The notes below the pieces were generated by a model. It was not told the origin of the DNA and did not search any database. It saw only the letters and a list, made by a program, of their open reading frames with translations. A stretch of 64,000 nucleotides of DNA. Source: Ignisphaera sp. (GTDB lineage: Archaea > Thermoproteota > Thermoprotei_A > Sulfolobales > Ignisphaeraceae). Positions 1 to 64,000 of the stretch are shown here, piece by piece. Both the position numbers and the translations under genes were made by a program. Every line of letters starts with the position of its first letter. Position 1 is the first letter of the stretch. The stretch lies in contig JAWAHS010000002.1 in NCBI GenBank assembly GCA_038889075.1, positions 172,930 through 236,929 of the forward strand, read 5' to 3'.

Positions 1-869
1 TTAGCATCGGAAACAAGTCTTGCTGCAAATGATAGATACTTTTCTTGTACTGATGATAGGGTTCTGAGAATAGAGTAAGGAATTTCATATATTTCTCTGA
101 GCATGTGATGGGGATAACCATCTCTATCAATGTAATTGGGATCTATATCAAGTGCTCTGAAAGATTTCTGTCTCCTGCTCGAATCCAAAGTACTATAAAC
201 TTCAATGCCATCTCTAGTAACTAGTGCTACTTCATCCCTTTCCAGTACAGTGTATCTATTCACAACACTGTAGAGAGCTCCCCTATTTGATGAAATAACG
301 AATAGATTATCTGAAATACCTATAAACATGGGCATCAATGATGTATAGACAGCAATACAATTGCATTTAGAATTCAATATAGCAAAGCTATGAAGACCTG
401 AAACCTTCTTTACAACATCCATGATAACGTCTGGAAAGTTGGACAGACTTTGAAGCAAATCTTCAATTAGATGGGCAATGATCTCGAAATCGCAGCGCGA
501 TACAACTCTATGGCCTCTAAAAATAATTTCATCTTTCAATTTCTCATAGTTTGCAATAGCACCGTCTCCAACAACGGCTACAATACCATTACAGTCGGTA
601 TGGGGCTGGGTATTCTCAGCATGAGGTTTACCATGTGTAGCGTATCTGGTGTGGCCTAATGCAATCCAGCTATTCCATTCACCTAATCTATACTTTTCTG
701 CTACCATATCAATTCTTGTAGCATCTTTGAATACCTTAATGCCTCCATTAATAGGTATTGCTATTCCACTACCATCGAAACCTCTATACTCAAGTGCTTT
801 GATACCCTGAATTACAATACCAATAACATTACGCCCATTACGAGAAACAGCGCCGAAGATTCCACCCAT
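1..869 (-). CDS. glmS: GlmS-like glucosamine--fructose-6-phosphate aminotransferase (5' part; runs off window edge), degenerate glutaminase domain
   Basis: Not in ORF track; hand-translated from ATG 869: MGGIFGAVSR...KALEYRGFDGSGIA...LGHTRYATHGKPHAENTQPH...VVGDGAIANY; GGTGG SD at 876-880. Confidence 0.85.
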   Translation of the reverse strand, partial: MGGIFGAVSRNGRNVIGIVIQGIKALEYRGFDGSGIAIPINGGIKVFKDATRIDMVAEKYRLGEWNSWIALGHTRYATHGKPHAENTQPHTDCNGIVAVVGDGAIANYEKLKDEIIFRGHRVVSRCDFEIIAHLIEDLLQSLSNFPDVIMDVVKKVSGLHSFAILNSKCNCIAVYTSLMPMFIGISDNLFVISSNRGALYSVVNRYTVLERDEVALVTRDGIEVYSTLDSSRRQKSFRALDIDPNYIDRDGYPHHMLREIYEIPYSILRTLSSVQEKYLSFAARLVSDA

Positions 870-930
870 AATTTTCCACCTGAATAATACTGTTCTGGTA
901 GCTTAGTATATGGCAACTTTATATAAAATT

Positions 931-1608
931 TTAACTGTTAATTGTAATTTGTGGTATTAGATATCCAGATTGGTATCTGATAATACCCATAGCAACGGAT
1001 CTTCTAATAGCATTCAATACGAACTCTCTATCGTATCCTAATGTTTTAACCATATATCTAAGTAGCTCTGAGGCCTTTATAGAACCAAATTCCTTTACAT
1101 GATTTACAACCTCCCTATATATCAGTACAACATCCTCCGGTATCTCCAATTTATATATGGAGCAGCCTTTTACGCCCAATACAACAATATTACCCTCATG
1201 GGCATCCAATATACTGTATGTATTTGGGTTAATTTTTCTAACCTTGTATACATTCCATGCAGAATTTCCAAGCTTATGAATGCGGTGAAGCTTTTCTGCC
1301 AATACAAAAATCTTATTTGTGGTTGTGAGACAACTTAACAATTCATCTGCATCGATATTGTTAAGGATTATAATATGTGCATAGACATTATCTAGGCATT
1401 TAAAACTATCTATTAAGAGAATGTTATTACCATCTCTAATTATTTCTCTAATTAAATACGATGGAATTTTATATGAAGTCGCTATTACAATGTTTTTAGA
1501 CGACAGATGTGACAATTCATTTGCAATATTCAAGCCTAACATAATATTAAAATTGATAAATGGTGAAATTATGATGGCTCTATCTTGATTAATAATATTA
1601 GTAAGCAT
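931..1608 (-). CDS. hypothetical protein, possible C-terminal winged helix
   Basis: 225-aa ORF in a run of minus-strand genes; no motif recognised. Confidence 0.55.
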   Translation of the reverse strand: MLTNIINQDRAIIISPFINFNIMLGLNIANELSHLSSKNIVIATSYKIPSYLIREIIRDGNNILLIDSFKCLDNVYAHIIILNNIDADELLSCLTTTNKIFVLAEKLHRIHKLGNSAWNVYKVRKINPNTYSILDAHEGNIVVLGVKGCSIYKLEIPEDVVLIYREVVNHVKEFGSIKASELLRYMVKTLGYDREFVLNAIRRSVAMGIIRYQSGYLIPQITINS

Positions 1609-1736
1609 AGTATATACCTATCTATACCTTATACATACTTCAGTGCTAAAAGGTTATAGCAATTTACTATAATGGTTTGGTAGAAGCAGGACATCTTTTC
1701 CATAGTTTCAGAGACACCATGTTAACTAAACTATGA

Positions 1737-2951
1737 TTAACTAAAATGTGTGGTATTTTCGGCGATTCCCATGTTAAAAAGCTTATGGAGTCTTTCGAGT
1801 GCCTTTCTTTTAATTTTTATATCTATTCTTGCCTCCGCTATTGCTTCTTCAAGAAATGCTATAGTTTCTCTCATAACGCTTAGCTTTATAGGATAGGGCA
1901 CACCATCTTTACCTCCGTGTGCATAGGAATATATGAATGGATCTAGTGGATGGGTAACGGGATCTTTGGATGAAGGTTCCTCTCCATATACTAGATTAGC
2001 AATAAGTGCTAGAGCTCTCATAGTTTCAGCTCCTACACCCTTTAATATTAGGAGCTCTTCAAAACTTGATGGTTTAATATCTGATAGAACGTGTAATGCT
2101 CGTTCTATTCGATTTATGTTGATAATAGGTTTGTAGAGTAGTGGGTTTTCCATAGGATCTACATCCTTAATAGAACTTAAATTATGTAGGCTATTTCCTT
2201 TGCTGATCCATGATTCAAGGGATAGGTTATTTTTAAGCATACGATTTATTTCAGCTATCTTTCTTACCAATATACTTGGCGAGGCTGAATTGATTAAATC
2301 TATAATAGTTCTTCTAATGCTTTTAGAAGAATGGTCAACAAGATTCAATGCTTTACCAATAGAGTTGCACGCAATACCACTATGTGGATCAGTCTCTGCT
2401 GTGACCATGTTATATATATGGTATCGGCGAGCCATTTTTAAATCGGTATTCATACCCTGTTGAATAACAGTCCATGTATTATTGCGTGACAATATAATGC
2501 TGTGAATGTATAGGGAGTATCCATCTTGCAGTGCAGCACTATCTATCTTTGCAGATAGCATACTTATGTATTTAAGATTATCAACATCAACATCACCACT
2601 TCTATCTAAAATGTCTGCCTCATCTAAAATATATCTAGAATCAATCCCCTTACCTCCTAGTACAGCTATACCCAAATCATTGAAGGTATATACGTTAGCA
2701 AAATCCTTAAGAACATAGAGAACAACTGTTGTAGAACCACTGCTATCCCAATCCATACCAATTACATTATTAAAGGCTTGAAACCATAGAGGATCCGATA
2801 ATCTTTCAATAAGCTTATCAGGTCCAAAAACATCGATTATGTATAGGGCTATTGCTCTTCCAAGTTTCTTCATGTACTGTAGGAGTCCTGGTGGTACATG
2901 TCCAGTGTGAAGGGGCAGTTCAGCCGATCCCTTTACATGCATATCTATCAA
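1737..2951 (-). CDS. DUF763 family protein
   Basis: LPLHTGHVP, DWDSSGSTT, QQGMN, ARRYH, AHGGKDG motifs; start may be ATG 2942. Confidence 0.85.
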   Translation of the reverse strand: MIDMHVKGSAELPLHTGHVPPGLLQYMKKLGRAIALYIIDVFGPDKLIERLSDPLWFQAFNNVIGMDWDSSGSTTVVLYVLKDFANVYTFNDLGIAVLGGKGIDSRYILDEADILDRSGDVDVDNLKYISMLSAKIDSAALQDGYSLYIHSIILSRNNTWTVIQQGMNTDLKMARRYHIYNMVTAETDPHSGIACNSIGKALNLVDHSSKSIRRTIIDLINSASPSILVRKIAEINRMLKNNLSLESWISKGNSLHNLSSIKDVDPMENPLLYKPIININRIERALHVLSDIKPSSFEELLILKGVGAETMRALALIANLVYGEEPSSKDPVTHPLDPFIYSYAHGGKDGVPYPIKLSVMRETIAFLEEAIAEARIDIKIKRKALERLHKLFNMGIAENTTHFS

Positions 2952-3058
2952 GTTATTGCCTTACCTTTAGGACATTTATAAATACAGACCCTCTAGCAAA
3001 AGTGATTTGAACATCCAATGCTTACATAGGTTTATATCCTTAATTTGTAGCTAAATAC

Positions 3059-4678
3059 TTGGTGATATCGTTGATTATAGCACCTATAAGGATTAGTGAT
3101 GTATGGCTACTGACCTTTGAATACGATGGTATAGCATCTCTAGGTGGGCTTGGAAGGGCTGTTGCAATGTATGCAAGAGGACTTGTTAAAGAGGGATACA
3201 AGGTTACGGTTTTCATGCCTTCTCATGGAAGGCATCTCTCTCAGAATATACGGGGGCTGAGATCTGTTGAGGGGTTTACTGCCTGTGGACATAGGATTGG
3301 TATTGATGGTAATAGATATCGGTACTGTATGGGAGCTGATGAAGTTAATATTGATGGTGTTAGGGTAATACTATTTAAGGGGTTGGATAGCGCTACTGGT
3401 AAGTTTCTTGATGATTGGAGCATCTATGCAAATGTTGAAGAAAAAGTCTGTCTATATACTAGGGCACTTATACACTGGATAGATAGATTCAATGAAATTC
3501 CTCACATAATTCACTCAAATGATTGGACCACAGCATTGGCGGGAGCAGCATTGAAGGTGTTCTTCGAGATGAAGGGCTATTCTATTCCTTTTGTATATTC
3601 AATTCATCTACTATCATGGAAGTCTTTTCCTTGGCACTACGCTTCTAGTGACTGGTGTGGTATACCAGATGTTCTACACAGAATATGGAGATTTAATAGA
3701 CATGAGACTGTAACTACGAGAGCTCTCTGGGACAGTGTTTATGGCAGTGTTGATCAGTATGCGGCAATAGAGTCTGATGTGCTAGTAACAAATAGCTGGA
3801 GCTATATGGATGAGATTCTGAGTCGATTTGGCAGGTGGATGGAGGAGAAGACATTTGTTATACATAACGTTACTGATTGGAAGGTTGAAGATGTTGAGAG
3901 TGAGGTGGAGAGAATGCTTGGTATGAAAAGCCGTATTGAGATTAGGAGAAGGGTGTTGAATATGTTAAGTAGAGAATTGTCTACGAGAAAAAGTGGTGAA
4001 TTAAGTGATTGCAGATTTCTCATCTCTGCTGCGGGGAGGATTACGTGGAGTAAAGGTTTTGATCTCCTTATTAACGCGTTAGATCATGTCAATAGAGATG
4101 TTTGTGCCGTGATAATGGGTATACCAATAGGGGACTCGGAGTATGAAAGATTTCTCTCTAATATTGCTAGCAGTAGATGGGGTAGAGTGTTGGTTATTCT
4201 AGACCAAGTTGAACGGACGTTGCTAAAGCTCATAATATATGCATCAAACGTATTTGTAGTGCCATCAAGATATGAACCCTTTGGAATGGTGTCTATAGAG
4301 GCTCAAGCATTAGGAACGCCAGTAGTTGTTAGCGCTGTTGGCGGGCTCCCGGAGACAATTATAGATCTGAGATACGATCCTACTTATGGTAGTGGTATAG
4401 CTATACAATTAAACGATCTGTACAGCATGGGTGAGGCCATAAACGACCTATCGTGTCTGACAGAGTTTGCAGATACCAATGATAGGGGTGTTCTAGATCG
4501 CCTTAGAAGCTCATGGGCTATAAACGCTGTAAGAAGAAACCCACAGATTAATGTAAGGGATAATGCAATCAAATGGGTTGAAAGTAAATTTAGAGAGAAT
4601 AGATTGAGAGAGTTGTTAAGATCTTGCTATGAAAAGGCGAGAAACTACGCTTACTATAGAGCCTTGACACCTCTATAG
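3059..4678 (+). CDS. glycogen/starch synthase-like glycosyltransferase (GT-B)
   Basis: GGLG N-terminal motif, HSNDW, GR...KG, PSRYEPFG...EAQALGTP. Confidence 0.8.
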   Translation: MVISLIIAPIRISDVWLLTFEYDGIASLGGLGRAVAMYARGLVKEGYKVTVFMPSHGRHLSQNIRGLRSVEGFTACGHRIGIDGNRYRYCMGADEVNIDGVRVILFKGLDSATGKFLDDWSIYANVEEKVCLYTRALIHWIDRFNEIPHIIHSNDWTTALAGAALKVFFEMKGYSIPFVYSIHLLSWKSFPWHYASSDWCGIPDVLHRIWRFNRHETVTTRALWDSVYGSVDQYAAIESDVLVTNSWSYMDEILSRFGRWMEEKTFVIHNVTDWKVEDVESEVERMLGMKSRIEIRRRVLNMLSRELSTRKSGELSDCRFLISAAGRITWSKGFDLLINALDHVNRDVCAVIMGIPIGDSEYERFLSNIASSRWGRVLVILDQVERTLLKLIIYASNVFVVPSRYEPFGMVSIEAQALGTPVVVSAVGGLPETIIDLRYDPTYGSGIAIQLNDLYSMGEAINDLSCLTEFADTNDRGVLDRLRSSWAINAVRRNPQINVRDNAIKWVESKFRENRLRELLRSCYEKARNYAYYRALTPL

Positions 4679-4745
4679 AAATGTGTCTGATATAGGTAAA
4701 GCTTTTTAGGTAAGGGGTCCTTCAGGCTATAGCTGAAGATGAGAC

Positions 4746-5750
4746 TTGATGGTTTTAGCAATTGAAGTTCGGGATCTAGTTAAAATCTATCCGGGTGGAG
4801 TTAAAGCATTAAATGGTGTAAATCTAGATGTAGATGAAGGTAAAATCTATGCTCTTCTAGGTCCTAATGGAGCTGGTAAAACTACACTAATTAGAATTAT
4901 AACTACGCAGATTAGACAGACAAAAGGTTATGTGAAAGTTTTTGGATATGATACATCTATCCAGGGATCTAGAGTTAGAGCATTAATAGGATATGTCCCG
5001 CAAGAAATGTCGCTATGGAATGATCTGACTGGATATGAAAATATGCTAATCTACTCCAAGATTTATGGAATACCATCTAGTAAGAGGAGAGGACTTATTG
5101 AGGAACTTTTAGAGTTCATGGATTTAGAGGAAGCCTCCAATAGAATTGTTAGAACATATTCAGGAGGAATGATTAGGAGATTGGAGATAGCGATAGCTTT
5201 AATGCATAAACCAAGGCTGTTGGTTCTCGATGAGCCAACAATAGGTTTAGACCCCGTGGCTAGAAAGCTTGTGTGGGAAAAGATTAGTGAGTATCGAAAA
5301 GAGTATGATATGACGATATTCTTTGCCACACACTATATGGATGAAGCTGATAGATATGCAGATTACATAGCACTTATGAATCGTGGAGTGGTGATAGCTA
5401 GAGGTAGAGCTGATGAGCTTAAACAGACCATTGAAGGTAATAGGGTGACGCTAAGGCTATCTACGAGTAGTACTGATATCATCAATATCGTTAGTAAAAC
5501 AGAGGGTGTTGAGATCCTCAGTTTTAATGGTGACACAATAGAATTTACGGTGCAAAATATATCGTATGTTTTACCGAAGATTCTAGAGGAGCTGTTTCGA
5601 AACAATCTTAAAATCTGTGAAATAAAGATACATGAGGCAACGCTTGATGATGTTTTTATAAAGCTGACGGGTAGGAGAATATCCGAGGAAGAGCATGGTA
5701 GGTACAGAGAAGCCGTTACTGTGAGAAAAATGATTAGACGGGGTAGCTAA
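4746..5750 (+). CDS. ABC exporter ATP-binding protein (DrrA-like)
   Basis: GPNGAGKT, YSGGM, LDEPT. Confidence 0.92.
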   Translation: MMVLAIEVRDLVKIYPGGVKALNGVNLDVDEGKIYALLGPNGAGKTTLIRIITTQIRQTKGYVKVFGYDTSIQGSRVRALIGYVPQEMSLWNDLTGYENMLIYSKIYGIPSSKRRGLIEELLEFMDLEEASNRIVRTYSGGMIRRLEIAIALMHKPRLLVLDEPTIGLDPVARKLVWEKISEYRKEYDMTIFFATHYMDEADRYADYIALMNRGVVIARGRADELKQTIEGNRVTLRLSTSSTDIINIVSKTEGVEILSFNGDTIEFTVQNISYVLPKILEELFRNNLKICEIKIHEATLDDVFIKLTGRRISEEEHGRYREAVTVRKMIRRGS

Positions 5751-5752
5751 AG

Positions 5753-6523
5753 GTGTATGAAAGACTTCAAGCTATAGTACTATCCATTTTAGCAATGATT
5801 GAAATGGAGCTTAGAAGACTTAGACACGATCCACTAGAAATTATTACAAGGGCAATACAGCCTGTTCTCTGGGTATCGGTATTTGGTGTCGTAATGGCTA
5901 GGGTCAGAGCATTTCAAGGTGTTGGAGACTATATAACATTTATTACTCCTGGTGTGATACTTCAATCATCAACATTTATTGCATTAGCGTACGGAATATC
6001 GTTAGTGTTTGAAAGAGATTTAGGGATATTAAAGAAACTGGTTACATCCCCAATACCTAGAAGCTCTATAGTTATCGGAAGAGCTCTTGCTGGTGGGATA
6101 AGAGCCTCTACTCAATATATTATAGTTCTCGCATCTGCCATAGCTGTAGGAGCCAAAATTATTGTCAATCCAGTAAATCTACTATCGGGTTACATCTTCC
6201 TCATATATGGCTGTATGGGCTTTACATCGCTATCTATGATATTAGCAATAACTATGAAAACCCGTGAACGGTTTATGGGAATAATTGGTGCTATAACTAT
6301 GCCATTATTTTTTGCAAGCAACGCTCTCTATCCAATTGATGTAATGCCTGGAATCATAAAGCACCTTGCTATCATAAATCCTCTGACCTACATTGTAGAT
6401 ATGCTCAGAAAACTGCTTGTATACAATTCATGTGAAATCCTAAACGATATAGTCATATTAACAGTATTTGTAGTCGGTGTAACAGGAATAGCCATAAAGA
6501 TATTGAATAGAATAGTGGAATAG
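5753..6523 (+). CDS. ABC-2 type permease (DrrB-like)
   Basis: Six hydrophobic segments, NPLTY motif, 2 nt after the ATPase. Confidence 0.9.
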   Translation: MYERLQAIVLSILAMIEMELRRLRHDPLEIITRAIQPVLWVSVFGVVMARVRAFQGVGDYITFITPGVILQSSTFIALAYGISLVFERDLGILKKLVTSPIPRSSIVIGRALAGGIRASTQYIIVLASAIAVGAKIIVNPVNLLSGYIFLIYGCMGFTSLSMILAITMKTRERFMGIIGAITMPLFFASNALYPIDVMPGIIKHLAIINPLTYIVDMLRKLLVYNSCEILNDIVILTVFVVGVTGIAIKILNRIVE

Positions 6524-6745
6524 CAGCATCTAAAGTACAGTCTAGATAGAGAGTTCTATTTCAAACGCTTATAGGCTTCTCAGGATACATCATCTTTATT
6601 ACATGCTTATTGTAATTGCTAGTTGTCTCTATGTATGTTGTACTATCCTTGGGTTACCACGATTAGAAGCTGTAGCTATAATTATAGACAAATATTTTAC
6701 CTTTAAGCACAGTATATCTAAAGTGTAATACAATGGCGTTGGCCT

Positions 6746-7132
6746 ATGAAGTTAAGGAATCTATTTAGTGCAGATGAAGGCGTTAGAGTAGCCGTTGAAT
6801 TGGATAGTATAGAAAGAGCCGTATTGAATAATGTATATGGCGTTGATGTTTGCACATCTAAGTATAGAATTGTAAGGTTATTAGAGCTTTTCAACAGTTT
6901 GAGAGCACTATTGGCACTTTACAAATCGTCCACTAAGAAATTTGATAGTGGCTGTTTTATTGTTCTAAGTGAAGATGATTCTGGTTGGAATATGGTTAAG
7001 GCATTCTGTAGGGATAAAGGATTTGATGACAAGGAAAGCTGTGTTCACCATATTATTGATATTTTAACTGAGTTCCTCCACACTATTGCTGTATTTCAGC
7101 AAATGGAGTTGTCTAGGGGCGAGAACCGTTGA
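6746..7132 (+). CDS. hypothetical protein
   Basis: 128-aa ORF whose stop overlaps the next start. Confidence 0.55.
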   Translation: MKLRNLFSADEGVRVAVELDSIERAVLNNVYGVDVCTSKYRIVRLLELFNSLRALLALYKSSTKKFDSGCFIVLSEDDSGWNMVKAFCRDKGFDDKESCVHHIIDILTEFLHTIAVFQQMELSRGENR

Positions 7133-7773
7133 ACATATATACACTTGTTATTCAAACCCTAATGATCTCACCATCAGGTGCTTTAAGCCCTGGTCCTCTA
7201 ACCTTTGCTACAATGGCGTTGGGCATCAATGGTGGTTGGAGGAAAGGTGTATATGTTGCATTAGGTCATACATTTTTTGAACTGCCCTACATCGCATTAA
7301 TAGCATTTTTCATGAATATTATTAGGGATATTCTTTCTGGTTCTATAGGAGATTTAATAACAATAGCTGGTGTAACAATAATACTATTCTTTGCACTATC
7401 GCTTATTAAAGACTCTATAAAGGGTTCCAACCCAGATGCTAGAAATGTTATTAGTGGAATAGGTAATGCTTTTGTCATGGGATTCCTATTTACTTCATTA
7501 AATGTGTTCTTTTTATTGTGGTGGTTAAGTATAGGATTTAGCTTAATACTACTAGCACTTGAGGCGGGCTTCGTGGGACTCTTAACAATGTATCTTGCTC
7601 ATATTTGGATGGACTTTTTATGGCTTTCACTTGTCGCTGAAGCTGGAAAAAGAGGTACGGTAATATTCGGAAGGCGGGGCTATAGAATAATGCTAGCATT
7701 ATTTGGTATACTACTCCTGTTTTTTGGCATAAATACAGTACTAAAGAGGTTTTTCTCCATATCATTACTATAA
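7129..7773 (+). CDS. LysE family translocator
   Basis: SGALSPGP motif, GH...E, hydrophobic. Confidence 0.85.
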   Translation: MNIYTLVIQTLMISPSGALSPGPLTFATMALGINGGWRKGVYVALGHTFFELPYIALIAFFMNIIRDILSGSIGDLITIAGVTIILFFALSLIKDSIKGSNPDARNVISGIGNAFVMGFLFTSLNVFFLLWWLSIGFSLILLALEAGFVGLLTMYLAHIWMDFLWLSLVAEAGKRGTVIFGRRGYRIMLALFGILLLFFGINTVLKRFFSISLL

Positions 7774-7847
7774 ACTTTTTTAAATTCAGCAGATAATCAG
7801 TAATATTTGACATAGATGTATAGTCTGCAAAAAGGTGGTAGGCTTTT

Positions 7848-8999
7848 GTGGAACTAAATACAACACCTATCACACCGTGGGAAGCAGAAGCCTTTGTAGA
7901 TTATGATAAGCTTATAAAGATATTCGGAGCAAAACCCCTTACGGATAATGAAGTGGATATGCTAAAAAGTGTTACCAACGATGTACACATAATGATTCAT
8001 AGGAGGGTATTCTATTCCCATAGGGACTTCGATAAATTTCTAGAAGCATATAAATTTGGTAAAAAGTGTGCTCTATATACGGGTAGAGGACCCTCAGGAA
8101 ATACGCATCTTGGTCACATACTTCCATGGATCTTCACTAAGTGGCTTCAAGATAGGCTCGGATTAGATCTATTCTTCCAGATGACTGATGATGAAAAGTT
8201 TTGGCATAGTGAAGAAAAGGATCTTGAAGACTTTAATAGTCTTGCGTATGAAAACATTCTCGACTTAGCTGCACTTGGCCTAGATTATAGGAAAACGCAT
8301 GTAATAATTGATTCAGAGGATATAAGATACATGTATCCAATAGCCATAAAGGTAGCTAAAAAGATCACATTGTCCATTCAGAAGGCAACATTTGGCTTTA
8401 CAGACTCTACAAATATCGGCATGATATTTTATCCAACTCTGCAAATGACTGTAGCATTCTTACCATCAGAGTTATTTGGAGAACCTGTTGTAACGCTCAT
8501 ACCTGCTGGTATTGATCAAGATCCGTACTGGAGAATTGCAAGGGATATCGCTACTTCATTAGGGTACCCAAAGCCTTCTCAAATTCACAGCAAACTTCTT
8601 CCCGGACTTGGTATAGGTGGTAAAATGTCTTCATCGAAACCTGAAACCGCTATATATACAACAGATCCTCCCGAGTTGGCGTATAGTAAGGTAATGAAGG
8701 CTTATACTGGTGGTCAGCCTACTGCTGAACTTCAACGAAAGCTCGGAGGGAATCCTGATGCATGTCCGGTATACAAGATGTATGAGATGATATTTGAAGA
8801 AAATGATATGAGGCTAAATGAGAGATACCATTTGTGTAGGGGAGGAGGTTTGTTATGTGGTGAATGTAAAGCTGAACTCGGTGATAGAATAGCTAGATTT
8901 TTGAAAGAGCATCAAAGTAGGAGGATTAAGGCTGTAGACTATATTGAGAAATACCTTATCAGAACCAAATTTGCACCACCGATGATAAAGAGAACCTAA
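7848..8999 (+). CDS. trpS: tryptophanyl-tRNA synthetase
   Basis: YTGRGPS, HLGH, GIDQDPY, KMSSS. Confidence 0.96.
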   Translation: MELNTTPITPWEAEAFVDYDKLIKIFGAKPLTDNEVDMLKSVTNDVHIMIHRRVFYSHRDFDKFLEAYKFGKKCALYTGRGPSGNTHLGHILPWIFTKWLQDRLGLDLFFQMTDDEKFWHSEEKDLEDFNSLAYENILDLAALGLDYRKTHVIIDSEDIRYMYPIAIKVAKKITLSIQKATFGFTDSTNIGMIFYPTLQMTVAFLPSELFGEPVVTLIPAGIDQDPYWRIARDIATSLGYPKPSQIHSKLLPGLGIGGKMSSSKPETAIYTTDPPELAYSKVMKAYTGGQPTAELQRKLGGNPDACPVYKMYEMIFEENDMRLNERYHLCRGGGLLCGECKAELGDRIARFLKEHQSRRIKAVDYIEKYLIRTKFAPPMIKRT

Positions 9000-9221
9000 A
9001 ATCTATTGAAAGATGATGGAAAATATTGTATCGAGTTACAGCTTTCAGGTTTTAGAAGTTTTAAAGAATTCCATTTAATTTGATGCACCGATAATCCGTA
9101 ATGAGATTGCAATGGCAAAGCTTATTAGAAAGGAATCATCCTTAAATACTAGTAACAAATCCCTTTAAGCAATGAGCTTTTTATACTCCACAGTGGGTAG
9201 AGAGTTTACATGTGAGAAACC

Positions 9222-9758
9222 ATGCAGCTACAAATGAAAAGTGAAGAATACCTAAACTTTCTATTATCTAGAAGAAGCATTAGGAGATTTAAACCAACAG
9301 ATGTAGACGCAAATCTCATTAAGAGAATTCTCGACGTTGCTCGGTATGCTCCTAGCGCAGGTAATAGACAGCCATGGATATTTATTGTTGTGACGGATCC
9401 TGAAGTAAAGAGTAGACTTGCCAAAATTCATAGATGGGCGTATCCGCTAGAAAATGCACCAGTTGGAATAGTAGTTGCATGCAATAGGGAAGTTTCACCG
9501 GAATCTTATCAAGTTGATTGTACGTGTGCAACCATGTATATAATGTTTGCGGCTCACGCCCTTGGACTAGGAACAGTATGGCTACAAACGCTTAGAAATA
9601 TAGAAGATGTTCAGAAAATACTAGATCTTCCAAGTAACTATATACCTGTTGCAATGCTAGCTGTAGGTTATCCGGATGAACAGCCTGTAGCAAGATCGAG
9701 AAAAGAATTGAAGGACATAGCATTTCTAAACAGATATGGAACGACCATCCAGCTGTAG
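9222..9758 (+). CDS. nitroreductase family protein
   Basis: RRSIRRF, APSAGNRQPW, GLGTVW, GYP. Confidence 0.92.
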   Translation: MQLQMKSEEYLNFLLSRRSIRRFKPTDVDANLIKRILDVARYAPSAGNRQPWIFIVVTDPEVKSRLAKIHRWAYPLENAPVGIVVACNREVSPESYQVDCTCATMYIMFAAHALGLGTVWLQTLRNIEDVQKILDLPSNYIPVAMLAVGYPDEQPVARSRKELKDIAFLNRYGTTIQL

Positions 9759-9914
9759 AATAGATGTAGCGGTATCCTAACTTTTTTATTACCGAATACA
9801 TAGAAAAACGGTTTTTAGGTAAATTGCTATACGGCGATCAATCGGTACGGTAATTCTTTATATAAAGATTTATATCTGGGTTAAGAATTCTACATTATGG
9901 AAAAGTGGTGAATT

Positions 9915-10805
9915 GTGCCTATAGCGATTGCTATTGCTAATTATAAGGGAGGTGTTGGAAAGACCACATTAGCTAGCGTAATAGCTGCTACATTTGCTGA
10001 ACGCTTTAGAAGAAAAACAATAATTATAGATGCGGATCCTCAATCTAATATTACTGAGGTTTTTGTCTCTTCTATAGATTTTGATAAGATTTCTTACTAT
10101 GCTAAGAATCAAGGTAAGGTTTTTTCACTAGAGTGGATTATAGGTTCAGGGGAACCGTTGATATACAGTATAACCGATAATCTTGCCATAGTCCCATCGA
10201 AACCAGAGTATATAGGACTGGCAAAATTTTTAATTGTACCGGCAGAAAGGATTCAAGGGCTTAGAAGAGAAATCGATGAAAAACTGAGAGATTTCGACTT
10301 TATAATTCTAGACCTTCCACCCCAGATGTATGGACTTATAGGACCCCTCATAAAGATAGCAGATGCCCTTATAACACCTGTAACAAAAACTAGTTTTGCC
10401 CTTACGGCACTATATTACCTAATTAGGGATATCCGGAGTATCCCACCAAATGAACAACCTCCATTCCTAGGCGCAGTGCTAACAAGGTTTAGAAGGAATG
10501 AGACAATAAATATTGAATTGTATAGGAGAAGAATTAAAAGAATAGTAGATGAGGCATATAGGTCTATGGCAATGAAATGGGAACTTGAGGGAAAGATACA
10601 CTCATATGCATTTGATAATGTATTCTATGCACATCCAAAGCTTGCGGATATAAGAGCACTACCATTTGATGAAAGTGATAATGTTAGAATGATAAGGGTT
10701 GTAAGAGGTAAGGTGAGATATTCGAGTCAAATACTGTCATTTGTAGAGCCTCTAGTATCTGAGCTTAAAGATAGAATTGAAGCAGCACTACAAGTACAAC
10801 GTTAG
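9915..10805 (+). CDS. ParA/MinD family ATPase
   Basis: KGGVGKTT deviant Walker A, DADPQ, ILDLPP. Confidence 0.88.
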   Translation: MPIAIAIANYKGGVGKTTLASVIAATFAERFRRKTIIIDADPQSNITEVFVSSIDFDKISYYAKNQGKVFSLEWIIGSGEPLIYSITDNLAIVPSKPEYIGLAKFLIVPAERIQGLRREIDEKLRDFDFIILDLPPQMYGLIGPLIKIADALITPVTKTSFALTALYYLIRDIRSIPPNEQPPFLGAVLTRFRRNETINIELYRRRIKRIVDEAYRSMAMKWELEGKIHSYAFDNVFYAHPKLADIRALPFDESDNVRMIRVVRGKVRYSSQILSFVEPLVSELKDRIEAALQVQR

Positions 10806-11023
10806 CTATAGTTGTATTAGATGTATTAGATTTAGATTTAGAGAATATATTTAGCGGACCGACGTAACAGATGTAGCGTATTGCGCTCTCGCTCCTACTA
10901 AGGATGAAAACAGATGGATGTATAGCTCCACTGTTACTATATTTTCCTTTCCATTTGAAGGAAGATATCCTCAGCTATAAAGGATAAAGTTTAAAAATAG
11001 AAGGGTATATCTATTCACACTGG

Positions 11024-12040
11024 GTGATATCCATTACTAAAAAATTGATGAATAGACCTGAGGATATTGTTAGGGAAATGTTGGAGGGTATGGCACTCGC
11101 ATTTCCTGATATAATAAGATTGGATCCTCAGTGGAACAATGTTTATAGGAGGTATAGAAAACCTACTAACAAGGTTGCTCTCGTATGTGGCGGAGGAAGT
11201 GGACATGAACCAGCGCAAGCTGGCTATGTAGGTTATGGAATGCTTGATGCAGTTGCAGCTGGACATGTATTTACAGCACCTCCTGCACCACAGGTATTTG
11301 CAGCAATAAATGAGGTAGCTAATGATGCAGGGGTTTTGGTTATAGTTACGAACTATACTGGAGATGTTATGAATTTTGGTATTGCTATAAAGATGGCTAG
11401 TGCAAAGGGTATCAAAGTCGATTACATTATCGTGAACGACGACGTTGCTATTCAAGATCCACCTAGGAGGAGAGGAACAACCATCACTATTCTCATTAAT
11501 AAGATTGCAGGAGCGGCAGCTGAGGAAGGGAAAGATCTCGGTGAGGTTAAGAAGGTGGCGCAAAAAGTTCTTGATAATGGTAGGGATATAGGTGTAGCTT
11601 TAACACCATGTGTACTACCTACTACAGGAAAGCCGACATTCGAACTAGCATTAGATGAGATAGAGTTTGGTATAGGTGTACATGGAGAAGCGGGTGTAAG
11701 AAGGATAAAGTACATTCCATCGAAAGATTTAGCAAGAATGATGGTAGACGCCATAGTTGATGATCTAAAGTTGCAAAAAGGTGATGAATTAGCATTGGTT
11801 GTCCAGGGTACGGGTGGTACACCATATATGGAGAAGTTTGTATTTTATAGAGATGTGAGACTGTATGTCGAATCCCTAGGGTTTAAAGTATTTGCAAGTT
11901 GGGTTGGCGAGTTCTTCACTTCATTAGATATGCAGGGAGCGAGGGTGGCTATTTTAAGGCTTGATGAGGAATTGAAGAGGCTTCTCATGGCACCAGCATA
12001 TACAATTGCTATTAGAACTCCTGGTGTGGTTATATCGTAG
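11024..12040 (+). CDS. dhaK: dihydroxyacetone kinase subunit K
   Basis: GGGSGHEP, NYTGD, GVHGEAG, TSLDM. Confidence 0.92.
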   Translation: MISITKKLMNRPEDIVREMLEGMALAFPDIIRLDPQWNNVYRRYRKPTNKVALVCGGGSGHEPAQAGYVGYGMLDAVAAGHVFTAPPAPQVFAAINEVANDAGVLVIVTNYTGDVMNFGIAIKMASAKGIKVDYIIVNDDVAIQDPPRRRGTTITILINKIAGAAAEEGKDLGEVKKVAQKVLDNGRDIGVALTPCVLPTTGKPTFELALDEIEFGIGVHGEAGVRRIKYIPSKDLARMMVDAIVDDLKLQKGDELALVVQGTGGTPYMEKFVFYRDVRLYVESLGFKVFASWVGEFFTSLDMQGARVAILRLDEELKRLLMAPAYTIAIRTPGVVIS

Positions 12041-12056
12041 TATAAAAGGGGTTGGT

Positions 12057-12707
12057 ATGGATAGACTGAGCTCGAGAGATATCTATAGCATTATTCTACT
12101 GGCCAAGCGATACATAGCAGAGAATAGAGAAGAGCTTTCGCGACTCGACTCTGTAATTGGGGACGGAGATTTCGGTATCAATATAAATAGAGGGTTTGAA
12201 CTTGCTATAGAAAGGCTTAGTACAATAGATCCTGATAAAACAGATATTGGAACAATATTGATGACTGTTGCAAATGCATTGCTGGAGAGTGTTGGAGGAG
12301 CTTCAGGACCACTATTTGGTGGGCTGTTCATGAATATGGCCATGACCTCTTTAGGTAAATACGAAGTGGATTTGGCAACAATAGCCAACATGTTCAATGA
12401 TGGTCTTAAAGGGGTGCGAGAAATAGGAGGGGGGACAATGCCTGGCGATAAAACACTTATTGATTCGCTGTACCCAGCTGTAGAAGCATTACAGCAAGCA
12501 GTTAGGGAAAATAGAGATATTGTAGCAGCATTTAAGGATGCATTAATAGCTGCTGAAAGAGGTGCTAAGGCAACAGCAAATATGGTTGCAAAAAGAGGTA
12601 GAGCTAGCTATCTTGGTGTGAGAAGTATAGGTCATCAAGATCCAGGAGCTACGGCAATATATCTAATAATTAAAGCATTCCATGACTATACCTCAGGTAA
12701 ACGATGA
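12057..12707 (+). CDS. dhaL: dihydroxyacetone kinase subunit L
   Basis: GDGDFG, GGASGPL, GDKT..D, GRASY.G, DPGA; ATG 12057 after a G-rich SD. Confidence 0.92.
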   Translation: MDRLSSRDIYSIILLAKRYIAENREELSRLDSVIGDGDFGININRGFELAIERLSTIDPDKTDIGTILMTVANALLESVGGASGPLFGGLFMNMAMTSLGKYEVDLATIANMFNDGLKGVREIGGGTMPGDKTLIDSLYPAVEALQQAVRENRDIVAAFKDALIAAERGAKATANMVAKRGRASYLGVRSIGHQDPGATAIYLIIKAFHDYTSGKR

Positions 12708-12748
12708 AGCTCCTACCTAGATCATCTTATTTGCTTAAATTTCATCAC
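12693..12748 (-). ncRNA. candidate C/D-box sRNA
   Basis: GTGATGA (12748-12742) ... ATGA ... CTGA (12696-12693), 56 nt; the 10 nt before box D (CATCGTTTAC) are complementary to conserved 16S GUAAACGAUG; box C' is poor. Confidence 0.3.
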
Positions 12749-12976
12749 TAGAAGATATTGAATATAGATTCATCAAAATCAAAAACTTCACATTTATTGA
12801 TGAATGTTTAGCATCCTCTTCACATAAGCTTTCTCAGGAATTGTTTCAATCGTTATGTACATTGGTGCGCAGTGAGGCACCGTGAAGTTTCTAGCAATGA
12901 ATGCTAAGAGCTTTCACAATCTATCCAAAACCATACCACTGTGAAATAGATGATAAAGAGTTGGATGCAGACATGG

Positions 12977-14425
12977 TTATAGCAATAGCATCCTGTATTT
13001 GGTAATATTGTTGGTGAAGCCTAGTGCCTTAGAGAATCTGTGTATTAGATTGTATACTTCAGCTTCGTATTTCCTTCTAATATCCTCATCGCTGTAGTAC
13101 AGATTAATTAATTCATTTCTTAATCTCCTATAACCACTGCTATCTCTTATTGCTTGAAATAGATAGAAGTAGTGTCTAAATATGTCAGCTCTAGGACTCC
13201 TTTTATATAGGGGATCTTTATCTTTCTTCTCTTCGTACGCTTTTAAAAGTCTTTCAAGCTCCGGGGAATAGATACCGCTTTTGGTTTTTATTACAGAGTG
13301 TATGTGTTCAAGAACAGAGTCGTAGATTTCATCATAGATTCTTCTTGGCTTAGTTCCAGGTGCGGATTGGTGTAGGATTTCGAGTAGGAGCTGTATCAGC
13401 ACCCCAGACATTTTGTACTTTACGAAACCGCCTGTTGCCATTTTTATAACTTCCCATACTCCACTACCTTTATCAGAGTATGGATTAGCACCGCTACCGG
13501 AGTGTATGGAAATGTATATGCCCAGTGATGAGAGTACCGTATGCAGGTTTTTAACGTGTTCATAGAGTTGATTTACATCTTCAGTGTAATCCTCCCTCTT
13601 TCTAAATCCTATGTTTGGTGCTAGAAAATCTATATTGATACCTCTGTGTAATAATTCCATTGAATAGAATAGAACATCCTTTATACCGGTTTTTAATGGA
13701 AGTTCATCTAGTGCCACTTCTAGTCCAAACTCTCTTTCACTGTATTTCTTAATGATATTCAGTATCCTTTCAATGTATTCGATGCTTCTACTGTACTTCA
13801 ATGCAAGTTTAGCTACATCGATTTTGGTGAATTTAATGAATAGTATCCTATCGTCTGATACAAAGTTGAAATTTCGTAGGAATCTGTTCTCAAGCGATCT
13901 TCTGTAATCAGATTCAAACTGATTTTCATATCTATACAGAAGTTCTTCATTAGAAAGCATCTCAACTTTCGCGTCTACAAGTTCACAAGTGTCTATGGTT
14001 ACAAAATCTACGCCTCCTGCTCTAGCTACTTCTTTGAATTCCTCCTCAATATAGTTTAAAGATTCGTCTATCTCTGTTGTACTTAAACCCTCCTCTATGG
14101 CTACACCTGCTATTCTCTTTAAAGCTCTTTCAACACTACCCATAATAGATACATGGTCGGCTTCAATCTCTATAGGTATTGAAAATTCTTTGGAGAATTC
14201 TTCTGCTTTAGTTATATACTCACTGATCGAGGTACCTGTGTGTCCTAAATAGAAGTGTTTTGGATCTAGAGAGGCTATGAATCTCTGTGGTGCTGTTTCT
14301 CTATTAAATGAAAGCATTAGAGTTCCAGTAATGTTTAGTTCCTTAAAGCTTCTAAGTATGGCAGGTACAACTATTTCCGGGATTCTAATTCCAAAGGCAG
14401 GTCTAGGTATTTTACCTAAATACAT
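12977..14425 (-). CDS. uxaE: tagaturonate/fructuronate epimerase family protein
   Basis: EADH, VTID, EVALDE, LAP..GF.K..DY, SIHSGS, KMSG follow UxaE motif order; 482 aa. Confidence 0.75.
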   Translation of the reverse strand: MYLGKIPRPAFGIRIPEIVVPAILRSFKELNITGTLMLSFNRETAPQRFIASLDPKHFYLGHTGTSISEYITKAEEFSKEFSIPIEIEADHVSIMGSVERALKRIAGVAIEEGLSTTEIDESLNYIEEEFKEVARAGGVDFVTIDTCELVDAKVEMLSNEELLYRYENQFESDYRRSLENRFLRNFNFVSDDRILFIKFTKIDVAKLALKYSRSIEYIERILNIIKKYSEREFGLEVALDELPLKTGIKDVLFYSMELLHRGINIDFLAPNIGFRKREDYTEDVNQLYEHVKNLHTVLSSLGIYISIHSGSGANPYSDKGSGVWEVIKMATGGFVKYKMSGVLIQLLLEILHQSAPGTKPRRIYDEIYDSVLEHIHSVIKTKSGIYSPELERLLKAYEEKKDKDPLYKRSPRADIFRHYFYLFQAIRDSSGYRRLRNELINLYYSDEDIRRKYEAEVYNLIHRFSKALGFTNNITKYRMLLL

Positions 14426-14510
14426 TTATTGATACCCATAAGGGGTAAAATTCAGCAGCTAAAAACTTTTAAGTATTTTGAAATTTGGAGAGTATAGATG
14501 GGAGATAGCC

Positions 14511-15440
14511 ATGCTATATGGCTACACTGTCAGAAGAGGGCACGAAATTGTAGCAAGATTTCCATGGGATATAGGTATCGTTGCCTTTATGATATTTCCA
14601 GATTTGACACAATTAACTAAAGACTTTAGTGAGAGATTGAAACCCTTAATTGTAGACCCATTTTTCGATTTAATTGAAATGACACCCATAGTAGATGATG
14701 TAGAGTGGAATAAAGTCGCGAAACTAAATGAGGATTACGAAAAGAGATTTGCACTAGCACTTCAGCCACTTATAATAAATAGAGGTTTAAATGTTAATGC
14801 TCTAGATGAAGTGGAAAGAAGAAAAGCAGTTGAATTCATACTCAACGAGGTTCGTAGAGCAGGTTTGAGAGGAATGAAGGCTGTAGGTCTGTGCTCAGGA
14901 CCCAATGTGGAGGGTCCTAATAGGGAAGTAGCTATGGAAGCCCTTGTCAAAAGCCTTACTGAAATTGGAAGCGAGGCCTCTAAATATGGTATGAAGGTAT
15001 TCTTAGAGACGTTCGATATCATGTGGGATAGAAAAAGACTCGTTGGACCACTATCAGAGACGGTAAAGGTCGTAGAGAAGGTAAGGGAGGCTGTTAGAGA
15101 TGTTTACATAATGTGGGATCTAAGCCATGCTCCATTATTAAATGAGGAACCCGAGGTGCTGAAATCCTATCCAGAGTTCGTAGGCCATATACACATAGGA
15201 TGTGGAAAGAAAGTTGGTGATAAACTCCTAGATACACATCCAGGCTTCTATAGACCAGGAGCTCTCAATACAGAGGTGGATGTTGTAAGACTCCTCAGAG
15301 TGCTACACGATATTGGGTATAAGGGTGCTATCAGTTTTGAAATAAAACCAGAACAGGATCAGAATCCATTTGAAGCACTGAATGCTGGAAAGGGTGTTCT
15401 GCTAAGGGCATTTCAACTATATCTAGATTCAATACTCTAG
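14511..15440 (+). CDS. sugar phosphate isomerase/epimerase (AP endonuclease 2 TIM barrel)
   Basis: FLETFD, WDLSH, HIHIG, DTHP, SFEIK metal motifs; ATG 14511. Confidence 0.8.
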   Translation: MLYGYTVRRGHEIVARFPWDIGIVAFMIFPDLTQLTKDFSERLKPLIVDPFFDLIEMTPIVDDVEWNKVAKLNEDYEKRFALALQPLIINRGLNVNALDEVERRKAVEFILNEVRRAGLRGMKAVGLCSGPNVEGPNREVAMEALVKSLTEIGSEASKYGMKVFLETFDIMWDRKRLVGPLSETVKVVEKVREAVRDVYIMWDLSHAPLLNEEPEVLKSYPEFVGHIHIGCGKKVGDKLLDTHPGFYRPGALNTEVDVVRLLRVLHDIGYKGAISFEIKPEQDQNPFEALNAGKGVLLRAFQLYLDSIL

Positions 15441-15510
15441 CGAATCTGTATACAGTAACTTAGCCATAACGCTTTTAAACTAAATCTCTTTTTCTTTTTG
15501 GGGATGCATC

Positions 15511-16464
15511 TTGATAAATATAGTTACTTATAGAGAATTAAAAGATGTTGAAGCATTAGAATATTCTTGTAGAATACACAATGTAGCCTTTCCTTATGAT
15601 AGCGTAGAGTGCGATATATACAAATCATTCATAGTGGATGATGAAAACTTTAATGAAGAGTTCACACTATTTGCGATTGATAAAGAGAATAGAATTAGAG
15701 GATTCTTAATAGGTGTTGAAATATCCAAGGAGCCTAGGGATGCAGTGAACAATTTTAGAGAGTATATTTGGATAAAGGATCTAGCCATAGATATAGCGCT
15801 TCCTTCTGATGAGTGGAGGAAGGTTTTCATAGGGTTACTCTCATCATTCGAGGAAATGGTAAAAAGATATGGAAAGAAGCATATTGTCCTCTATGCTTAT
15901 GCACCGTACTATTTCATGCCAGGTATCAACATACTTTACGAAGATTATGTTGAGATGTTCGAAGTCTATGGATTTAAAAAACGTGAAGATTCTGTTAACT
16001 ATGAGGTGAATCTATCAGAATTCTATTACCCAGATAGAGTTAGAAAAATCGAAAATACGTTAGTGTCTGAGGGGATACTATTTAGAAAAGGAAGGAACGG
16101 AGAAGCGCCATATGTAAGTGAATGGGTTGGTAAAACGTTTAACAACCCGTTCTGGCGTTTAGAAACCGAGTACTCCTTCAGAAGCAAACCTCCGACTATA
16201 TGGATAGCAGAACAAGGTGGTGAGTTAATAGGATTCGCAGTATACCTCCGTATGAAACGAAATGAGTTTGGACCTGTAGGAGTGGATCCGAATAGAAGAA
16301 GACATGGTGTTGGTACGGTGTTGCTATTTAAAGCGTTATATGATTTAAAGCAGCTAGGATTTAAATACGCAGTTATACCATGGACATCGCACCTATTCTT
16401 CTATACGCAGGTACCGGGGATAGCTAGAATCAAACACTATTATATAATGACCAAAACTCTGTAG
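15511..16464 (+). CDS. tandem GNAT N-acetyltransferase
   Basis: FGPVGVDPNRRRHGVG acetyl-CoA motif A; YFMPG; two-domain length. Confidence 0.82.
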   Translation: MINIVTYRELKDVEALEYSCRIHNVAFPYDSVECDIYKSFIVDDENFNEEFTLFAIDKENRIRGFLIGVEISKEPRDAVNNFREYIWIKDLAIDIALPSDEWRKVFIGLLSSFEEMVKRYGKKHIVLYAYAPYYFMPGINILYEDYVEMFEVYGFKKREDSVNYEVNLSEFYYPDRVRKIENTLVSEGILFRKGRNGEAPYVSEWVGKTFNNPFWRLETEYSFRSKPPTIWIAEQGGELIGFAVYLRMKRNEFGPVGVDPNRRRHGVGTVLLFKALYDLKQLGFKYAVIPWTSHLFFYTQVPGIARIKHYYIMTKTL

Positions 16465-16522
16465 GTAAAATAGTGTAGACAGGTTTACAATCAGAAGTGC
16501 AGTTCCTTAGAGTAGAATGAAG

Positions 16523-17341
16523 TTAGAGCTCGTCTAGAATCTTTTTTATTATCCTAACCAACCCTGAATACGATTCCCTTGTTCCCTCCTCCTTGCTTCC
16601 AGATTGAGGTACGTAGTGTGTTTCCAGCGATAGAATAATGTCTCTATCTCTACTTATAACATCCCTTAACTGTCCCTCATAATCTATCATACCTTTGCCA
16701 ATGGGTTTAAATACAAATTTACCATTTTCTACCGATGCATCTTTTAGATGAAGGTAAAGTATCTGATCCTTGATTTTACTGTAGCCGTATGGATAGGGTG
16801 TTTCTCTAGCAAAGAATGCATTGCCGGGATCCCATAGCACCTTCACATATCTACTCTTTAATTTATCCAGAAGCATCCGAAGCTCTGTGCCTGTGCCGAT
16901 GAAGCACGAATATTCATTTTCAACTATTAAATGAACACCCTCTTCTTCGGCTAGTTCTATGGCAGGTTGAAATTTCTCTACTATTTTATCAATATACAGA
17001 TCTAGCGAACCCTGCCACCAGAATGTAAATATCCTTGTATACCCAAGGTCGAAGAATTTCGATATCTCGATTGCTCTCCTTAGTATAGATAGATGGTCCC
17101 TATACCCTCTTTCATCATCAATGTAAATCTTGAATGTAGGGGAACACACATGTGAAACCTTGATACCATATCTATCTACAAGTTTTCTCACATCACGGAG
17201 CTGACCATCAGAAAGCTCAACAATATATCTATTCCATAGTGTTCTAAGCTCAACATAGCTGGCTCCAAGCTCTTTAATAACCTTTAAAGCGTGTTCAAAA
17301 TCCTGTGAGATTTCATCAGATATTATTGATAGATTTGACAA
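16523..17341 (-). CDS. sugar phosphate isomerase/epimerase (TIM barrel)
   Basis: ISDEISQD, VENE, WDPGN, HLKD, SLETH; probable TTG start 17341 after GGGTG. Confidence 0.85.
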   Translation of the reverse strand: MSNLSIISDEISQDFEHALKVIKELGASYVELRTLWNRYIVELSDGQLRDVRKLVDRYGIKVSHVCSPTFKIYIDDERGYRDHLSILRRAIEISKFFDLGYTRIFTFWWQGSLDLYIDKIVEKFQPAIELAEEEGVHLIVENEYSCFIGTGTELRMLLDKLKSRYVKVLWDPGNAFFARETPYPYGYSKIKDQILYLHLKDASVENGKFVFKPIGKGMIDYEGQLRDVISRDRDIILSLETHYVPQSGSKEEGTRESYSGLVRIIKKILDEL

Positions 17342-17380
17342 GGGGTTGCACCCATATCGATACTCTGTAAACAGCTGTAT

Positions 17381-17397
17381 TAAAAATTTATATATTT
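17381..17397. promoter_or_regulatory. probable shared TATA element of divergent genes
   Basis: AAAAATTTATATATTT in the 84-bp gap between starts 17341(-) and 17426(+). Confidence 0.45.
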
Positions 17398-17425
17398 GAG
17401 TGATGGAATATAGCGGGGGTAGGCC

Positions 17426-18496
17426 ATGCCCCATAGGATAGGTGTAGCCGTAGTTGGTCTCGGTGCTATTGGACGTGTTCACGTTGAAGCCATTAAAGAT
17501 CTTGAGAGGTCCACGGATTACGTGAAACTTGTTGGTGTTACCTGTTTAAATCGGTCTCTTATCGATGGATTTGCATCTAGATATGGATGCAAAGGGTACT
17601 ACTCATATGACGATGTTGTTAGGGATCCAGAGGTGGATGTTGTAACAATAGCAACTCCCCATTATCTGCATGCATGGCAGGCTATGTATGCTATGGAATT
17701 TGGTAAGCATGTTATTGTAGAGAAACCTATTGCAACAACAGTAACAGCTGCAAAGGAGATGATATTAAAGGCTAGGCGTAAAGGAATTAAGCTAGGCGTA
17801 ATCTATCAGGGGAGGTATGCTGATGGTGTGAGGGAGCTTAAGAAACATCTAGATGGTGAGTCAATTGGTAAACCACTGCTGGTCATAGGTGAGATGATGT
17901 GGTTTAGAGATGAAGCGACGTATTATCTAAAGGATGAACTTGCTAGAAGTTGGAGAGGTATGTGGTCGACAGAAGGTGGAGGGGCATTAATAAATCAGGC
18001 AATACACACGATAGATTTAATGTTATGGTTTGGAGGCGAGGTTGATGAGGTAGTCGGATATATTGACAACCTTGTACACCAATCTATAGATGTTGAGGAT
18101 ATCGGTATAGGGTTGATGAAGTATAGAAGGGGAGGATACGGTGTTCTCACTGCAAATCTCTTTACAAAACCATCTACATATCAGTATAGAAAGATAAGGG
18201 TATTTGGTACAAAGGGGCAAGCTGAACTATGGGATAACGAGTTGGTTCTACTAAAGAGTGAAGAAGGTCTATCAATAGAGAGAAGTCCTGGATATTCAAC
18301 TGAAACAATAAAGGTTCCAGGTGGACTACATAGGAGATTGTTTGAGGACTTCTTTATGGCACTACTTAACGACAGAGACTTTCCAATAACAGGTGAGGAA
18401 GGGTTAAAGAGCCTTGAGATAGTTAGAGCCATATACTATTCAAGTACAAGAAAAGTGCACGTAAAACTTCCATTAGAGGTTGATGGTATTCTATGA
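17426..18496 (+). CDS. Gfo/Idh/MocA family oxidoreductase
   Basis: GLGAIG, ATPHYLH, VEKP, WRG.W..EGGG.L.NQAIH..D. Confidence 0.92.
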   Translation: MPHRIGVAVVGLGAIGRVHVEAIKDLERSTDYVKLVGVTCLNRSLIDGFASRYGCKGYYSYDDVVRDPEVDVVTIATPHYLHAWQAMYAMEFGKHVIVEKPIATTVTAAKEMILKARRKGIKLGVIYQGRYADGVRELKKHLDGESIGKPLLVIGEMMWFRDEATYYLKDELARSWRGMWSTEGGGALINQAIHTIDLMLWFGGEVDEVVGYIDNLVHQSIDVEDIGIGLMKYRRGGYGVLTANLFTKPSTYQYRKIRVFGTKGQAELWDNELVLLKSEEGLSIERSPGYSTETIKVPGGLHRRLFEDFFMALLNDRDFPITGEEGLKSLEIVRAIYYSSTRKVHVKLPLEVDGIL

Positions 18497-19290
18497 AATT
18501 TACATTTACAACTCTAGCATATCCGCATCTAAAACTTGAAGAGGTTCTCGAAAGAGCTAAGATATTTGGTTTAGATGCAATCGAACTCAGAGTAGCTGAA
18601 GATGGAATACACATTAAGCCGCACTATCCTATTGATAAAACATATCTGAGGATTATAGAGGAAAGTGGTGTGAAGATAGCATCCATCGCTGGATATGCCA
18701 GATTCTCCTCTATATCTGATGAAGAGAGGAAGAGGAATGAGGATCTACTCAGAACCCTCATTTTAATGGCTGAGGAACTTGGAGCAAAGGCTGTAAGGGT
18801 GTATGCAGGTAGGTTTCCAGATGATGTGGAGAACTCAATTAGGAGAATATCTGAGAGCTTAAATAGACTGGCAGAATACTCTTATAAACACAACGTCTAC
18901 ATAGCCATAGAAACACACGATGAGCTAACAAAACTTGAGGTACTACTAAAGCTTCTCGGAAAACTCCATCCAGAGATAAAAATACTGTACGATGTAGCTA
19001 ACATGATTATGGTGGGAGAAAGACATGAGAAGGTATTTCCACACATAGCGGAGAGGATAGTGCATGTACATGTAAAGGACTTCGTTATAGTAGAGGGTAA
19101 GAGGGTCTTTGTAAGACCTGGAAGAGGTGTAGTACCCATCTGTAAAGTTCTAAATGATCTCAAATCAATAGGATACCGGGGCTACGTCTCTGTTGAGTGG
19201 GAGAAAATGTGGCATCCAGAGCTTGAGGATCCGGATACAGTAATACCGCTATACATAGATTTTATGAAGAGATGCTTAAACAATATTTAG
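18493..19290 (+). CDS. sugar phosphate isomerase/epimerase (TIM barrel)
   Basis: IETHD, YDVAN, HVHVKD, SVEWEK.WHP; ATGA overlap with upstream gene. Confidence 0.85.
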   Translation: MKFTFTTLAYPHLKLEEVLERAKIFGLDAIELRVAEDGIHIKPHYPIDKTYLRIIEESGVKIASIAGYARFSSISDEERKRNEDLLRTLILMAEELGAKAVRVYAGRFPDDVENSIRRISESLNRLAEYSYKHNVYIAIETHDELTKLEVLLKLLGKLHPEIKILYDVANMIMVGERHEKVFPHIAERIVHVHVKDFVIVEGKRVFVRPGRGVVPICKVLNDLKSIGYRGYVSVEWEKMWHPELEDPDTVIPLYIDFMKRCLNNI

Positions 19291-19404
19291 ATTTACTTAA
19301 TTTTGCTTACCCTTTAACCAGTTTTCCAGTACGGCTATAGATAAGTTTTTAAAGAGAGGTCACGGACTTCTTTCTCTAGCCTCAGGATGTGGTGAAATAA
19401 CTTT

Positions 19405-21546
19405 ATGAAGATATCAAAAGAAAATGTAATCGATATTCTAAAAAGAGCTAAGGTAGACGCTCTCTCATTACCAATGGAACCACGCATAGATCATGCTGAT
19501 CATATAATCAAAACGTCGTTAATGGGATGGACGAAACTCGCAGCTGATCATATTTTACATCCAGAAATGGGTAGTTGTTTGATAGATGTTGTAGGTTCCC
19601 TTATTAGGAGAATAGGTCTACTTATTAGAAGTGAAAGAATAGATGATGGATCAAGTGCCGAGGAAGGGATAGTTCGAAGAGCAAGACTATATGATACTAT
19701 GTTTGAGATGGTATTCAATTTGGTTGGTGCTGAAAGTAGATGGGCAGGCTTTGCCTCAGAAATGGTTGAGCAGGTTGTGACGACCATCAAAAACGCATTT
19801 GATGAATGGGAGGATATTGAAAGAAGAGAGCTTGGTGAACCGATAGTTATTGAGGCCGTCATCGAACTTCAGCTCAGAGAGTTGATGAAGGTTAATAAAG
19901 GTAGGAGCCTTGTTGCAGAGATTGCACAAAGAGTTTCAAAGAAGGTATCGAAGTTAGGGTGTGCAAGAAGCTATATAGAGGCTATGATATATGAAATCAG
20001 AAATAACTTCTATAGAAAGGCATACGATTTAAACCTTTGCAAGTTTGGTAACGATTACGCACTTGGCTTGCGATTCTTGAGACATCTAGGATTTGTTCAA
20101 GTTTCGACAAATCCTGTATTAGCGGCTAGAGCCTACGATGATGATTCTGAGCTATGGAGTAGGTTTAGGAAATATGCAGAGGAAATTCTCGTGAAGGAGC
20201 ATCCAGAATGGTTTAGAGAGCCTGAGAGATACGCTGACGATATAACCATGGAGGCAACCAGGTTTGCACTACTAGATAATTTCTACGTATTTAGGATACC
20301 ATTTATACTATCAAAGTATCATGATGGTCTGGTGAGCTATCAATTAAATCCACTGATTGCACATGACGTTGAGAAGAGTGTGGAAGCTGTAAAAATATTT
20401 GCCACTAGATTGGAGAAAGATCTAGCAATATACGATGAATATCTCTGGTGGGGTTATAGTGTTCCTGAGAAGGGAAGACCGGATCTTGTTATAAAGGTAG
20501 CAGCAGCATATCCTGCAGCAATTGAAATTGCCGAGAGGATAAACGAAATGGGTGTAGGTCAGAATATTACGGTAAGCTACACTGTTAGTCAGGAGGTTCT
20601 GATAGGTGTTGCTGCTATGAAGGGTATGGCAAAGGCTATAAAGAAAGGAATTATGCCGACCCAAACCTACGATACAAACATGGGTGGTAGATTGGAGGAT
20701 CACCTTAGGGAAGATATAGCTGCCAGACTTCTTCTAAAGGGGTTGGAGAAGGTAGAGGAGCATAGAAGGTGGGCTGTATTAGATAAATTAGCAAAAGGTC
20801 TAGGAGTAAAGGAGGATGTATGGGGTGAGGTGAAGAGAAAAGGTCTGAAGAGTGCTGTAGATCACCTATGTAGTCATAGGGTACTGGGCAGGAATATGGT
20901 AAGAGATCCATATATAGATGCGCTGGTGGAGCTGAATATCTATGGTACTAGAGAGGAGACGTTGAAAAATGTTAAGATGCTTGAAGAGGCTATAGAGCTT
21001 TCGGGAACCTTTGTAGCCCAGAGAGTATATGAGATACTATTCTCACCTTGGAATCGTGAAAAGTGGATAAACTACCTCATCAATGAAGTGGGTATTACCA
21101 GGGAACAGGCTGAAATAGTAATTGATAGAATAGATCTCCTTCCAGCATCTAAGAGAAAGCCTATCGACACCCTCTATACATTTGCTTCTAGGAATATGAC
21201 AAATACTGAGTTCCCCGATCACCAACTAAAGGTTGTAAATGAGGTTGCGGAGAAAGGTATAGAGCTCGATGAAATTAGGGAGTCTATATACCAGACCCTG
21301 GAGAATCGATACCTAGAGATATTGATGCAGTATGAGGATTTTGTAAAAGCATACGAATCTTCTCCTGAGCTAAATGACCTCCTTAAGAAAGTTGGCATAG
21401 ATAAAGACTATGGGAATAGAGGTGTAAGTCCTGCTGATTGGCCAAGGTACGGACCGTGTGTAAAGACTATGAATGAATTCACTAATGAGTACCTAGCATT
21501 TAGATCAAAGGTTGTAGAACTTATAAAAACTATATCATCTCCATAA
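19405..21546 (+). CDS. large transaldolase/fructose-6-phosphate aldolase family protein with ~200-aa N-terminal extension
   Basis: GND, STNP, VSYQLNP, VIKVA (Schiff-base Lys), NIT, GGRLED, ASKR in TAL/FSA order. Confidence 0.8.
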   Translation: MKISKENVIDILKRAKVDALSLPMEPRIDHADHIIKTSLMGWTKLAADHILHPEMGSCLIDVVGSLIRRIGLLIRSERIDDGSSAEEGIVRRARLYDTMFEMVFNLVGAESRWAGFASEMVEQVVTTIKNAFDEWEDIERRELGEPIVIEAVIELQLRELMKVNKGRSLVAEIAQRVSKKVSKLGCARSYIEAMIYEIRNNFYRKAYDLNLCKFGNDYALGLRFLRHLGFVQVSTNPVLAARAYDDDSELWSRFRKYAEEILVKEHPEWFREPERYADDITMEATRFALLDNFYVFRIPFILSKYHDGLVSYQLNPLIAHDVEKSVEAVKIFATRLEKDLAIYDEYLWWGYSVPEKGRPDLVIKVAAAYPAAIEIAERINEMGVGQNITVSYTVSQEVLIGVAAMKGMAKAIKKGIMPTQTYDTNMGGRLEDHLREDIAARLLLKGLEKVEEHRRWAVLDKLAKGLGVKEDVWGEVKRKGLKSAVDHLCSHRVLGRNMVRDPYIDALVELNIYGTREETLKNVKMLEEAIELSGTFVAQRVYEILFSPWNREKWINYLINEVGITREQAEIVIDRIDLLPASKRKPIDTLYTFASRNMTNTEFPDHQLKVVNEVAEKGIELDEIRESIYQTLENRYLEILMQYEDFVKAYESSPELNDLLKKVGIDKDYGNRGVSPADWPRYGPCVKTMNEFTNEYLAFRSKVVELIKTISSP

Positions 21547-21592
21547 CCAGCTTTACAACAATTAACTTAGTATTGTTTGGTGGTCTACCCCC

Positions 21593-22876
21593 TTGTCCAA
21601 GTTGTATAGTGAGTTATTTGGGGAAATAAAGGATATACCAGTTATCGATGTACATCAACATCTGAACCCATTATCACTCTCGGCTAAGAGTATTGATGAT
21701 ATTGTGTTCTACCACTATATAGTAACAGAACTTGCATCCTCTGGTATGTCTAGAGAGCTTCTCGAAAGGTATAGAGGGGTTGAGAGGTTAAAGGTAGCAG
21801 CAAACTACATCAAGTACATAAGGAATACCTCTACCTTCTGGTGCTTAAAGTCTATACTCAGAGATCTCTATGGTTTCGAACTAAGAGGTTTAGAGCCAAG
21901 TAATGTAGAGGAGCTGGTTACCGCAGTTAGTCAGAAATTTAGCGATGAGACATGGGCTAAGCACATCTTAAGGGATAGAGTTCCCGTAGAAAAGTCGTTT
22001 CTAACAATAAATCCACTTGAAAGGATGGTACAATATGACAGGGAGCTGTTTACAGGAGCTCTAAGAATGGATCCAATACTACCTAACTTGACCCAGTCTG
22101 GTTTAAGGCATTTAGAGGGGATATTATCGCTAGAGATAGTAAATTCCAGTATACTTGAAGAGGCGATTATAGCCATCCTTAAGAGATTTATAGGAAGTAT
22201 TGTGGCTGTTACAATAAATGTTCAGCCAGACGACGAATTCATCTCTCTAGCTACTAGTAGAAGCGATAAATCTACTGTAGATACTTACCTGAGTGTCTTA
22301 AGATCACAAGGTATACTAGATCCTCTAGCTAGAAGTACCATTGCATCATATATTCTTAGAATCGTACTTGGATTCTGTGAAGAACAGAAGTTAGCTGTTC
22401 AATTGATGCTAGGTGTAAAGAGACCTGTAGCAGGTGCCTCACCACCAGATTATGCTATAACTCTATTCAATCCCCGTCAGATTATTGATCTAGCGAAACT
22501 CTTTTCAGCATATCCAGCCGTAAAATTCGATGTATTTATAGCAGATGCTTTGATGAATCATCCAATGACAGTTATAGCCAAGAACTACCCCAACGTTTAT
22601 CTAAGTGGATACTGGTGGTACTCTATGTATCCAGAATTGATTAGATCATACCTCCGTTTAAGACTTCAGATGCTACCATATAATAAAATAGGCGGATTCT
22701 TTAGCGATGCATATATAGCAGACTGGGTCTATGGAAAGGCAGTGCTAGCCAAGAGTCAGTTAGCACATATATTGACAAACTTTATTGAAGAGGGATTCAT
22801 AGACAAGGAAACAGCACTTGAGATAGCAAGAGCACTTCTAAATGAAAATGCAAAGTCTCTATACAACCTGATATAG
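21593..22876 (+). CDS. uxaC: uronate isomerase-like amidohydrolase
   Basis: IDVHQH metal motif, YHY, GYWWY, FFSDA; upstream of beta-glucuronidase. Confidence 0.62.
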   Translation: MSKLYSELFGEIKDIPVIDVHQHLNPLSLSAKSIDDIVFYHYIVTELASSGMSRELLERYRGVERLKVAANYIKYIRNTSTFWCLKSILRDLYGFELRGLEPSNVEELVTAVSQKFSDETWAKHILRDRVPVEKSFLTINPLERMVQYDRELFTGALRMDPILPNLTQSGLRHLEGILSLEIVNSSILEEAIIAILKRFIGSIVAVTINVQPDDEFISLATSRSDKSTVDTYLSVLRSQGILDPLARSTIASYILRIVLGFCEEQKLAVQLMLGVKRPVAGASPPDYAITLFNPRQIIDLAKLFSAYPAVKFDVFIADALMNHPMTVIAKNYPNVYLSGYWWYSMYPELIRSYLRLRLQMLPYNKIGGFFSDAYIADWVYGKAVLAKSQLAHILTNFIEEGFIDKETALEIARALLNENAKSLYNLI

Positions 22877-22960
22877 CATTTTTAAGATTCTTAAAAGGAT
22901 TGTCTATTAGGGCAAACCTTATATATCTAATCCCTCTTCTATAGCATGCTGTGAACAGAG

Positions 22961-24700
22961 TTGAAATCGTGGTTCAGACCTAGAATACCTCTCGATGGTT
23001 TTTGGAAATTCAAAATGGATAGGGAACTGGTTGGCGATAGAGAGGAGTGGTATAGAGGGTTTAGCTCAGCTGATCTCATATATGTTCCATCATCTTGGAA
23101 TGAACAAAATCCAGAATGGGATCAATTCACTGGTGTGGCTTGGTATCAGAGGGATTTCTATGTCGATGGTTCTCTAAAAGGTAAGCTAGCATGGATTATC
23201 TTCGATGGTGCTGGATACAGGGCTAGGGTATGGGTGAACGGCAATTTCATAGGGGAACACGAGGGGTCATTTACACAGTTTAGATTTGGTGTTGGCAGCA
23301 TCAAATATGGTGATTTAAATAGAATTGTTGTTAGGATAGACAATACACCATCGGTATCCGACTTACCTCCAGCAAGGGAGCTTAATGTAACAGCTTTTGA
23401 CTTCTTTCACTATGGGGGTATCCATAGACCTACATACTTAGAGTTTACAGATACGTGCTATGTTGACGACGTCACCATAAATGCGGGTGGCGATGGAAGC
23501 TTTAAGACATCCATTGATATAGTATGCAACAGACGTGTTGATGTAAAGCTTGCTTTAATGGATAAGGAGTTGTCAGAGGTATTGTTTGAGGAGATGATAA
23601 GAGATGTTGAACCTGGTCAATTCAGATATGAGAGGAGATTCGATGGTGTCAGGCCGTGGAGTCCTGAAGATCCGAATCTATATAACTTTGTTGTTGAGAT
23701 CTATACAGATGGTGTTATGAGGGACTCGGTTTATGAACGTATAGGGTTTAGAACTATTGAAGTTAGAGGGGGGAAGATATATTTAAATGGACGACCAGTA
23801 TTCCTCAAGGGGTTTGGCAGACATGAAGATTTCCCAGTACTGGGTAAGTACATGCATGGTGCAGTTCTCATAAGAGACTTCTACCTAATGAAGAAAATAG
23901 GTGCCAATTCCTTTAGAACCACACACTATCCATATTCAAATGAACATCTAGATCTAGCTGACGAATTTGGCTTTATGGTGATTCTAGAGCCCCCGCTATG
24001 CTACTCAGGTATGGATCGTATACTTAGTAGAGAGGAGATAGCGAAACTCTTTAGTAGTGAGGAATACTTCACGAAGGCAAGAAGATTTGTTGAGGAGATG
24101 GTGAAGCAACATAAGAATAGACCATCAGTAATAATGTATAGTGTAACAAACGAACCGCCAAGCGATATACCAGAGGTAGCAGAATTTATAAAAAGAATGG
24201 CTCATCTCTTTAAAGAGCTGGATCCTTCAAGGCCAACAACATTTGCCTCTCATAGATCCATCAGAGATCTCGCCCTAGGTCATGTAGATGTGATATCGCT
24301 TAACTATTATCGTGGCTGGTACTCCGAATGGGGTGATATAGCAAGGGGTACTGAAGTTATGCTAAAAGAGGTAGAGCAAATCCATCAGAGATTTCCAGAA
24401 AAACCGATAATTATAACAGAATTTGGAGCAGATGCCTATCTAGGACTACACAGCGATCCACCACAGATGTGGTCAGAGGAATACCAGGCAGAAATGATTA
24501 GAAGCTATGTTGAGGTGCTGAGTAAGAGGGATTATGTAGTAGGGTTACATATATGGAATTTCGCAGACTTTAGAACCCCGCAGAATCCACTAAGAACAAT
24601 ATTGAATAGAAAAGGAATCTACAGCAGAGATAGACAGCCAAAGCTATCAGCATTAATATTATCAAAACTATTTAAAAATATACCCACATTCATAGAATAG
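22961..24700 (+). CDS. uidA: beta-glucuronidase (GH2)
   Basis: DFFHYGGIHR, GFGRHED, NSFRTTHYP, NEP and TEFG catalytic Glu, WNFADF, NRKG (N-K motif). Confidence 0.9.
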   Translation: MKSWFRPRIPLDGFWKFKMDRELVGDREEWYRGFSSADLIYVPSSWNEQNPEWDQFTGVAWYQRDFYVDGSLKGKLAWIIFDGAGYRARVWVNGNFIGEHEGSFTQFRFGVGSIKYGDLNRIVVRIDNTPSVSDLPPARELNVTAFDFFHYGGIHRPTYLEFTDTCYVDDVTINAGGDGSFKTSIDIVCNRRVDVKLALMDKELSEVLFEEMIRDVEPGQFRYERRFDGVRPWSPEDPNLYNFVVEIYTDGVMRDSVYERIGFRTIEVRGGKIYLNGRPVFLKGFGRHEDFPVLGKYMHGAVLIRDFYLMKKIGANSFRTTHYPYSNEHLDLADEFGFMVILEPPLCYSGMDRILSREEIAKLFSSEEYFTKARRFVEEMVKQHKNRPSVIMYSVTNEPPSDIPEVAEFIKRMAHLFKELDPSRPTTFASHRSIRDLALGHVDVISLNYYRGWYSEWGDIARGTEVMLKEVEQIHQRFPEKPIIITEFGADAYLGLHSDPPQMWSEEYQAEMIRSYVEVLSKRDYVVGLHIWNFADFRTPQNPLRTILNRKGIYSRDRQPKLSALILSKLFKNIPTFIE

Positions 24701-24822
24701 TTTTCTTTAACATAATAATCTCTGTAATACTATTACGCAGCATATCATCATAATAGTGCTAGAGACCGACTAAGACCATAAAGATTTATATAGCTGTTCT
24801 TTCCGTTACCATACTGGAATGG

Positions 24823-27234
24823 GTGCTGCAGATGATATTAGGTAGAACCCTCGCCTCTATACTTATAGCTACAATTATAATTTTATCACTTCTATCAACA
24901 GTCACCATACAGAATCTAAATGCACAGCTTGCGTTGCCACCAGGCGTTAAAAGAGAGGAAACCGTTATCTTCGATGTTCAGATAAGTAGCGTTGCCAATC
25001 CAGATAACTGGAATCCCTGGGTTATAGGCACACAGGCTACAGTTATAGGTATTAACCAAGTCTGTATGTCACCACTCTACTACACTGACTACAAGGATGG
25101 TGTGACAAAGCCGTGGGTTGCAGAAAGCCTACCCACCTACAGCCCTGACTTTAAGGAGCTAACAATAAAGATTGTAAAAGGCATATACTGGAGTGATGGA
25201 ACACCATTTACAGCCAGGGATATCGTGTATGCTATAAATGTCTCTAAAGCAAATAGTAAGCTAAGTCCATATGCAACCCTAAATGCATGGGTGGAGTCTG
25301 CATGGGTTGTAGACGACTATACGCTTACCATAAGGCTCAAAACTCCAAATCCATACTTCCACTACATGGCCTTTACCTTGATAGGCCCCGGCATATACAA
25401 CTACATGATGCCGAAACACTACTTTGATGCCAACGGTATTACCGCAGAAAATGCGCACACATTTCTCTACAACCCACCGCTGTGTATAGGACCATATGTA
25501 CTCCACTCATACGACCCTGGCGGTACGTGGTTCCTGTGGAAGAGAAGGGATGACTGGGACAGGTCCTCAATTAAGCCACTCTACGATAAAAAGATTGTTC
25601 TATGGCCTGGCCCCAAGTATGTTATGTTTAGAGTGTTTAAGACCGAGACGGATAAGATTGTAGCAATGGCTAGAGGAGAACTCGATTGGATTTTTGATGC
25701 CACTTGGCAGGCATGGGAGTCTCTAAAGAGGATGCTTGGTGATAGGGTGCAGGCATGGTTACCGTATTATCCATATTTCTGGGGCTATGATACAACAGTT
25801 AGAGGTATATACTTTAACAATATGAGGTATCCATATAACATAACTATGGTTAGATGGGCACTCACACTAGCCATAAACATGACGGAGGTTATGACAATAG
25901 GGTATAAGGGTGTGCAGAGAATGACTGTAGTACCGAGTGCTGCTGCATGGCCAGCGGAGGCATTCCTAACATACACACTTTTACTAGACGATCTACTCAA
26001 CATGGAGCTAACACTACCAAATGGATCAAAGATTAAGGTTTACGATCCATCACATCCAATTAGAGTATATCAATGGGCTAGAGCCACAGGTCTACTAACA
26101 AAGGACTTAACGGAATCTGAAATTAGGTGGAACTGGGGTGCTGGATGGTGGAGATACGCACCAGATGCAGCAGAACAGATATTAAGAAGTCTGGGATTCT
26201 CTAGAGGACCAGACAAAAAATGGAGGCTTCCAGATGGAACACCATGGAAAATGAAGTTAAATATACCTGCAGGTTTCGAATTTGATGCCATAGATCTAGG
26301 TCTAGCTGTTGCAGAACAGTGGAGGAAATTTGGAATAGATGTAGAGGTAATACCACTAGAGGCAGCAACATTCTGGACTCCTCAATTAAACTATGGAGCA
26401 TTTGAAGTAGGTTCATACTGGGGTACAAGTGGAAATGATCCTAATGCAATACCAATACACCTCGAAGGATGGAGATGCGCCTACGTAAAGCCCATAGGGG
26501 AGTATTCACCAAATGGTGCGAGATACTGTAATCCAAAGTTTGATGAAGCACTACTAAAAGCTATGACCAATCCACCAGGAACCCCTGAAATGATAAATTC
26601 TCTGAAGGAGGCTATACTAACAATGATTAAAGATATGCCAGTTGCATGGGCTGGAAACTGTAAAAAGCTACTACCGGTCCTAACAGACTACTGGACCAAC
26701 TGGCCATCAGCCTACAACTTCTATACAGGTATCAAACTATGGGGTAATCAAATGGCACAGCAGGTAATAGGCAACCTAATACCAGTTAAATCAACTATAG
26801 ATACTCCAACAAGTAGACCTATAAATGAACCACCACCAGGCACGATAACATTCCCAGCACTTCCAGAAGAAGCGATGAAGAAACTAGCAGCAGCCTTGGT
26901 AAAGCCTACCCCTACCCCGACTCCAACGCCAACACCTACACCATCTCCTACTCCTAGGCCAACCCCGACACCTACCCCAACACCTACCCCAACCCCAACA
27001 CCTACCCCAACACCTACTCCTTCGCCTACTCCTGTGCCTGGTGCTGTAACAGTTACCGTTACTAGAACAGAAACAGCAACAGTAACATCAACAGCAGTAG
27101 TAACATCAACAGCAGTATCAACAACAACAGCAACAAAAACAGAGACAGTAACAGAATGGACAACAACAACAGCACTAGCAATAGCACTACTAATAATAGG
27201 AATAGCAATAGGATGGTTCATAAAAAGAAAATAG
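24823..27234 (+). CDS. ABC transporter substrate-binding protein (family 5, likely oligosaccharide) with PT linker and C-terminal membrane anchor
   Basis: Signal peptide, WSDGTPFTARD, GPY, VRWAL..AIN; PT/T-rich stalk, TM helix + KRK. Confidence 0.9.
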   Translation: MLQMILGRTLASILIATIIILSLLSTVTIQNLNAQLALPPGVKREETVIFDVQISSVANPDNWNPWVIGTQATVIGINQVCMSPLYYTDYKDGVTKPWVAESLPTYSPDFKELTIKIVKGIYWSDGTPFTARDIVYAINVSKANSKLSPYATLNAWVESAWVVDDYTLTIRLKTPNPYFHYMAFTLIGPGIYNYMMPKHYFDANGITAENAHTFLYNPPLCIGPYVLHSYDPGGTWFLWKRRDDWDRSSIKPLYDKKIVLWPGPKYVMFRVFKTETDKIVAMARGELDWIFDATWQAWESLKRMLGDRVQAWLPYYPYFWGYDTTVRGIYFNNMRYPYNITMVRWALTLAINMTEVMTIGYKGVQRMTVVPSAAAWPAEAFLTYTLLLDDLLNMELTLPNGSKIKVYDPSHPIRVYQWARATGLLTKDLTESEIRWNWGAGWWRYAPDAAEQILRSLGFSRGPDKKWRLPDGTPWKMKLNIPAGFEFDAIDLGLAVAEQWRKFGIDVEVIPLEAATFWTPQLNYGAFEVGSYWGTSGNDPNAIPIHLEGWRCAYVKPIGEYSPNGARYCNPKFDEALLKAMTNPPGTPEMINSLKEAILTMIKDMPVAWAGNCKKLLPVLTDYWTNWPSAYNFYTGIKLWGNQMAQQVIGNLIPVKSTIDTPTSRPINEPPPGTITFPALPEEAMKKLAAALVKPTPTPTPTPTPTPSPTPRPTPTPTPTPTPTPTPTPTPTPSPTPVPGAVTVTVTRTETATVTSTAVVTSTAVSTTTATKTETVTEWTTTTALAIALLIIGIAIGWFIKRK
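26905..27180 (+). repeat. Pro-Thr low-complexity repeat and Thr-rich stalk within the binding protein
   Basis: (PT)n from CCTACCCCAACA-type units; GTAACATCAACAGCAGTA twice in tandem. Confidence 0.9.
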
Positions 27235-27284
27235 AATAAAAAGAAATTTTTTTAAATTTCAAACTACTACTTTTTATTCATTAG

Positions 27285-28211
27285 GTGTTTTTAATGGTTA
27301 TAGAGAGGCTTATGGATGGATTTAGAGTTAAGGTATTTTATGTTAATGATATTATTATTGGTATCGCATTGGATATCGGTCCTAGGATACTGTATCTAGC
27401 TCCTAAGGAAAGACCAGAGCTCAATCTATTTAGCATTTTACCTGATTTTGGTGTTAGTACTGAGGAAGGGTTTTGGAGAATATATGGAGGTCATAGGCTT
27501 TGGGTTTCACCTGAGGCGATGCCGAGATCCTATTCCCTTGATGACAAGGGTATCTCAGTCGAGGTTAAGGAGGATAATATTGTGGTGGTAGGTAATCCAG
27601 AACCGCAGAATTGTATTTTGAAAAGTATTGTAATAAAGCCCTCTTCTGTGAGTGGAGTTATTGAAGTTGTTCACAATATTACCAATATTGGTAGATGGCC
27701 TTTAGAGTTTTCTTGTTGGGCTCTCTCAGTTATGAAAAGGGGAGGATTTGCTATAGTACCTATAAAGCCTATGCCCGTTAATGGTAAGGGTCTTCTACCC
27801 GATAGAGTGCTATCTATATGGCCCTATACAAGGCTAACAGATGAAAGGTTCATTCTTTCAGATAATTACATATTTGTAGTTCAAAATCCGTCCATAGAAA
27901 GGCCGTTTAAAATAGGAGCCAGGGCGAATCCTCCATGGATAGGTTATTACGTAGATGGTTATGTCTTCGTAAAAATGTTTAGATATGAAAAAGAACTGTA
28001 TCCTGATTTCAATGTCTCGGTAGAGGTTTATACAAATAATCTATTCCTAGAGCTTGAAACAATAGGACCCTTGAGGAGGATAGATCCAGGTGGAACCAAT
28101 ATACATACTGAGTTTTGGAAAATTGTAAAGGTAGGTGATCTAAAGCCCAACGAAAACGATATAGTGAATAAATTAGAGCCTATTTTAGGTTCACTGTTTT
28201 CTAACTCTTAG
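27285..28211 (+). CDS. conserved hypothetical, galactose-mutarotase-like fold (DUF4380-like)
   Basis: IGPRI, YGGHRLW.SPE, ELET.GP, H.E.W motifs. Confidence 0.6.
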   Translation: MFLMVIERLMDGFRVKVFYVNDIIIGIALDIGPRILYLAPKERPELNLFSILPDFGVSTEEGFWRIYGGHRLWVSPEAMPRSYSLDDKGISVEVKEDNIVVVGNPEPQNCILKSIVIKPSSVSGVIEVVHNITNIGRWPLEFSCWALSVMKRGGFAIVPIKPMPVNGKGLLPDRVLSIWPYTRLTDERFILSDNYIFVVQNPSIERPFKIGARANPPWIGYYVDGYVFVKMFRYEKELYPDFNVSVEVYTNNLFLELETIGPLRRIDPGGTNIHTEFWKIVKVGDLKPNENDIVNKLEPILGSLFSNS

Positions 28212-28699
28212 CTAATCCTAAGTTACCTTGGTTAAAAATAGAGGATTACAGAAAATACATCATTTACTGATCCATAGTTATGGTTATCTAATTCCACATT
28301 AGATTATGCTAATCTAGACAGGGTTTTCCTTTACTATTAAATATTCCAATCTCATTTTAGGTTTAGTACCACAGGTTCTACTACGACTTGAAGGTAGTAG
28401 TCGAGAATAAGACAGTAATACAGATTTATTTAAGATTAGCTTAGGGTATTTGCCGACGAACTCCTATAGATTATGTAATCAAATACATTATACCAGCTTT
28501 CCTTTAAATACTGTTAGGGATAATGGTATCGGTTTAGATTGTTGAAACGGTATTTATATTATGTTAATAAATTTACGAAGCGTTGTAGAAGTATTCTATG
28601 CTAAGTACAATGTATAATAGTATATACCAGAATTAGTGTTTTTAAATAGAGTCATAAAGCAGAAAATTTATACGTAGGTTTCAAATCTACCTAAGTTAG

Positions 28700-29824
28700 G
28701 TGGAGAGGATGGTTAAATACGAATCGCTGAGCAGATTGGATGAATTTACAGGATTTTTGGAGGGTGATATGATTGACGCATTCCTAGAGGTATTCCATGT
28801 AAAATTTGGTAGCGGGACATGGGCAGCGGGACCTTTTAGCGATAGATTTATGGCTAGAGGGTACTTCCCCGGGCTATCCTCAGATATACTTTCAAAGATT
28901 GAAAGAATAAAGAAAGCAGGGATAAAGGCCTTTGTTCCCATAAACATGGAGTTTTTCGATGAAAAATTCAATGTTCAGTGGGATCTTGTTGATAAAGTTA
29001 AGGGCTATGCCGAAGCTAACGGCATGATTATTGCTGGATTTGCTATAGATCTCTCTGGAGTTCCACAGCTTAGACTCGGTACCCTAGCTAACCCTGATCC
29101 ATCTCTTAGGAGAAAATCCATGGAGATACTTATAGAGAGTATGGAGATAGCTAAGAAGTTTAATGTCGATGTAGTTTCATTTTGGCCCGGTCAAGATGGA
29201 TGGGACTATAGCTTTGAGATCAACTATGGTAAGAAAATAGCGGTTTTCCTAGATGGATTAAGGGAACTTGCTTCTGAAGCTATTAAACGAAACATGATGC
29301 TATGTATTGAAGCTAAGCTTAAAGAACCTAAGGAGGGCAACATGATTATACCAACGACGCATGCTGCAATTGTTATGGCTAGGAAACTTAATGATGAACT
29401 TGGTAGAAAGGTTGTTGGTATAACAGTCGACTATGGTCACGAACTCATGTACGCTGTTGAGCCAGCCTATACAGTATACCTTTCCCATTACTTTGATGTA
29501 CCTCTTCTGTCAATACATATAAATACAGCTAAAACCCATAGCAATGATGAGGATAGAGTTGTTGGAACGGGGGATGTATGGCAGCTTATAGACTTTCTAT
29601 ATGCAACCATAGATATTGGATACACAGGATGGTATATACTGGATCAATTCACATATAGAATGGATCCCGTAGATGGTATGAGACTATCCAAGGAATTCTT
29701 TGCTAATGCTATGAAGAAAGCTCTGGAAATCTATAGACATAGAGATGAACTTGAGAAAATCCGAGAAGCAGGAGATCAGGCAAAGGTACTCGACCTAGTT
29801 AAAAAGATACTATACAATTTCTAA
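28700..29824 (+). CDS. xylose isomerase/L-rhamnose isomerase-like aldose-ketose isomerase
   Basis: WPGQDG, EAKLKEP, DYGHE, HIN, DED, LDQF two-metal motifs. Confidence 0.8.
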   Translation: MERMVKYESLSRLDEFTGFLEGDMIDAFLEVFHVKFGSGTWAAGPFSDRFMARGYFPGLSSDILSKIERIKKAGIKAFVPINMEFFDEKFNVQWDLVDKVKGYAEANGMIIAGFAIDLSGVPQLRLGTLANPDPSLRRKSMEILIESMEIAKKFNVDVVSFWPGQDGWDYSFEINYGKKIAVFLDGLRELASEAIKRNMMLCIEAKLKEPKEGNMIIPTTHAAIVMARKLNDELGRKVVGITVDYGHELMYAVEPAYTVYLSHYFDVPLLSIHINTAKTHSNDEDRVVGTGDVWQLIDFLYATIDIGYTGWYILDQFTYRMDPVDGMRLSKEFFANAMKKALEIYRHRDELEKIREAGDQAKVLDLVKKILYNF

Positions 29825-30165
29825 CCTATACAAACCATTTTTAATTTAACTTAATATAGATAAACATAACAATATCTTTGATTTAGATCGTTTGCATTTT
29901 GCATAGCGCACTACTAGATAAACATTATTAATCATAGTGTCCTCTATGATCCAGGAACAGACTAGAGGCAATTTAGCTTAAGCTCTAACTATGTTGATCA
30001 AATTAATATTAGATGTATTAGAAAACTGTGTAGAAAATCCAATTATAGTGGTCGAGGAACTGCATATGCATATAACTATGCCCTACTGCGTCCATATTCC
30101 ATCTAGGAATTGAGTGTATAGATTTATAATTACCTCTAAAGGTATATACTTACTGGAGAGGATAT

Positions 30166-30993
30166 ATGGTGCATGAATTGGTGAAATATATTGAGGAATT
30201 TCTAAAGCTTTCTGAAGAAGAAGCTGTTAGAACACTTGTTAAGAAGGTTATGTATCCCGATTTTGATTTGGCATTTGAAAAAGCTAGAAGAATACTATGC
30301 ATAGCACCACATCCTGATGATTGCGAGGTTGGTGCAGGTGGAACAATAGCATCGCTTTCAAAAATGGGTAAGGAGGTATTTCTCGCTATAGCTACCGATG
30401 GTTCATTAGGAACCTCGGATCCAAATCTAGCACCGCAACAGCTAGCATATATTCGTATGATGGAGCAGGAGGAGGCAGGTAGGATAATAGGTGTAAAAAA
30501 GGTTATATGGTTTGGATACAAGGATGGATACATGCCATATGATCGAGAGGCTAGATCAAAATTTGTTGAAGTGATAAGAGCTCTAAAACCAGATGTTGTA
30601 CTTGCCCCAGATCCGTGGCTTTCCTATGAGGCACATCCAGATCACAGAAATACAGGACTTTTATCAGCTGAAGCGATTATGGTAACAGGTTTGCCACATT
30701 ATGTTGAGGAGGGTTCGCTAATTGGTTTAGAGCCTTGGCATGTAAGGTATGTAGCATTCTACTATACATCAAAGCCAAACTACTACTACAATATAACGGA
30801 TACAATTGATGTCAAAATGAGGGCTTTAAAAGCCCACAAGTCACAGTTTGAAGCTAATTGGAATGAATTTGAAACTCTAATAAAATTTATAGCAACCCTA
30901 TACGGCAAGAGAGTTGGCGTAGGTTATGCAGAGGCTTTTAAACTACTTCCAACGCAGCTGATTCATGCTATACCATTTGCAGAAATAATATAA
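30166..30993 (+). CDS. PIG-L/LmbE family deacetylase (diacetylchitobiose deacetylase-like)
   Basis: APHPDDC, HPDH, HKSQF, AEAF. Confidence 0.88.
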   Translation: MVHELVKYIEEFLKLSEEEAVRTLVKKVMYPDFDLAFEKARRILCIAPHPDDCEVGAGGTIASLSKMGKEVFLAIATDGSLGTSDPNLAPQQLAYIRMMEQEEAGRIIGVKKVIWFGYKDGYMPYDREARSKFVEVIRALKPDVVLAPDPWLSYEAHPDHRNTGLLSAEAIMVTGLPHYVEEGSLIGLEPWHVRYVAFYYTSKPNYYYNITDTIDVKMRALKAHKSQFEANWNEFETLIKFIATLYGKRVGVGYAEAFKLLPTQLIHAIPFAEII

Positions 30994-31183
30994 AGTACCG
31001 TTCTATGGCCATCACGATAGCGGAACATGATACATTAATTGATGAGTTGAAGATCGAGAAAGAGATATAATGATTACTTAGATGATTAAGATGAGATCTA
31101 TTTATACATCCTCTAAGCATCTTCAAGATAGACAGAAGGAAGGTCTATGATACAGTAATTCAATTTATCAAGGCGAAAATGGG

Positions 31184-31744
31184 ATGGCTACAATCGAGGC
31201 ACTATATAGTTTATGGAGATTCACGGGTATCGTAGCAGCTGTTTTAGCATGGTTTATTATACTACTCTCTATATTACAGAATCCGTGGTTCAACGTATAT
31301 AGGCATGCCCTTAGTGATTTAGGGGATTCCAGAGCCAATAAACCATGGATCTACAATATCGGATTGATAGTTATAGGTTTAATAATCTGTGTATACTCCC
31401 TCTATCTTACATATATAGCAAATAGTAAGGCTCACATTTATGCTTCAGCTCTACTCTTTATAGCAGGGATATTTCTAGCATTGATAGGGGTCTATCCAAG
31501 TGGAACGAGACCTCATACCTTTGTCTCAACATGGTTCTTCATACAGATGTGGCTAGCCTTATTAGCAACAACAATCGGTATGGTAATAGATGGGAGGACA
31601 ATTTATGCTATAGTTCTTGGAACTATGGCCATTATAGGACCGCTAGGAGCGATATTCATTAAATGGCCCTCAGTAGCTCTACAGGAGATTTTTGGAATCG
31701 TAATCATCGATATTTACATTATAATTTTAACAATGGTTTTTTAA
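31184..31744 (+). CDS. DUF998 family membrane protein
   Basis: NPWF...ALSDLG, LIGVYP...PH; hydrophobic. Confidence 0.75.
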   Translation: MATIEALYSLWRFTGIVAAVLAWFIILLSILQNPWFNVYRHALSDLGDSRANKPWIYNIGLIVIGLIICVYSLYLTYIANSKAHIYASALLFIAGIFLALIGVYPSGTRPHTFVSTWFFIQMWLALLATTIGMVIDGRTIYAIVLGTMAIIGPLGAIFIKWPSVALQEIFGIVIIDIYIIILTMVF

Positions 31745-31864
31745 ATAGAATTATACTACAACATTTCATGTCGGATACGCAATTAGAATATGCCACTGCC
31801 AGTCACTACATTCATAAGAATAAAAGTATAAATTTTTAGAAGGGTAAAGTTCTTCGGTGATGCT

Positions 31865-33256
31865 ATGGATTATAAACCGAGTTGGGAAAGCATCAGAAGA
31901 CATTATGAAATTTTCAACAGAGAATTCAGACCATCATGGTTTCATGATGTGAAAATAGGTGTTATTATCCACTGGGGTTTATACTCTGTACCAGGCTGGG
32001 CTCCTCCACTTGGTGAACTTAGTTACATTCCGGAGGTATATGGTTGGGATTTCTGGTTTAGGTACAATCCATACGCAGAATGGTATTACAATACACTAAG
32101 GATATCCGGAAGTGCCACGGCCATATTTCACGAACTTGTCTATGGTAGAGATTTTCGCTATGAAATGTTTGCCAAGATATTTGAAGAGGAGTCAAGCAAG
32201 TGGAGGTCATCTGAATGGGTTAAGCTATTTACTAAAAGTGGTATAGGATATGTGGTCTTTGTTACCAAGCACCATGATGGTTATCTTCTTTGGCCAAGTA
32301 GTGTAGTAAATCCTAGAAAGCCGAATTGGTTTTCTACAAGGGATTTTGTAGGTGAACTAGAGAGGGACTGCAGATCTTCGGGTATAAAATTTGCAACATA
32401 TTATTCAAGTGGTATTGACTGGACATTCAACACTACTATTATAGATGGCCATGAATCGTTTAAAAAAGCAGTTGTATTTGGTGACGATTATAGAGACTAT
32501 CTTAGAAAGCATTGGTATGAGCTTATAGAAAAATACAAACCCGATATACTATGGAGTGATATAGGGTATCCATTTGAGGAAGATCTACCAGAGCTATTTT
32601 CATACTACTACAATACTGTTGAGAATGGTCTTGTAAATGATAGATTTACAAAGAAGTACTACGATTTTATTACACCTGAATATAGACTCGTTACCAAGAT
32701 CTCTGATGTAAAGTGGGAGACTGTTAGAGGATTGGGCTATTCATTTGGATATAATAGAGCTGAGGGATCCGAACACAGTCTATCCTATGAAAAGCTTGTA
32801 CACCTATTAATAGATGTTATTAGCAAGAATGGCAATCTACTCTTAGGTGTTACACCAAAAGTAGATGGAACGATACCTGAACATCAAGTAGAAACACTTC
32901 TAAGACTTGGACAGTGGTTAAAGATCTATGGCGAAGCTATATATGGGACAAGACCATGGTTGCAAGCTGAAGGTATTGCAATAGGATCTGAAGATGCTAT
33001 TTCACTTAGATTTGTTAAAAAAGAGGATAAGCTATATGTATTCCTACTAGGAAAACCAAAATCTAGGAAAATAATCATAAAACCATTTGATGGTACAATA
33101 AGGGGTGGGAGCGATACACATATTGAAATGATTGGCGAGGAACCTATTAGCTGGAAGCAGACAGCTTATGGAATTGAAATTGAAATTCCAAGATATCTCT
33201 ACCCAACACCAGCCTATGTCATAAAGATAGAGCCGATACCACATATAGAGAAATAA
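31865..33256 (+). CDS. alpha-L-fucosidase (GH29)
   Basis: IHWGLYSVP, AEWY, KHHDG, LWSD nucleophile, VNDR, WE..RG...SFGY, SKNGNLLL. Confidence 0.93.
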   Translation: MDYKPSWESIRRHYEIFNREFRPSWFHDVKIGVIIHWGLYSVPGWAPPLGELSYIPEVYGWDFWFRYNPYAEWYYNTLRISGSATAIFHELVYGRDFRYEMFAKIFEEESSKWRSSEWVKLFTKSGIGYVVFVTKHHDGYLLWPSSVVNPRKPNWFSTRDFVGELERDCRSSGIKFATYYSSGIDWTFNTTIIDGHESFKKAVVFGDDYRDYLRKHWYELIEKYKPDILWSDIGYPFEEDLPELFSYYYNTVENGLVNDRFTKKYYDFITPEYRLVTKISDVKWETVRGLGYSFGYNRAEGSEHSLSYEKLVHLLIDVISKNGNLLLGVTPKVDGTIPEHQVETLLRLGQWLKIYGEAIYGTRPWLQAEGIAIGSEDAISLRFVKKEDKLYVFLLGKPKSRKIIIKPFDGTIRGGSDTHIEMIGEEPISWKQTAYGIEIEIPRYLYPTPAYVIKIEPIPHIEK

Positions 33257-33533
33257 GAAGTACATCCAATTCTACGTTTTTAAAGTTGTTATTTGTGGAT
33301 TAAAAGGCCTCTATCCCAAGGTGGAGATAAAGGCTTCCAAATTAACGTGTATCTAGCTGTATTCTTAGGATGGTTAGGTAAGGTAAGGATAGAGCATGTT
33401 ATCTTAATCCAACTCCCTAGCTAGGAGTGTGCTGTCTGGGACTGGATGTAGTATCAGATTCTCATTAAAGATAGTGCAATTTAAATTGAGTAGGAGTTGT
33501 ACAGAGATTCGATTAAATTTCTACTTAATTTAA

Positions 33534-35381
33534 CTAGATGGATTGGAGTTGATTATAGAATTGATCTGATACACGTTTTACATCCTCTATCGATGCAGTG
33601 ATTTTCTTTATATTCAGTTTAAGTCTCCTTATTATCAGTGGATTTTTATACCTTCTATCGGCAAGGATTATAAGAGCATGATCATTTTCAGATCTTATTG
33701 CTCTTCCTATCGCTTGCATAACCCTAGTTATAGCCACTTCCGTATAGTAATCTACTTTTAAGTCTTCCCTATCTTTTGTATTCCTTAAAATCGTTTTTAT
33801 ATAATCATCAGGCTGAGGATAGGGCATGCCTATTGCAATAACGCATTTTATTATACTTTCACCATCCTTTACAAGTTCAACGCCTTCTGCAAGCCTTCCA
33901 CCAGCAATTGTATGGAGTATGGCATCTTCCTTCGAAAATAGCAGATTTCTTATGATTGGAAGAGGTTCTCCACCATCGATAACCGAATTATTAGAACGGT
34001 TAAGATATTTCAGTATACTCCACATAACCTCATAGCTTGGGTAGATAACCATGGTAACCCACCTTTTGTTATTACCGTGAACCTTCTCAATGAGTTCAGC
34101 ATACACTCTATACATGTATTCATCTCTGGCTCTATAGCTTGTAGTAGAACCTGCGAATATCAATGTATATGAATTTTCACGAATATAGTTTGGAGCTCCA
34201 AATTCTTCAACATCGATATCCGCAATATCTCCTCTGACAGAGACTACATGGCTGAGAAATTCCTTTGAAGGAGGAGTGCCACTCATCATGATAACAAGTT
34301 TGAACTGTTCAAGCATTTTTCTGAGAGGATCGAAAGAAACCGGCAATGCATGCAGCTCTACTTCAGCATTAAATGATGTTAAGGCAAATAAGTCAAAGTC
34401 TTCTTGGAAGAGGGTCTCTAGAAATTTTGAAGTATACAAAATCTTTAAATCCGTAGCCATAACCTTATCTACAGAGCTTCCAATGGTAGATACTATCTCC
34501 ATAGCTATATCAGTTGCAATTGATGAAATTCTCTCTACCAGCGATTTCTCTAATCCAATTCCATCCTTACCAATGTATTTAAAGCCTCTACCATCAACTC
34601 TAATCATTCCTAGCATACTTAATATATCAATAACGTCTTTTTCGTCAGATCTGTATTTTAGAATCTCTTCAATAGCATTTCTAATTGAATTGAGTTTGAT
34701 GGAATCACCCATGATGCCTCCAATATTGTGGATATTATGGGCTTCATCAATTATAAGGAGTGTCTTCTGGGGATTTATATGGGAGAGGGTTGATAGCAAT
34801 ATACGTTCTTTGAATAGATATGGATAGGTTGCTATTGTTAGATATGTATGGTTTGAAAGTGATAATAGGGAGAAGTAGGGACATACACCAGCTTTGCTTG
34901 ATAGGTTTCTAGCTATTGTAAAGTGGTCTTCAGAGGCATTGACGATTCTCTTAATAACCTCTATAGACGATCCAATCGCTCTACTATAGTATTGGCACCT
35001 ACCTTGAATTCTAAGAATGGAGCAGAACGTCCAGAAGCCTTCATTAGATACGGCTTTATCTACAGCATATGGACACATTCTTCTACCACTGTAGAGTACT
35101 GTAAACTCTACACCAATATTCCTAGCTTCCCTTATAACAGGGTCGAGCTCATTTCTAGTTCTAACCAAATACAGAATTCTATCAACATCACCCCTTTCAA
35201 CTATTTTAATAGCTGAGTAGAGTACCGATACCGTCTTTCCAAAACCAGTTGGAGCACAAATGTTGATAATGGACATCCTTTTACTAGAATTTAGTATAGC
35301 ATTCACCAACTCGAGTTGGCCAATCCTTGCTATCTTATATGGAAAAGTATAGATCTTTTCATAATCCATGGGATACAGCAT
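33534..35381 (-). CDS. xpd: XPD/DinG family Fe-S DNA helicase
   Basis: APTGFGKT, four Cys (MCP, FCS, RCQ, VCPYF), DEAH, SGT, QAIGRAIR; start may be 35369. Confidence 0.85.
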   Translation of the reverse strand: MLYPMDYEKIYTFPYKIARIGQLELVNAILNSSKRMSIINICAPTGFGKTVSVLYSAIKIVERGDVDRILYLVRTRNELDPVIREARNIGVEFTVLYSGRRMCPYAVDKAVSNEGFWTFCSILRIQGRCQYYSRAIGSSIEVIKRIVNASEDHFTIARNLSSKAGVCPYFSLLSLSNHTYLTIATYPYLFKERILLSTLSHINPQKTLLIIDEAHNIHNIGGIMGDSIKLNSIRNAIEEILKYRSDEKDVIDILSMLGMIRVDGRGFKYIGKDGIGLEKSLVERISSIATDIAMEIVSTIGSSVDKVMATDLKILYTSKFLETLFQEDFDLFALTSFNAEVELHALPVSFDPLRKMLEQFKLVIMMSGTPPSKEFLSHVVSVRGDIADIDVEEFGAPNYIRENSYTLIFAGSTTSYRARDEYMYRVYAELIEKVHGNNKRWVTMVIYPSYEVMWSILKYLNRSNNSVIDGGEPLPIIRNLLFSKEDAILHTIAGGRLAEGVELVKDGESIIKCVIAIGMPYPQPDDYIKTILRNTKDREDLKVDYYTEVAITRVMQAIGRAIRSENDHALIILADRRYKNPLIIRRLKLNIKKITASIEDVKRVSDQFYNQLQSI

Positions 35382-35405
35382 CCCTGGAATGCTGTCGATT
35401 TATCG

Positions 35406-36404
35406 CTATGAAATACTGATGCCAAGTTCCCTTTTCAAATGCTTGAGAGCTTCGATAACAACACTGAGTTTTTCTAAGGCTACTCTATACTCCTTTTCTT
35501 CATCTCCTAACAATCCTCTTAAGCCTCCGAAACCACAGTCTCCGGAGACCAAATCTATTCTACTACCTATCTTTTCATATAGCCTTTTAAGTATATTAAG
35601 TGATTCCTCAATGCTTTCCACAGTAGGTTTAGATGCGCTTACTATACCAGGTGATATTATCTTGTCATACTTTTCTAAGAGAGTTTTATCGAGAATGTCC
35701 ATGTTTTTTGGATTTGAATAGAATTCAAAGCTATAGTATTTGATTCCATCAATCTGAACTATAAGGTCGAAAAGCCTTTTATTTAGAGGACCACATATAT
35801 GAATGCCAACCTCGGATCCAGATGCCTTCTTAGCCAAATTGCTGAGAATTTCTATAATCGTATCTTCCGTCCATCCAAATAGTATTCTCTTACCAACTAA
35901 AAGGATAAGGCTTGGTTCATCAAAAAATACTATACTGTAACCAATATCTTTGATAAAGTCTATAATCTTAGAAACATACCTTTTAAAGAAGTTCTCTACA
36001 ATATACACATTCGCCATACCGGTTGCATATAATCCTCTTGAGGTATCCTCAGAGAGGTAAACCCTTGAGGCTAGTGTAAAGGCACCTGTTATAGGGGCTC
36101 TAAAACCTTTAAAAACCAATCCACTATCCTTTACAATAGACATGGCTATGTAGGCATCAGGTATTTCGATGCTAAAATTAAAATTCTGCGTCATCTGAAG
36201 CTTTTCGTATGAAGAGAAATATACGCCCTTTCTATTTTCGACTATGCCAAGGTTTTCGAGAGGCTTTAAATATATGTCGATAAAGCTTCTAAGTTGTGGA
36301 AAGGTGGGAACATCGATACCGATATCGAATAGATCAAAAAGTACGCGTCTAATGTTATTAAAATTGTAACTTAGAGGGAAGCTACCAACATGGCTAGACC
36401 TCAT
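35406..36404 (-). CDS. core (single-barrel) cobalamin-independent methionine synthase family protein
   Basis: HVGSFP, TGAFTLA, DEP, HICG, DCGFGG Zn ligands. Confidence 0.82.
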   Translation of the reverse strand: MRSSHVGSFPLSYNFNNIRRVLFDLFDIGIDVPTFPQLRSFIDIYLKPLENLGIVENRKGVYFSSYEKLQMTQNFNFSIEIPDAYIAMSIVKDSGLVFKGFRAPITGAFTLASRVYLSEDTSRGLYATGMANVYIVENFFKRYVSKIIDFIKDIGYSIVFFDEPSLILLVGKRILFGWTEDTIIEILSNLAKKASGSEVGIHICGPLNKRLFDLIVQIDGIKYYSFEFYSNPKNMDILDKTLLEKYDKIISPGIVSASKPTVESIEESLNILKRLYEKIGSRIDLVSGDCGFGGLRGLLGDEEKEYRVALEKLSVVIEALKHLKRELGISIS

Positions 36405-36679
36405 AGAGACCCCTTCAGCTACTGGGGTAAACTTAATTCAGGAGGTTATATATCTAGGAGAAAGCAAATCTTTGACGGATTTTTACATCCAAATCATATT
36501 CTATGTTTCAACTTTTAAGTATTGCTAAAATTGATGTAACTTTATAGTCATGCTATATACTTTTTACCTGCTCGGTAAACCACATAATATTGTATCTTTA
36601 GCGGTGTCGTCTTCTTTAGGTCCTAGAATTTGATAGGGTTTTTAAGTAGGTATACAGTGGGATAGTATATCGAGTGCAT

Positions 36680-38152
36680 TCAGCTAGCTCTATTATTTGC
36701 TAGTAATGGTATAGTGGCTAGTGTGGAGCCTATTAATATCCATATGGGCGAGGGTAGCGAAAATAGCAGAGGAGTTGTCAATGCTTTTGAAAATCCATAG
36801 ATCACTACTGTGTATGCTAGGATAAGTTCGCCAACTACTATGGATAGCAATGGATATACAAAGCCATTCCTTTTCCTCCGTATTGTGTTTCTCCTAGCTA
36901 TACCCACAATCGTTATTGGTGCTAGAGGAAGTAGTCCTGCAGATGATATTACCGAGAGTTCTACTATGTATCCTACCCTCATTATACTTGCTAGTGAAGC
37001 TAGTGTAAGGAGTAGAAGTACGGCTACTACTGATATTGCTTTTGAGGTTTTTTCGTTTGGATTAGTAGAGACCTTCTCATAAAGATCCCTAACAATCGAG
37101 CTTGATACAGTTAGAACAATAGAGTTTGCTGTTGATATGGCAGCTGCTGTTATACCTACGTATGCTATAGCTGCTAGAATTGGATGCGAAAGTGTTAACA
37201 TAAATGGTGTTACTAAATCTCTATTTCCTAGAAGTACACTCTCCATATCTTTTCTATTTAGAGATACATAGCTCCTAAATAACATTCCTAAGAGTACGCA
37301 TATGATAGTATATACAAAGCCGTACAGCGCAAAATATTTAACAGTCCTCATATACGCTCTTTCATCTCTAGGTATATAAAGCCTCTGTACAACCTGTGGG
37401 TTAGTTAATGCGAAGAATATCCATGGAACCGTAAGACCTATGAACATCTGGGGGCTCCACGTAAATGAAAGCAGGTTACCATTAGAGCTACTGGTAAGAC
37501 TCCTAATGAAAGTATGGTAATCTATACCACCAATTGGTAGTAGGAATGATACTATCCATATAATAATTGCAATACTCGATCCTAGCATCCATATCCCCTG
37601 AAATGCATCTGTTGTAGCAACACTCCATAGACCCGCTATAAGTATCCAGAATGCAATTGCAGTAAATGCAAATAGTATCCCATATTCGTATCCTAGAGCA
37701 ATAGAGCCGAATATCTCTCCAATACCCTTAAGCTGTGCTGCGGTATACGGCACTAATGTAAATAGATATACGAGAGCAACGGCTATACCAATAGCTTTGG
37801 AACCGTATAGATCTGATATCATTTCGGATGGACTTACCCACCCCCTTCTCCTGGCCTCATACCAGATTTTAGGTCCTATAGACCCCAATATAATAACGGT
37901 TGAAGCTAGATATACTAATTCAAAGCCTAGAGCAGCAACACCTCCTACAAATGTTAATCCAACTAAACCAACCATCATAAAAGCACTGTAGGTTGTTGCC
38001 GCATATGTCATCGCGGATAGAAATCCCCCGACCCTATAGCCTCCTACAAAGAATTCTCTAGCACCTCTACCGAGATACCTTCTGCTAAGCCATGCTACTA
38101 TAGATCCTACAATAAAAAATAGTGCTAAGATAGCTACGTATAATTCCTTCAT
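36680..38152 (-). CDS. sodium:solute symporter family protein
   Basis: ATTYSAF, TDAFQG, PQVVQR, AAAIST, RDLY; ~13 TM. Confidence 0.92.
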   Translation of the reverse strand: MKELYVAILALFFIVGSIVAWLSRRYLGRGAREFFVGGYRVGGFLSAMTYAATTYSAFMMVGLVGLTFVGGVAALGFELVYLASTVIILGSIGPKIWYEARRRGWVSPSEMISDLYGSKAIGIAVALVYLFTLVPYTAAQLKGIGEIFGSIALGYEYGILFAFTAIAFWILIAGLWSVATTDAFQGIWMLGSSIAIIIWIVSFLLPIGGIDYHTFIRSLTSSSNGNLLSFTWSPQMFIGLTVPWIFFALTNPQVVQRLYIPRDERAYMRTVKYFALYGFVYTIICVLLGMLFRSYVSLNRKDMESVLLGNRDLVTPFMLTLSHPILAAIAYVGITAAAISTANSIVLTVSSSIVRDLYEKVSTNPNEKTSKAISVVAVLLLLTLASLASIMRVGYIVELSVISSAGLLPLAPITIVGIARRNTIRRKRNGFVYPLLSIVVGELILAYTVVIYGFSKALTTPLLFSLPSPIWILIGSTLATIPLLANNRAS

Positions 38153-38340
38153 CCTACTTCACCTTTTAAAGTTCTTTCCAAAATCTTAAATCCAATAATT
38201 ATCGCAAGTAGCGTCAAAACTATCCAGTACAGAAACATCCCAAGCTCGATGGTACTTACCATCATTTCTGAAAGCCATTTAAACATTGGAATATAGAATA
38301 GCACTACGATAACTATAGCTAAGGCTATCAAGGTTTTCAC
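38149..38340 (-). CDS. small two-TM accessory protein of the symporter
   Basis: GTG 38340 after GGTGA; 63 aa; 4-nt overlap with the symporter start. Confidence 0.65.
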   Translation of the reverse strand: MKTLIALAIVIVVLFYIPMFKWLSEMMVSTIELGMFLYWIVLTLLAIIIGFKILERTLKGEVG

Positions 38341-38419
38341 TCTCAATTCACCGTTAAACGTTTGTTTAAATGAGAACAGTTTATAAGCCTTATATACAAA
38401 ATCTATGTATATGTAATAT

Positions 38420-39445
38420 ATGGTGGAAGTGGCTGGAATGGCTCCAGAGCTTTCCCAAAGAATTCTAGATCTACTCTCTAGTAACCCCAGTGGTATTCCA
38501 CAGTCACATATACACAGAGCGCTGGGTGTTTCAAAGGCATATGTAAGTATCATTTTAAAGGATATGGAGAGACGCGGCGTTATTTATAGAGATAAGGTCG
38601 GAAATTCATATATAGTTAAACTAGCTACTAAACCTAGCCAGATTGGTAGAAAATTAAAGCTTGGCATAGTATGGTCAAGCGAGTATCTATTTCTAGGACA
38701 CTTCGCTAAAGCTCTTAGAAATGTACTTGGTTTAGATCTTGCTATTACTGTATATCCCAGTGCATTACAAGCAACATCAGCTATTATTAGAGGTGAGATT
38801 GATGCTGTTCTCAGTCCATTGGTAACCCAGCTGTATGCGTATATTTCAACAAAGAGTATAGTAATAGTTGGTGGTGGTGCTGGTGGTGGTGCGATGATAT
38901 ACGAATTCCCTAGAAGTAGATCAAATATTTTAATATCGAGTGAAGCATCATCAATGGATTTATGTAGAGTGGCTGCTTTGAAAAAGGGAGCAATAGAGCA
39001 GGAGGATGTAAGATACTTTGCCACACCTAGCGAAGCAATAGAGACCATTAGAAGGGGTAAAGCAAGGTACGCAGTTTTATGGCATCCTTTAACAGAATAC
39101 GTCAAATCTATAGATCACAGTAAGGTGGTAGAGTGTAGTGAATTTGAAGAATTAAAATACTGCTGCACTCTAGCAACATCAGGGAATATGGATATAGAGA
39201 CTGTTAAAAAAATTTCAATTGTATATAGAGATTCTATAGAGGAATTCCTAAAGCAACCTTTGAGATATTTAGACTGGTACTCGTCAATAACAGGAATAGA
39301 TACGACCTTACTTAAAAAAGCACTAAATGTCTATACATATACACCGGAAATTGATGCCAGGAGCGTCTGGAGGGTTATAGAGACATTAAATTTAAATGTT
39401 CCGCAAAAAAGTAGCGTGATCAAGGCCATTCTATCGCATTTCTAA
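38420..39445 (+). CDS. HTH transcriptional regulator fused to a type-2 periplasmic-binding-like domain
   Basis: GIPQSHIHRALGVSKAYVS..L..ME.RG wHTH; C-terminal NitT/TauT-like pattern; divergent from the symporter. Confidence 0.7.
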   Translation: MVEVAGMAPELSQRILDLLSSNPSGIPQSHIHRALGVSKAYVSIILKDMERRGVIYRDKVGNSYIVKLATKPSQIGRKLKLGIVWSSEYLFLGHFAKALRNVLGLDLAITVYPSALQATSAIIRGEIDAVLSPLVTQLYAYISTKSIVIVGGGAGGGAMIYEFPRSRSNILISSEASSMDLCRVAALKKGAIEQEDVRYFATPSEAIETIRRGKARYAVLWHPLTEYVKSIDHSKVVECSEFEELKYCCTLATSGNMDIETVKKISIVYRDSIEEFLKQPLRYLDWYSSITGIDTTLLKKALNVYTYTPEIDARSVWRVIETLNLNVPQKSSVIKAILSHF

Positions 39446-39482
39446 TGTTAAACTGCATCCTGCATGTCGGTACTATTTTCAA

Positions 39483-40451
39483 TTATTTTTCATAGAGCCA
39501 GCACTTAACCTTTACACTATTGGCTATAAAATCTGGTGGCACGTTCTCAAGACACTTCTTCGTAGCATAGGGACATCTGGCAGCATATTTACATCCCTTG
39601 GCTAGAAACTCTTTCTCCTCTATAGTCCCCGTTAATTTTATTGCCTTCAACCATTTTTCTCTCCATTTGGGATCTGGCATAGGTGCTGATAGAAGTAGTG
39701 TTTGAGTATATGGGTGTTTAGGCTCGGTGAGTACCTTATCTACAGGACCCTGTTCTACAACCCATCCTCTGTACATAATGGCTATGTAGTCACTTATATA
39801 GTAAGCTGTTGAAAGATCGTGTGTTATGTATATAAATGATATCTTGAGATCATCCTTGAATTCCTTAAATAGATTCACTATAGTTACCCTAAGTGATGCA
39901 TCTAGCATTGAAACCGGTTCATCTGCTAATATAAGTCTCGGTCTCGTAATTAGTGCTCTAGCAATTGAAACCCTCTGTAGCTCTCCCCCAGAGAATTCTG
40001 ATGGATACTTTCCCTTAACCTTCTCTAAGCTTAGTCCAACCCTCTTGAGAACCTCCTCTATATGAGCATCAATTTCGTCTGCTTTAATTTTTGCGACGTT
40101 TTTGGCTGTTTCATAGAGGTAGTTGTAGACCTTTTTCAGTGGATTGAAAGATGCATAGGGATCCTGAAATACAGCCTGTACTTCTTTCCTAAACCATACT
40201 AGATCCTCACCTTTAAGCTTATGTATATTCCTACCTTTATATAGAACCTCACCATATTCTGGTACGTGTACTCCTAGAATTATCCTTGCTAAGGTAGTTT
40301 TTCCAGAACCACTTTCACCTGCGATAGTAAATATGAATGGTTTATCCTCAAGGGATATCGATACATCATCTATAGCTCTGAATTCAAAGCCAAACAAGCC
40401 ATATCTGAAGATCTTTACAACATTCTTTAACTCAAGCAATGCTTCACCCAC
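39483..40451 (-). CDS. oligopeptide/oligosaccharide ABC ATPase (OppF-like)
   Basis: [28 protein letters not shown], Cys-rich tail. Confidence 0.93.
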
Positions 40452-40457
40452 ATTTCA

Positions 40458-41456
40458 TCACCTTTTCACGTATAGCCAACATGAAACAAATCTTTCTTTA
40501 CCGATATCTATTATAGGCGGTTCCTCCCTTCTACACACATCCATTGCATAGGGACATCGGGGATGGAATCTGCAGCCAGGTGGAGGACTAGTGAGATCAG
40601 GTGGTTGTCCCGCTAGACCTTTTCTAAGTGTTTTATCACCTATTCTAGGTAGAGACTCTATCAATGCTCTAGTATATGGATGTAGAGGATTCTCAAAGAT
40701 ATCTTCAGTTGCTCCAAGTTCAACGCCTTTTCCAGCATACATTATCAGTATTCTATTTGTAACCATTGCTTGTACACCCATGTCATGCGTCACTAGTATC
40801 AAGGTATTTTTCAATTCTCTCTGTTTATCTAGTAACATCTGTAGCACACCTCTCTGGACAACAACATCTACAGCTGTTGTTGGTTCATCAGCCAATATCA
40901 CCCTTGGTTTAAGCATAAGGGCGAGTGCTATAACTACCCTCTGTCTCATACCACCAGAAAGCTGATGAGGATAGGCATTCAAAACCTCTTTACTAAGCCC
41001 AAGACTTTCTATATAGTCTCGGGCAGTCTTATACGCCTCATCCTTATCAACATCCATATGCGTTCTAATGGTTTCAATAAAATGGTCACGTAACCTCTGT
41101 AGAGGATTCAACACATTCATAGAGTTCTGTGGTATATAGGATATGTGCTTCCACCACACTAATGTTCTATCCTTCAACGATAAAATATCTATACTCTGGT
41201 CATTAATACGAAGAGTAACGCTTCCCCTTTGTACAACAAGTGGAGGTCTTATATAACCATACAGAATTTTAAGAAGCGTAGACTTTCCACAACCAGACTC
41301 GCCAGCAATTCCCAGAACTTCGTTATTCTTTGCATAAAAATTTACATTGCTTACTGCATCCACATATACCATGTTATCATTAATCATAACATTATATCCT
41401 CCAGCTAGATTAACCGTATTCAGCACTATATCTGGATCAGACAACACCCTCACCAC
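40458..41456 (-). CDS. oligopeptide/oligosaccharide ABC ATPase (OppD-like)
   Basis: GESGCGKS, LSGGMRQR, DEPT, GCRFHPRC. Confidence 0.93.
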   Translation of the reverse strand: MVRVLSDPDIVLNTVNLAGGYNVMINDNMVYVDAVSNVNFYAKNNEVLGIAGESGCGKSTLLKILYGYIRPPLVVQRGSVTLRINDQSIDILSLKDRTLVWWKHISYIPQNSMNVLNPLQRLRDHFIETIRTHMDVDKDEAYKTARDYIESLGLSKEVLNAYPHQLSGGMRQRVVIALALMLKPRVILADEPTTAVDVVVQRGVLQMLLDKQRELKNTLILVTHDMGVQAMVTNRILIMYAGKGVELGATEDIFENPLHPYTRALIESLPRIGDKTLRKGLAGQPPDLTSPPPGCRFHPRCPYAMDVCRREEPPIIDIGKERFVSCWLYVKR

Positions 41457-41753
41457 TACTTTCCATTTTCACCATCCGAAATCCTACCGCTATTGGATAT
41501 AGGATGTACAGTTTAAAAAACTTATCGTTACCTAAAGTAGCCGATCTTTTAAATGATCCATCAAGACCATAATATTCTGTCCTATCTAACCATGAATTCT
41601 CTAGTGGCAGTTACCCGTATATAATCCATCTCTAATATTCTGTATTGTATGGAATAGAAATGATGCATCTAAAGTTCATTTTACCAACTGCTTTAACTCT
41701 TCAACTAAAGTTAAAACTTGATGTCCGAATTTTAATAGTATATCGGTGCTGGT

Positions 41754-42782
41754 ATGGCTATACCTATTGTACTAACTGGTGTAGCTGTATGTGATATTAT
41801 AATCGCTAACCTTGAACGAATAGCAGAACCTGGCGATATAGTATATGTCTCAGGTTCATCATCGATTGAAATTGGTGGTCACCCGTGTAATATAGCTATA
41901 GATCTGGCTAAAATGGGTTACAAATCAAATGATATTATTGCTATTAGCTCTATTGGTAGGGATCTCTGTGGCGAATTTATTCTAAGTACTCTAAAGAAAT
42001 ACGGTATTGTAGTCGAATTTCAGATCGAAAGAAATTCGAATAGTAACAAGAATATAATTCTAGTTGTTAAGGATGAAGATAGAAGATTTCATGTTGATGT
42101 AGATGCGACAACAAAGTTATCCGTAGACCACGTTACTAATGTTATTAAAAGGTACAGACCCGGAATATTCTACATAGCGCCCGGTTTACTTGGCAATGTA
42201 GATGATAATTTAAGGAATATTTTCAGAGCATCAAAGGAGGTCGGCGCGATAAATATTACCGATATAGCTGCTGCTAAACCTTTTGGCAAGGATACCTGGA
42301 CTTTTCTTATAAACTCACTAGAGGTTGTTGATGTATTTCATGCAAATCTTTATGAGGCTAGGAGGGTTTTTGGTGTAGATAGCATTACCGAGATTATGAA
42401 GAGGATTCTCGGATTAGGTGTTAAAATAGCACTAATAACTAATGGTGAGAAAGGTGCATATCTTGCTAAAGACAACTATATAGTATATCAACCCGCATTT
42501 AAAGTAGAGGTTGTGGACCCTACCGGAGCTGGGGATGCTTTCCAAGCTGGCTTTATATATAAATTAGTTGATACTTTGAAAAACGACCTCAATCCAAACA
42601 AATTAGACAATTTAGAATTAGAAGAATTGAAGTATATACTTCTATGGGCTCAAGCTGCCGGAGCCTCGTGTGTAACAGGAATAGGTACTACATCATCAGT
42701 TTCGCGACAAAACATTGAACACCTTATTTTAAGCCAAGGGGATAGCATATTGAAGGCTACAAAGGTAGATGTACTAGAATAG
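41754..42782 (+). CDS. PfkB family carbohydrate kinase
   Basis: GGHPCNIA, N..EA, DPTGAGDAF. Confidence 0.9.
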   Translation: MAIPIVLTGVAVCDIIIANLERIAEPGDIVYVSGSSSIEIGGHPCNIAIDLAKMGYKSNDIIAISSIGRDLCGEFILSTLKKYGIVVEFQIERNSNSNKNIILVVKDEDRRFHVDVDATTKLSVDHVTNVIKRYRPGIFYIAPGLLGNVDDNLRNIFRASKEVGAINITDIAAAKPFGKDTWTFLINSLEVVDVFHANLYEARRVFGVDSITEIMKRILGLGVKIALITNGEKGAYLAKDNYIVYQPAFKVEVVDPTGAGDAFQAGFIYKLVDTLKNDLNPNKLDNLELEELKYILLWAQAAGASCVTGIGTTSSVSRQNIEHLILSQGDSILKATKVDVLE

Positions 42783-42913
42783 AATGTAGACCTTAATAAT
42801 ATACGGGATTATCAATTTAGATATCGTAAAGCTCTCAAATCGTGGCTTAGATACACATTTGGAAGTTATAGACGAATAAGCTGGTTCCATCTAATAATGG
42901 TATTCACTAATCC

Positions 42914-43873
42914 TCAGCCACTATTTTCCTTTCTAACAAATTCTTCTAATTCATTCCTTTTTGGAAAGGCTGTTACGGCACCCCGTTTAAGGCATTTAAG
43001 TGCTCCAGCAGCATTCGCATATTTTACTGATGTTCTTAAGCTGTTTTTCTCTAGGATGTAGTATACTATAAATGTAGCAGTCCACGCATCTCCTGCACCA
43101 GTTGTGTCTATTGGTATTATTTTGTATGCAGGTGCATATATTTCCTCTTCTCTAGTGATTACGTACGAGCCCATTGAGCCAAGTCTTATGGCAACAATTT
43201 GAATAGATGGGTATCTTTCCATAACTTTTCTAGCAACATATTTATAATCTCTAGAGCCGAACATATTTTCAATTTCATCATATCCCATTGTAATCATCGT
43301 TGCTATCCTTAGATATCTATCCATGCTTTCTAGTGCTCTACTACCACTACCCCATACATCCCGTCTATAGTTCGGGTCTATGGATACATAAATACCATCC
43401 TCAAAGGCTCTTCTCATAACCATATACACACTTTCACTAAGAGGTGGGTAAGCGATTGCAACCCCAGAGATGTGGATAATCCTAGCCTTTGAAATCCCCT
43501 CGAGATCAATATCACTAACATCAAGCATAGTATCTGCGGTTTTCACCCAAGGCTCTCTATAGAAAAAGAAATCCCGTTCACCACCTCTATATAGAGTAAC
43601 AAATGCTAAACTGGTCCTTGCTCTCTTTCTCACAAGCCATCTAGTGTCAACCCCCTCCTGATTAAGGAATTCCTTTAACATGTCACCAAAAGGATCATCG
43701 CCAATAGCACCAATGAAGGCCGATCTATGTCCCAGCCGAGCTATACCTACAGCAACATTAGCTGGAGCCCCACCAAAATGTATTTCAAATCCCAACCCAT
43801 CTCTATAAACACTGGCTTCTGTAGGTATTATATCAACAAGTATTTCACCCATGCAAATAGCTTCAACGGTCAT
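42914..43873 (-). CDS. PfkB family kinase (fructokinase/KDG kinase-like)
   Basis: GGAPANVA, DPNYR...W, DTTGAGD. Confidence 0.92.
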   Translation of the reverse strand: MTVEAICMGEILVDIIPTEASVYRDGLGFEIHFGGAPANVAVGIARLGHRSAFIGAIGDDPFGDMLKEFLNQEGVDTRWLVRKRARTSLAFVTLYRGGERDFFFYREPWVKTADTMLDVSDIDLEGISKARIIHISGVAIAYPPLSESVYMVMRRAFEDGIYVSIDPNYRRDVWGSGSRALESMDRYLRIATMITMGYDEIENMFGSRDYKYVARKVMERYPSIQIVAIRLGSMGSYVITREEEIYAPAYKIIPIDTTGAGDAWTATFIVYYILEKNSLRTSVKYANAAGALKCLKRGAVTAFPKRNELEEFVRKENSG

Positions 43874-44212
43874 TGAATACCCCCATAAACCTCTATATTT
43901 AGGTCTAGCTTAAAACTCTTATCCAATTCAATTATTCATAAATATTGTATGGTTAAAAAGAGCATAGGTCAATGTATTACATTATACATAGTTTTCAGAG
44001 AGGTGCTGTGCCGTAAGGGGTCATTGAATTAATATGTTGTAAAATATTAGATTATATTAGCAACTCCTCCATCAAATAGATCGTTTTTCATATATTCAAA
44101 ATTATTATATGTTTTTAAGTTAAGAATTGATAAATATTACCCAGTGTAGATTTTACATCTCTAGGTAGCTTTTAATTTTAGCTTAATATCATACTAATTC
44201 TGGTGTAAGACT

Positions 44213-45559
44213 TTGAGCTTTATAAAGAACAGGCCTGTATTAGAAAGGGGAGATCTACATAGAATAGCTCTAGATATTATAGAATATGGCTTAGAGTCTG
44301 CAGATCCATACAGAGCTGTGGTTGCTTCTCTTAGGATCAGCGATAATATAATTTATGTAAGGGATACTATGGTTAAGGTTAGAGGAAGGATACACGTTAT
44401 TGGCTTCGGTAAAGCATCTAGAAGAATGGCTGATGCAATGTACAATGTTTTAGGTAATAGGATTGCCGGTGGTATTGTTATTTCCCCAGAAGGCTCAGGC
44501 TACATAGGTCCAATAGAGATTGTCAAGGGAGATCACCCAATACCTGGAAATAATACCTTGAAATCGTCGCAGAGGGTATTGGAGTATCTTCAGAATAATG
44601 TATATGAAGACGATACAGTATTCATACTCATCTCAGGGGGAGGTTCAGCTCTTTTCGAGGTTCCAGAGCGCAACGTTTCATTGGATGATGTAGGTAGGTT
44701 GGCAAAGGAGCTTATGAGAAGAGGTGCTGATATATTTGAGCTAAATACTGTTAGAAAGAGATTTTCAAGAGTTAAAGGAGGTAAGCTTCTTAGATATATA
44801 AGAGCTAGAAATATAGTATCTCTAATTATAAGTGATGTTATTGGAGATAGATTAGACACTATTGCATCAGGACCTACAGCACCTGATGAAACAAGCTATG
44901 GAGATGTCTATAGTATTCTCACTAGACGTGGACTATGGAATGAGATGCCAGAAACCATGAGAAGTATAATAGAGGCTGGATTGCGTGGAGAGCTTCCAGA
45001 TACACCTAAATCTGGAGATCCTATATTTTCAAATGTTCACAACATTATAATCGCTAGTAATGCGATAGCACTAGAATCAATGGCTAGAAAGGCAGAGGAG
45101 TATGGCTTTAAATCACTGATACTAACATCTATGGTTGAGGGGGAGGCTAGGGAAGTAGGAAAAGTAATTGCATCAATAATAAAGAATATTTTAGCGTATT
45201 CAAGACCTGTAGAGAAACCTGTTGCCATACTTATTGGTGGGGAAACGGTAGTTACTGTAAGGGGTAAAGGAGTTGGTGGAAGAAACCAAGAGCTATGTCT
45301 ATCCCTAGCTGTATCAATAAAGGGTCTAGAGACCGTGGCTGTGTGTATGGGAACCGATGGAATAGATGGTATAAGTCCAGCTGCAGGAGCCATAGTAGAT
45401 GGATATACTATTGATGAAGGCTATAGGCTAGGGCTAGATCCAATAGCATATCTTGAAAATAATGATAGCTATACCTATTTCTCAAAGATAAATAGAGCCA
45501 TTATAACAGGCTATACTGGAACAAACGTAAATGATGTATTCCTAGCATTAATAAGATGA
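44213..45559 (+). CDS. glycerate 2-kinase (MOFRL family)
   Basis: GFGKA, HP.P, ISGGGSAL, SDV.GD...IASGPT, GGETVV, GGRNQE, TGTNVND. Confidence 0.92.
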   Translation: MSFIKNRPVLERGDLHRIALDIIEYGLESADPYRAVVASLRISDNIIYVRDTMVKVRGRIHVIGFGKASRRMADAMYNVLGNRIAGGIVISPEGSGYIGPIEIVKGDHPIPGNNTLKSSQRVLEYLQNNVYEDDTVFILISGGGSALFEVPERNVSLDDVGRLAKELMRRGADIFELNTVRKRFSRVKGGKLLRYIRARNIVSLIISDVIGDRLDTIASGPTAPDETSYGDVYSILTRRGLWNEMPETMRSIIEAGLRGELPDTPKSGDPIFSNVHNIIIASNAIALESMARKAEEYGFKSLILTSMVEGEAREVGKVIASIIKNILAYSRPVEKPVAILIGGETVVTVRGKGVGGRNQELCLSLAVSIKGLETVAVCMGTDGIDGISPAAGAIVDGYTIDEGYRLGLDPIAYLENNDSYTYFSKINRAIITGYTGTNVNDVFLALIR

Positions 45560-45591
45560 TGATATGTTACTCAATGTTTGAATTAAATGTT

Positions 45592-46875
45592 TCAACGACA
45601 TTCTACGTTTTTAAGAGATTGAAACGCTTTTTCAATAAAAGATATTGGATGTAATCTCCTTGTCAATACCTTTCTTAAAACTACTATAAGTACTGTAGCT
45701 GTTATAATGAAAAACACGTAGGACAACACATCCACTGTTTGGGTAGCATTTGCGTGCTCCTGGATAAACTCTATTGCTGTTCTATTTAGCGAATAGATGG
45801 CCCACGCTTCATTTGCTGGTCTTGGCTCAAGTGTTGCATACTCTGATGCTGCTACATATATGCTATTTGTATCTATCTTTATATCACCCGTCCACAGAAT
45901 CCATGGCGAATTTGTGGATATTGTTATGTTTGCAACTATATCAAGATCATCGTTGAATACGAGTAGGCTATTCATTGTTATGTAGTGTGGAGCAATTATT
46001 CGAGAGGCAAATGCTACTATTCTATCACGATCTAGGATGGCAAGTCGAAATATTATATTGCCACCTAGTTTTCTCTCCTTCAAAATATTACCGTTACTAT
46101 CTATCTTTACAATACCCATAGAACCGCCTATATAGACATGATTCTGGGCATGTGCTATGGCATATGGATAGGCTCTGATATCCTTTAAATCAATCGTCTT
46201 TATATGATTCAAATTATCATTGAATATGTCAATCCTAGGCATTTCAAAATCTCTTAAGTCTACATATAAATAGAGTAGCCATATCAGATTATTACTCTGA
46301 TCTTTGATAATCCTAGGTAAAGCATAGGGCCACCTCCATGATAGCTGAACCTGTATAGCATGGACAGCTTTAAGATCCAAACCATCTGCAGTTCTTTTTT
46401 CAACTCTATATCCACTAAAAGTAGAACCGTTAACTATACCCGCTATATAGATGTGTATGCTATCGCTATATACAGATGTAGCTACATCCATACCATCTGA
46501 AGGATTGGATATATTCAAGGAGACGACATTTAAATCCCAATCAAACGCTAGTATGATCCATCCAAAGTCAGTATCAGAAATCTTTACGGTGCCAACAGCA
46601 TATATACCATTATTTACGGCACAATCGTATAGTGTGCCAACGCCACCTCTCCATACCTTTAAAAGAGCCCCACTACTACTATTCCTAACCTCAACCCTCA
46701 TGATAGGCACACCATCAACTTCATCAAAACCAGCAACATAGATTTTGCCGCTATATGTGCAAAGAGATAGTGCAACATCCCTACCAGGACTATAATCATC
46801 TACAACAATCCATTGAAAAACACTCTGCATGGATAGTAGTAAAGCTATAACTTTAAGTATAGCCACTGTATGCAA
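45592..46875 (-). CDS. secreted/membrane-anchored hypothetical protein, probable beta-propeller
   Basis: Signal peptide, repeated IYVAG/IYIAG/VYIGG blades, C-terminal TM. Confidence 0.6.
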   Translation of the reverse strand: MHTVAILKVIALLLSMQSVFQWIVVDDYSPGRDVALSLCTYSGKIYVAGFDEVDGVPIMRVEVRNSSSGALLKVWRGGVGTLYDCAVNNGIYAVGTVKISDTDFGWIILAFDWDLNVVSLNISNPSDGMDVATSVYSDSIHIYIAGIVNGSTFSGYRVEKRTADGLDLKAVHAIQVQLSWRWPYALPRIIKDQSNNLIWLLYLYVDLRDFEMPRIDIFNDNLNHIKTIDLKDIRAYPYAIAHAQNHVYIGGSMGIVKIDSNGNILKERKLGGNIIFRLAILDRDRIVAFASRIIAPHYITMNSLLVFNDDLDIVANITISTNSPWILWTGDIKIDTNSIYVAASEYATLEPRPANEAWAIYSLNRTAIEFIQEHANATQTVDVLSYVFFIITATVLIVVLRKVLTRRLHPISFIEKAFQSLKNVECR

Positions 46876-47316
46876 ATTATCTACCCCAGATATCTATTTG
46901 AGTACATTTATAAAAGCATTTGTAGAAGCAATCATTGCACCATCTCCTAGTAATCCTATACTGATAATACCTAGAGGATTTCCTATATGTATACACGGTT
47001 TATCGATAACCTTCCGTAACACACTATTTGCAATTTAATAATATTGTTAATGTAGCTACATTTGGATTCGCAGATTTAATAGCAATAGCTATATAGGTAT
47101 TGAAAACTTGAAGTTTTCTAAGCTATTGCTGTAAATTCATAGCAATACTTTCCCTTTTATAATGGCATCTATGTTGGAGCCCTATTAGGATATTTACCTG
47201 CATTGTATACATTCGCTATGGTTGCTGTAATCGAGTTTGTGTTGTAAATCGTAGCTCGGCTATTATCCACCTATTCTTTATATACCCTATCTATAGATTC
47301 ATAAGTTGTATTGTAG

Positions 47317-48822
47317 GTGTCTGTGGTGGAGGCTAAGGTGTTTGAGTATACCATAGATGGTAAAATACCATATTATGTAAAGGAGCAAAGCGATTTTATT
47401 GAAATATCATTTAGAGTCGATAGTAATGTCGATGTACTCTTCATAGAGTTTTCTAGCCCAGAGGCTGGATGCAAACTCGGTATAGGTGTTGCTGACTCTA
47501 CTGGTTATTTAAGAGGGTGGAGTGCTGAAAGAAGGTCAAAGATATATATTGCTAAGGGTACTGCGACCCCTGGATATTTACCAGGTGATATTCCCATAGG
47601 AATATGGAAGGTTATTGTAAGGCTCGACAGCATGGTTAATGGTGGCTGTAGATATAGGTTAAGGATAATAGGTTATAGAACTGTATTAGGTGGAATAACG
47701 TTTGATGATGTATTCAGGACCCTTGCATACTTAACTAAAAATACTAATCTGATTGAACTTGTGAAAGGTTATTCTGAGCTCATTTCTATAATGAACTATA
47801 CATATCCATGTAGAGACTATTCTGGTACATATAAGGGATCTAAATATGTCGAGGATAACCCTACTTGGTACAGAGGCGATCTTCATGTACATTCAATACA
47901 TAGTGATGGTAGAAATACCGTGTGTGAGGTAATTACGTTAGCACGTAATAGAGGTCTTAATTTCATAGCTCTAACAGACCACAATACAGTTAGCCAAAAT
48001 TACGAGCTCAATATAGACAGCTATAGGGATCCTATAGTCATTCCAGGAATGGAGGTGACCACCTTCTATGGGCATATGAATATATTCAATATTAAGAGAT
48101 GCGTAGATTTTAGAAGAAAAAGTAGGGAAGATTTTGAAAAACTCATTGAAGAGGTACATAGTGATGGAGGTCTCATATCTGTTAATCACCCTGATTTATC
48201 CAGAGAACCTATGTGTAGAGATTGTCCATTTAGATACAGAGATATAAAGGGTTTTGATGCTATTGAGATCTGGAATGGTCCATGGCATATATTAAATAGC
48301 GAATCACTTCTATGGTGGCACCATCTTCTTACAGAAGGCTTTAGGGTTACGGCAATTGGAGGTAGCGATTACCATGGTGTTGATCTGACAAGACTTGGTG
48401 AACCAACCACATGGGTATATGCGAATAGCTGTACTATTGAAGGCATACTCAATGGCATTAAAATGGGTAGGGTGTATATAACATACACCCCTGAGGAGCC
48501 ACTAATAGATGTAAAAGCCATCACTAACAGTGGCAATTCCTATATGATTGGAGATAGCATTAGAAGGGCGGACTCTAGCTCTATAGAACTCACTATAGAT
48601 ATTAAAAAGGCTAAGGGGTTCACTCTTAGAATTATAACATCGCGGGATGTATATAGAGCTGTGGAGATACCTGAACATAGTTTTAGATATAGAGAAAAAA
48701 TAGAGGCTAAAGATCATAACTTTATAAGAGTTGAAGTTGGCAGATATAGTGATCCCTACAAACTCATACCACATAACTATGACGACATTATAGCACTTAC
48801 CAATCCAATGTATATAGAATAA
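47317..48822 (+). CDS. PHP-domain metallohydrolase (CehA/McbA-like)
   Basis: GDLHVHS.HSDG, TDHN, GHMN, NHP, GGSDYH. Confidence 0.85.
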   Translation: MSVVEAKVFEYTIDGKIPYYVKEQSDFIEISFRVDSNVDVLFIEFSSPEAGCKLGIGVADSTGYLRGWSAERRSKIYIAKGTATPGYLPGDIPIGIWKVIVRLDSMVNGGCRYRLRIIGYRTVLGGITFDDVFRTLAYLTKNTNLIELVKGYSELISIMNYTYPCRDYSGTYKGSKYVEDNPTWYRGDLHVHSIHSDGRNTVCEVITLARNRGLNFIALTDHNTVSQNYELNIDSYRDPIVIPGMEVTTFYGHMNIFNIKRCVDFRRKSREDFEKLIEEVHSDGGLISVNHPDLSREPMCRDCPFRYRDIKGFDAIEIWNGPWHILNSESLLWWHHLLTEGFRVTAIGGSDYHGVDLTRLGEPTTWVYANSCTIEGILNGIKMGRVYITYTPEEPLIDVKAITNSGNSYMIGDSIRRADSSSIELTIDIKKAKGFTLRIITSRDVYRAVEIPEHSFRYREKIEAKDHNFIRVEVGRYSDPYKLIPHNYDDIIALTNPMYIE

Positions 48823-49524
48823 GTGGCATCCATAGAGATTTGGCACCTCTACTGCTCCACTTATAGTGACTCAGTGGATAGAATATTATTGCTTCATTAT
48901 CACTGGGTAAGCATATGGTCGTCAGCTACTTTAGGTATGCAATATTTATCTGGTTTTATAGAGCATTTCATATTAGTGGTTGAGTATTTAGCTAGGTGGG
49001 GACTGTGGTCTTTCTGAGGAATGGACTGGTGATTCTAGATTTAAGGTATTCCATTCAGCTTAAACGATGTCCGTGAACTCTATGTAAAGTGATCTCTATT
49101 GGATGCTGCGGAACAAAGGTGTAGCTCACTCTAGCAAATCTATAACAACCCAGGATAAGAAATAGCTTTAAGATGCAAGCATAGTTCATGTAAGTTAACA
49201 AGCGGATTTTTACCATCTTATCTCAATGGTGTATAGGTATGATTCTTCTTAATTTTAGCTAAAATGTTTAAAATATCACAGTTTTAGACGATTTCATATA
49301 GAAAGAATTTCTTGATAAATTCTACTATTTGTGGTGGGAAATGTTTCGTCTTGTCTTATACTTAATTTTGATGGGCTGTATCATAGAAAGTGTATATCAT
49401 TTACGACTAGACCGTACTTAGAGCAGCATAATAGGATAGTATATTTTGAAGAGGTTCTATAACTTTCTGGAAGCAGTGCTGTAACATAAATAAGCTTTTT
49501 AATCATATTCATCTATACCTTTTA

Positions 49525-49986
49525 ATGGTGTTCTTATTGTCGGTAAAGATGATTGATGTTAGCAGCAAGGATGAGATTCACCGAGAGGCTGTAGCGAGAG
49601 GCTGTATAAAACTTAGGAAGGAGACTGTTAGTAGGATAAAGAGTGGAGCTATTGAAAAAGGTGATGTATTCACGGCTTCAGCCTTAGCTGCTATACAAGC
49701 TGCTAAACAGACTTCCCTGCTACTACCATTCTGCCATGTTATAAGGATAGACCTTGTTAGACCTAGTATATGGATTGAAGATGATGAAAAGGTTTGTGTA
49801 GAGGTTTCTGTTAAAGCACGTGAACGAACCGGTGTTGAGATGGAGGCATTGACAGCTGTATCTCTCGCTCTTCTAAATATATGGGATATGGTTAAAGCAT
49901 ATGAAAAGGATGAGAATGGTCAATATCCACATACAGCTATTGAAAATATACATATTGTGAGGAAAACTAAGGTTACATTAAGTTAG
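49525..49986 (+). CDS. moaC: cyclic pyranopterin monophosphate synthase
   Basis: MIDVSSK, KGDV, LPFCH, TGVEMEAL, WDMVK. Confidence 0.95.
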   Translation: MVFLLSVKMIDVSSKDEIHREAVARGCIKLRKETVSRIKSGAIEKGDVFTASALAAIQAAKQTSLLLPFCHVIRIDLVRPSIWIEDDEKVCVEVSVKARERTGVEMEALTAVSLALLNIWDMVKAYEKDENGQYPHTAIENIHIVRKTKVTLS

Positions 49987-49993
49987 TAATCTA

Positions 49994-50317
49994 ATGTGCG
50001 GTATGTTATTTAGAGGTGATGGTTCTATAATTTATTTGGCTCTTCTCGTAGGGCTTCTCGTAGGGCTCCTATCCAAGTTCAGGTTTAGAAGGATGAATAT
50101 TAGTAGAATTGTAAATAGATTTGTAATCGTCACAGTATTTATTCTAGTATTGCTAATAGGTATTGTGGCAGGCTATACTATTATGGCTAGGCTTTCTATT
50201 ATCGGTATTCAAGCTCTTCTCATATTGGTAACGGAACTTGCACTCCTAACGGTTTTACCAATAGTAATAGGTTTTTGTCTATCTTTACTAATTACGAGAA
50301 TTGGTAGAGGAAAATGA
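49994..50317 (+). CDS. small membrane protein, probably the N-terminal half of a split LysO exporter
   Basis: Three hydrophobic helices; ATGA overlap with next gene. Confidence 0.6.
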   Translation: MCGMLFRGDGSIIYLALLVGLLVGLLSKFRFRRMNISRIVNRFVIVTVFILVLLIGIVAGYTIMARLSIIGIQALLILVTELALLTVLPIVIGFCLSLLITRIGRGK

Positions 50318-50943
50318 TAGGCAAATTAGCTGTAGTTGTACTGTTTGTTATAGGTTTTGGGATAGGTGTAGTACTCTATCTCATCAATATATCAATATAT
50401 ATACTATCCAAAGCAGTAGAGCTATTTCTATACATACTCATAGCATCAATAGGTATTGTAGTGGCTTATGAAGCTAAATCCATTAAAGAAGTTATGGCTG
50501 GTATAGATCTATCCGTAAGACTCGTTATAGCCACAATCCTAGGCTCTATATTAGGTGGCATCCTTACAGCGTTAATACTTCATAGTGATGTAATAGTATA
50601 CCTAGCTATAGCCCTTGGAATGGGATGGTATACATTCACAGGTTCGTACCTGGCAACTATCGATAGCTACCTAGGTCTTCTAGGATTCACAGCAAATATG
50701 TTTAGAGAAATAGCTACAATACTCCTCTATCCAATTCTATCAAAGAAATACCCTATTGAGGCTATATCCATTGGCGGGGCAACAACTATGGATACCACAC
50801 TACCTATTATAGCTAGATTTACAAACACTAGTGTAACTATAATTGCATTTATACACGGACTTATACTCACACTATTGATACCCATAATAATTCCAGCAAT
50901 AATGGCTACGAATCCAAAAACTTTTATCCCTAGCAATAGGTAG
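50314..50943 (+). CDS. LysO (DUF340) family exporter
   Basis: GMGWY, N..RE, GGATTMDTTLP, HG. Confidence 0.88.
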   Translation: MIGKLAVVVLFVIGFGIGVVLYLINISIYILSKAVELFLYILIASIGIVVAYEAKSIKEVMAGIDLSVRLVIATILGSILGGILTALILHSDVIVYLAIALGMGWYTFTGSYLATIDSYLGLLGFTANMFREIATILLYPILSKKYPIEAISIGGATTMDTTLPIIARFTNTSVTIIAFIHGLILTLLIPIIIPAIMATNPKTFIPSNR

Positions 50944-50975
50944 TATCAGCTAACATTGTTAGAGGCCTGGATACA

Positions 50976-52085
50976 ATGTATGAGATTAGAAAGGAATCTC
51001 TATACAATCTATTGAAGAGGCTTGTAGAGGCTGTAGGTCCATCGGGTTTCGAAGATCCTGTAAGAGATATTGTTATAGATGAACTTAAAGGTTATGCAGA
51101 TTCCCTATGGGTTGATTCTCTCGGTAATGTTATTGCCGTTAAGAAGGGATCTAGAGGATCGGCTAAGCTCATGATTGCTGGACACATGGATGAAATAGGG
51201 CTTATTATTAGCTATATTGATGAAAGAGGCTTCTTGAGATTTCAACCAATTGGTGGTGTTTCTGAACGTACACTAATTGGTCAAAGAGTTATTATAAGGT
51301 CATCTAGTGGTGGTATTGTTAGAGGAGTTATAGGATCAAAGCCTCCTCACATAATGAAGCCTGAGGAGACAAAGCAGATTCCAGAGATTAAGGATCTCTA
51401 CATAGATATAGGCGCTAGCAGTAGAGCTGAGGTCGAAAAACTAGGTATCACGATTGGTAGTGTAGCGGTATTTGAAAGGGATTTGAATACCCTAGGTACA
51501 TCTGATGTTGTAGCTGGTAAGGCCCTAGATGATAGGGTTGGCGTTGTTGCTATGATAGAAGCGTTCAAAGCTATCGATGGTAATGATGTTGATGTATATG
51601 CTGTAGCAACCGTTCAAGAGGAAGTCGGTTTAAAAGGTGCAAGAGTAGCAGCATATTCTATAACACCACATATTGCGCTTGCCCTAGATGTCACAATAGC
51701 TAGTGATGTGGCCGGCGTCTCTGAGCAGGACTGGATAACACAGCTAGGTAAAGGACCAGCCATAAAAGTTGTTGATGGTAGAGCAGCTTCCGGGCTTATA
51801 GCACATCCTGCTATTAGAGATAAGCTTATAGAGATTGCAAAACAGTATGGAATACCATATCAGCTTGAAGTACTACATGGAGGAACAACAGATGCCTCCA
51901 TAATAGCACTGAATAAAGAGGGAGTACCAGCTGCAACAATATCGATTCCTACAAGATACATACATTCACCTGTAGAGGTTGTGAATCTAAATGATATTGT
52001 AATGTCATCTAGACTCACAATGCTATTTGCAACTAAGATATCATCAGAATGGGTTTTAACGATCATACGTAGAAATCTGAAGTAG
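50976..52085 (+). CDS. M42 family aminopeptidase
   Basis: HMDEIG, KALDDR, QEEVGLKGA, GGTTDA, RYIHSP. Confidence 0.94.
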   Translation: MYEIRKESLYNLLKRLVEAVGPSGFEDPVRDIVIDELKGYADSLWVDSLGNVIAVKKGSRGSAKLMIAGHMDEIGLIISYIDERGFLRFQPIGGVSERTLIGQRVIIRSSSGGIVRGVIGSKPPHIMKPEETKQIPEIKDLYIDIGASSRAEVEKLGITIGSVAVFERDLNTLGTSDVVAGKALDDRVGVVAMIEAFKAIDGNDVDVYAVATVQEEVGLKGARVAAYSITPHIALALDVTIASDVAGVSEQDWITQLGKGPAIKVVDGRAASGLIAHPAIRDKLIEIAKQYGIPYQLEVLHGGTTDASIIALNKEGVPAATISIPTRYIHSPVEVVNLNDIVMSSRLTMLFATKISSEWVLTIIRRNLK

Positions 52086-52249
52086 ATTAATACACTGTTA
52101 GATGACTCTATCAATTGTGTGCAACAATATAGATTATTTTTATATAAATCAACATCCATTACCGTAGATGGAAACAGTTTCGGAGGGCTCTATAGAAAAA
52201 TATATAAATGCTCTTCGGTGAATAGTGCCCGGGAGAAATGTGAAGCACC

Positions 52250-52669
52250 ATGCCTGGCGAAAATGGGCTATTCATGGGGGCGTCCATACTAATTGTAGTT
52301 ACAGCTATCATAGGTGTTGCATTCATTCAATGGGTAGTAAGCTCAATCAATTCATTTGAGGTAGCTCAGCTATATATACTTGATGGTAGCTATATCGATA
52401 CTTCAAGTAGAATTCTATTTCTGCATATCAGAAATCCCAGTAATGTACCGATAGCTATTCAAATGATTGAAATAGTTGGTTTTGAAAAGGTAGATAGATT
52501 TACTAGATTTAATGAAGGACCGTATCTAATGCCAATAATTGTGGATCCTAATTCCGATCGTGTTATACGTGTACCACTATCACGTAACTATATTAATGGT
52601 GTGATATATCAAGTCAAGGTATATACTGCTACGGGTAGAGAATACACAACGATAGTTCAAGCAGAATAG
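52250..52669 (+). CDS. small membrane-anchored protein, archaeal pilin-like
   Basis: N-terminal hydrophobic helix ending in W, then IRN, Y.VKV.T..G beta-rich domain. Confidence 0.5.
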   Translation: MPGENGLFMGASILIVVTAIIGVAFIQWVVSSINSFEVAQLYILDGSYIDTSSRILFLHIRNPSNVPIAIQMIEIVGFEKVDRFTRFNEGPYLMPIIVDPNSDRVIRVPLSRNYINGVIYQVKVYTATGREYTTIVQAE

Positions 52670-52794
52670 AACCTTTTCACATCCATTACGATTCTACGTA
52701 CATACCAATCGCATTGCTTATATATTATTGGAAGTAGAATTCCTTAAATATTCTATAGGTACATTTTACAATACTAGAGAGTTGGTGTGAAACG

Positions 52795-53265
52795 ATGGTT
52801 TTTCCTGGTAAACGGGTTATAGTAGGCTCCGATGATGTATACCCAATTGTAAATACTGTTATCAAATACCTTACGGAGAAGGGATTTGAAGTTGTAACTG
52901 TAGGTGCTGCAAAGAGTAACAAACTAGAACCCTGGCCTATAGTTGGTTACGAAGTTGGTAAAGCCGTAGCTAGTGGTGAGGTTGACTGGGGTATTGCTAT
53001 ATGCTATACAGGTACTGGGGTGTCGATAGCTGCTAATAAGGTTAGAGGTGTTAGAGCAGCTTTATGTAATGATCCTGGAACCGCTAGAGGTGCAAGGCTT
53101 TGGAATGATGCTAATGTTCTCGTTATGAGTGGAAGGTTGGTTAGCGAGTATCTAGCTAAGGAAATTCTAGATGCATGGATCTCAACCACTGAAATAGATG
53201 AAAGTGAAGCAAAAAATATAGAAATGCTAAAAAACCTCGATAGAGGTCTACAGATAGAGCAGTAG
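52795..53265 (+). CDS. RpiB/LacA/LacB family sugar isomerase (atypical)
   Basis: GSD, CYTGTG, AANKV.GVRAA, NDANVL. Confidence 0.88.
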   Translation: MVFPGKRVIVGSDDVYPIVNTVIKYLTEKGFEVVTVGAAKSNKLEPWPIVGYEVGKAVASGEVDWGIAICYTGTGVSIAANKVRGVRAALCNDPGTARGARLWNDANVLVMSGRLVSEYLAKEILDAWISTTEIDESEAKNIEMLKNLDRGLQIEQ

Positions 53266-53299
53266 AAGCATCTCATAGCAGATTTCCAAGGGATAAAGT

Positions 53300-53971
53300 A
53301 TGTACAGATACCTTCATCTGGAGAAACAAGTATTAAACAAGATGAAAGGCGAAATGAATTTGTATTGGATGCCGTGTCTCCTAGTGAAATTTCCCGAGTG
53401 TAAACCTAAAGATACATTTATATCTGATTGTTTTCTTAGAACATATATCGATAATCCATATCTAGGACTACTGCTCTTAAAGAAGGCACCTAAAAATATA
53501 AAGGTAGTCGACGAGCCTCCCATAGAGGCTCAAAGAATTAGTGTCGAGAAATGTAGTGGCGTTAATTTAGTTAATGAACTGAATGAAGTAAGCAACGAAA
53601 TCTACCGAGGGGAGTATACGAGACTCTATGAACTTGTAGATAAGCTTACCGAATATGATGATATCGAAGTTAAGATGAGAGTATTTTTAAGAACAAGAAA
53701 ATATGTAATACCTGCTGAGAGGGTTAGAGAAGTTGGAAAGAAAATAGCTGTAGAATCCATAAAATCAGCATTGAAAACCCTATGTATAAAAAATATTGAG
53801 GAAAGCTATAGAACACCAACAGCGGTCACCGAACCCATATACATATTATTCTATATAGATTCAAGATATACCTTAGCAGGTTTCATAGTGGGCAAAAAGA
53901 TTATTGAAAGCAATTCCCATGCAAAAATAATATCAAAATTTAAGGAGAATATGAAGGAAGTTTTTAGATGA
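53300..53971 (+). CDS. hypothetical protein
   Basis: 223-aa ORF of typical composition; no motif. Confidence 0.6.
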   Translation: MYRYLHLEKQVLNKMKGEMNLYWMPCLLVKFPECKPKDTFISDCFLRTYIDNPYLGLLLLKKAPKNIKVVDEPPIEAQRISVEKCSGVNLVNELNEVSNEIYRGEYTRLYELVDKLTEYDDIEVKMRVFLRTRKYVIPAERVREVGKKIAVESIKSALKTLCIKNIEESYRTPTAVTEPIYILFYIDSRYTLAGFIVGKKIIESNSHAKIISKFKENMKEVFR

Positions 53972-54042
53972 AAATTAAACATAAAAAGTAATAATTTATA
54001 TAATTTATATATTATCCAAAAACTTCCTACACTTTGCTACTA

Positions 54043-54285
54043 TCAGATGACCCTTATAGTACCATCCTCCCTATACTCATAGCATAGAAAGCCATATAGC
54101 ACTGTAGCATGGCATTCTATACTATTCTTTCCTCTCCTTCTGTTATCAGCTACATAGCGCACTGTCTCATTTCTCCATACGCTATCTTTATCAGCACTTT
54201 GTTTGCTACCATTACCGAATCCGCTAATTAGGGCTTTTATTTCTCTACCTACTATCTTTATACCAGATATATTGAGTTTAAACAT
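54043..54285 (-). CDS. small hypothetical protein (~80 aa)
   Basis: ATG 54285 preceded by GGTGTG and a TATATAAG box at 54329-54322. Confidence 0.4.
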   Translation of the reverse strand: MFKLNISGIKIVGREIKALISGFGNGSKQSADKDSVWRNETVRYVADNRRRGKNSIECHATVLYGFLCYEYREDGTIRVI

Positions 54286-54299
54286 ATTTCGCACACCGA

Positions 54300-54367
54300 G
54301 TATAGTATATATGATAACACCCTTATATACTATACGTATATATTAGGTATACTCAGTATACCTAATA
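54300..54367. promoter_or_regulatory. cluster of perfect inverted repeats (probable operator)
   Basis: GTATAGTATATA 54300-54311 / TATATACTATAC 54324-54335; TATACGTATA 54331-54340; TATTAGGTATACT-C-AGTATACCTAATA 54341-54367. Confidence 0.7.
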
Positions 54368-54574
54368 ATACTTGTCTATACATTCTACAAGCAAGTTTAA
54401 AGAAAGGATACATGTATCCATAGAAACAATTTCAGCCCTTTATCCACCTATAATGAGCATTGCTCCGGATCGCCAAGGCTATATGTAGGTAAAAATATGC
54501 TTTATTTAGCAGTAATTCATAAAATCATGGTAATTACATCTATGAATCGTTTTCTCAATTCAAGGGTGGTTGGT

Positions 54575-55190
54575 TTGCTTTAACCGAGAAACTACGTAGA
54601 TTATGTAAGGATGGGAGTGGAGTTGCTCCTAAGACTTCTATTACATGTTTTGAGGATTTCGCCACTTGGTATATACCAAAGTAGAGAGAATACGGTTGTT
54701 GTTATAAGTGATGGTACAGTGATTTTTGGGTATAGGTAATATAGAACCTTTTACAGGACTAGTTGCTATGGAGAGTAAGTGTCTTCTCTCTAAATATCCT
54801 GATGGGACTATCTATGTATCTATAGCTGTTCGCAAGAAGGATCCGGGAATATGGTCATGGAGGGCTAGAGCAAGAATTTGTAGCTATGGGTGGAGCAGTT
54901 TTCCAAACCAGATAATCAATGGTTTTAGATTTTCGGTAGTATTTAGAGGAACTTTTACTATTTTAGAGTTAGAGAGCTAACTGATGAAATGTCTATAGCA
55001 ACTATCCATGCCATAGCAAAATATGGAGAGGAAACCAGTATCTATGGAGATAGGATTATTGGGACTGTGCAGGGAATAGAATTGTATGTAAGGAAGTCTA
55101 TGACTGTTGCTGAAAAAGCTATGGAGCTCGAATATGAAATAAGGGAATTGATAGAAAGGTTCGGGAAGTACATGGAGGTACTAATAGGGA
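54575..55190 (+). pseudogene. decayed NAD(P)-dependent malic enzyme (boundaries approximate)
   Basis: Collinear fragments PK...FEDFATWYIP / NTVVVISDGTVILGIGNI...MESKCLL.KY / FPNQI.N...VFRG / TDEM..A...AIAKY..E...AEKAME with frameshifts, stops and a large internal deletion. Confidence 0.8.
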
Positions 55191-55247
55191 AGAACTTATA
55201 TAGAACCTATACCATGAGTATAGAGAGCTTAAGGTGTAGAGAAGGCT

Positions 55248-56129
55248 ATGGGTATCAAAATGCTAGAGGAGGCTATAGAGAGAGCTGCTGTAGAGGCTAT
55301 AACAAGAGCTGTAATCTACATACCACCAGATGTTAAAGAAGCCCTTAGAAAAGTATATCGTGAAGAGGAAAGTGAAGCAAGTAGATCTCAACTAGAGGCA
55401 ATACTAAAAAACATTGAATTGGCTGAAAAGATGAAGAGACCAATATGTCAGGATACAGGGGTCATACTATACTATGTAAAGGTAGGCTACGAGTTCCCAT
55501 CATTCAAAACAGTTGAGAAAAGTCTAGTAAATGCCGTTAGGACAGCTACAAGGACCATCCCCCTAAGACCCAATACCGTCCACCCATTTACTGGGAAAAA
55601 CCCTGGCGATAACACTGGGAGATACATGCCATATCTCAACATAGAGTTCATCGATGGAAATGAACTAGAGATTACAGTAGTACCCAAAGGTGGAGGCTCT
55701 GAGTATGTCTCTGTTCTAGAAATGCCTCCCCCTGGAGAGGGTATTAAAGCAATAAAGAGAGCCGTAGTCGATGCCGTACTGAGGGCCGGTTCTATGCCTT
55801 GTCCACCTACAGTTGTTGGTGTAGGAATCGGTGGGGGTTCGGACATAGCTCTTCATCTTGCTAAGAAAGCTGCATGTCTTAGAAAGCTAGGTTCATCAAA
55901 TCCGGATCCAGAGTTAGATAAGTTGGAAAAGGAACTGTATACAGCATTGAATGAGCTTGGCATAGGTACAATGGGTATGGGAGGGAAGTCTACAGTGCTT
56001 GCTGTACACATGGACTATGCATACAGACATCCAGCTGTCCTACCCATAGGTATAGTCTTTCAGTGCTGGGCTGTAAGAAGAGCTACTGCTAGGGTTAAGC
56101 CGGATGGAAGCTACGAGGTTTTTCAGTAA
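55248..56129 (+). CDS. Fe-S fumarate hydratase (or tartrate dehydratase) subunit alpha
   Basis: PICQDTG, PLRPN, KGGGSE, PCPP..VGVGIGG, QCWA.R. Confidence 0.92.
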   Translation: MGIKMLEEAIERAAVEAITRAVIYIPPDVKEALRKVYREEESEASRSQLEAILKNIELAEKMKRPICQDTGVILYYVKVGYEFPSFKTVEKSLVNAVRTATRTIPLRPNTVHPFTGKNPGDNTGRYMPYLNIEFIDGNELEITVVPKGGGSEYVSVLEMPPPGEGIKAIKRAVVDAVLRAGSMPCPPTVVGVGIGGGSDIALHLAKKAACLRKLGSSNPDPELDKLEKELYTALNELGIGTMGMGGKSTVLAVHMDYAYRHPAVLPIGIVFQCWAVRRATARVKPDGSYEVFQ

Positions 56130-56360
56130 TTCGGGAGGGGTTCAGCTCTTGTATAGGTTTATATTGGTTGGTTTCATCGCCTCATACTTTTTCCTCTGCA
56201 TTCTGCTCGGGTTCTCATTGGGCTTGGGGGTATTCAGGGGCACCCCTAGACATCCACATCTTGGGTATCTCGGGGAGAGCTACTATCTAGAGCATCTCAG
56301 CGGCTCTCGAACCCCTCATCCAGCTACCTCCACACATATCGCTGTACAAGGTGTTTATAG
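56130..56360 (-). mobile_element. probable internally deleted TnpB-element remnant (IS200/IS605 or IS607 type)
   Basis: GC-richer insert between the subunit genes; minus strand 56270-56142 reads RYPRCGCLGVPLNTPKPNENPSRMQRKKYEAMKPTNINLYKS*, resembling crenarchaeal TnpB C-terminal tails as I recall them; GGAGGT + ATG at 56319. Confidence 0.6.
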
Positions 56361-56426
56361 GCGTTTCTATCAATATCAATCAATGAACAGATATGAAAAA
56401 CGAAACAATTGCACAAGGCGGTTAAT

Positions 56427-57029
56427 ATGGCAATCTACTACTTGAGAACACCTCTCCAGGAAGAGGATGTCAGAAAGTTAAAAGTTGGTGATGCGATATA
56501 CCTTACTGGTATCGTCGTCACGGCCAGGGATGCCGCACATAGAAGAATGATTGAGTATTTAAGGGAGGGCAAACCCCTTCCCATAGATTTAAAGGGAGGT
56601 GCGATATATCATTGCGGTCCAGTAGTTGAAAAGATCAATGATGAATGGAGGGTGGTTTCTGGAGGACCTACAACTAGTACTAGAATGGAGCTATACGAAG
56701 CTGATATAATAAAACACTTTGGTGTAAGACTTATTATAGGTAAGGGTGGCATGGGCTCAAAAACAGCTCAAGCATGTAAGGAATTTGGAGCTGTCTATAC
56801 AACTTTTACAGGAGGTGCAGGGGTTCTTGTGGCAAATGCAATTAAACGTGTTATAAGGGTTGAATGGTTAGATCTCGGGATCCCAGAGGCTTTATGGGTT
56901 CTTGATGTAGAGAATTTCGGACCTCTACTTGTAACGATTGACACTACGGGAAGAAATCTGACCGAAGAAGTTATAGAGGGAGCAAAGCGTAAACGTGAAG
57001 AGATACTTAAAAAGCTTGGGGTAATTTGA
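56427..57029 (+). CDS. Fe-S fumarate hydratase (or tartrate dehydratase) subunit beta
   Basis: TARDAAH, YHCGP, GPTTS.RM, IGKGGM, DLGIPEA. Confidence 0.92.
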   Translation: MAIYYLRTPLQEEDVRKLKVGDAIYLTGIVVTARDAAHRRMIEYLREGKPLPIDLKGGAIYHCGPVVEKINDEWRVVSGGPTTSTRMELYEADIIKHFGVRLIIGKGGMGSKTAQACKEFGAVYTTFTGGAGVLVANAIKRVIRVEWLDLGIPEALWVLDVENFGPLLVTIDTTGRNLTEEVIEGAKRKREEILKKLGVI

Positions 57030-57527
57030 ATAAACAATATTAGTATTTAAAATGCATATTTGGGCCATTAAACATGCTGCACTCCCCAGCAAAGTGTTTA
57101 AAGTAGTGTACAGTACTGATTATTAATCTATAATACTATCTATTGCATTAAAAGCTTGAGAGGAAATATTACGATATTCCTTCATATATTCAATCAATTA
57201 CTTAATATGGAAAAATCTAGTGGAATTTTAAGAGCTTCTGAACATCGTTAACCATTCAAATTGTATAGATTATTGCTAATAGTGCCTACATCTACATAAG
57301 CCTCTAACAACTAAGGATTTTACAATAAGAGTCTGTAGAGAGTCTTCAGTAACATTCGATACGAGCTCGATATATGTGGCTGTAAAAGATAGGATGAAAT
57401 AAATTTAATTTGAACTCAAAAGGTAGTCAATTTAGCCATATTCATGCTATTCCCATTTATTAAAATTCGTTAAATATTATTTAGGTGTAGGTTATGGTAT
57501 TTAGATATTGTCTACTCTTTCATATGG

Positions 57528-58865
57528 TTAGATTACATGTTTAGAGACTTTGACATTTCTTACCAATACATACGGTATTTTCGATGGTGTTGAAATTTCC
57601 CACCACTGTACATTGTATGCATCTCTACCAACATGTTCTATGTTGTTCAGTATGTTGGGAAAGCTATCAGCCACCCTAATCTTATTCACAGGTTTCACGA
57701 TCCTGCCGTTCTCTATGTAGAATACGGCATCTCTAGCTATTGTTGAAAATAATCCTTCAACATAGCTCTGCAACCTTGTATACCAGTTGTTAGTTATGAG
57801 TAGACCTCTTTTTACATCCGATACAATTTCATCTAGCTTGGCATCACCAGATCTAACAACTATATTCCATGGACTAGGTCTTATCCAACCTGCATTAGCC
57901 GTGGATTTTGTGTTCATAATTTTTGCTGTTTTGGTATTGTGAAGGATTGTTCTAAGTATTCCATCTTCAATAATAGGTTTGTCGAAGGTTTCTAAGCTCT
58001 CATAGTCGAAACTTGAGGCATTTGGAAGTTCATGGTTTCTAGGTTCGTCGTAGACTGTAAGTTTTTCTGATGCGACTCTATCACCTATTCTATTCTTCAT
58101 AAATATTGATAGGCCCATGATCACAGAGAATGCTGAAGCCATATCAATTATATAATCGAGTAGGTTCCCAAAGACCATGGGGCTAAATACAATGTCGTAG
58201 GTCCCTGGTTCAATATCTTCCCGCTTTCTGGAATCGACGGCATATCTGGCTGCTATAGAGGCCATTTCCTCTAATCCATCTATATCATATTTTGTTGATG
58301 TGAAGCACCACTGTCCGCTTCCATCGGGTTCTGCAAATGCTCTAATATATCCCTGCAGAGCTGTTTTATCCTCTGAAAGTTGTACGCCCTTTGAAGATAC
58401 TAGTGCTATCCTCATATAGCTTAGCTGTAGCATGCCTGCAACGCTATCTATTCTCTCCCTATGTGCTACTTCTATAATGTGTTCGGATATCTTTTCAACT
58501 TCACCCATAGCCTTTAAAATCCTATTATCAGCGAGACCACCAATATATCTTATAGGTGTAGGCTCTGGTAGAGGTGCGTAGAGCTGTGATTCAGCTACCT
58601 TTAGAGTCATCGTAGATATTCTATCCATACCATTTAGAAGCTCTTCTACGGATTTTGGTTCATAGCTACCCACAAATATCCTTTTATCCTTAGTCAAGTA
58701 TAGTTCAACAATTATTGGTGTCCACTGCTGCAAAACAGTAGGTTCACTATTAGCTATCTTCACCATAACCCTCCTAGATGCTGTAACCACTGCTACCGCT
58801 TCATCAAACCCTCTTCTAATAGCTTCATCAACAATCCTCTGTGCAATCTCAATCTCGCTATCCAT
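57528..58865 (-). CDS. TldE/PmbA family protein
   Basis: PG.Y..VFSP, FD.E, STANAG, WYTR; no HExxH; paired with TldD. Confidence 0.88.
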   Translation of the reverse strand: MDSEIEIAQRIVDEAIRRGFDEAVAVVTASRRVMVKIANSEPTVLQQWTPIIVELYLTKDKRIFVGSYEPKSVEELLNGMDRISTMTLKVAESQLYAPLPEPTPIRYIGGLADNRILKAMGEVEKISEHIIEVAHRERIDSVAGMLQLSYMRIALVSSKGVQLSEDKTALQGYIRAFAEPDGSGQWCFTSTKYDIDGLEEMASIAARYAVDSRKREDIEPGTYDIVFSPMVFGNLLDYIIDMASAFSVIMGLSIFMKNRIGDRVASEKLTVYDEPRNHELPNASSFDYESLETFDKPIIEDGILRTILHNTKTAKIMNTKSTANAGWIRPSPWNIVVRSGDAKLDEIVSDVKRGLLITNNWYTRLQSYVEGLFSTIARDAVFYIENGRIVKPVNKIRVADSFPNILNNIEHVGRDAYNVQWWEISTPSKIPYVLVRNVKVSKHVI

Positions 58866-58866
58866 T

Positions 58867-60309
58867 TTATATCACCCCAAGTTTTATTTTAGATAATCTG
58901 ACGTCAGGTCCACCAAACCACACTGGCACTCCTTGCATGGGTTCACCCTTACCACAGGTTCCAGCATAAAATCTAAGATCCTTTCCCACAGCATCTATTA
59001 AGCTATAGAAGGCTCTAGTTGTTAGCTCAAGTACAGGGTTTCTAATGAATTTAGTGGTTTCACCATTTTCTATGAGATAGGCTTCTAAACCAACGTATCT
59101 CTGGCTCCACCTCTCATCATCTATATTCCACTCCATGTAACTCTTTATATATACACCTAGCCTTACATCCTCTAGTAATTCATCAAAGCCGTGGTCACCA
59201 GGCTTAAGGTAGGTATTGGCCATTCTGATTATGGGTTCGCTTCCATAGTGCATAGCTCTTGCGGCAGCATTGCTATCAACATTAAATACCTTTGCTGTCC
59301 ATCTATTGTGTAGAAATTCGTTTATCACACCCTCCTTATAGAGATATCTAGGTCTCGCTGCAACGCCTTCATCATCATATAGGTAGAATCCGTAGCTATT
59401 GGGTATGGTCGGATCATCTATGACTGTTGCATATCGATTACCAATTCTTTCACCAATCATATTAGGCTTAATGAAGCTTTTACCAGCCTGTGCAGCTTCC
59501 CTTCCGAGTATTCTATCAGCTTCGCTAGGATGTCCGCAACTCTCATGAACTATGAGAGCAACTATTTCACTTCCTACAATCACAGGTACCTCTTCCTTAG
59601 GAGGTTCAACGGCTGTAAGAAGTATTTTTTCAAGAGTTTTTGCCTCACTTACAATGGTATTCTCTAAGTCCCACTGTGCAATCTGTTCGAGACCTCCACT
59701 ACCACCAAATTGTTCAACTCTCTGGACTGTACCCTTCTGGGGATGTGATACAACAACATTGTAAAACATCGATAATCTAGGTATTCTGCTTTTAATATAG
59801 GCTCCATCAGTATTGATCACTATCTTATCTTCTATAAATTCGGTGTAGTTTAGCATAAATACCTCTACCTTTGCTTCGGTAGCGCTCTTTGATACGCTAT
59901 TCCAGAGCTCTTTATGCAATGAAACCTTCTGATCAACATCGATAGAATCGAAACTCTTCTGCTCAATAACATTATAGCTAGCTCTACCAACTCTTGCAGG
60001 TACAAACTCTATAGGTCTTTTCATAAGCCTTGAATGGGTTTTCGCTAATCTATACGCATCCTCGACAGCCCTTCTAATAGATTCCCTATCAAGGTTATTA
60101 GTAGACGAAAAACCCAGCGCCCCATCAACTAGCACCCGTATACCAACACCGTCACTGACTTCAAAACCCGTTGCTATAACCGAACCATTTCTTGAGACGA
60201 TACCAAAGCCTTCTATTCTATGATATCTAACCTCAGCATAGTCTGCAGCAAGACTCTCTGCAACCTTTAAAGCATACAAAGCTATATCTTCATCCAAAAT
60301 CCACACCAA
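58867..60309 (-). CDS. tldD: TldD family metalloprotease
   Basis: GIRVL.DG..GF, HESCGHPSE.D, YDDEG, RMANT, CGK..P.Q. Confidence 0.92.
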   Translation of the reverse strand: MVWILDEDIALYALKVAESLAADYAEVRYHRIEGFGIVSRNGSVIATGFEVSDGVGIRVLVDGALGFSSTNNLDRESIRRAVEDAYRLAKTHSRLMKRPIEFVPARVGRASYNVIEQKSFDSIDVDQKVSLHKELWNSVSKSATEAKVEVFMLNYTEFIEDKIVINTDGAYIKSRIPRLSMFYNVVVSHPQKGTVQRVEQFGGSGGLEQIAQWDLENTIVSEAKTLEKILLTAVEPPKEEVPVIVGSEIVALIVHESCGHPSEADRILGREAAQAGKSFIKPNMIGERIGNRYATVIDDPTIPNSYGFYLYDDEGVAARPRYLYKEGVINEFLHNRWTAKVFNVDSNAAARAMHYGSEPIIRMANTYLKPGDHGFDELLEDVRLGVYIKSYMEWNIDDERWSQRYVGLEAYLIENGETTKFIRNPVLELTTRAFYSLIDAVGKDLRFYAGTCGKGEPMQGVPVWFGGPDVRLSKIKLGVI

Positions 60310-60407
60310 GTAATTTTTGCATGGAAACCACTTAAAAGTTGTTGATATGTAGTGATAGAATTCTAAACTTACTACACATTTCTATACATAAACATATGTA
60401 GAGCTTA

Positions 60408-61526
60408 TCACACATATACATTGGGACCAAATATTTCATAGATTACGAGATCCTCTCTACCATCATTTACTATTACATGATCTCTGGCAGCTTCGTATGA
60501 AACAAATATCTCATCCCTATACGGATCTCCTCCAACAATCTCTACACCATTTATTTTCCCCTTACCTTTCCAAACAAATAGTAGAAAAGCACCCTTTCTA
60601 TCCATATGTAGCCTGGTATTTGGTGCTATTCTTAGTTCAATTCCACTAAATTTCTTTGTCATACGAGGACTGAAAATCCATTTTTCAGAAAACTCTTTAT
60701 TACCATCTATAACCTCCGGAACAATATGGTACTTTCTATAGAACCTAGGATCCCTACATGTATTCCAATCTATAAGTTTCAGAACCTCCTCTTCATTTCT
60801 AGGTCCATTTAGAAGGTATTGATCCTTAGATATAATTCTATCGTACACCTTTGCCTGAAGGATTGTACCTACATCGGATTCCTCTTGAACCTCTAGTGTA
60901 AGTAGAGTGCACGGTGCATGAACGACACCTGCTAGAACGTGAAATCCTTCACCAACATTACATCTGTATGCTGGTGATAAATCGAGTATTTTATCGCTGT
61001 TCCACTTCTTTAGAAGCTCCAAAACCTCATCCTCAGTAACATCTATATGAAATCCTAAATGGATATAGGGGGTAGACCCTTTATTAGTGTGATCTAGGTA
61101 ATGGTAGGCCTCTTCTTTTGGATTGGAGTTCCAATATCTTCTCGCATATTCCTCACTAGCATGGAGGTGTAATGGAATCTGTATACCTGGATCTAGAATC
61201 TTTGTTAGAGCACCAAATCTATTGCCAGATATCTTAGCATAGCTCTTTCCTAAAAGCCTTTCAGGAACCGCCTTTAAAGCATCTCTAAAAAAGATCTTCG
61301 CATCTTTTATATTCACCTCTGAAAGTCCCTCATATTCTGTACCAAGGACACTTACAGCTGAAGCAAGCCACCTTTCACTAATCCAACCCTTATCCTCAAT
61401 ATAAGTCTTTTCTAAACCCAGTCTTCCACCAGCTGGATAAAGGGGTCTTGCTATATAGTTAGGTTTAAGTCTCAGAATACCGTTGCTATTATCGAGCTCC
61501 CTATTCAAAATCTTTTCCGAATCCAT
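60408..61526 (-). CDS. cupin protein, mannose-6-phosphate isomerase type I-like
   Basis: ERW, PLHLH, KEEAY, AGVVHAP, EVQEESD. Confidence 0.65.
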   Translation of the reverse strand: MDSEKILNRELDNSNGILRLKPNYIARPLYPAGGRLGLEKTYIEDKGWISERWLASAVSVLGTEYEGLSEVNIKDAKIFFRDALKAVPERLLGKSYAKISGNRFGALTKILDPGIQIPLHLHASEEYARRYWNSNPKEEAYHYLDHTNKGSTPYIHLGFHIDVTEDEVLELLKKWNSDKILDLSPAYRCNVGEGFHVLAGVVHAPCTLLTLEVQEESDVGTILQAKVYDRIISKDQYLLNGPRNEEEVLKLIDWNTCRDPRFYRKYHIVPEVIDGNKEFSEKWIFSPRMTKKFSGIELRIAPNTRLHMDRKGAFLLFVWKGKGKINGVEIVGGDPYRDEIFVSYEAARDHVIVNDGREDLVIYEIFGPNVYV

Positions 61527-61682
61527 TAAATTGCCACCAAGGAAGAGTGAATCGAGTGCTTAAATAAATATAGATGCTCTGGGAACCTTGGCCAGCAACG
61601 TTAATATGTATGTAATGTTATCAAATTCTCTTCATCCTATCTCGTTTATAATGTTAATCTACTGGTATACTATGACTGGTAA

Positions 61683-62558
61683 ATGTTTATTACCGTAGAC
61701 ATAGGCACTGTATATCGATGGTTGATAAACATGTTTGAAAATCTTAAGACAAGTATCATAGTATGTATCAATAAAGTTTTGGACTACCTTAGATCAGGTA
61801 GGGCTTCTGATATTATAGTAGGATCCAATGTTTCTGGAGATGTATCGAAGGAGTTTGATATCGTTGCTGAGGATATTTTGACCCACTGCATCACTAGTGT
61901 GCTTGATGATGTTGTTGTAGTTGGTGAGGAAAGGGGTATTAGAAGATATGGTAGTGGTAAATGGATTGCAGTTATAGATCCTGTTGATGGTAGTAGCAAT
62001 TTCGATGCTGGAATTCCATGGTCATCGGTATCGGTAGCTGTAGCTAGAAGGACATCTAACAATCGTACGACATTGGAGAACGTTGTACTAGCTATTGTTG
62101 CAGAGATTTTCAGAGATAGAATGTATATATATAGGGATGGAAGCATAGAATTTACCGGCAACGGCATCTCTAGAAAGAGTTTTCCAAAATCCATACTACT
62201 TGGATACTTTGAAACACCAGAAGCATACAGACCAGTAGAGAGGTACATTTCACAGCGAGGAAGAGTTGCTCTAAGATCATTAGGTAGCGCAGCCCTGGAT
62301 ATAGTATACGTTGCTCTAGGAAATGCTGAGGGATTCATTGATGTAAGGTCAAAGCTGAGGAATGTTGATATTGCTGCAGCACTAAAAATAGCTCTAACAA
62401 TGGGTGCTAAAGCCTATGTATGCAATTTTACAGACGCTATGAGTATACCATTAGATGACTTAGTCAAGATAGCATGTATAGCTGTTGGATATGATGAAGT
62501 GCACCTACTTAAACTAGTTGACGCTATAGAAGGTACTATACAGCACGGACGCACTTAA
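61683..62558 (+). CDS. inositol monophosphatase/FBPase family protein
   Basis: D..AE, GEE, IDPVDGS.NF, RSLGSAALD, DIAA; start may be ATG 61731. Confidence 0.9.
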   Translation: MFITVDIGTVYRWLINMFENLKTSIIVCINKVLDYLRSGRASDIIVGSNVSGDVSKEFDIVAEDILTHCITSVLDDVVVVGEERGIRRYGSGKWIAVIDPVDGSSNFDAGIPWSSVSVAVARRTSNNRTTLENVVLAIVAEIFRDRMYIYRDGSIEFTGNGISRKSFPKSILLGYFETPEAYRPVERYISQRGRVALRSLGSAALDIVYVALGNAEGFIDVRSKLRNVDIAAALKIALTMGAKAYVCNFTDAMSIPLDDLVKIACIAVGYDEVHLLKLVDAIEGTIQHGRT

Positions 62559-62675
62559 TGGAATTCCTAGGAGGAAGGGAGAATAGGTACGGTCTATTTA
62601 AATTTAACGATCTGACGTAGCTAACGACTTAACATAAGATGCAATAACTATAAACTGGTACTTTACACTATTCTT

Positions 62676-63152
62676 CTACATATTGTTTTGACCCAAGTAT
62701 CTTGCTAGATTTACTATACTGCTAGCTAAGCCCTTTAAGAGATCCGTCTCCCCCCTGTATTGATTAATATATGCTGCGGCATCTCTAGGAATATCATCGC
62801 TATATCTACTTAGAAGTTCGATAAATTCCTCAGTAGCTACATAGATTATGGGTTCTACTGGCACCCTCCAGACCCCACTTTTTTGAGCATTTATCAGAGC
62901 TTCGATGATTTCTTTATCTGATGCATTCTCACTCAGATTATTCAGTGCAGCATAATGTGAATCTATGTAGTGTACAGCTATATATGCAATTACCCTACCA
63001 CTCTTTTTACAAATCAGTAATGTGTATTCAGAGGAATCAGGGAGTACTATATGACCATACTCATCAACATCTATATTAAAATTGTTTAAGTAGTCGATAA
63101 ATTTGTTCAAGTCATTTACTTTGATAAATGATAGTACGATCATGCTGTCCAC
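62676..63152 (-). CDS. hypothetical protein
   Basis: 158-aa ORF; no motif. Confidence 0.6.
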   Translation of the reverse strand: MDSMIVLSFIKVNDLNKFIDYLNNFNIDVDEYGHIVLPDSSEYTLLICKKSGRVIAYIAVHYIDSHYAALNNLSENASDKEIIEALINAQKSGVWRVPVEPIIYVATEEFIELLSRYSDDIPRDAAAYINQYRGETDLLKGLASSIVNLARYLGQNNM

Positions 63153-63264
63153 ATCAAATTATACTCTATTTTCGAGGTAAATAAATGTGGCGTAGCCACT
63201 TCCTATATAGCCAGTAATATTTATAAGAGATGCTAACTATGGGGATACTGTATGTCATAGGGTG

Positions 63265-64000
63265 ATGTTTTTGAAATATGTATCCTCCTCTATATGCGGT
63301 ATTAAGGTGTCCACAATATCGCTTGGTACATGGTATCTCCCTAGATTGAATGAAAAGGACGAATACGGTATCTATAAAATTGATGTTGATGAGACTAAGA
63401 GAGTTTTTAGATATGCATATGATGTTGGTATAAACTTTATAGATACTGCTAATAGATACCACGGTGCCGTATCTCCCGTTCCCTTAACACACGTAGGTTA
63501 TGCCGAGAAGCTCATCGGTAGAATCCTATCTGAATTGGGATTGGAGAGAGAATCAATTGTTATAGCCACTAAGGTTGCTGGGGAAATGGCCAGCTGGCCA
63601 AATGCTTCTGGTCTTAGTAGAAAACACATTATGTGGCAAGTTAGAGAAAGTTTGAAAAGACTACAAGTAGAGTACATTGATGTATACTATGCACATAGAT
63701 TTGATCCAGAGGTTCCTAAAAGGGAGACCATATCAACCTTTAATGATCTTATTAGACTCGGCTACATAAGATATATAGGTATGAGTAATATTCCTGCGCA
63801 CGAGCTCGTGGAATACCAGATGATCGCAGATAGATATGGTTATGAACCTATTGCATTTCTTCAATATAAATACAACTGGATTGAAAGAGATATAGAGAGA
63901 GATATAATACCCATCGCAAGGAGATTTGGAATGTTTCTCACAGTATACTCTCCACTTGCACAAGGTCTGTTAACCGGGAAATATATAGATGCTTCAAAGA
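63265..64000 (+). CDS. aldo/keto reductase (partial; runs off window edge)
   Basis: Not in ORF track; hand-translated SLGTW, GINFIDTANRY, IATKV, SLKRLQVEYIDVYYAH, YIGMSN, YSPLAQGLLTGKY. Confidence 0.9.
   Translation, partial: MFLKYVSSSICGIKVSTISLGTWYLPRLNEKDEYGIYKIDVDETKRVFRYAYDVGINFIDTANRYHGAVSPVPLTHVGYAEKLIGRILSELGLERESIVIATKVAGEMASWPNASGLSRKHIMWQVRESLKRLQVEYIDVYYAHRFDPEVPKRETISTFNDLIRLGYIRYIGMSNIPAHELVEYQMIADRYGYEPIAFLQYKYNWIERDIERDIIPIARRFGMFLTVYSPLAQGLLTGKYIDASK

Follow-up and report, generated by a model that had tools for sequence, protein, structure and literature searches.

The locus analysed here lies in a 64,000-nucleotide stretch of DNA (the window) from a hot-spring Ignisphaera-like crenarchaeon (genome 1.95 Mb, 99.6% complete), and it raises the question of how fructuronate is broken down in this organism. 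A preliminary description of the window had suggested that it undergoes aldol cleavage instead of entering the KDG route. As a reading of sequences this suggestion was supported, with the absence of KDG-route enzymes, phyletic co-occurrence and the adjacency of GyaR all in its favour; we give a probability of roughly 0.55 that TAL713, a 713-aa protein, cleaves D-fructuronate at C3-C4 into a dihydroxyacetone unit and tartronate semialdehyde, the latter passing onward to glycerate. If true, this would be an undescribed way to split six-carbon fructuronate into two three-carbon pieces; a literature search found no paper describing such a fructuronate-splitting route.

Genes of the window cluster

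The ORF list, Pfam and NCBIfam placed all of the previously named genes where they had been reported (Table 1). The run at 17426-28211 was co-directional, with intergenic gaps of -4 to 122 bases by the ORF calls. The gene order of the cluster was repeated in three related loci (L005-L007) at about 86% identity, and the arrangement is thus more than chance. Two cluster genes, encoding the GNAT-domain and the mutarotase-like proteins, had been absent from the preliminary description.

Table 1. Positions, strands and supporting matches of the genes considered in the window
Feature	Position	Strand	Evidence
dhaK (dihydroxyacetone kinase subunit)	11024-12040	+	Dak1, 376 bits
dhaL (dihydroxyacetone kinase subunit)	12006-12707	+	Dak2, 173 bits; TIGR02365 above cut-off
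UxaE-like ketose C4-epimerase, proposed tagaturonate/fructuronate interconversion	12977-14425	-	PF16257, 87.8 bits (cut-off 27.1)
TIM1, PF01261 barrel	14478-15440	+	
GNAT-domain protein	15511-16464	+	PF00583, 41 bits; in 10/80 loci
TIM2, PF01261 barrel	16523-17482	-	109 bits; in 4/80 loci (tblastn)
GFO/IDH/MocA oxidoreductase	17426-18496	+	Pfam
TIM3, PF01261 barrel, 4-base overlap with GFO gene	18493-19290	+	126 bits
TAL713, 713 aa, proposed D-fructuronate (trans)aldolase	19405-21546	+	PF00923 TAL_FSA
427-aa divergent uronate-isomerase-like amidohydrolase, proposed glucuronate to fructuronate	21593-22876	+	NF002794, PDB relatives
GH2 glycosidase, beta-glucuronidase-like	22961-24700	+	GH2 domains; best NCBIfam beta-glucuronidase NF007538, 446.9 bits, under cut-off 544
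SBP_bac_5 family-5 solute-binding protein, 803 aa	24823-27234	+	PF00496, 153.5 bits
Mutarotase-like protein (TTE1925 family, distant)	27285-28211	+	NF052227, 229.9 bits, below cut-off 550
Glycerate 2-kinase, MOFRL type	44213-45559	+	DUF4147 and MOFRL; 16,979 bases beyond 27234

In the PDB, the UxaE-like protein matched 9kcs ('ISOMERASE', E=6.8e-115) and the Cohnella UxaE 6ilb (2.6e-7). For the 427-aa protein a Pfam search gave nothing, and the glucuronate-isomerase model NF002794 scored 37 bits, far below its cut-off of 387; its PDB relatives were 4i6v (E=2e-39), the BH0493 uronate isomerase (3.5e-12) and the Thermotoga uronate isomerase 1j5s (6e-9), and its homologs, many of them with PF02614, are labelled glucuronate isomerase by the sources. 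The Pfam search of the mutarotase-like protein also gave nothing, and glycerate 2-kinase models reached 287 bits on the window kinase, below their cut-offs. The 803-aa binding protein was covered by an RNA-library contig at a depth of 527.

The window GFO oxidoreductase was rejected as an IolG ortholog, scoring 123 bits with TIGR04380 against 325 for an IolG-like gene elsewhere in the genome; its PDB matches included 3q2k (2.7e-41) and the glucuronide-3-dehydrogenase 8tdi (2e-21). TIM2 matched nothing in the PDB at E<=0.01, and the TIM3 type made up 5 of the 50 TIM ORFs across loci. It had been expected that most unexplained genes would gain a role from fructuronate cleavage; TIM2, TIM3, the GFO oxidoreductase and the GNAT protein still lack an explanation, and this expectation was borne out only in part.

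The TAL713 protein

TAL713 matched PF00923 at 33.2 bits (cut-off 27), the match being confined to residues 223-400, and Pfam gave no match in its N-terminal 210 or C-terminal 274 residues. A profile of 36 homologs matched the PDB transaldolase 3r5e (E=4e-4), with K364 aligned to the Schiff-base lysine strand and Q313 at the position of the transaldolase catalytic Glu. D217, N236, Q313, K364, T389 and R429 were at least 90% conserved in alignments of 36 and 19 sequences. By these matches TAL713 is a remote TAL/FSA-family member that keeps the Schiff-base lysine K364.

The superfamily and this lysine are common to TAL713, E. coli FSA and short TAL/FSA proteins, but TAL713 is three times longer than FSA, and some 200 residues at its N-terminus and a middle stretch of about 135 belong to no known family. 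FSA, which carries Gln where transaldolase has Glu, frees dihydroxyacetone, and DhaKL beside the window cluster would fit such an FSA-like release. In an alignment made by eye, however, Met426 stood where transaldolase has Phe and FSA its catalytic Tyr. Since the helper residues differ from those of both enzymes, the activity is not readable from the TAL713 sequence. A separate short TAL/FSA gene (222 aa) was present elsewhere in the same genome (G000:C5), so TAL713 is not the housekeeping enzyme. The family was patchy, with 33 carriers and 168 non-carriers among 201 sampled genomes of the phylum.

Missing enzymes, conserved neighbours and co-occurrence

The reported lack of uxuA, uxuB, uxaA and KDPG aldolase in the window extended to the whole 99.6% complete genome, in which UxuA, Mannitol_dh (UxuB/UxaB), UxaA and Eda-type aldolase were all absent and no dedicated sugar-acid dehydratase was found. 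The only enolase-superfamily match was enolase, and the sole IlvD/Edd protein was a bona fide IlvD (820 bits) adjoining citramalate synthase. Mannitol_dh occurred in 2 of the 201 phylum genomes; 31 of the 33 TAL713 carriers were without it and 26 were without UxuA. UxuA exceeded the cut-off in the other 7 of 33, one of them borderline, which counts against fructuronate cleavage. The genome carried, some 80 kb upstream of the window, a GyaR-IolG-IolM-IolN-IolO operon with GyaR first, in which GyaR (594 bits) and IolM (501 bits) were both above cut-off. The Thermotoga-type inositol pathway (IolG/M/N/O) ends at D-tagaturonate (PMC5931981).

Neighbourhoods were counted at 80 archaeal and bacterial loci with TAL713 relatives. 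Thermotoga-type inositol genes, the UxaE-like epimerase, GyaR and the PF01261 TIM barrel were the commonest neighbours: the barrel at 37 loci, UxaE-like and GFO/IolG genes at 26 each, IolM at 19, IolN at 16 and the uronate-isomerase-like gene at 7, while a glycerate kinase homolog lay within 10 kb at 7. The glyoxylate/hydroxypyruvate reductase GyaR was present at 24 loci and adjacent at 12, the commonest adjacent neighbour, which fits the C3 acid product predicted earlier. TAL713 and UxaE genes abutted or overlapped in five loci, two of them bacterial; bacterial contexts included IolN-UxaE-TAL713 in Aerophobetes and UxaE-TAL713-TIM in a deltaproteobacterium. Marker neighbours were absent from 7 of 44 well-flanked loci, and one clade (L036-L042 and L052) showed another context, with URO-D-like, PhoPQ-related and class II aldolase genes. 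As for the linkage proposed in the preliminary description, the strongest conserved link was with Thermotoga-type inositol catabolism rather than with the glucuronidase (4 of 80 loci).

The TIM1 type was found at 21 of the 80 loci and in 22 of 201 genomes, 18 of them TAL713 carriers, and its gene was directly adjacent to GyaR in nine genomes of six families. Its nearest solved relatives were ketose 3-epimerases and TM0416, the Hyi-like YgbM appearing only at E=0.1. The TIM barrel that travels with TAL713 thus resembles ketose 3-epimerases more than Hyi, the type tentatively suggested in the preliminary description.

Co-occurrence counts, which overstate the evidence because related genomes among the 201 are not independent, placed TAL713 in 18 of 20 UxaE carriers, 14 of 15 IolM carriers (IolM above cut-off) and 20 of 25 genomes in which the uronate-isomerase-like gene had a strong ortholog, bearing out the anticipated association with fructuronate-making genes. 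With strong isomerase-like orthologs counted, 27 of the 33 TAL713 genomes had that gene or UxaE and 6 had neither; UxaE was absent from 15. Of 40 families, nine had UxaE, and TAL713 occurred in all nine. Genomes with TAL713 had GyaR in 28 of 33 cases and those without it in 37 of 168, so this enzyme is widespread among non-carriers too. The dhaKL genes lie here 7 kb upstream of TAL713, though dhaK (Dak1) occurred in only 3 of the 201 genomes; with 1 of 33 carriers having DhaK and 32 without it, DhaKL cannot be upheld as a general TAL713 partner.

The proposed route and its alternatives

D-Fructuronate is the C6-carboxylate analogue of fructose 6-phosphate, and TAL713 would be a class-I (lysine Schiff-base) TAL/FSA aldolase recruited to it. 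Glucuronides may be imported (binding protein), hydrolysed (GH2) and anomerised (mutarotase-like protein), the 427-aa uronate-isomerase-like protein then yielding fructuronate. By a second route, myo-inositol would be converted to D-tagaturonate through the IolG-IolM-IolN-IolO operon, and the UxaE-like epimerase would turn this into D-fructuronate. TAL/FSA enzymes require the fructose configuration at C3/C4; from established knowledge and stereochemical working, epimerisation by IolO (C3) and UxaE (C4) would give the inositol-derived keto-acid the D-fructose configuration. The dihydroxyacetone unit may be freed and, here, phosphorylated by DhaKL, or alternatively moved to glyceraldehyde 3-phosphate, forming fructose 6-phosphate. 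The conversion of tartronate semialdehyde to hydroxypyruvate might be catalysed by the TIM1-type barrel or, at high temperature, need no enzyme; GyaR would reduce the hydroxypyruvate to D-glycerate, to be phosphorylated by glycerate 2-kinase. We infer the substrate, the cleavage reaction, its products, the aldolase or transaldolase mode and the roles of GyaR and TIM1, the last being a tartronate semialdehyde/hydroxypyruvate isomerase or a further 3-epimerase.

In the sulfo-TAL pathway of Firmicutes, the PF00923 enzyme SqvA, described as closely homologous to the transaldolase of the pentose-phosphate pathway, splits a fructose analogue whose C6 bears an anion other than phosphate; the glycerone unit goes to glyceraldehyde 3-phosphate and the remaining C3 aldehyde-acid is reduced, the cluster encoding a glycosidase, a mutarotase, an isomerase, a transaldolase and a reductase (PMC9594981). 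The window repeats this sequence of gene types. TAL713 differs from SqvA in being remote (33 bits), in its length of 713 aa and in carrying Gln where the catalytic Glu would stand; the proposed anion is a carboxylate, not a sulfonate, and the C3 product would be fully assimilable. Entry steps are shared with the Ashwell pathway (UxaC-UxuB-UxuA-KdgK-KdgA) and the Thermotoga UxaE link: uronate isomerase gives fructuronate/tagaturonate and UxaE interconverts both (PMC6353982), whereas searches of the Ignisphaera-like genome turned up no reductase, dehydratase or KDPG aldolase of this pathway. IolM (above the equivalog cut-off), IolN, IolG-like and IolO-like proteins of the Thermotoga maritima inositol pathway (TM0411-TM0416) recurred in this genome and at many TAL713 loci, but the archaeal operons add GyaR, the TIM1-type barrel and TAL713, and lack UxuB and UxuA, which act downstream in Thermotoga. 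The E. coli glyoxylate/glucarate module (Hyi, GarR/GlxR, glycerate kinase) converts tartronate semialdehyde/hydroxypyruvate to D-glycerate and then phosphoglycerate. The intermediates proposed here are identical, but the reductase is a GyaR-type 2-hydroxyacid dehydrogenase, not of the GarR type, the kinase is an archaeal MOFRL 2-kinase, and the accompanying barrel is not demonstrably Hyi-like.

It is rather unlikely that TAL713 is the cluster aldolase or transaldolase for another keto-sugar, such as D-tagaturonate, 5-keto-L-gluconate, a phosphorylated keto-acid or a neutral ketose from the GFO/TIM enzymes, with fructuronate not a substrate or not the sole one. The altered helper residues Q313 and M426 leave specificity open, PfkB kinases lie within 10 kb at 6 of 80 loci, the clade with URO-D-like, PhoPQ-related and class II aldolase neighbours has no iol genes, and UxaE is missing from 15 of 33 carriers; yet in genus g25 all seven carriers without UxaE possess the uronate-isomerase-like gene, which would supply fructuronate directly. 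Cleavage of tagaturonate or 5-keto-L-gluconate would also leave UxaE superfluous, although no partner is tighter, its gene abutting or overlapping that of TAL713 in five loci, and the established TAL/FSA specificity for the fructose configuration likewise argues for fructuronate.

We regard as improbable a scheme in which non-orthologous reductase, dehydratase, kinase and aldolase take fructuronate/tagaturonate towards KDG, TAL713 being accessory. A GFO/SDR-type enzyme might be the reductase, the PfkB proteins encoded at 41754 and 42914 the kinases, and a DHDPS-family protein the aldolase; the genome does hold three DHDPS-family and two PfkB genes, and Thermotoga employs extra galacturonate genes uxaD, gntE and gntK (PMC3750489). 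However, no candidate dehydratase was found in the genome (UxuA and UxaA absent; enolase and IlvD only), the best DHDPS protein, at 108 bits, stayed below the archaeal KD(P)G aldolase cut-off of 390, and GyaR in the iol operon and the co-occurrence of TAL713 would be left unaccounted for. Very unlikely, in our judgement, is a sugar-phosphate transaldolase (fructose 6-phosphate/sedoheptulose 7-phosphate) with regulatory or scaffolding domains that balances pentose-phosphate intermediates. It would agree with the PF00923 match and with the conservation of the lysine and of R429, which aligns with a phosphate-binding Arg, but the transaldolase catalytic Glu is replaced, a short TAL/FSA gene is already in the genome, and the patchy family follows UxaE, IolM and the isomerase-like gene, not central metabolism.

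Hexuronate and inositol genes of the source genome

The enzymes of the KDG route were sought by six-frame searches over the whole source genome (1.95 Mb in 25 contigs, 99.58% complete), and control genomes gave matches every time. No match was obtained for UxuA (PF03786), Mannitol_dh (PF01232; the family of UxuB and UxaB), the UxaA-type dehydratase (PF04295), the Eda-type KDPG aldolase (PF01081) or canonical UxaC (PF02614); the lack of uxuA, uxuB, uxaA and KDPG aldolase that the preliminary description had noticed in the window therefore holds genome-wide. Other candidates were dismissed: the single enolase-superfamily match, considered as a sugar-acid dehydratase, was enolase itself, the single IlvD/Edd match was a true IlvD (820 bits) adjoining citramalate synthase, and the three DHDPS-family proteins were all far under the cut-off for archaeal KD(P)G aldolase (best 108 against 390). 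With the reductase (UxuB/UxaB), dehydratase (UxuA/UxaA) and KDPG aldolase of the isomerase/KDG hexuronate pathway all unmatched, fructuronate and tagaturonate are thus left in this organism without a known onward enzyme.

Every gene named by the preliminary description was present in the window, as judged from ORFs and Pfam/NCBIfam matches, and a GNAT-domain gene and a mutarotase-like gene were added to them. The GH2, mutarotase-like and uronate-isomerase-like genes lie in one co-directional run with the gene of TAL713, a 713-aa TAL/FSA-family protein, and the nearest homologs come from Ignisphaera MAGs. The 427-aa isomerase-like protein matched PDB entries 4i6v (2e-39), the Bacillus halodurans uronate isomerase BH0493 (3.5e-12) and Thermotoga 1j5s (6e-9), its NF002794 score was 37 bits against a cut-off of 387, and many of its homologs carry PF02614 or are labelled glucuronate isomerase by their sources. 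These matches mark it as a divergent relative within the uronate-isomerase branch of amidohydrolases, its isomerase activity being a prediction. The UxaE-like protein was closest to a recent PDB entry labelled only 'ISOMERASE' (9kcs, 6.8e-115), the characterised Cohnella UxaE being far more distant (2.6e-7); a tagatose 4-epimerase of this UxaE-like family has been reported from Thermoprotei (PMC12042125).

Coordinates of the features discussed. Positions are those of the window unless a genome and contig or a locus is named; G000 is the source genome.
Feature	Position	Strand	Match or remark
dhaK	11024-12040		Pfam/NCBIfam
dhaL	12006-12707		Pfam/NCBIfam
UxaE-like	12977-14425	-	PF16257, 87.8 bits
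TIM1	14478-15440	+	PF01261 barrel
GNAT-domain gene	15511-16464		
TIM2	16523-17482	-	PF01261 barrel
GFO/IDH/MocA oxidoreductase	17426-18496		
TIM3	18493-19290	+	PF01261 barrel
TAL713	19405-21546	+	sole family match TAL_FSA, 33.2 bits, cut-off 27, residues 223-400
427-aa isomerase-like protein	21593-22876	+	without Pfam match
GH2 glycosidase	22961-24700		best model beta-glucuronidase, 447 bits, under cut-off 544
803-aa family-5 binding protein	24823-27234		
Repeat within binding-protein gene	27104-27215		skipped in RNA-read comparison
Mutarotase-like	27285-28211		distant TTE1925 type
Two Opp-type ATPase genes	39483-41456	opposite to binding protein	
Glycerate 2-kinase	44213-45559		MOFRL-type
427-aa ORF adjoining glycerate kinase	45592-46875	-	no Pfam, NCBIfam or PDB sequence match
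Inositol operon	G000:C2:80178-92423 (L085:178-12423)	one strand	
Short TAL/FSA gene, 222 aa	G000:C5:73374-73991 (L086:1474-2142)	-	153.7, FSA equivalog cut-off 245.95
TAL713 match with one in-frame TAA	G082:C1:802588-804663		complete single-contig genome
TAL713 match with one in-frame TAA	G112:C4:45862-47892		MAG

Only close relatives (L005-L007) share TIM2, TIM3, the GNAT protein and the GFO oxidoreductase. The oxidoreductase gene overlaps TIM3 by 4 bases with TIM2 divergent alongside (16523-19290), and its PDB relatives include 3q2k (2.7e-41) and a 'glucuronide-3-dehydrogenase' (8tdi, 2e-21). The oxidoreductase, TIM2 and TIM3 might constitute an oxidative system for glycoside or glucuronide cleavage, rather than a part of the aldolase route. 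The binding-protein gene has no adjoining permease genes. The second 427-aa ORF, beside glycerate kinase, was considered as a paralog of the isomerase-like protein and rejected, there being no sequence likeness between the two.

A second relevant operon lies about 80 kb upstream of the window, with contiguous genes on one strand. It carries transport genes (a binding protein, two permeases and two ATPases), and its first catabolic gene, at G000:C2:87055-88053, encodes GyaR, a glyoxylate/hydroxypyruvate reductase (594 bits, above cut-off). IolM was also above its cut-off (500.9 against 450), while the IolG-like (324.7 against 355), IolN (243.7 against 245) and IolO-like (194.3 against 300) proteins fell below theirs. 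By these scores the operon is a putative Thermotoga-type inositol pathway headed by a hydroxypyruvate/glyoxylate reductase.

In the metatranscriptome run X16, contigs 95-99% identical to the window covered 29 of 30 bins of 11000-30000, including one over TAL713 (19414-20742) and one bridging its junction with the isomerase-like gene (20812-22321). The contig of the binding-protein gene was the deepest by far (depth 527, against 17-42 for the other listed contigs). As RNA libraries can contain DNA and contigs are no proof of a transcript, this hints only weakly at expression of the locus in a near-identical strain. In the sister runs X23 and X24 nothing matched the stretch, which is not evidence of absence. 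A scan for promoters and terminators of bacterial type gave counts at or below those of shuffled controls; these are bacterial signals, inapplicable to an archaeon.

Architecture of TAL713

TAL713 is a member of the Transaldolase/FSA superfamily (PF00923), scoring above the curated cut-off; the match is limited to model positions 13-148 of 285, and residues 201-452 alone gave 36.1 bits. No credible Pfam family was found for the N-terminal 210 or the C-terminal 274 residues, and the ESM Atlas matches were only to 'TAL_FSA domain-containing' and 'xylose isomerase TIM barrel' clusters. Full-length relatives measure 650-775 aa. A core alignment joined TAL713 to 35 homologs, chosen across 44-86% identity from 120 listed; a wider alignment added 13 distant representatives and 5 further loci. 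Conservation peaked in residues 205-440, where mean column identity was 0.77, compared with 0.55 in the 204 N-terminal residues and 0.57 in residues 441-575.

In the search of PDB with the TAL713 profile, transaldolase 3r5e was matched at E=4e-4. In the profile alignments K364, within the motif LVIKVAA, falls on the strand that bears the Schiff-base lysine in transaldolases 3r5e and 3clm, and it also matched the lysine strand of the genome's own short TAL, this strand alone being aligned in the comparison of TAL713 with the latter. K364 was invariant in all 36 sequences of the core alignment. D217, N236 (QVSTNP), Q313 (SYQLNP), N387/T389 and R429 were likewise invariant or nearly so, and in the wider alignment the conservation of all these positions stayed at 90% or more. 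In the profile alignment Q313 faces the catalytic Glu of 'SLEVSP' in the 3clm-type transaldolase. Beyond the part that any program aligned, TNMGGR (424-429) and PASKR (580-584) resemble by eye the 'PF.GR' and 'AS.R' motifs of the short TAL, which suggests that the barrel continues beyond a large insertion; this reading puts Met426 at the Tyr/Phe position.

A classical transaldolase (EC 2.2.1.2) has a catalytic Glu before the lysine strand, where TAL713 has Gln, and is a single domain of about 220-390 residues, whereas TAL713 has 713 residues with flanks that lack a Pfam family. In FSA, Gln replaces the transaldolase Glu and a catalytic Tyr is present near the GR motif. TAL713 has Gln at this place in the profile alignment; the position of the Tyr is occupied, by eye, by Met426. 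Since the genome has its ordinary TAL/FSA gene (222 aa) on contig C5, TAL713 is not the housekeeping enzyme. The short protein has 'HVQV' and may, by eye, also carry Gln at the Glu position.

Distribution and neighbourhoods of TAL713

The phylum sample consisted of the source genome and 200 genomes drawn evenly, each at least 80% complete; because related genomes are not independent, its counts are descriptive and are not tests. Neighbourhoods were taken from a pattern scan with one genome per species, which gave 206 confirmed TAL713 relatives; the best 80 of the 206 loci were kept and belonged to Thermoproteota, Bathyarchaeia, Brockarchaeota, Hadarchaeota and a few bacteria. Their ORFs of at least 90 aa, with overlapped ones dropped, were clustered by BLASTP (E<1e-12, at least 60% coverage) and named with Pfam and NCBIfam. 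Fragments at contig ends can be missed in these counts, 36 of the 80 loci having less than 5 kb on one side.

Genes in the phylum sample (201 genomes) and within 10 kb of TAL713 (best 80 of 206 loci).
Gene	Genomes	Of these with TAL713	Loci
TAL713	33 (11 of 40 families)		
UxaE; UxaE-like in loci	20	18	26
IolM scyllo-inosose 3-dehydrogenase, above cut-off (in loci 546 bits, cut-off 450)	15	14	19
Isomerase-like, in genomes strong orthologs (E<1e-80)	25	20	7
TIM1-type barrel (E<=1e-30)	22	18	
PF01261 TIM barrel			37
GyaR, in genomes E<=1e-125 (in loci NF009714, 506 bits, cut-off 455)	65	28	24 (12 directly adjacent)
UxuA, above cut-off	15	7 (one borderline)	
Mannitol_dh	2	2	
Dak1; dhaK by tblastn in loci	3	1 (source genome only)	1
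GFO/IolG-like			26
IolN hydrolase (234 bits, cut-off 245)			16
Glycerate kinase			7
GH2			4

The association of TAL713 with uronate genes was borne out in the sample, most genomes with UxaE or a strong isomerase-like ortholog also holding TAL713. The exceptions for UxaE were G110 (82% complete) and G189, and at family level all 9 UxaE-holding families also hold TAL713. In genus g25, the 7 carriers of TAL713 without UxaE all have the isomerase-like gene, and one or other of these two genes was found in 27 of the 33 carriers. GyaR was present in 28 of the 33 carriers against 37 of 168 non-carriers, and none of the 14 genomes having both IolM and TAL713 had a clear UxuA. Three of the carriers in the sample (G082, G090, G149) are complete genomes.

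Flanks of at least 5 kb on each side were available for 44 loci; of these, 31 had one or more of IolM, IolN, UxaE, GyaR, the isomerase-like gene and glycerate kinase, and 7 had no marker neighbour at all. Locus L024 reads TIM1, IolO, IolN, IolG, UxaE, IolM, TAL713, GyaR; L066 reads IolG, IolM, IolN, TIM, TAL713, UxaE, GyaR; and the Ignisphaera-like L010-L013 read TIM1, UxaE, isomerase-like, TAL713, GyaR. Shorter sets were seen in four Bathyarchaeia loci (IolM, TAL713, GyaR), in an Aerophobetes bacterium (L063: IolN, UxaE, TAL713) and in a deltaproteobacterium (L080: UxaE, TAL713, TIM). In five loci from five different lineages, TAL713 and UxaE were separated by -59 to +5 bases, in either order. 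A fusion of the two was sought and not found: none of 133 clusters had a representative of about 1200 aa, and no ORF in the best 80 loci matched both proteins, which does not prove that such fusions are absent.

In Thermotoga the inositol intermediates run to D-tagaturonate (PMC5931981). UxaE joins tagaturonate to fructuronate, from which UxuB and UxuA lead to KDG (PMC6353982, PMC3750489). The Thermotoga scheme offers GyaR no substrate, whereas here GyaR leads the operon while UxuB and UxuA are missing; compared with Thermotoga, the extra genes of the archaeal operons are TAL713, a TIM1-type PF01261 barrel and GyaR. Judged from gene content, inositol catabolism together with UxaE is the tightest partner of TAL713, while the use of glucuronides appears as a lineage-specific feeder.

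One clade of Nitrososphaerota- and Brockarchaeota-labelled MAGs (L036, L037, L039-L042, L052) has a different fixed context, namely URO-D-like, PhoPQ-related, TAL713, TIM, URO-D-like, glycerate kinase, class II aldolase and a 721-aa glycosidase-like protein, and its substrate may differ. The in-frame TAA in the TAL713 matches of G082 and G112 may stem from an error in sequencing, or the gene may be split or have become a pseudogene.

Proposed cleavage of D-fructuronate

D-fructuronate is fructose 6-phosphate with a carboxylate replacing CH2OPO3, and a D-fructose-like configuration is what TAL/FSA enzymes require. By our own working from the named intermediates, the epimerisations by IolO (at C3) and UxaE (at C4) would turn the inositol-derived keto-acid from D-sorbose-like to D-fructose-like. 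TAL713 would then cleave D-fructuronate at C3-C4 through a lysine Schiff base into a dihydroxyacetone unit and tartronate semialdehyde; the latter would undergo aldehyde-to-ketone isomerisation, reduction by GyaR to D-glycerate and phosphorylation by glycerate 2-kinase. Glucuronides would enter through the binding protein, GH2, the mutarotase-like and the isomerase-like proteins to reach TAL713. We put at about 0.55 the probability that TAL713 splits D-fructuronate between C3 and C4 and that the tartronate semialdehyde is taken on to glycerate. Fructuronate cleavage had been proposed in the preliminary description for the window cluster; comparative genomics supports the proposal and widens it to inositol.

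On the product side, TAL713, the TIM1-type gene and GyaR occur next to one another in pairs that vary between lineages (TIM1-GyaR directly adjacent in 9 genomes of 6 families), which fits the proposed succession of cleavage, isomerisation of the aldehyde to a ketone, reduction to D-glycerate and phosphorylation by glycerate 2-kinase. The earlier suggestion of a Hyi-type isomerase found no support in the sequence of TIM1: its profile matched D-tagatose 3-epimerase (1.9e-9), MJ1311 and TM0416/IolO (3.5e-8) ahead of the Hyi-like YgbM (1k77, 0.1), and TIGR03234 gave 36.7 bits against a cut-off of 353. Because these are its best solved relatives, TIM1 may be another epimerase, and a role for it in the tartronate semialdehyde step would be weakly founded.

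As to the dihydroxyacetone unit, two features favour its release in free form in this organism: Gln in place of the transaldolase Glu, as in FSA, and the location of DhaKL, otherwise rare in the phylum, 7 kb upstream of TAL713. DhaK is missing in 32 of the 33 carriers, and DhaKL was therefore rejected as a general partner. Glycerol kinase, which may or may not take dihydroxyacetone, was above cut-off in 4 of 5 carriers checked. DhaK and DhaL are separate subunits, and no EIIA-man (DhaM) domain was found in the source genome.

To our knowledge, textbook hexuronate and inositol breakdown, as described so far, always proceeds via KDG or malonic semialdehyde. In sulfo-TAL, a PF00923 enzyme splits sulfofructose, the glycerone unit passes to glyceraldehyde 3-phosphate and the leftover C3 aldehyde is reduced (PMC9594981). 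The window shares with it the glycosidase, mutarotase, isomerase and PF00923 gene types, as a likeness of logic only, the enzymes not being orthologs; GyaR, the putative counterpart of its reductase, lies elsewhere in the source genome and next to TAL713 in the 12 loci noted. The proposed enzyme would be the carboxylate analogue of sulfo-TAL, provided by a remote and much enlarged TAL/FSA relative.

A full-text literature search, outside which most subscription journals lie, found no fructuronate, tagaturonate or hexuronate aldolase or transaldolase. By title and abstract, nothing relevant paired fructuronate with transaldolase or tartronate semialdehyde, or tartronate semialdehyde with inositol in archaea. 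The only match for 5-keto-L-gluconate, aldolase and inositol was the Luteolibacter L-glucose pathway, described as running through altronate and KDG. There is an even chance, in our view, that TAL713 represents a new enzyme class, D-fructuronate aldolase/transaldolase, which with a TIM1-type isomerase and GyaR would constitute a trunk pathway independent of KDG and widespread among Thermoproteota, Bathyarchaeia and a number of bacteria, taking myo-inositol and hexuronates to glycerate and triose or hexose phosphate. Classical fructuronate/tagaturonate reductases are nearly absent from the phylum sample (2/201), yet apparently complete operons leading from inositol to tagaturonate are common, as are uronate-isomerase-like genes. 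A TAL-family enzyme that cleaves fructuronate would close that gap. It would also give a function to several hundred 'hypothetical' or 'transaldolase family' proteins, revise carbon-flow reconstructions for hot-spring and sediment archaea, and supply a thermostable catalyst for making C-C bonds in carboxylated sugars.

The inositol itself may, as a conjecture, come from di-myo-inositol phosphate and inositol lipids. A glycerophosphodiester phosphodiesterase gene was observed near TAL713 in 8 of the best 80 loci (L020, L029-L031, L038, L043, L050, L054), where it may release inositol from glycerophosphoinositol or a similar compound.
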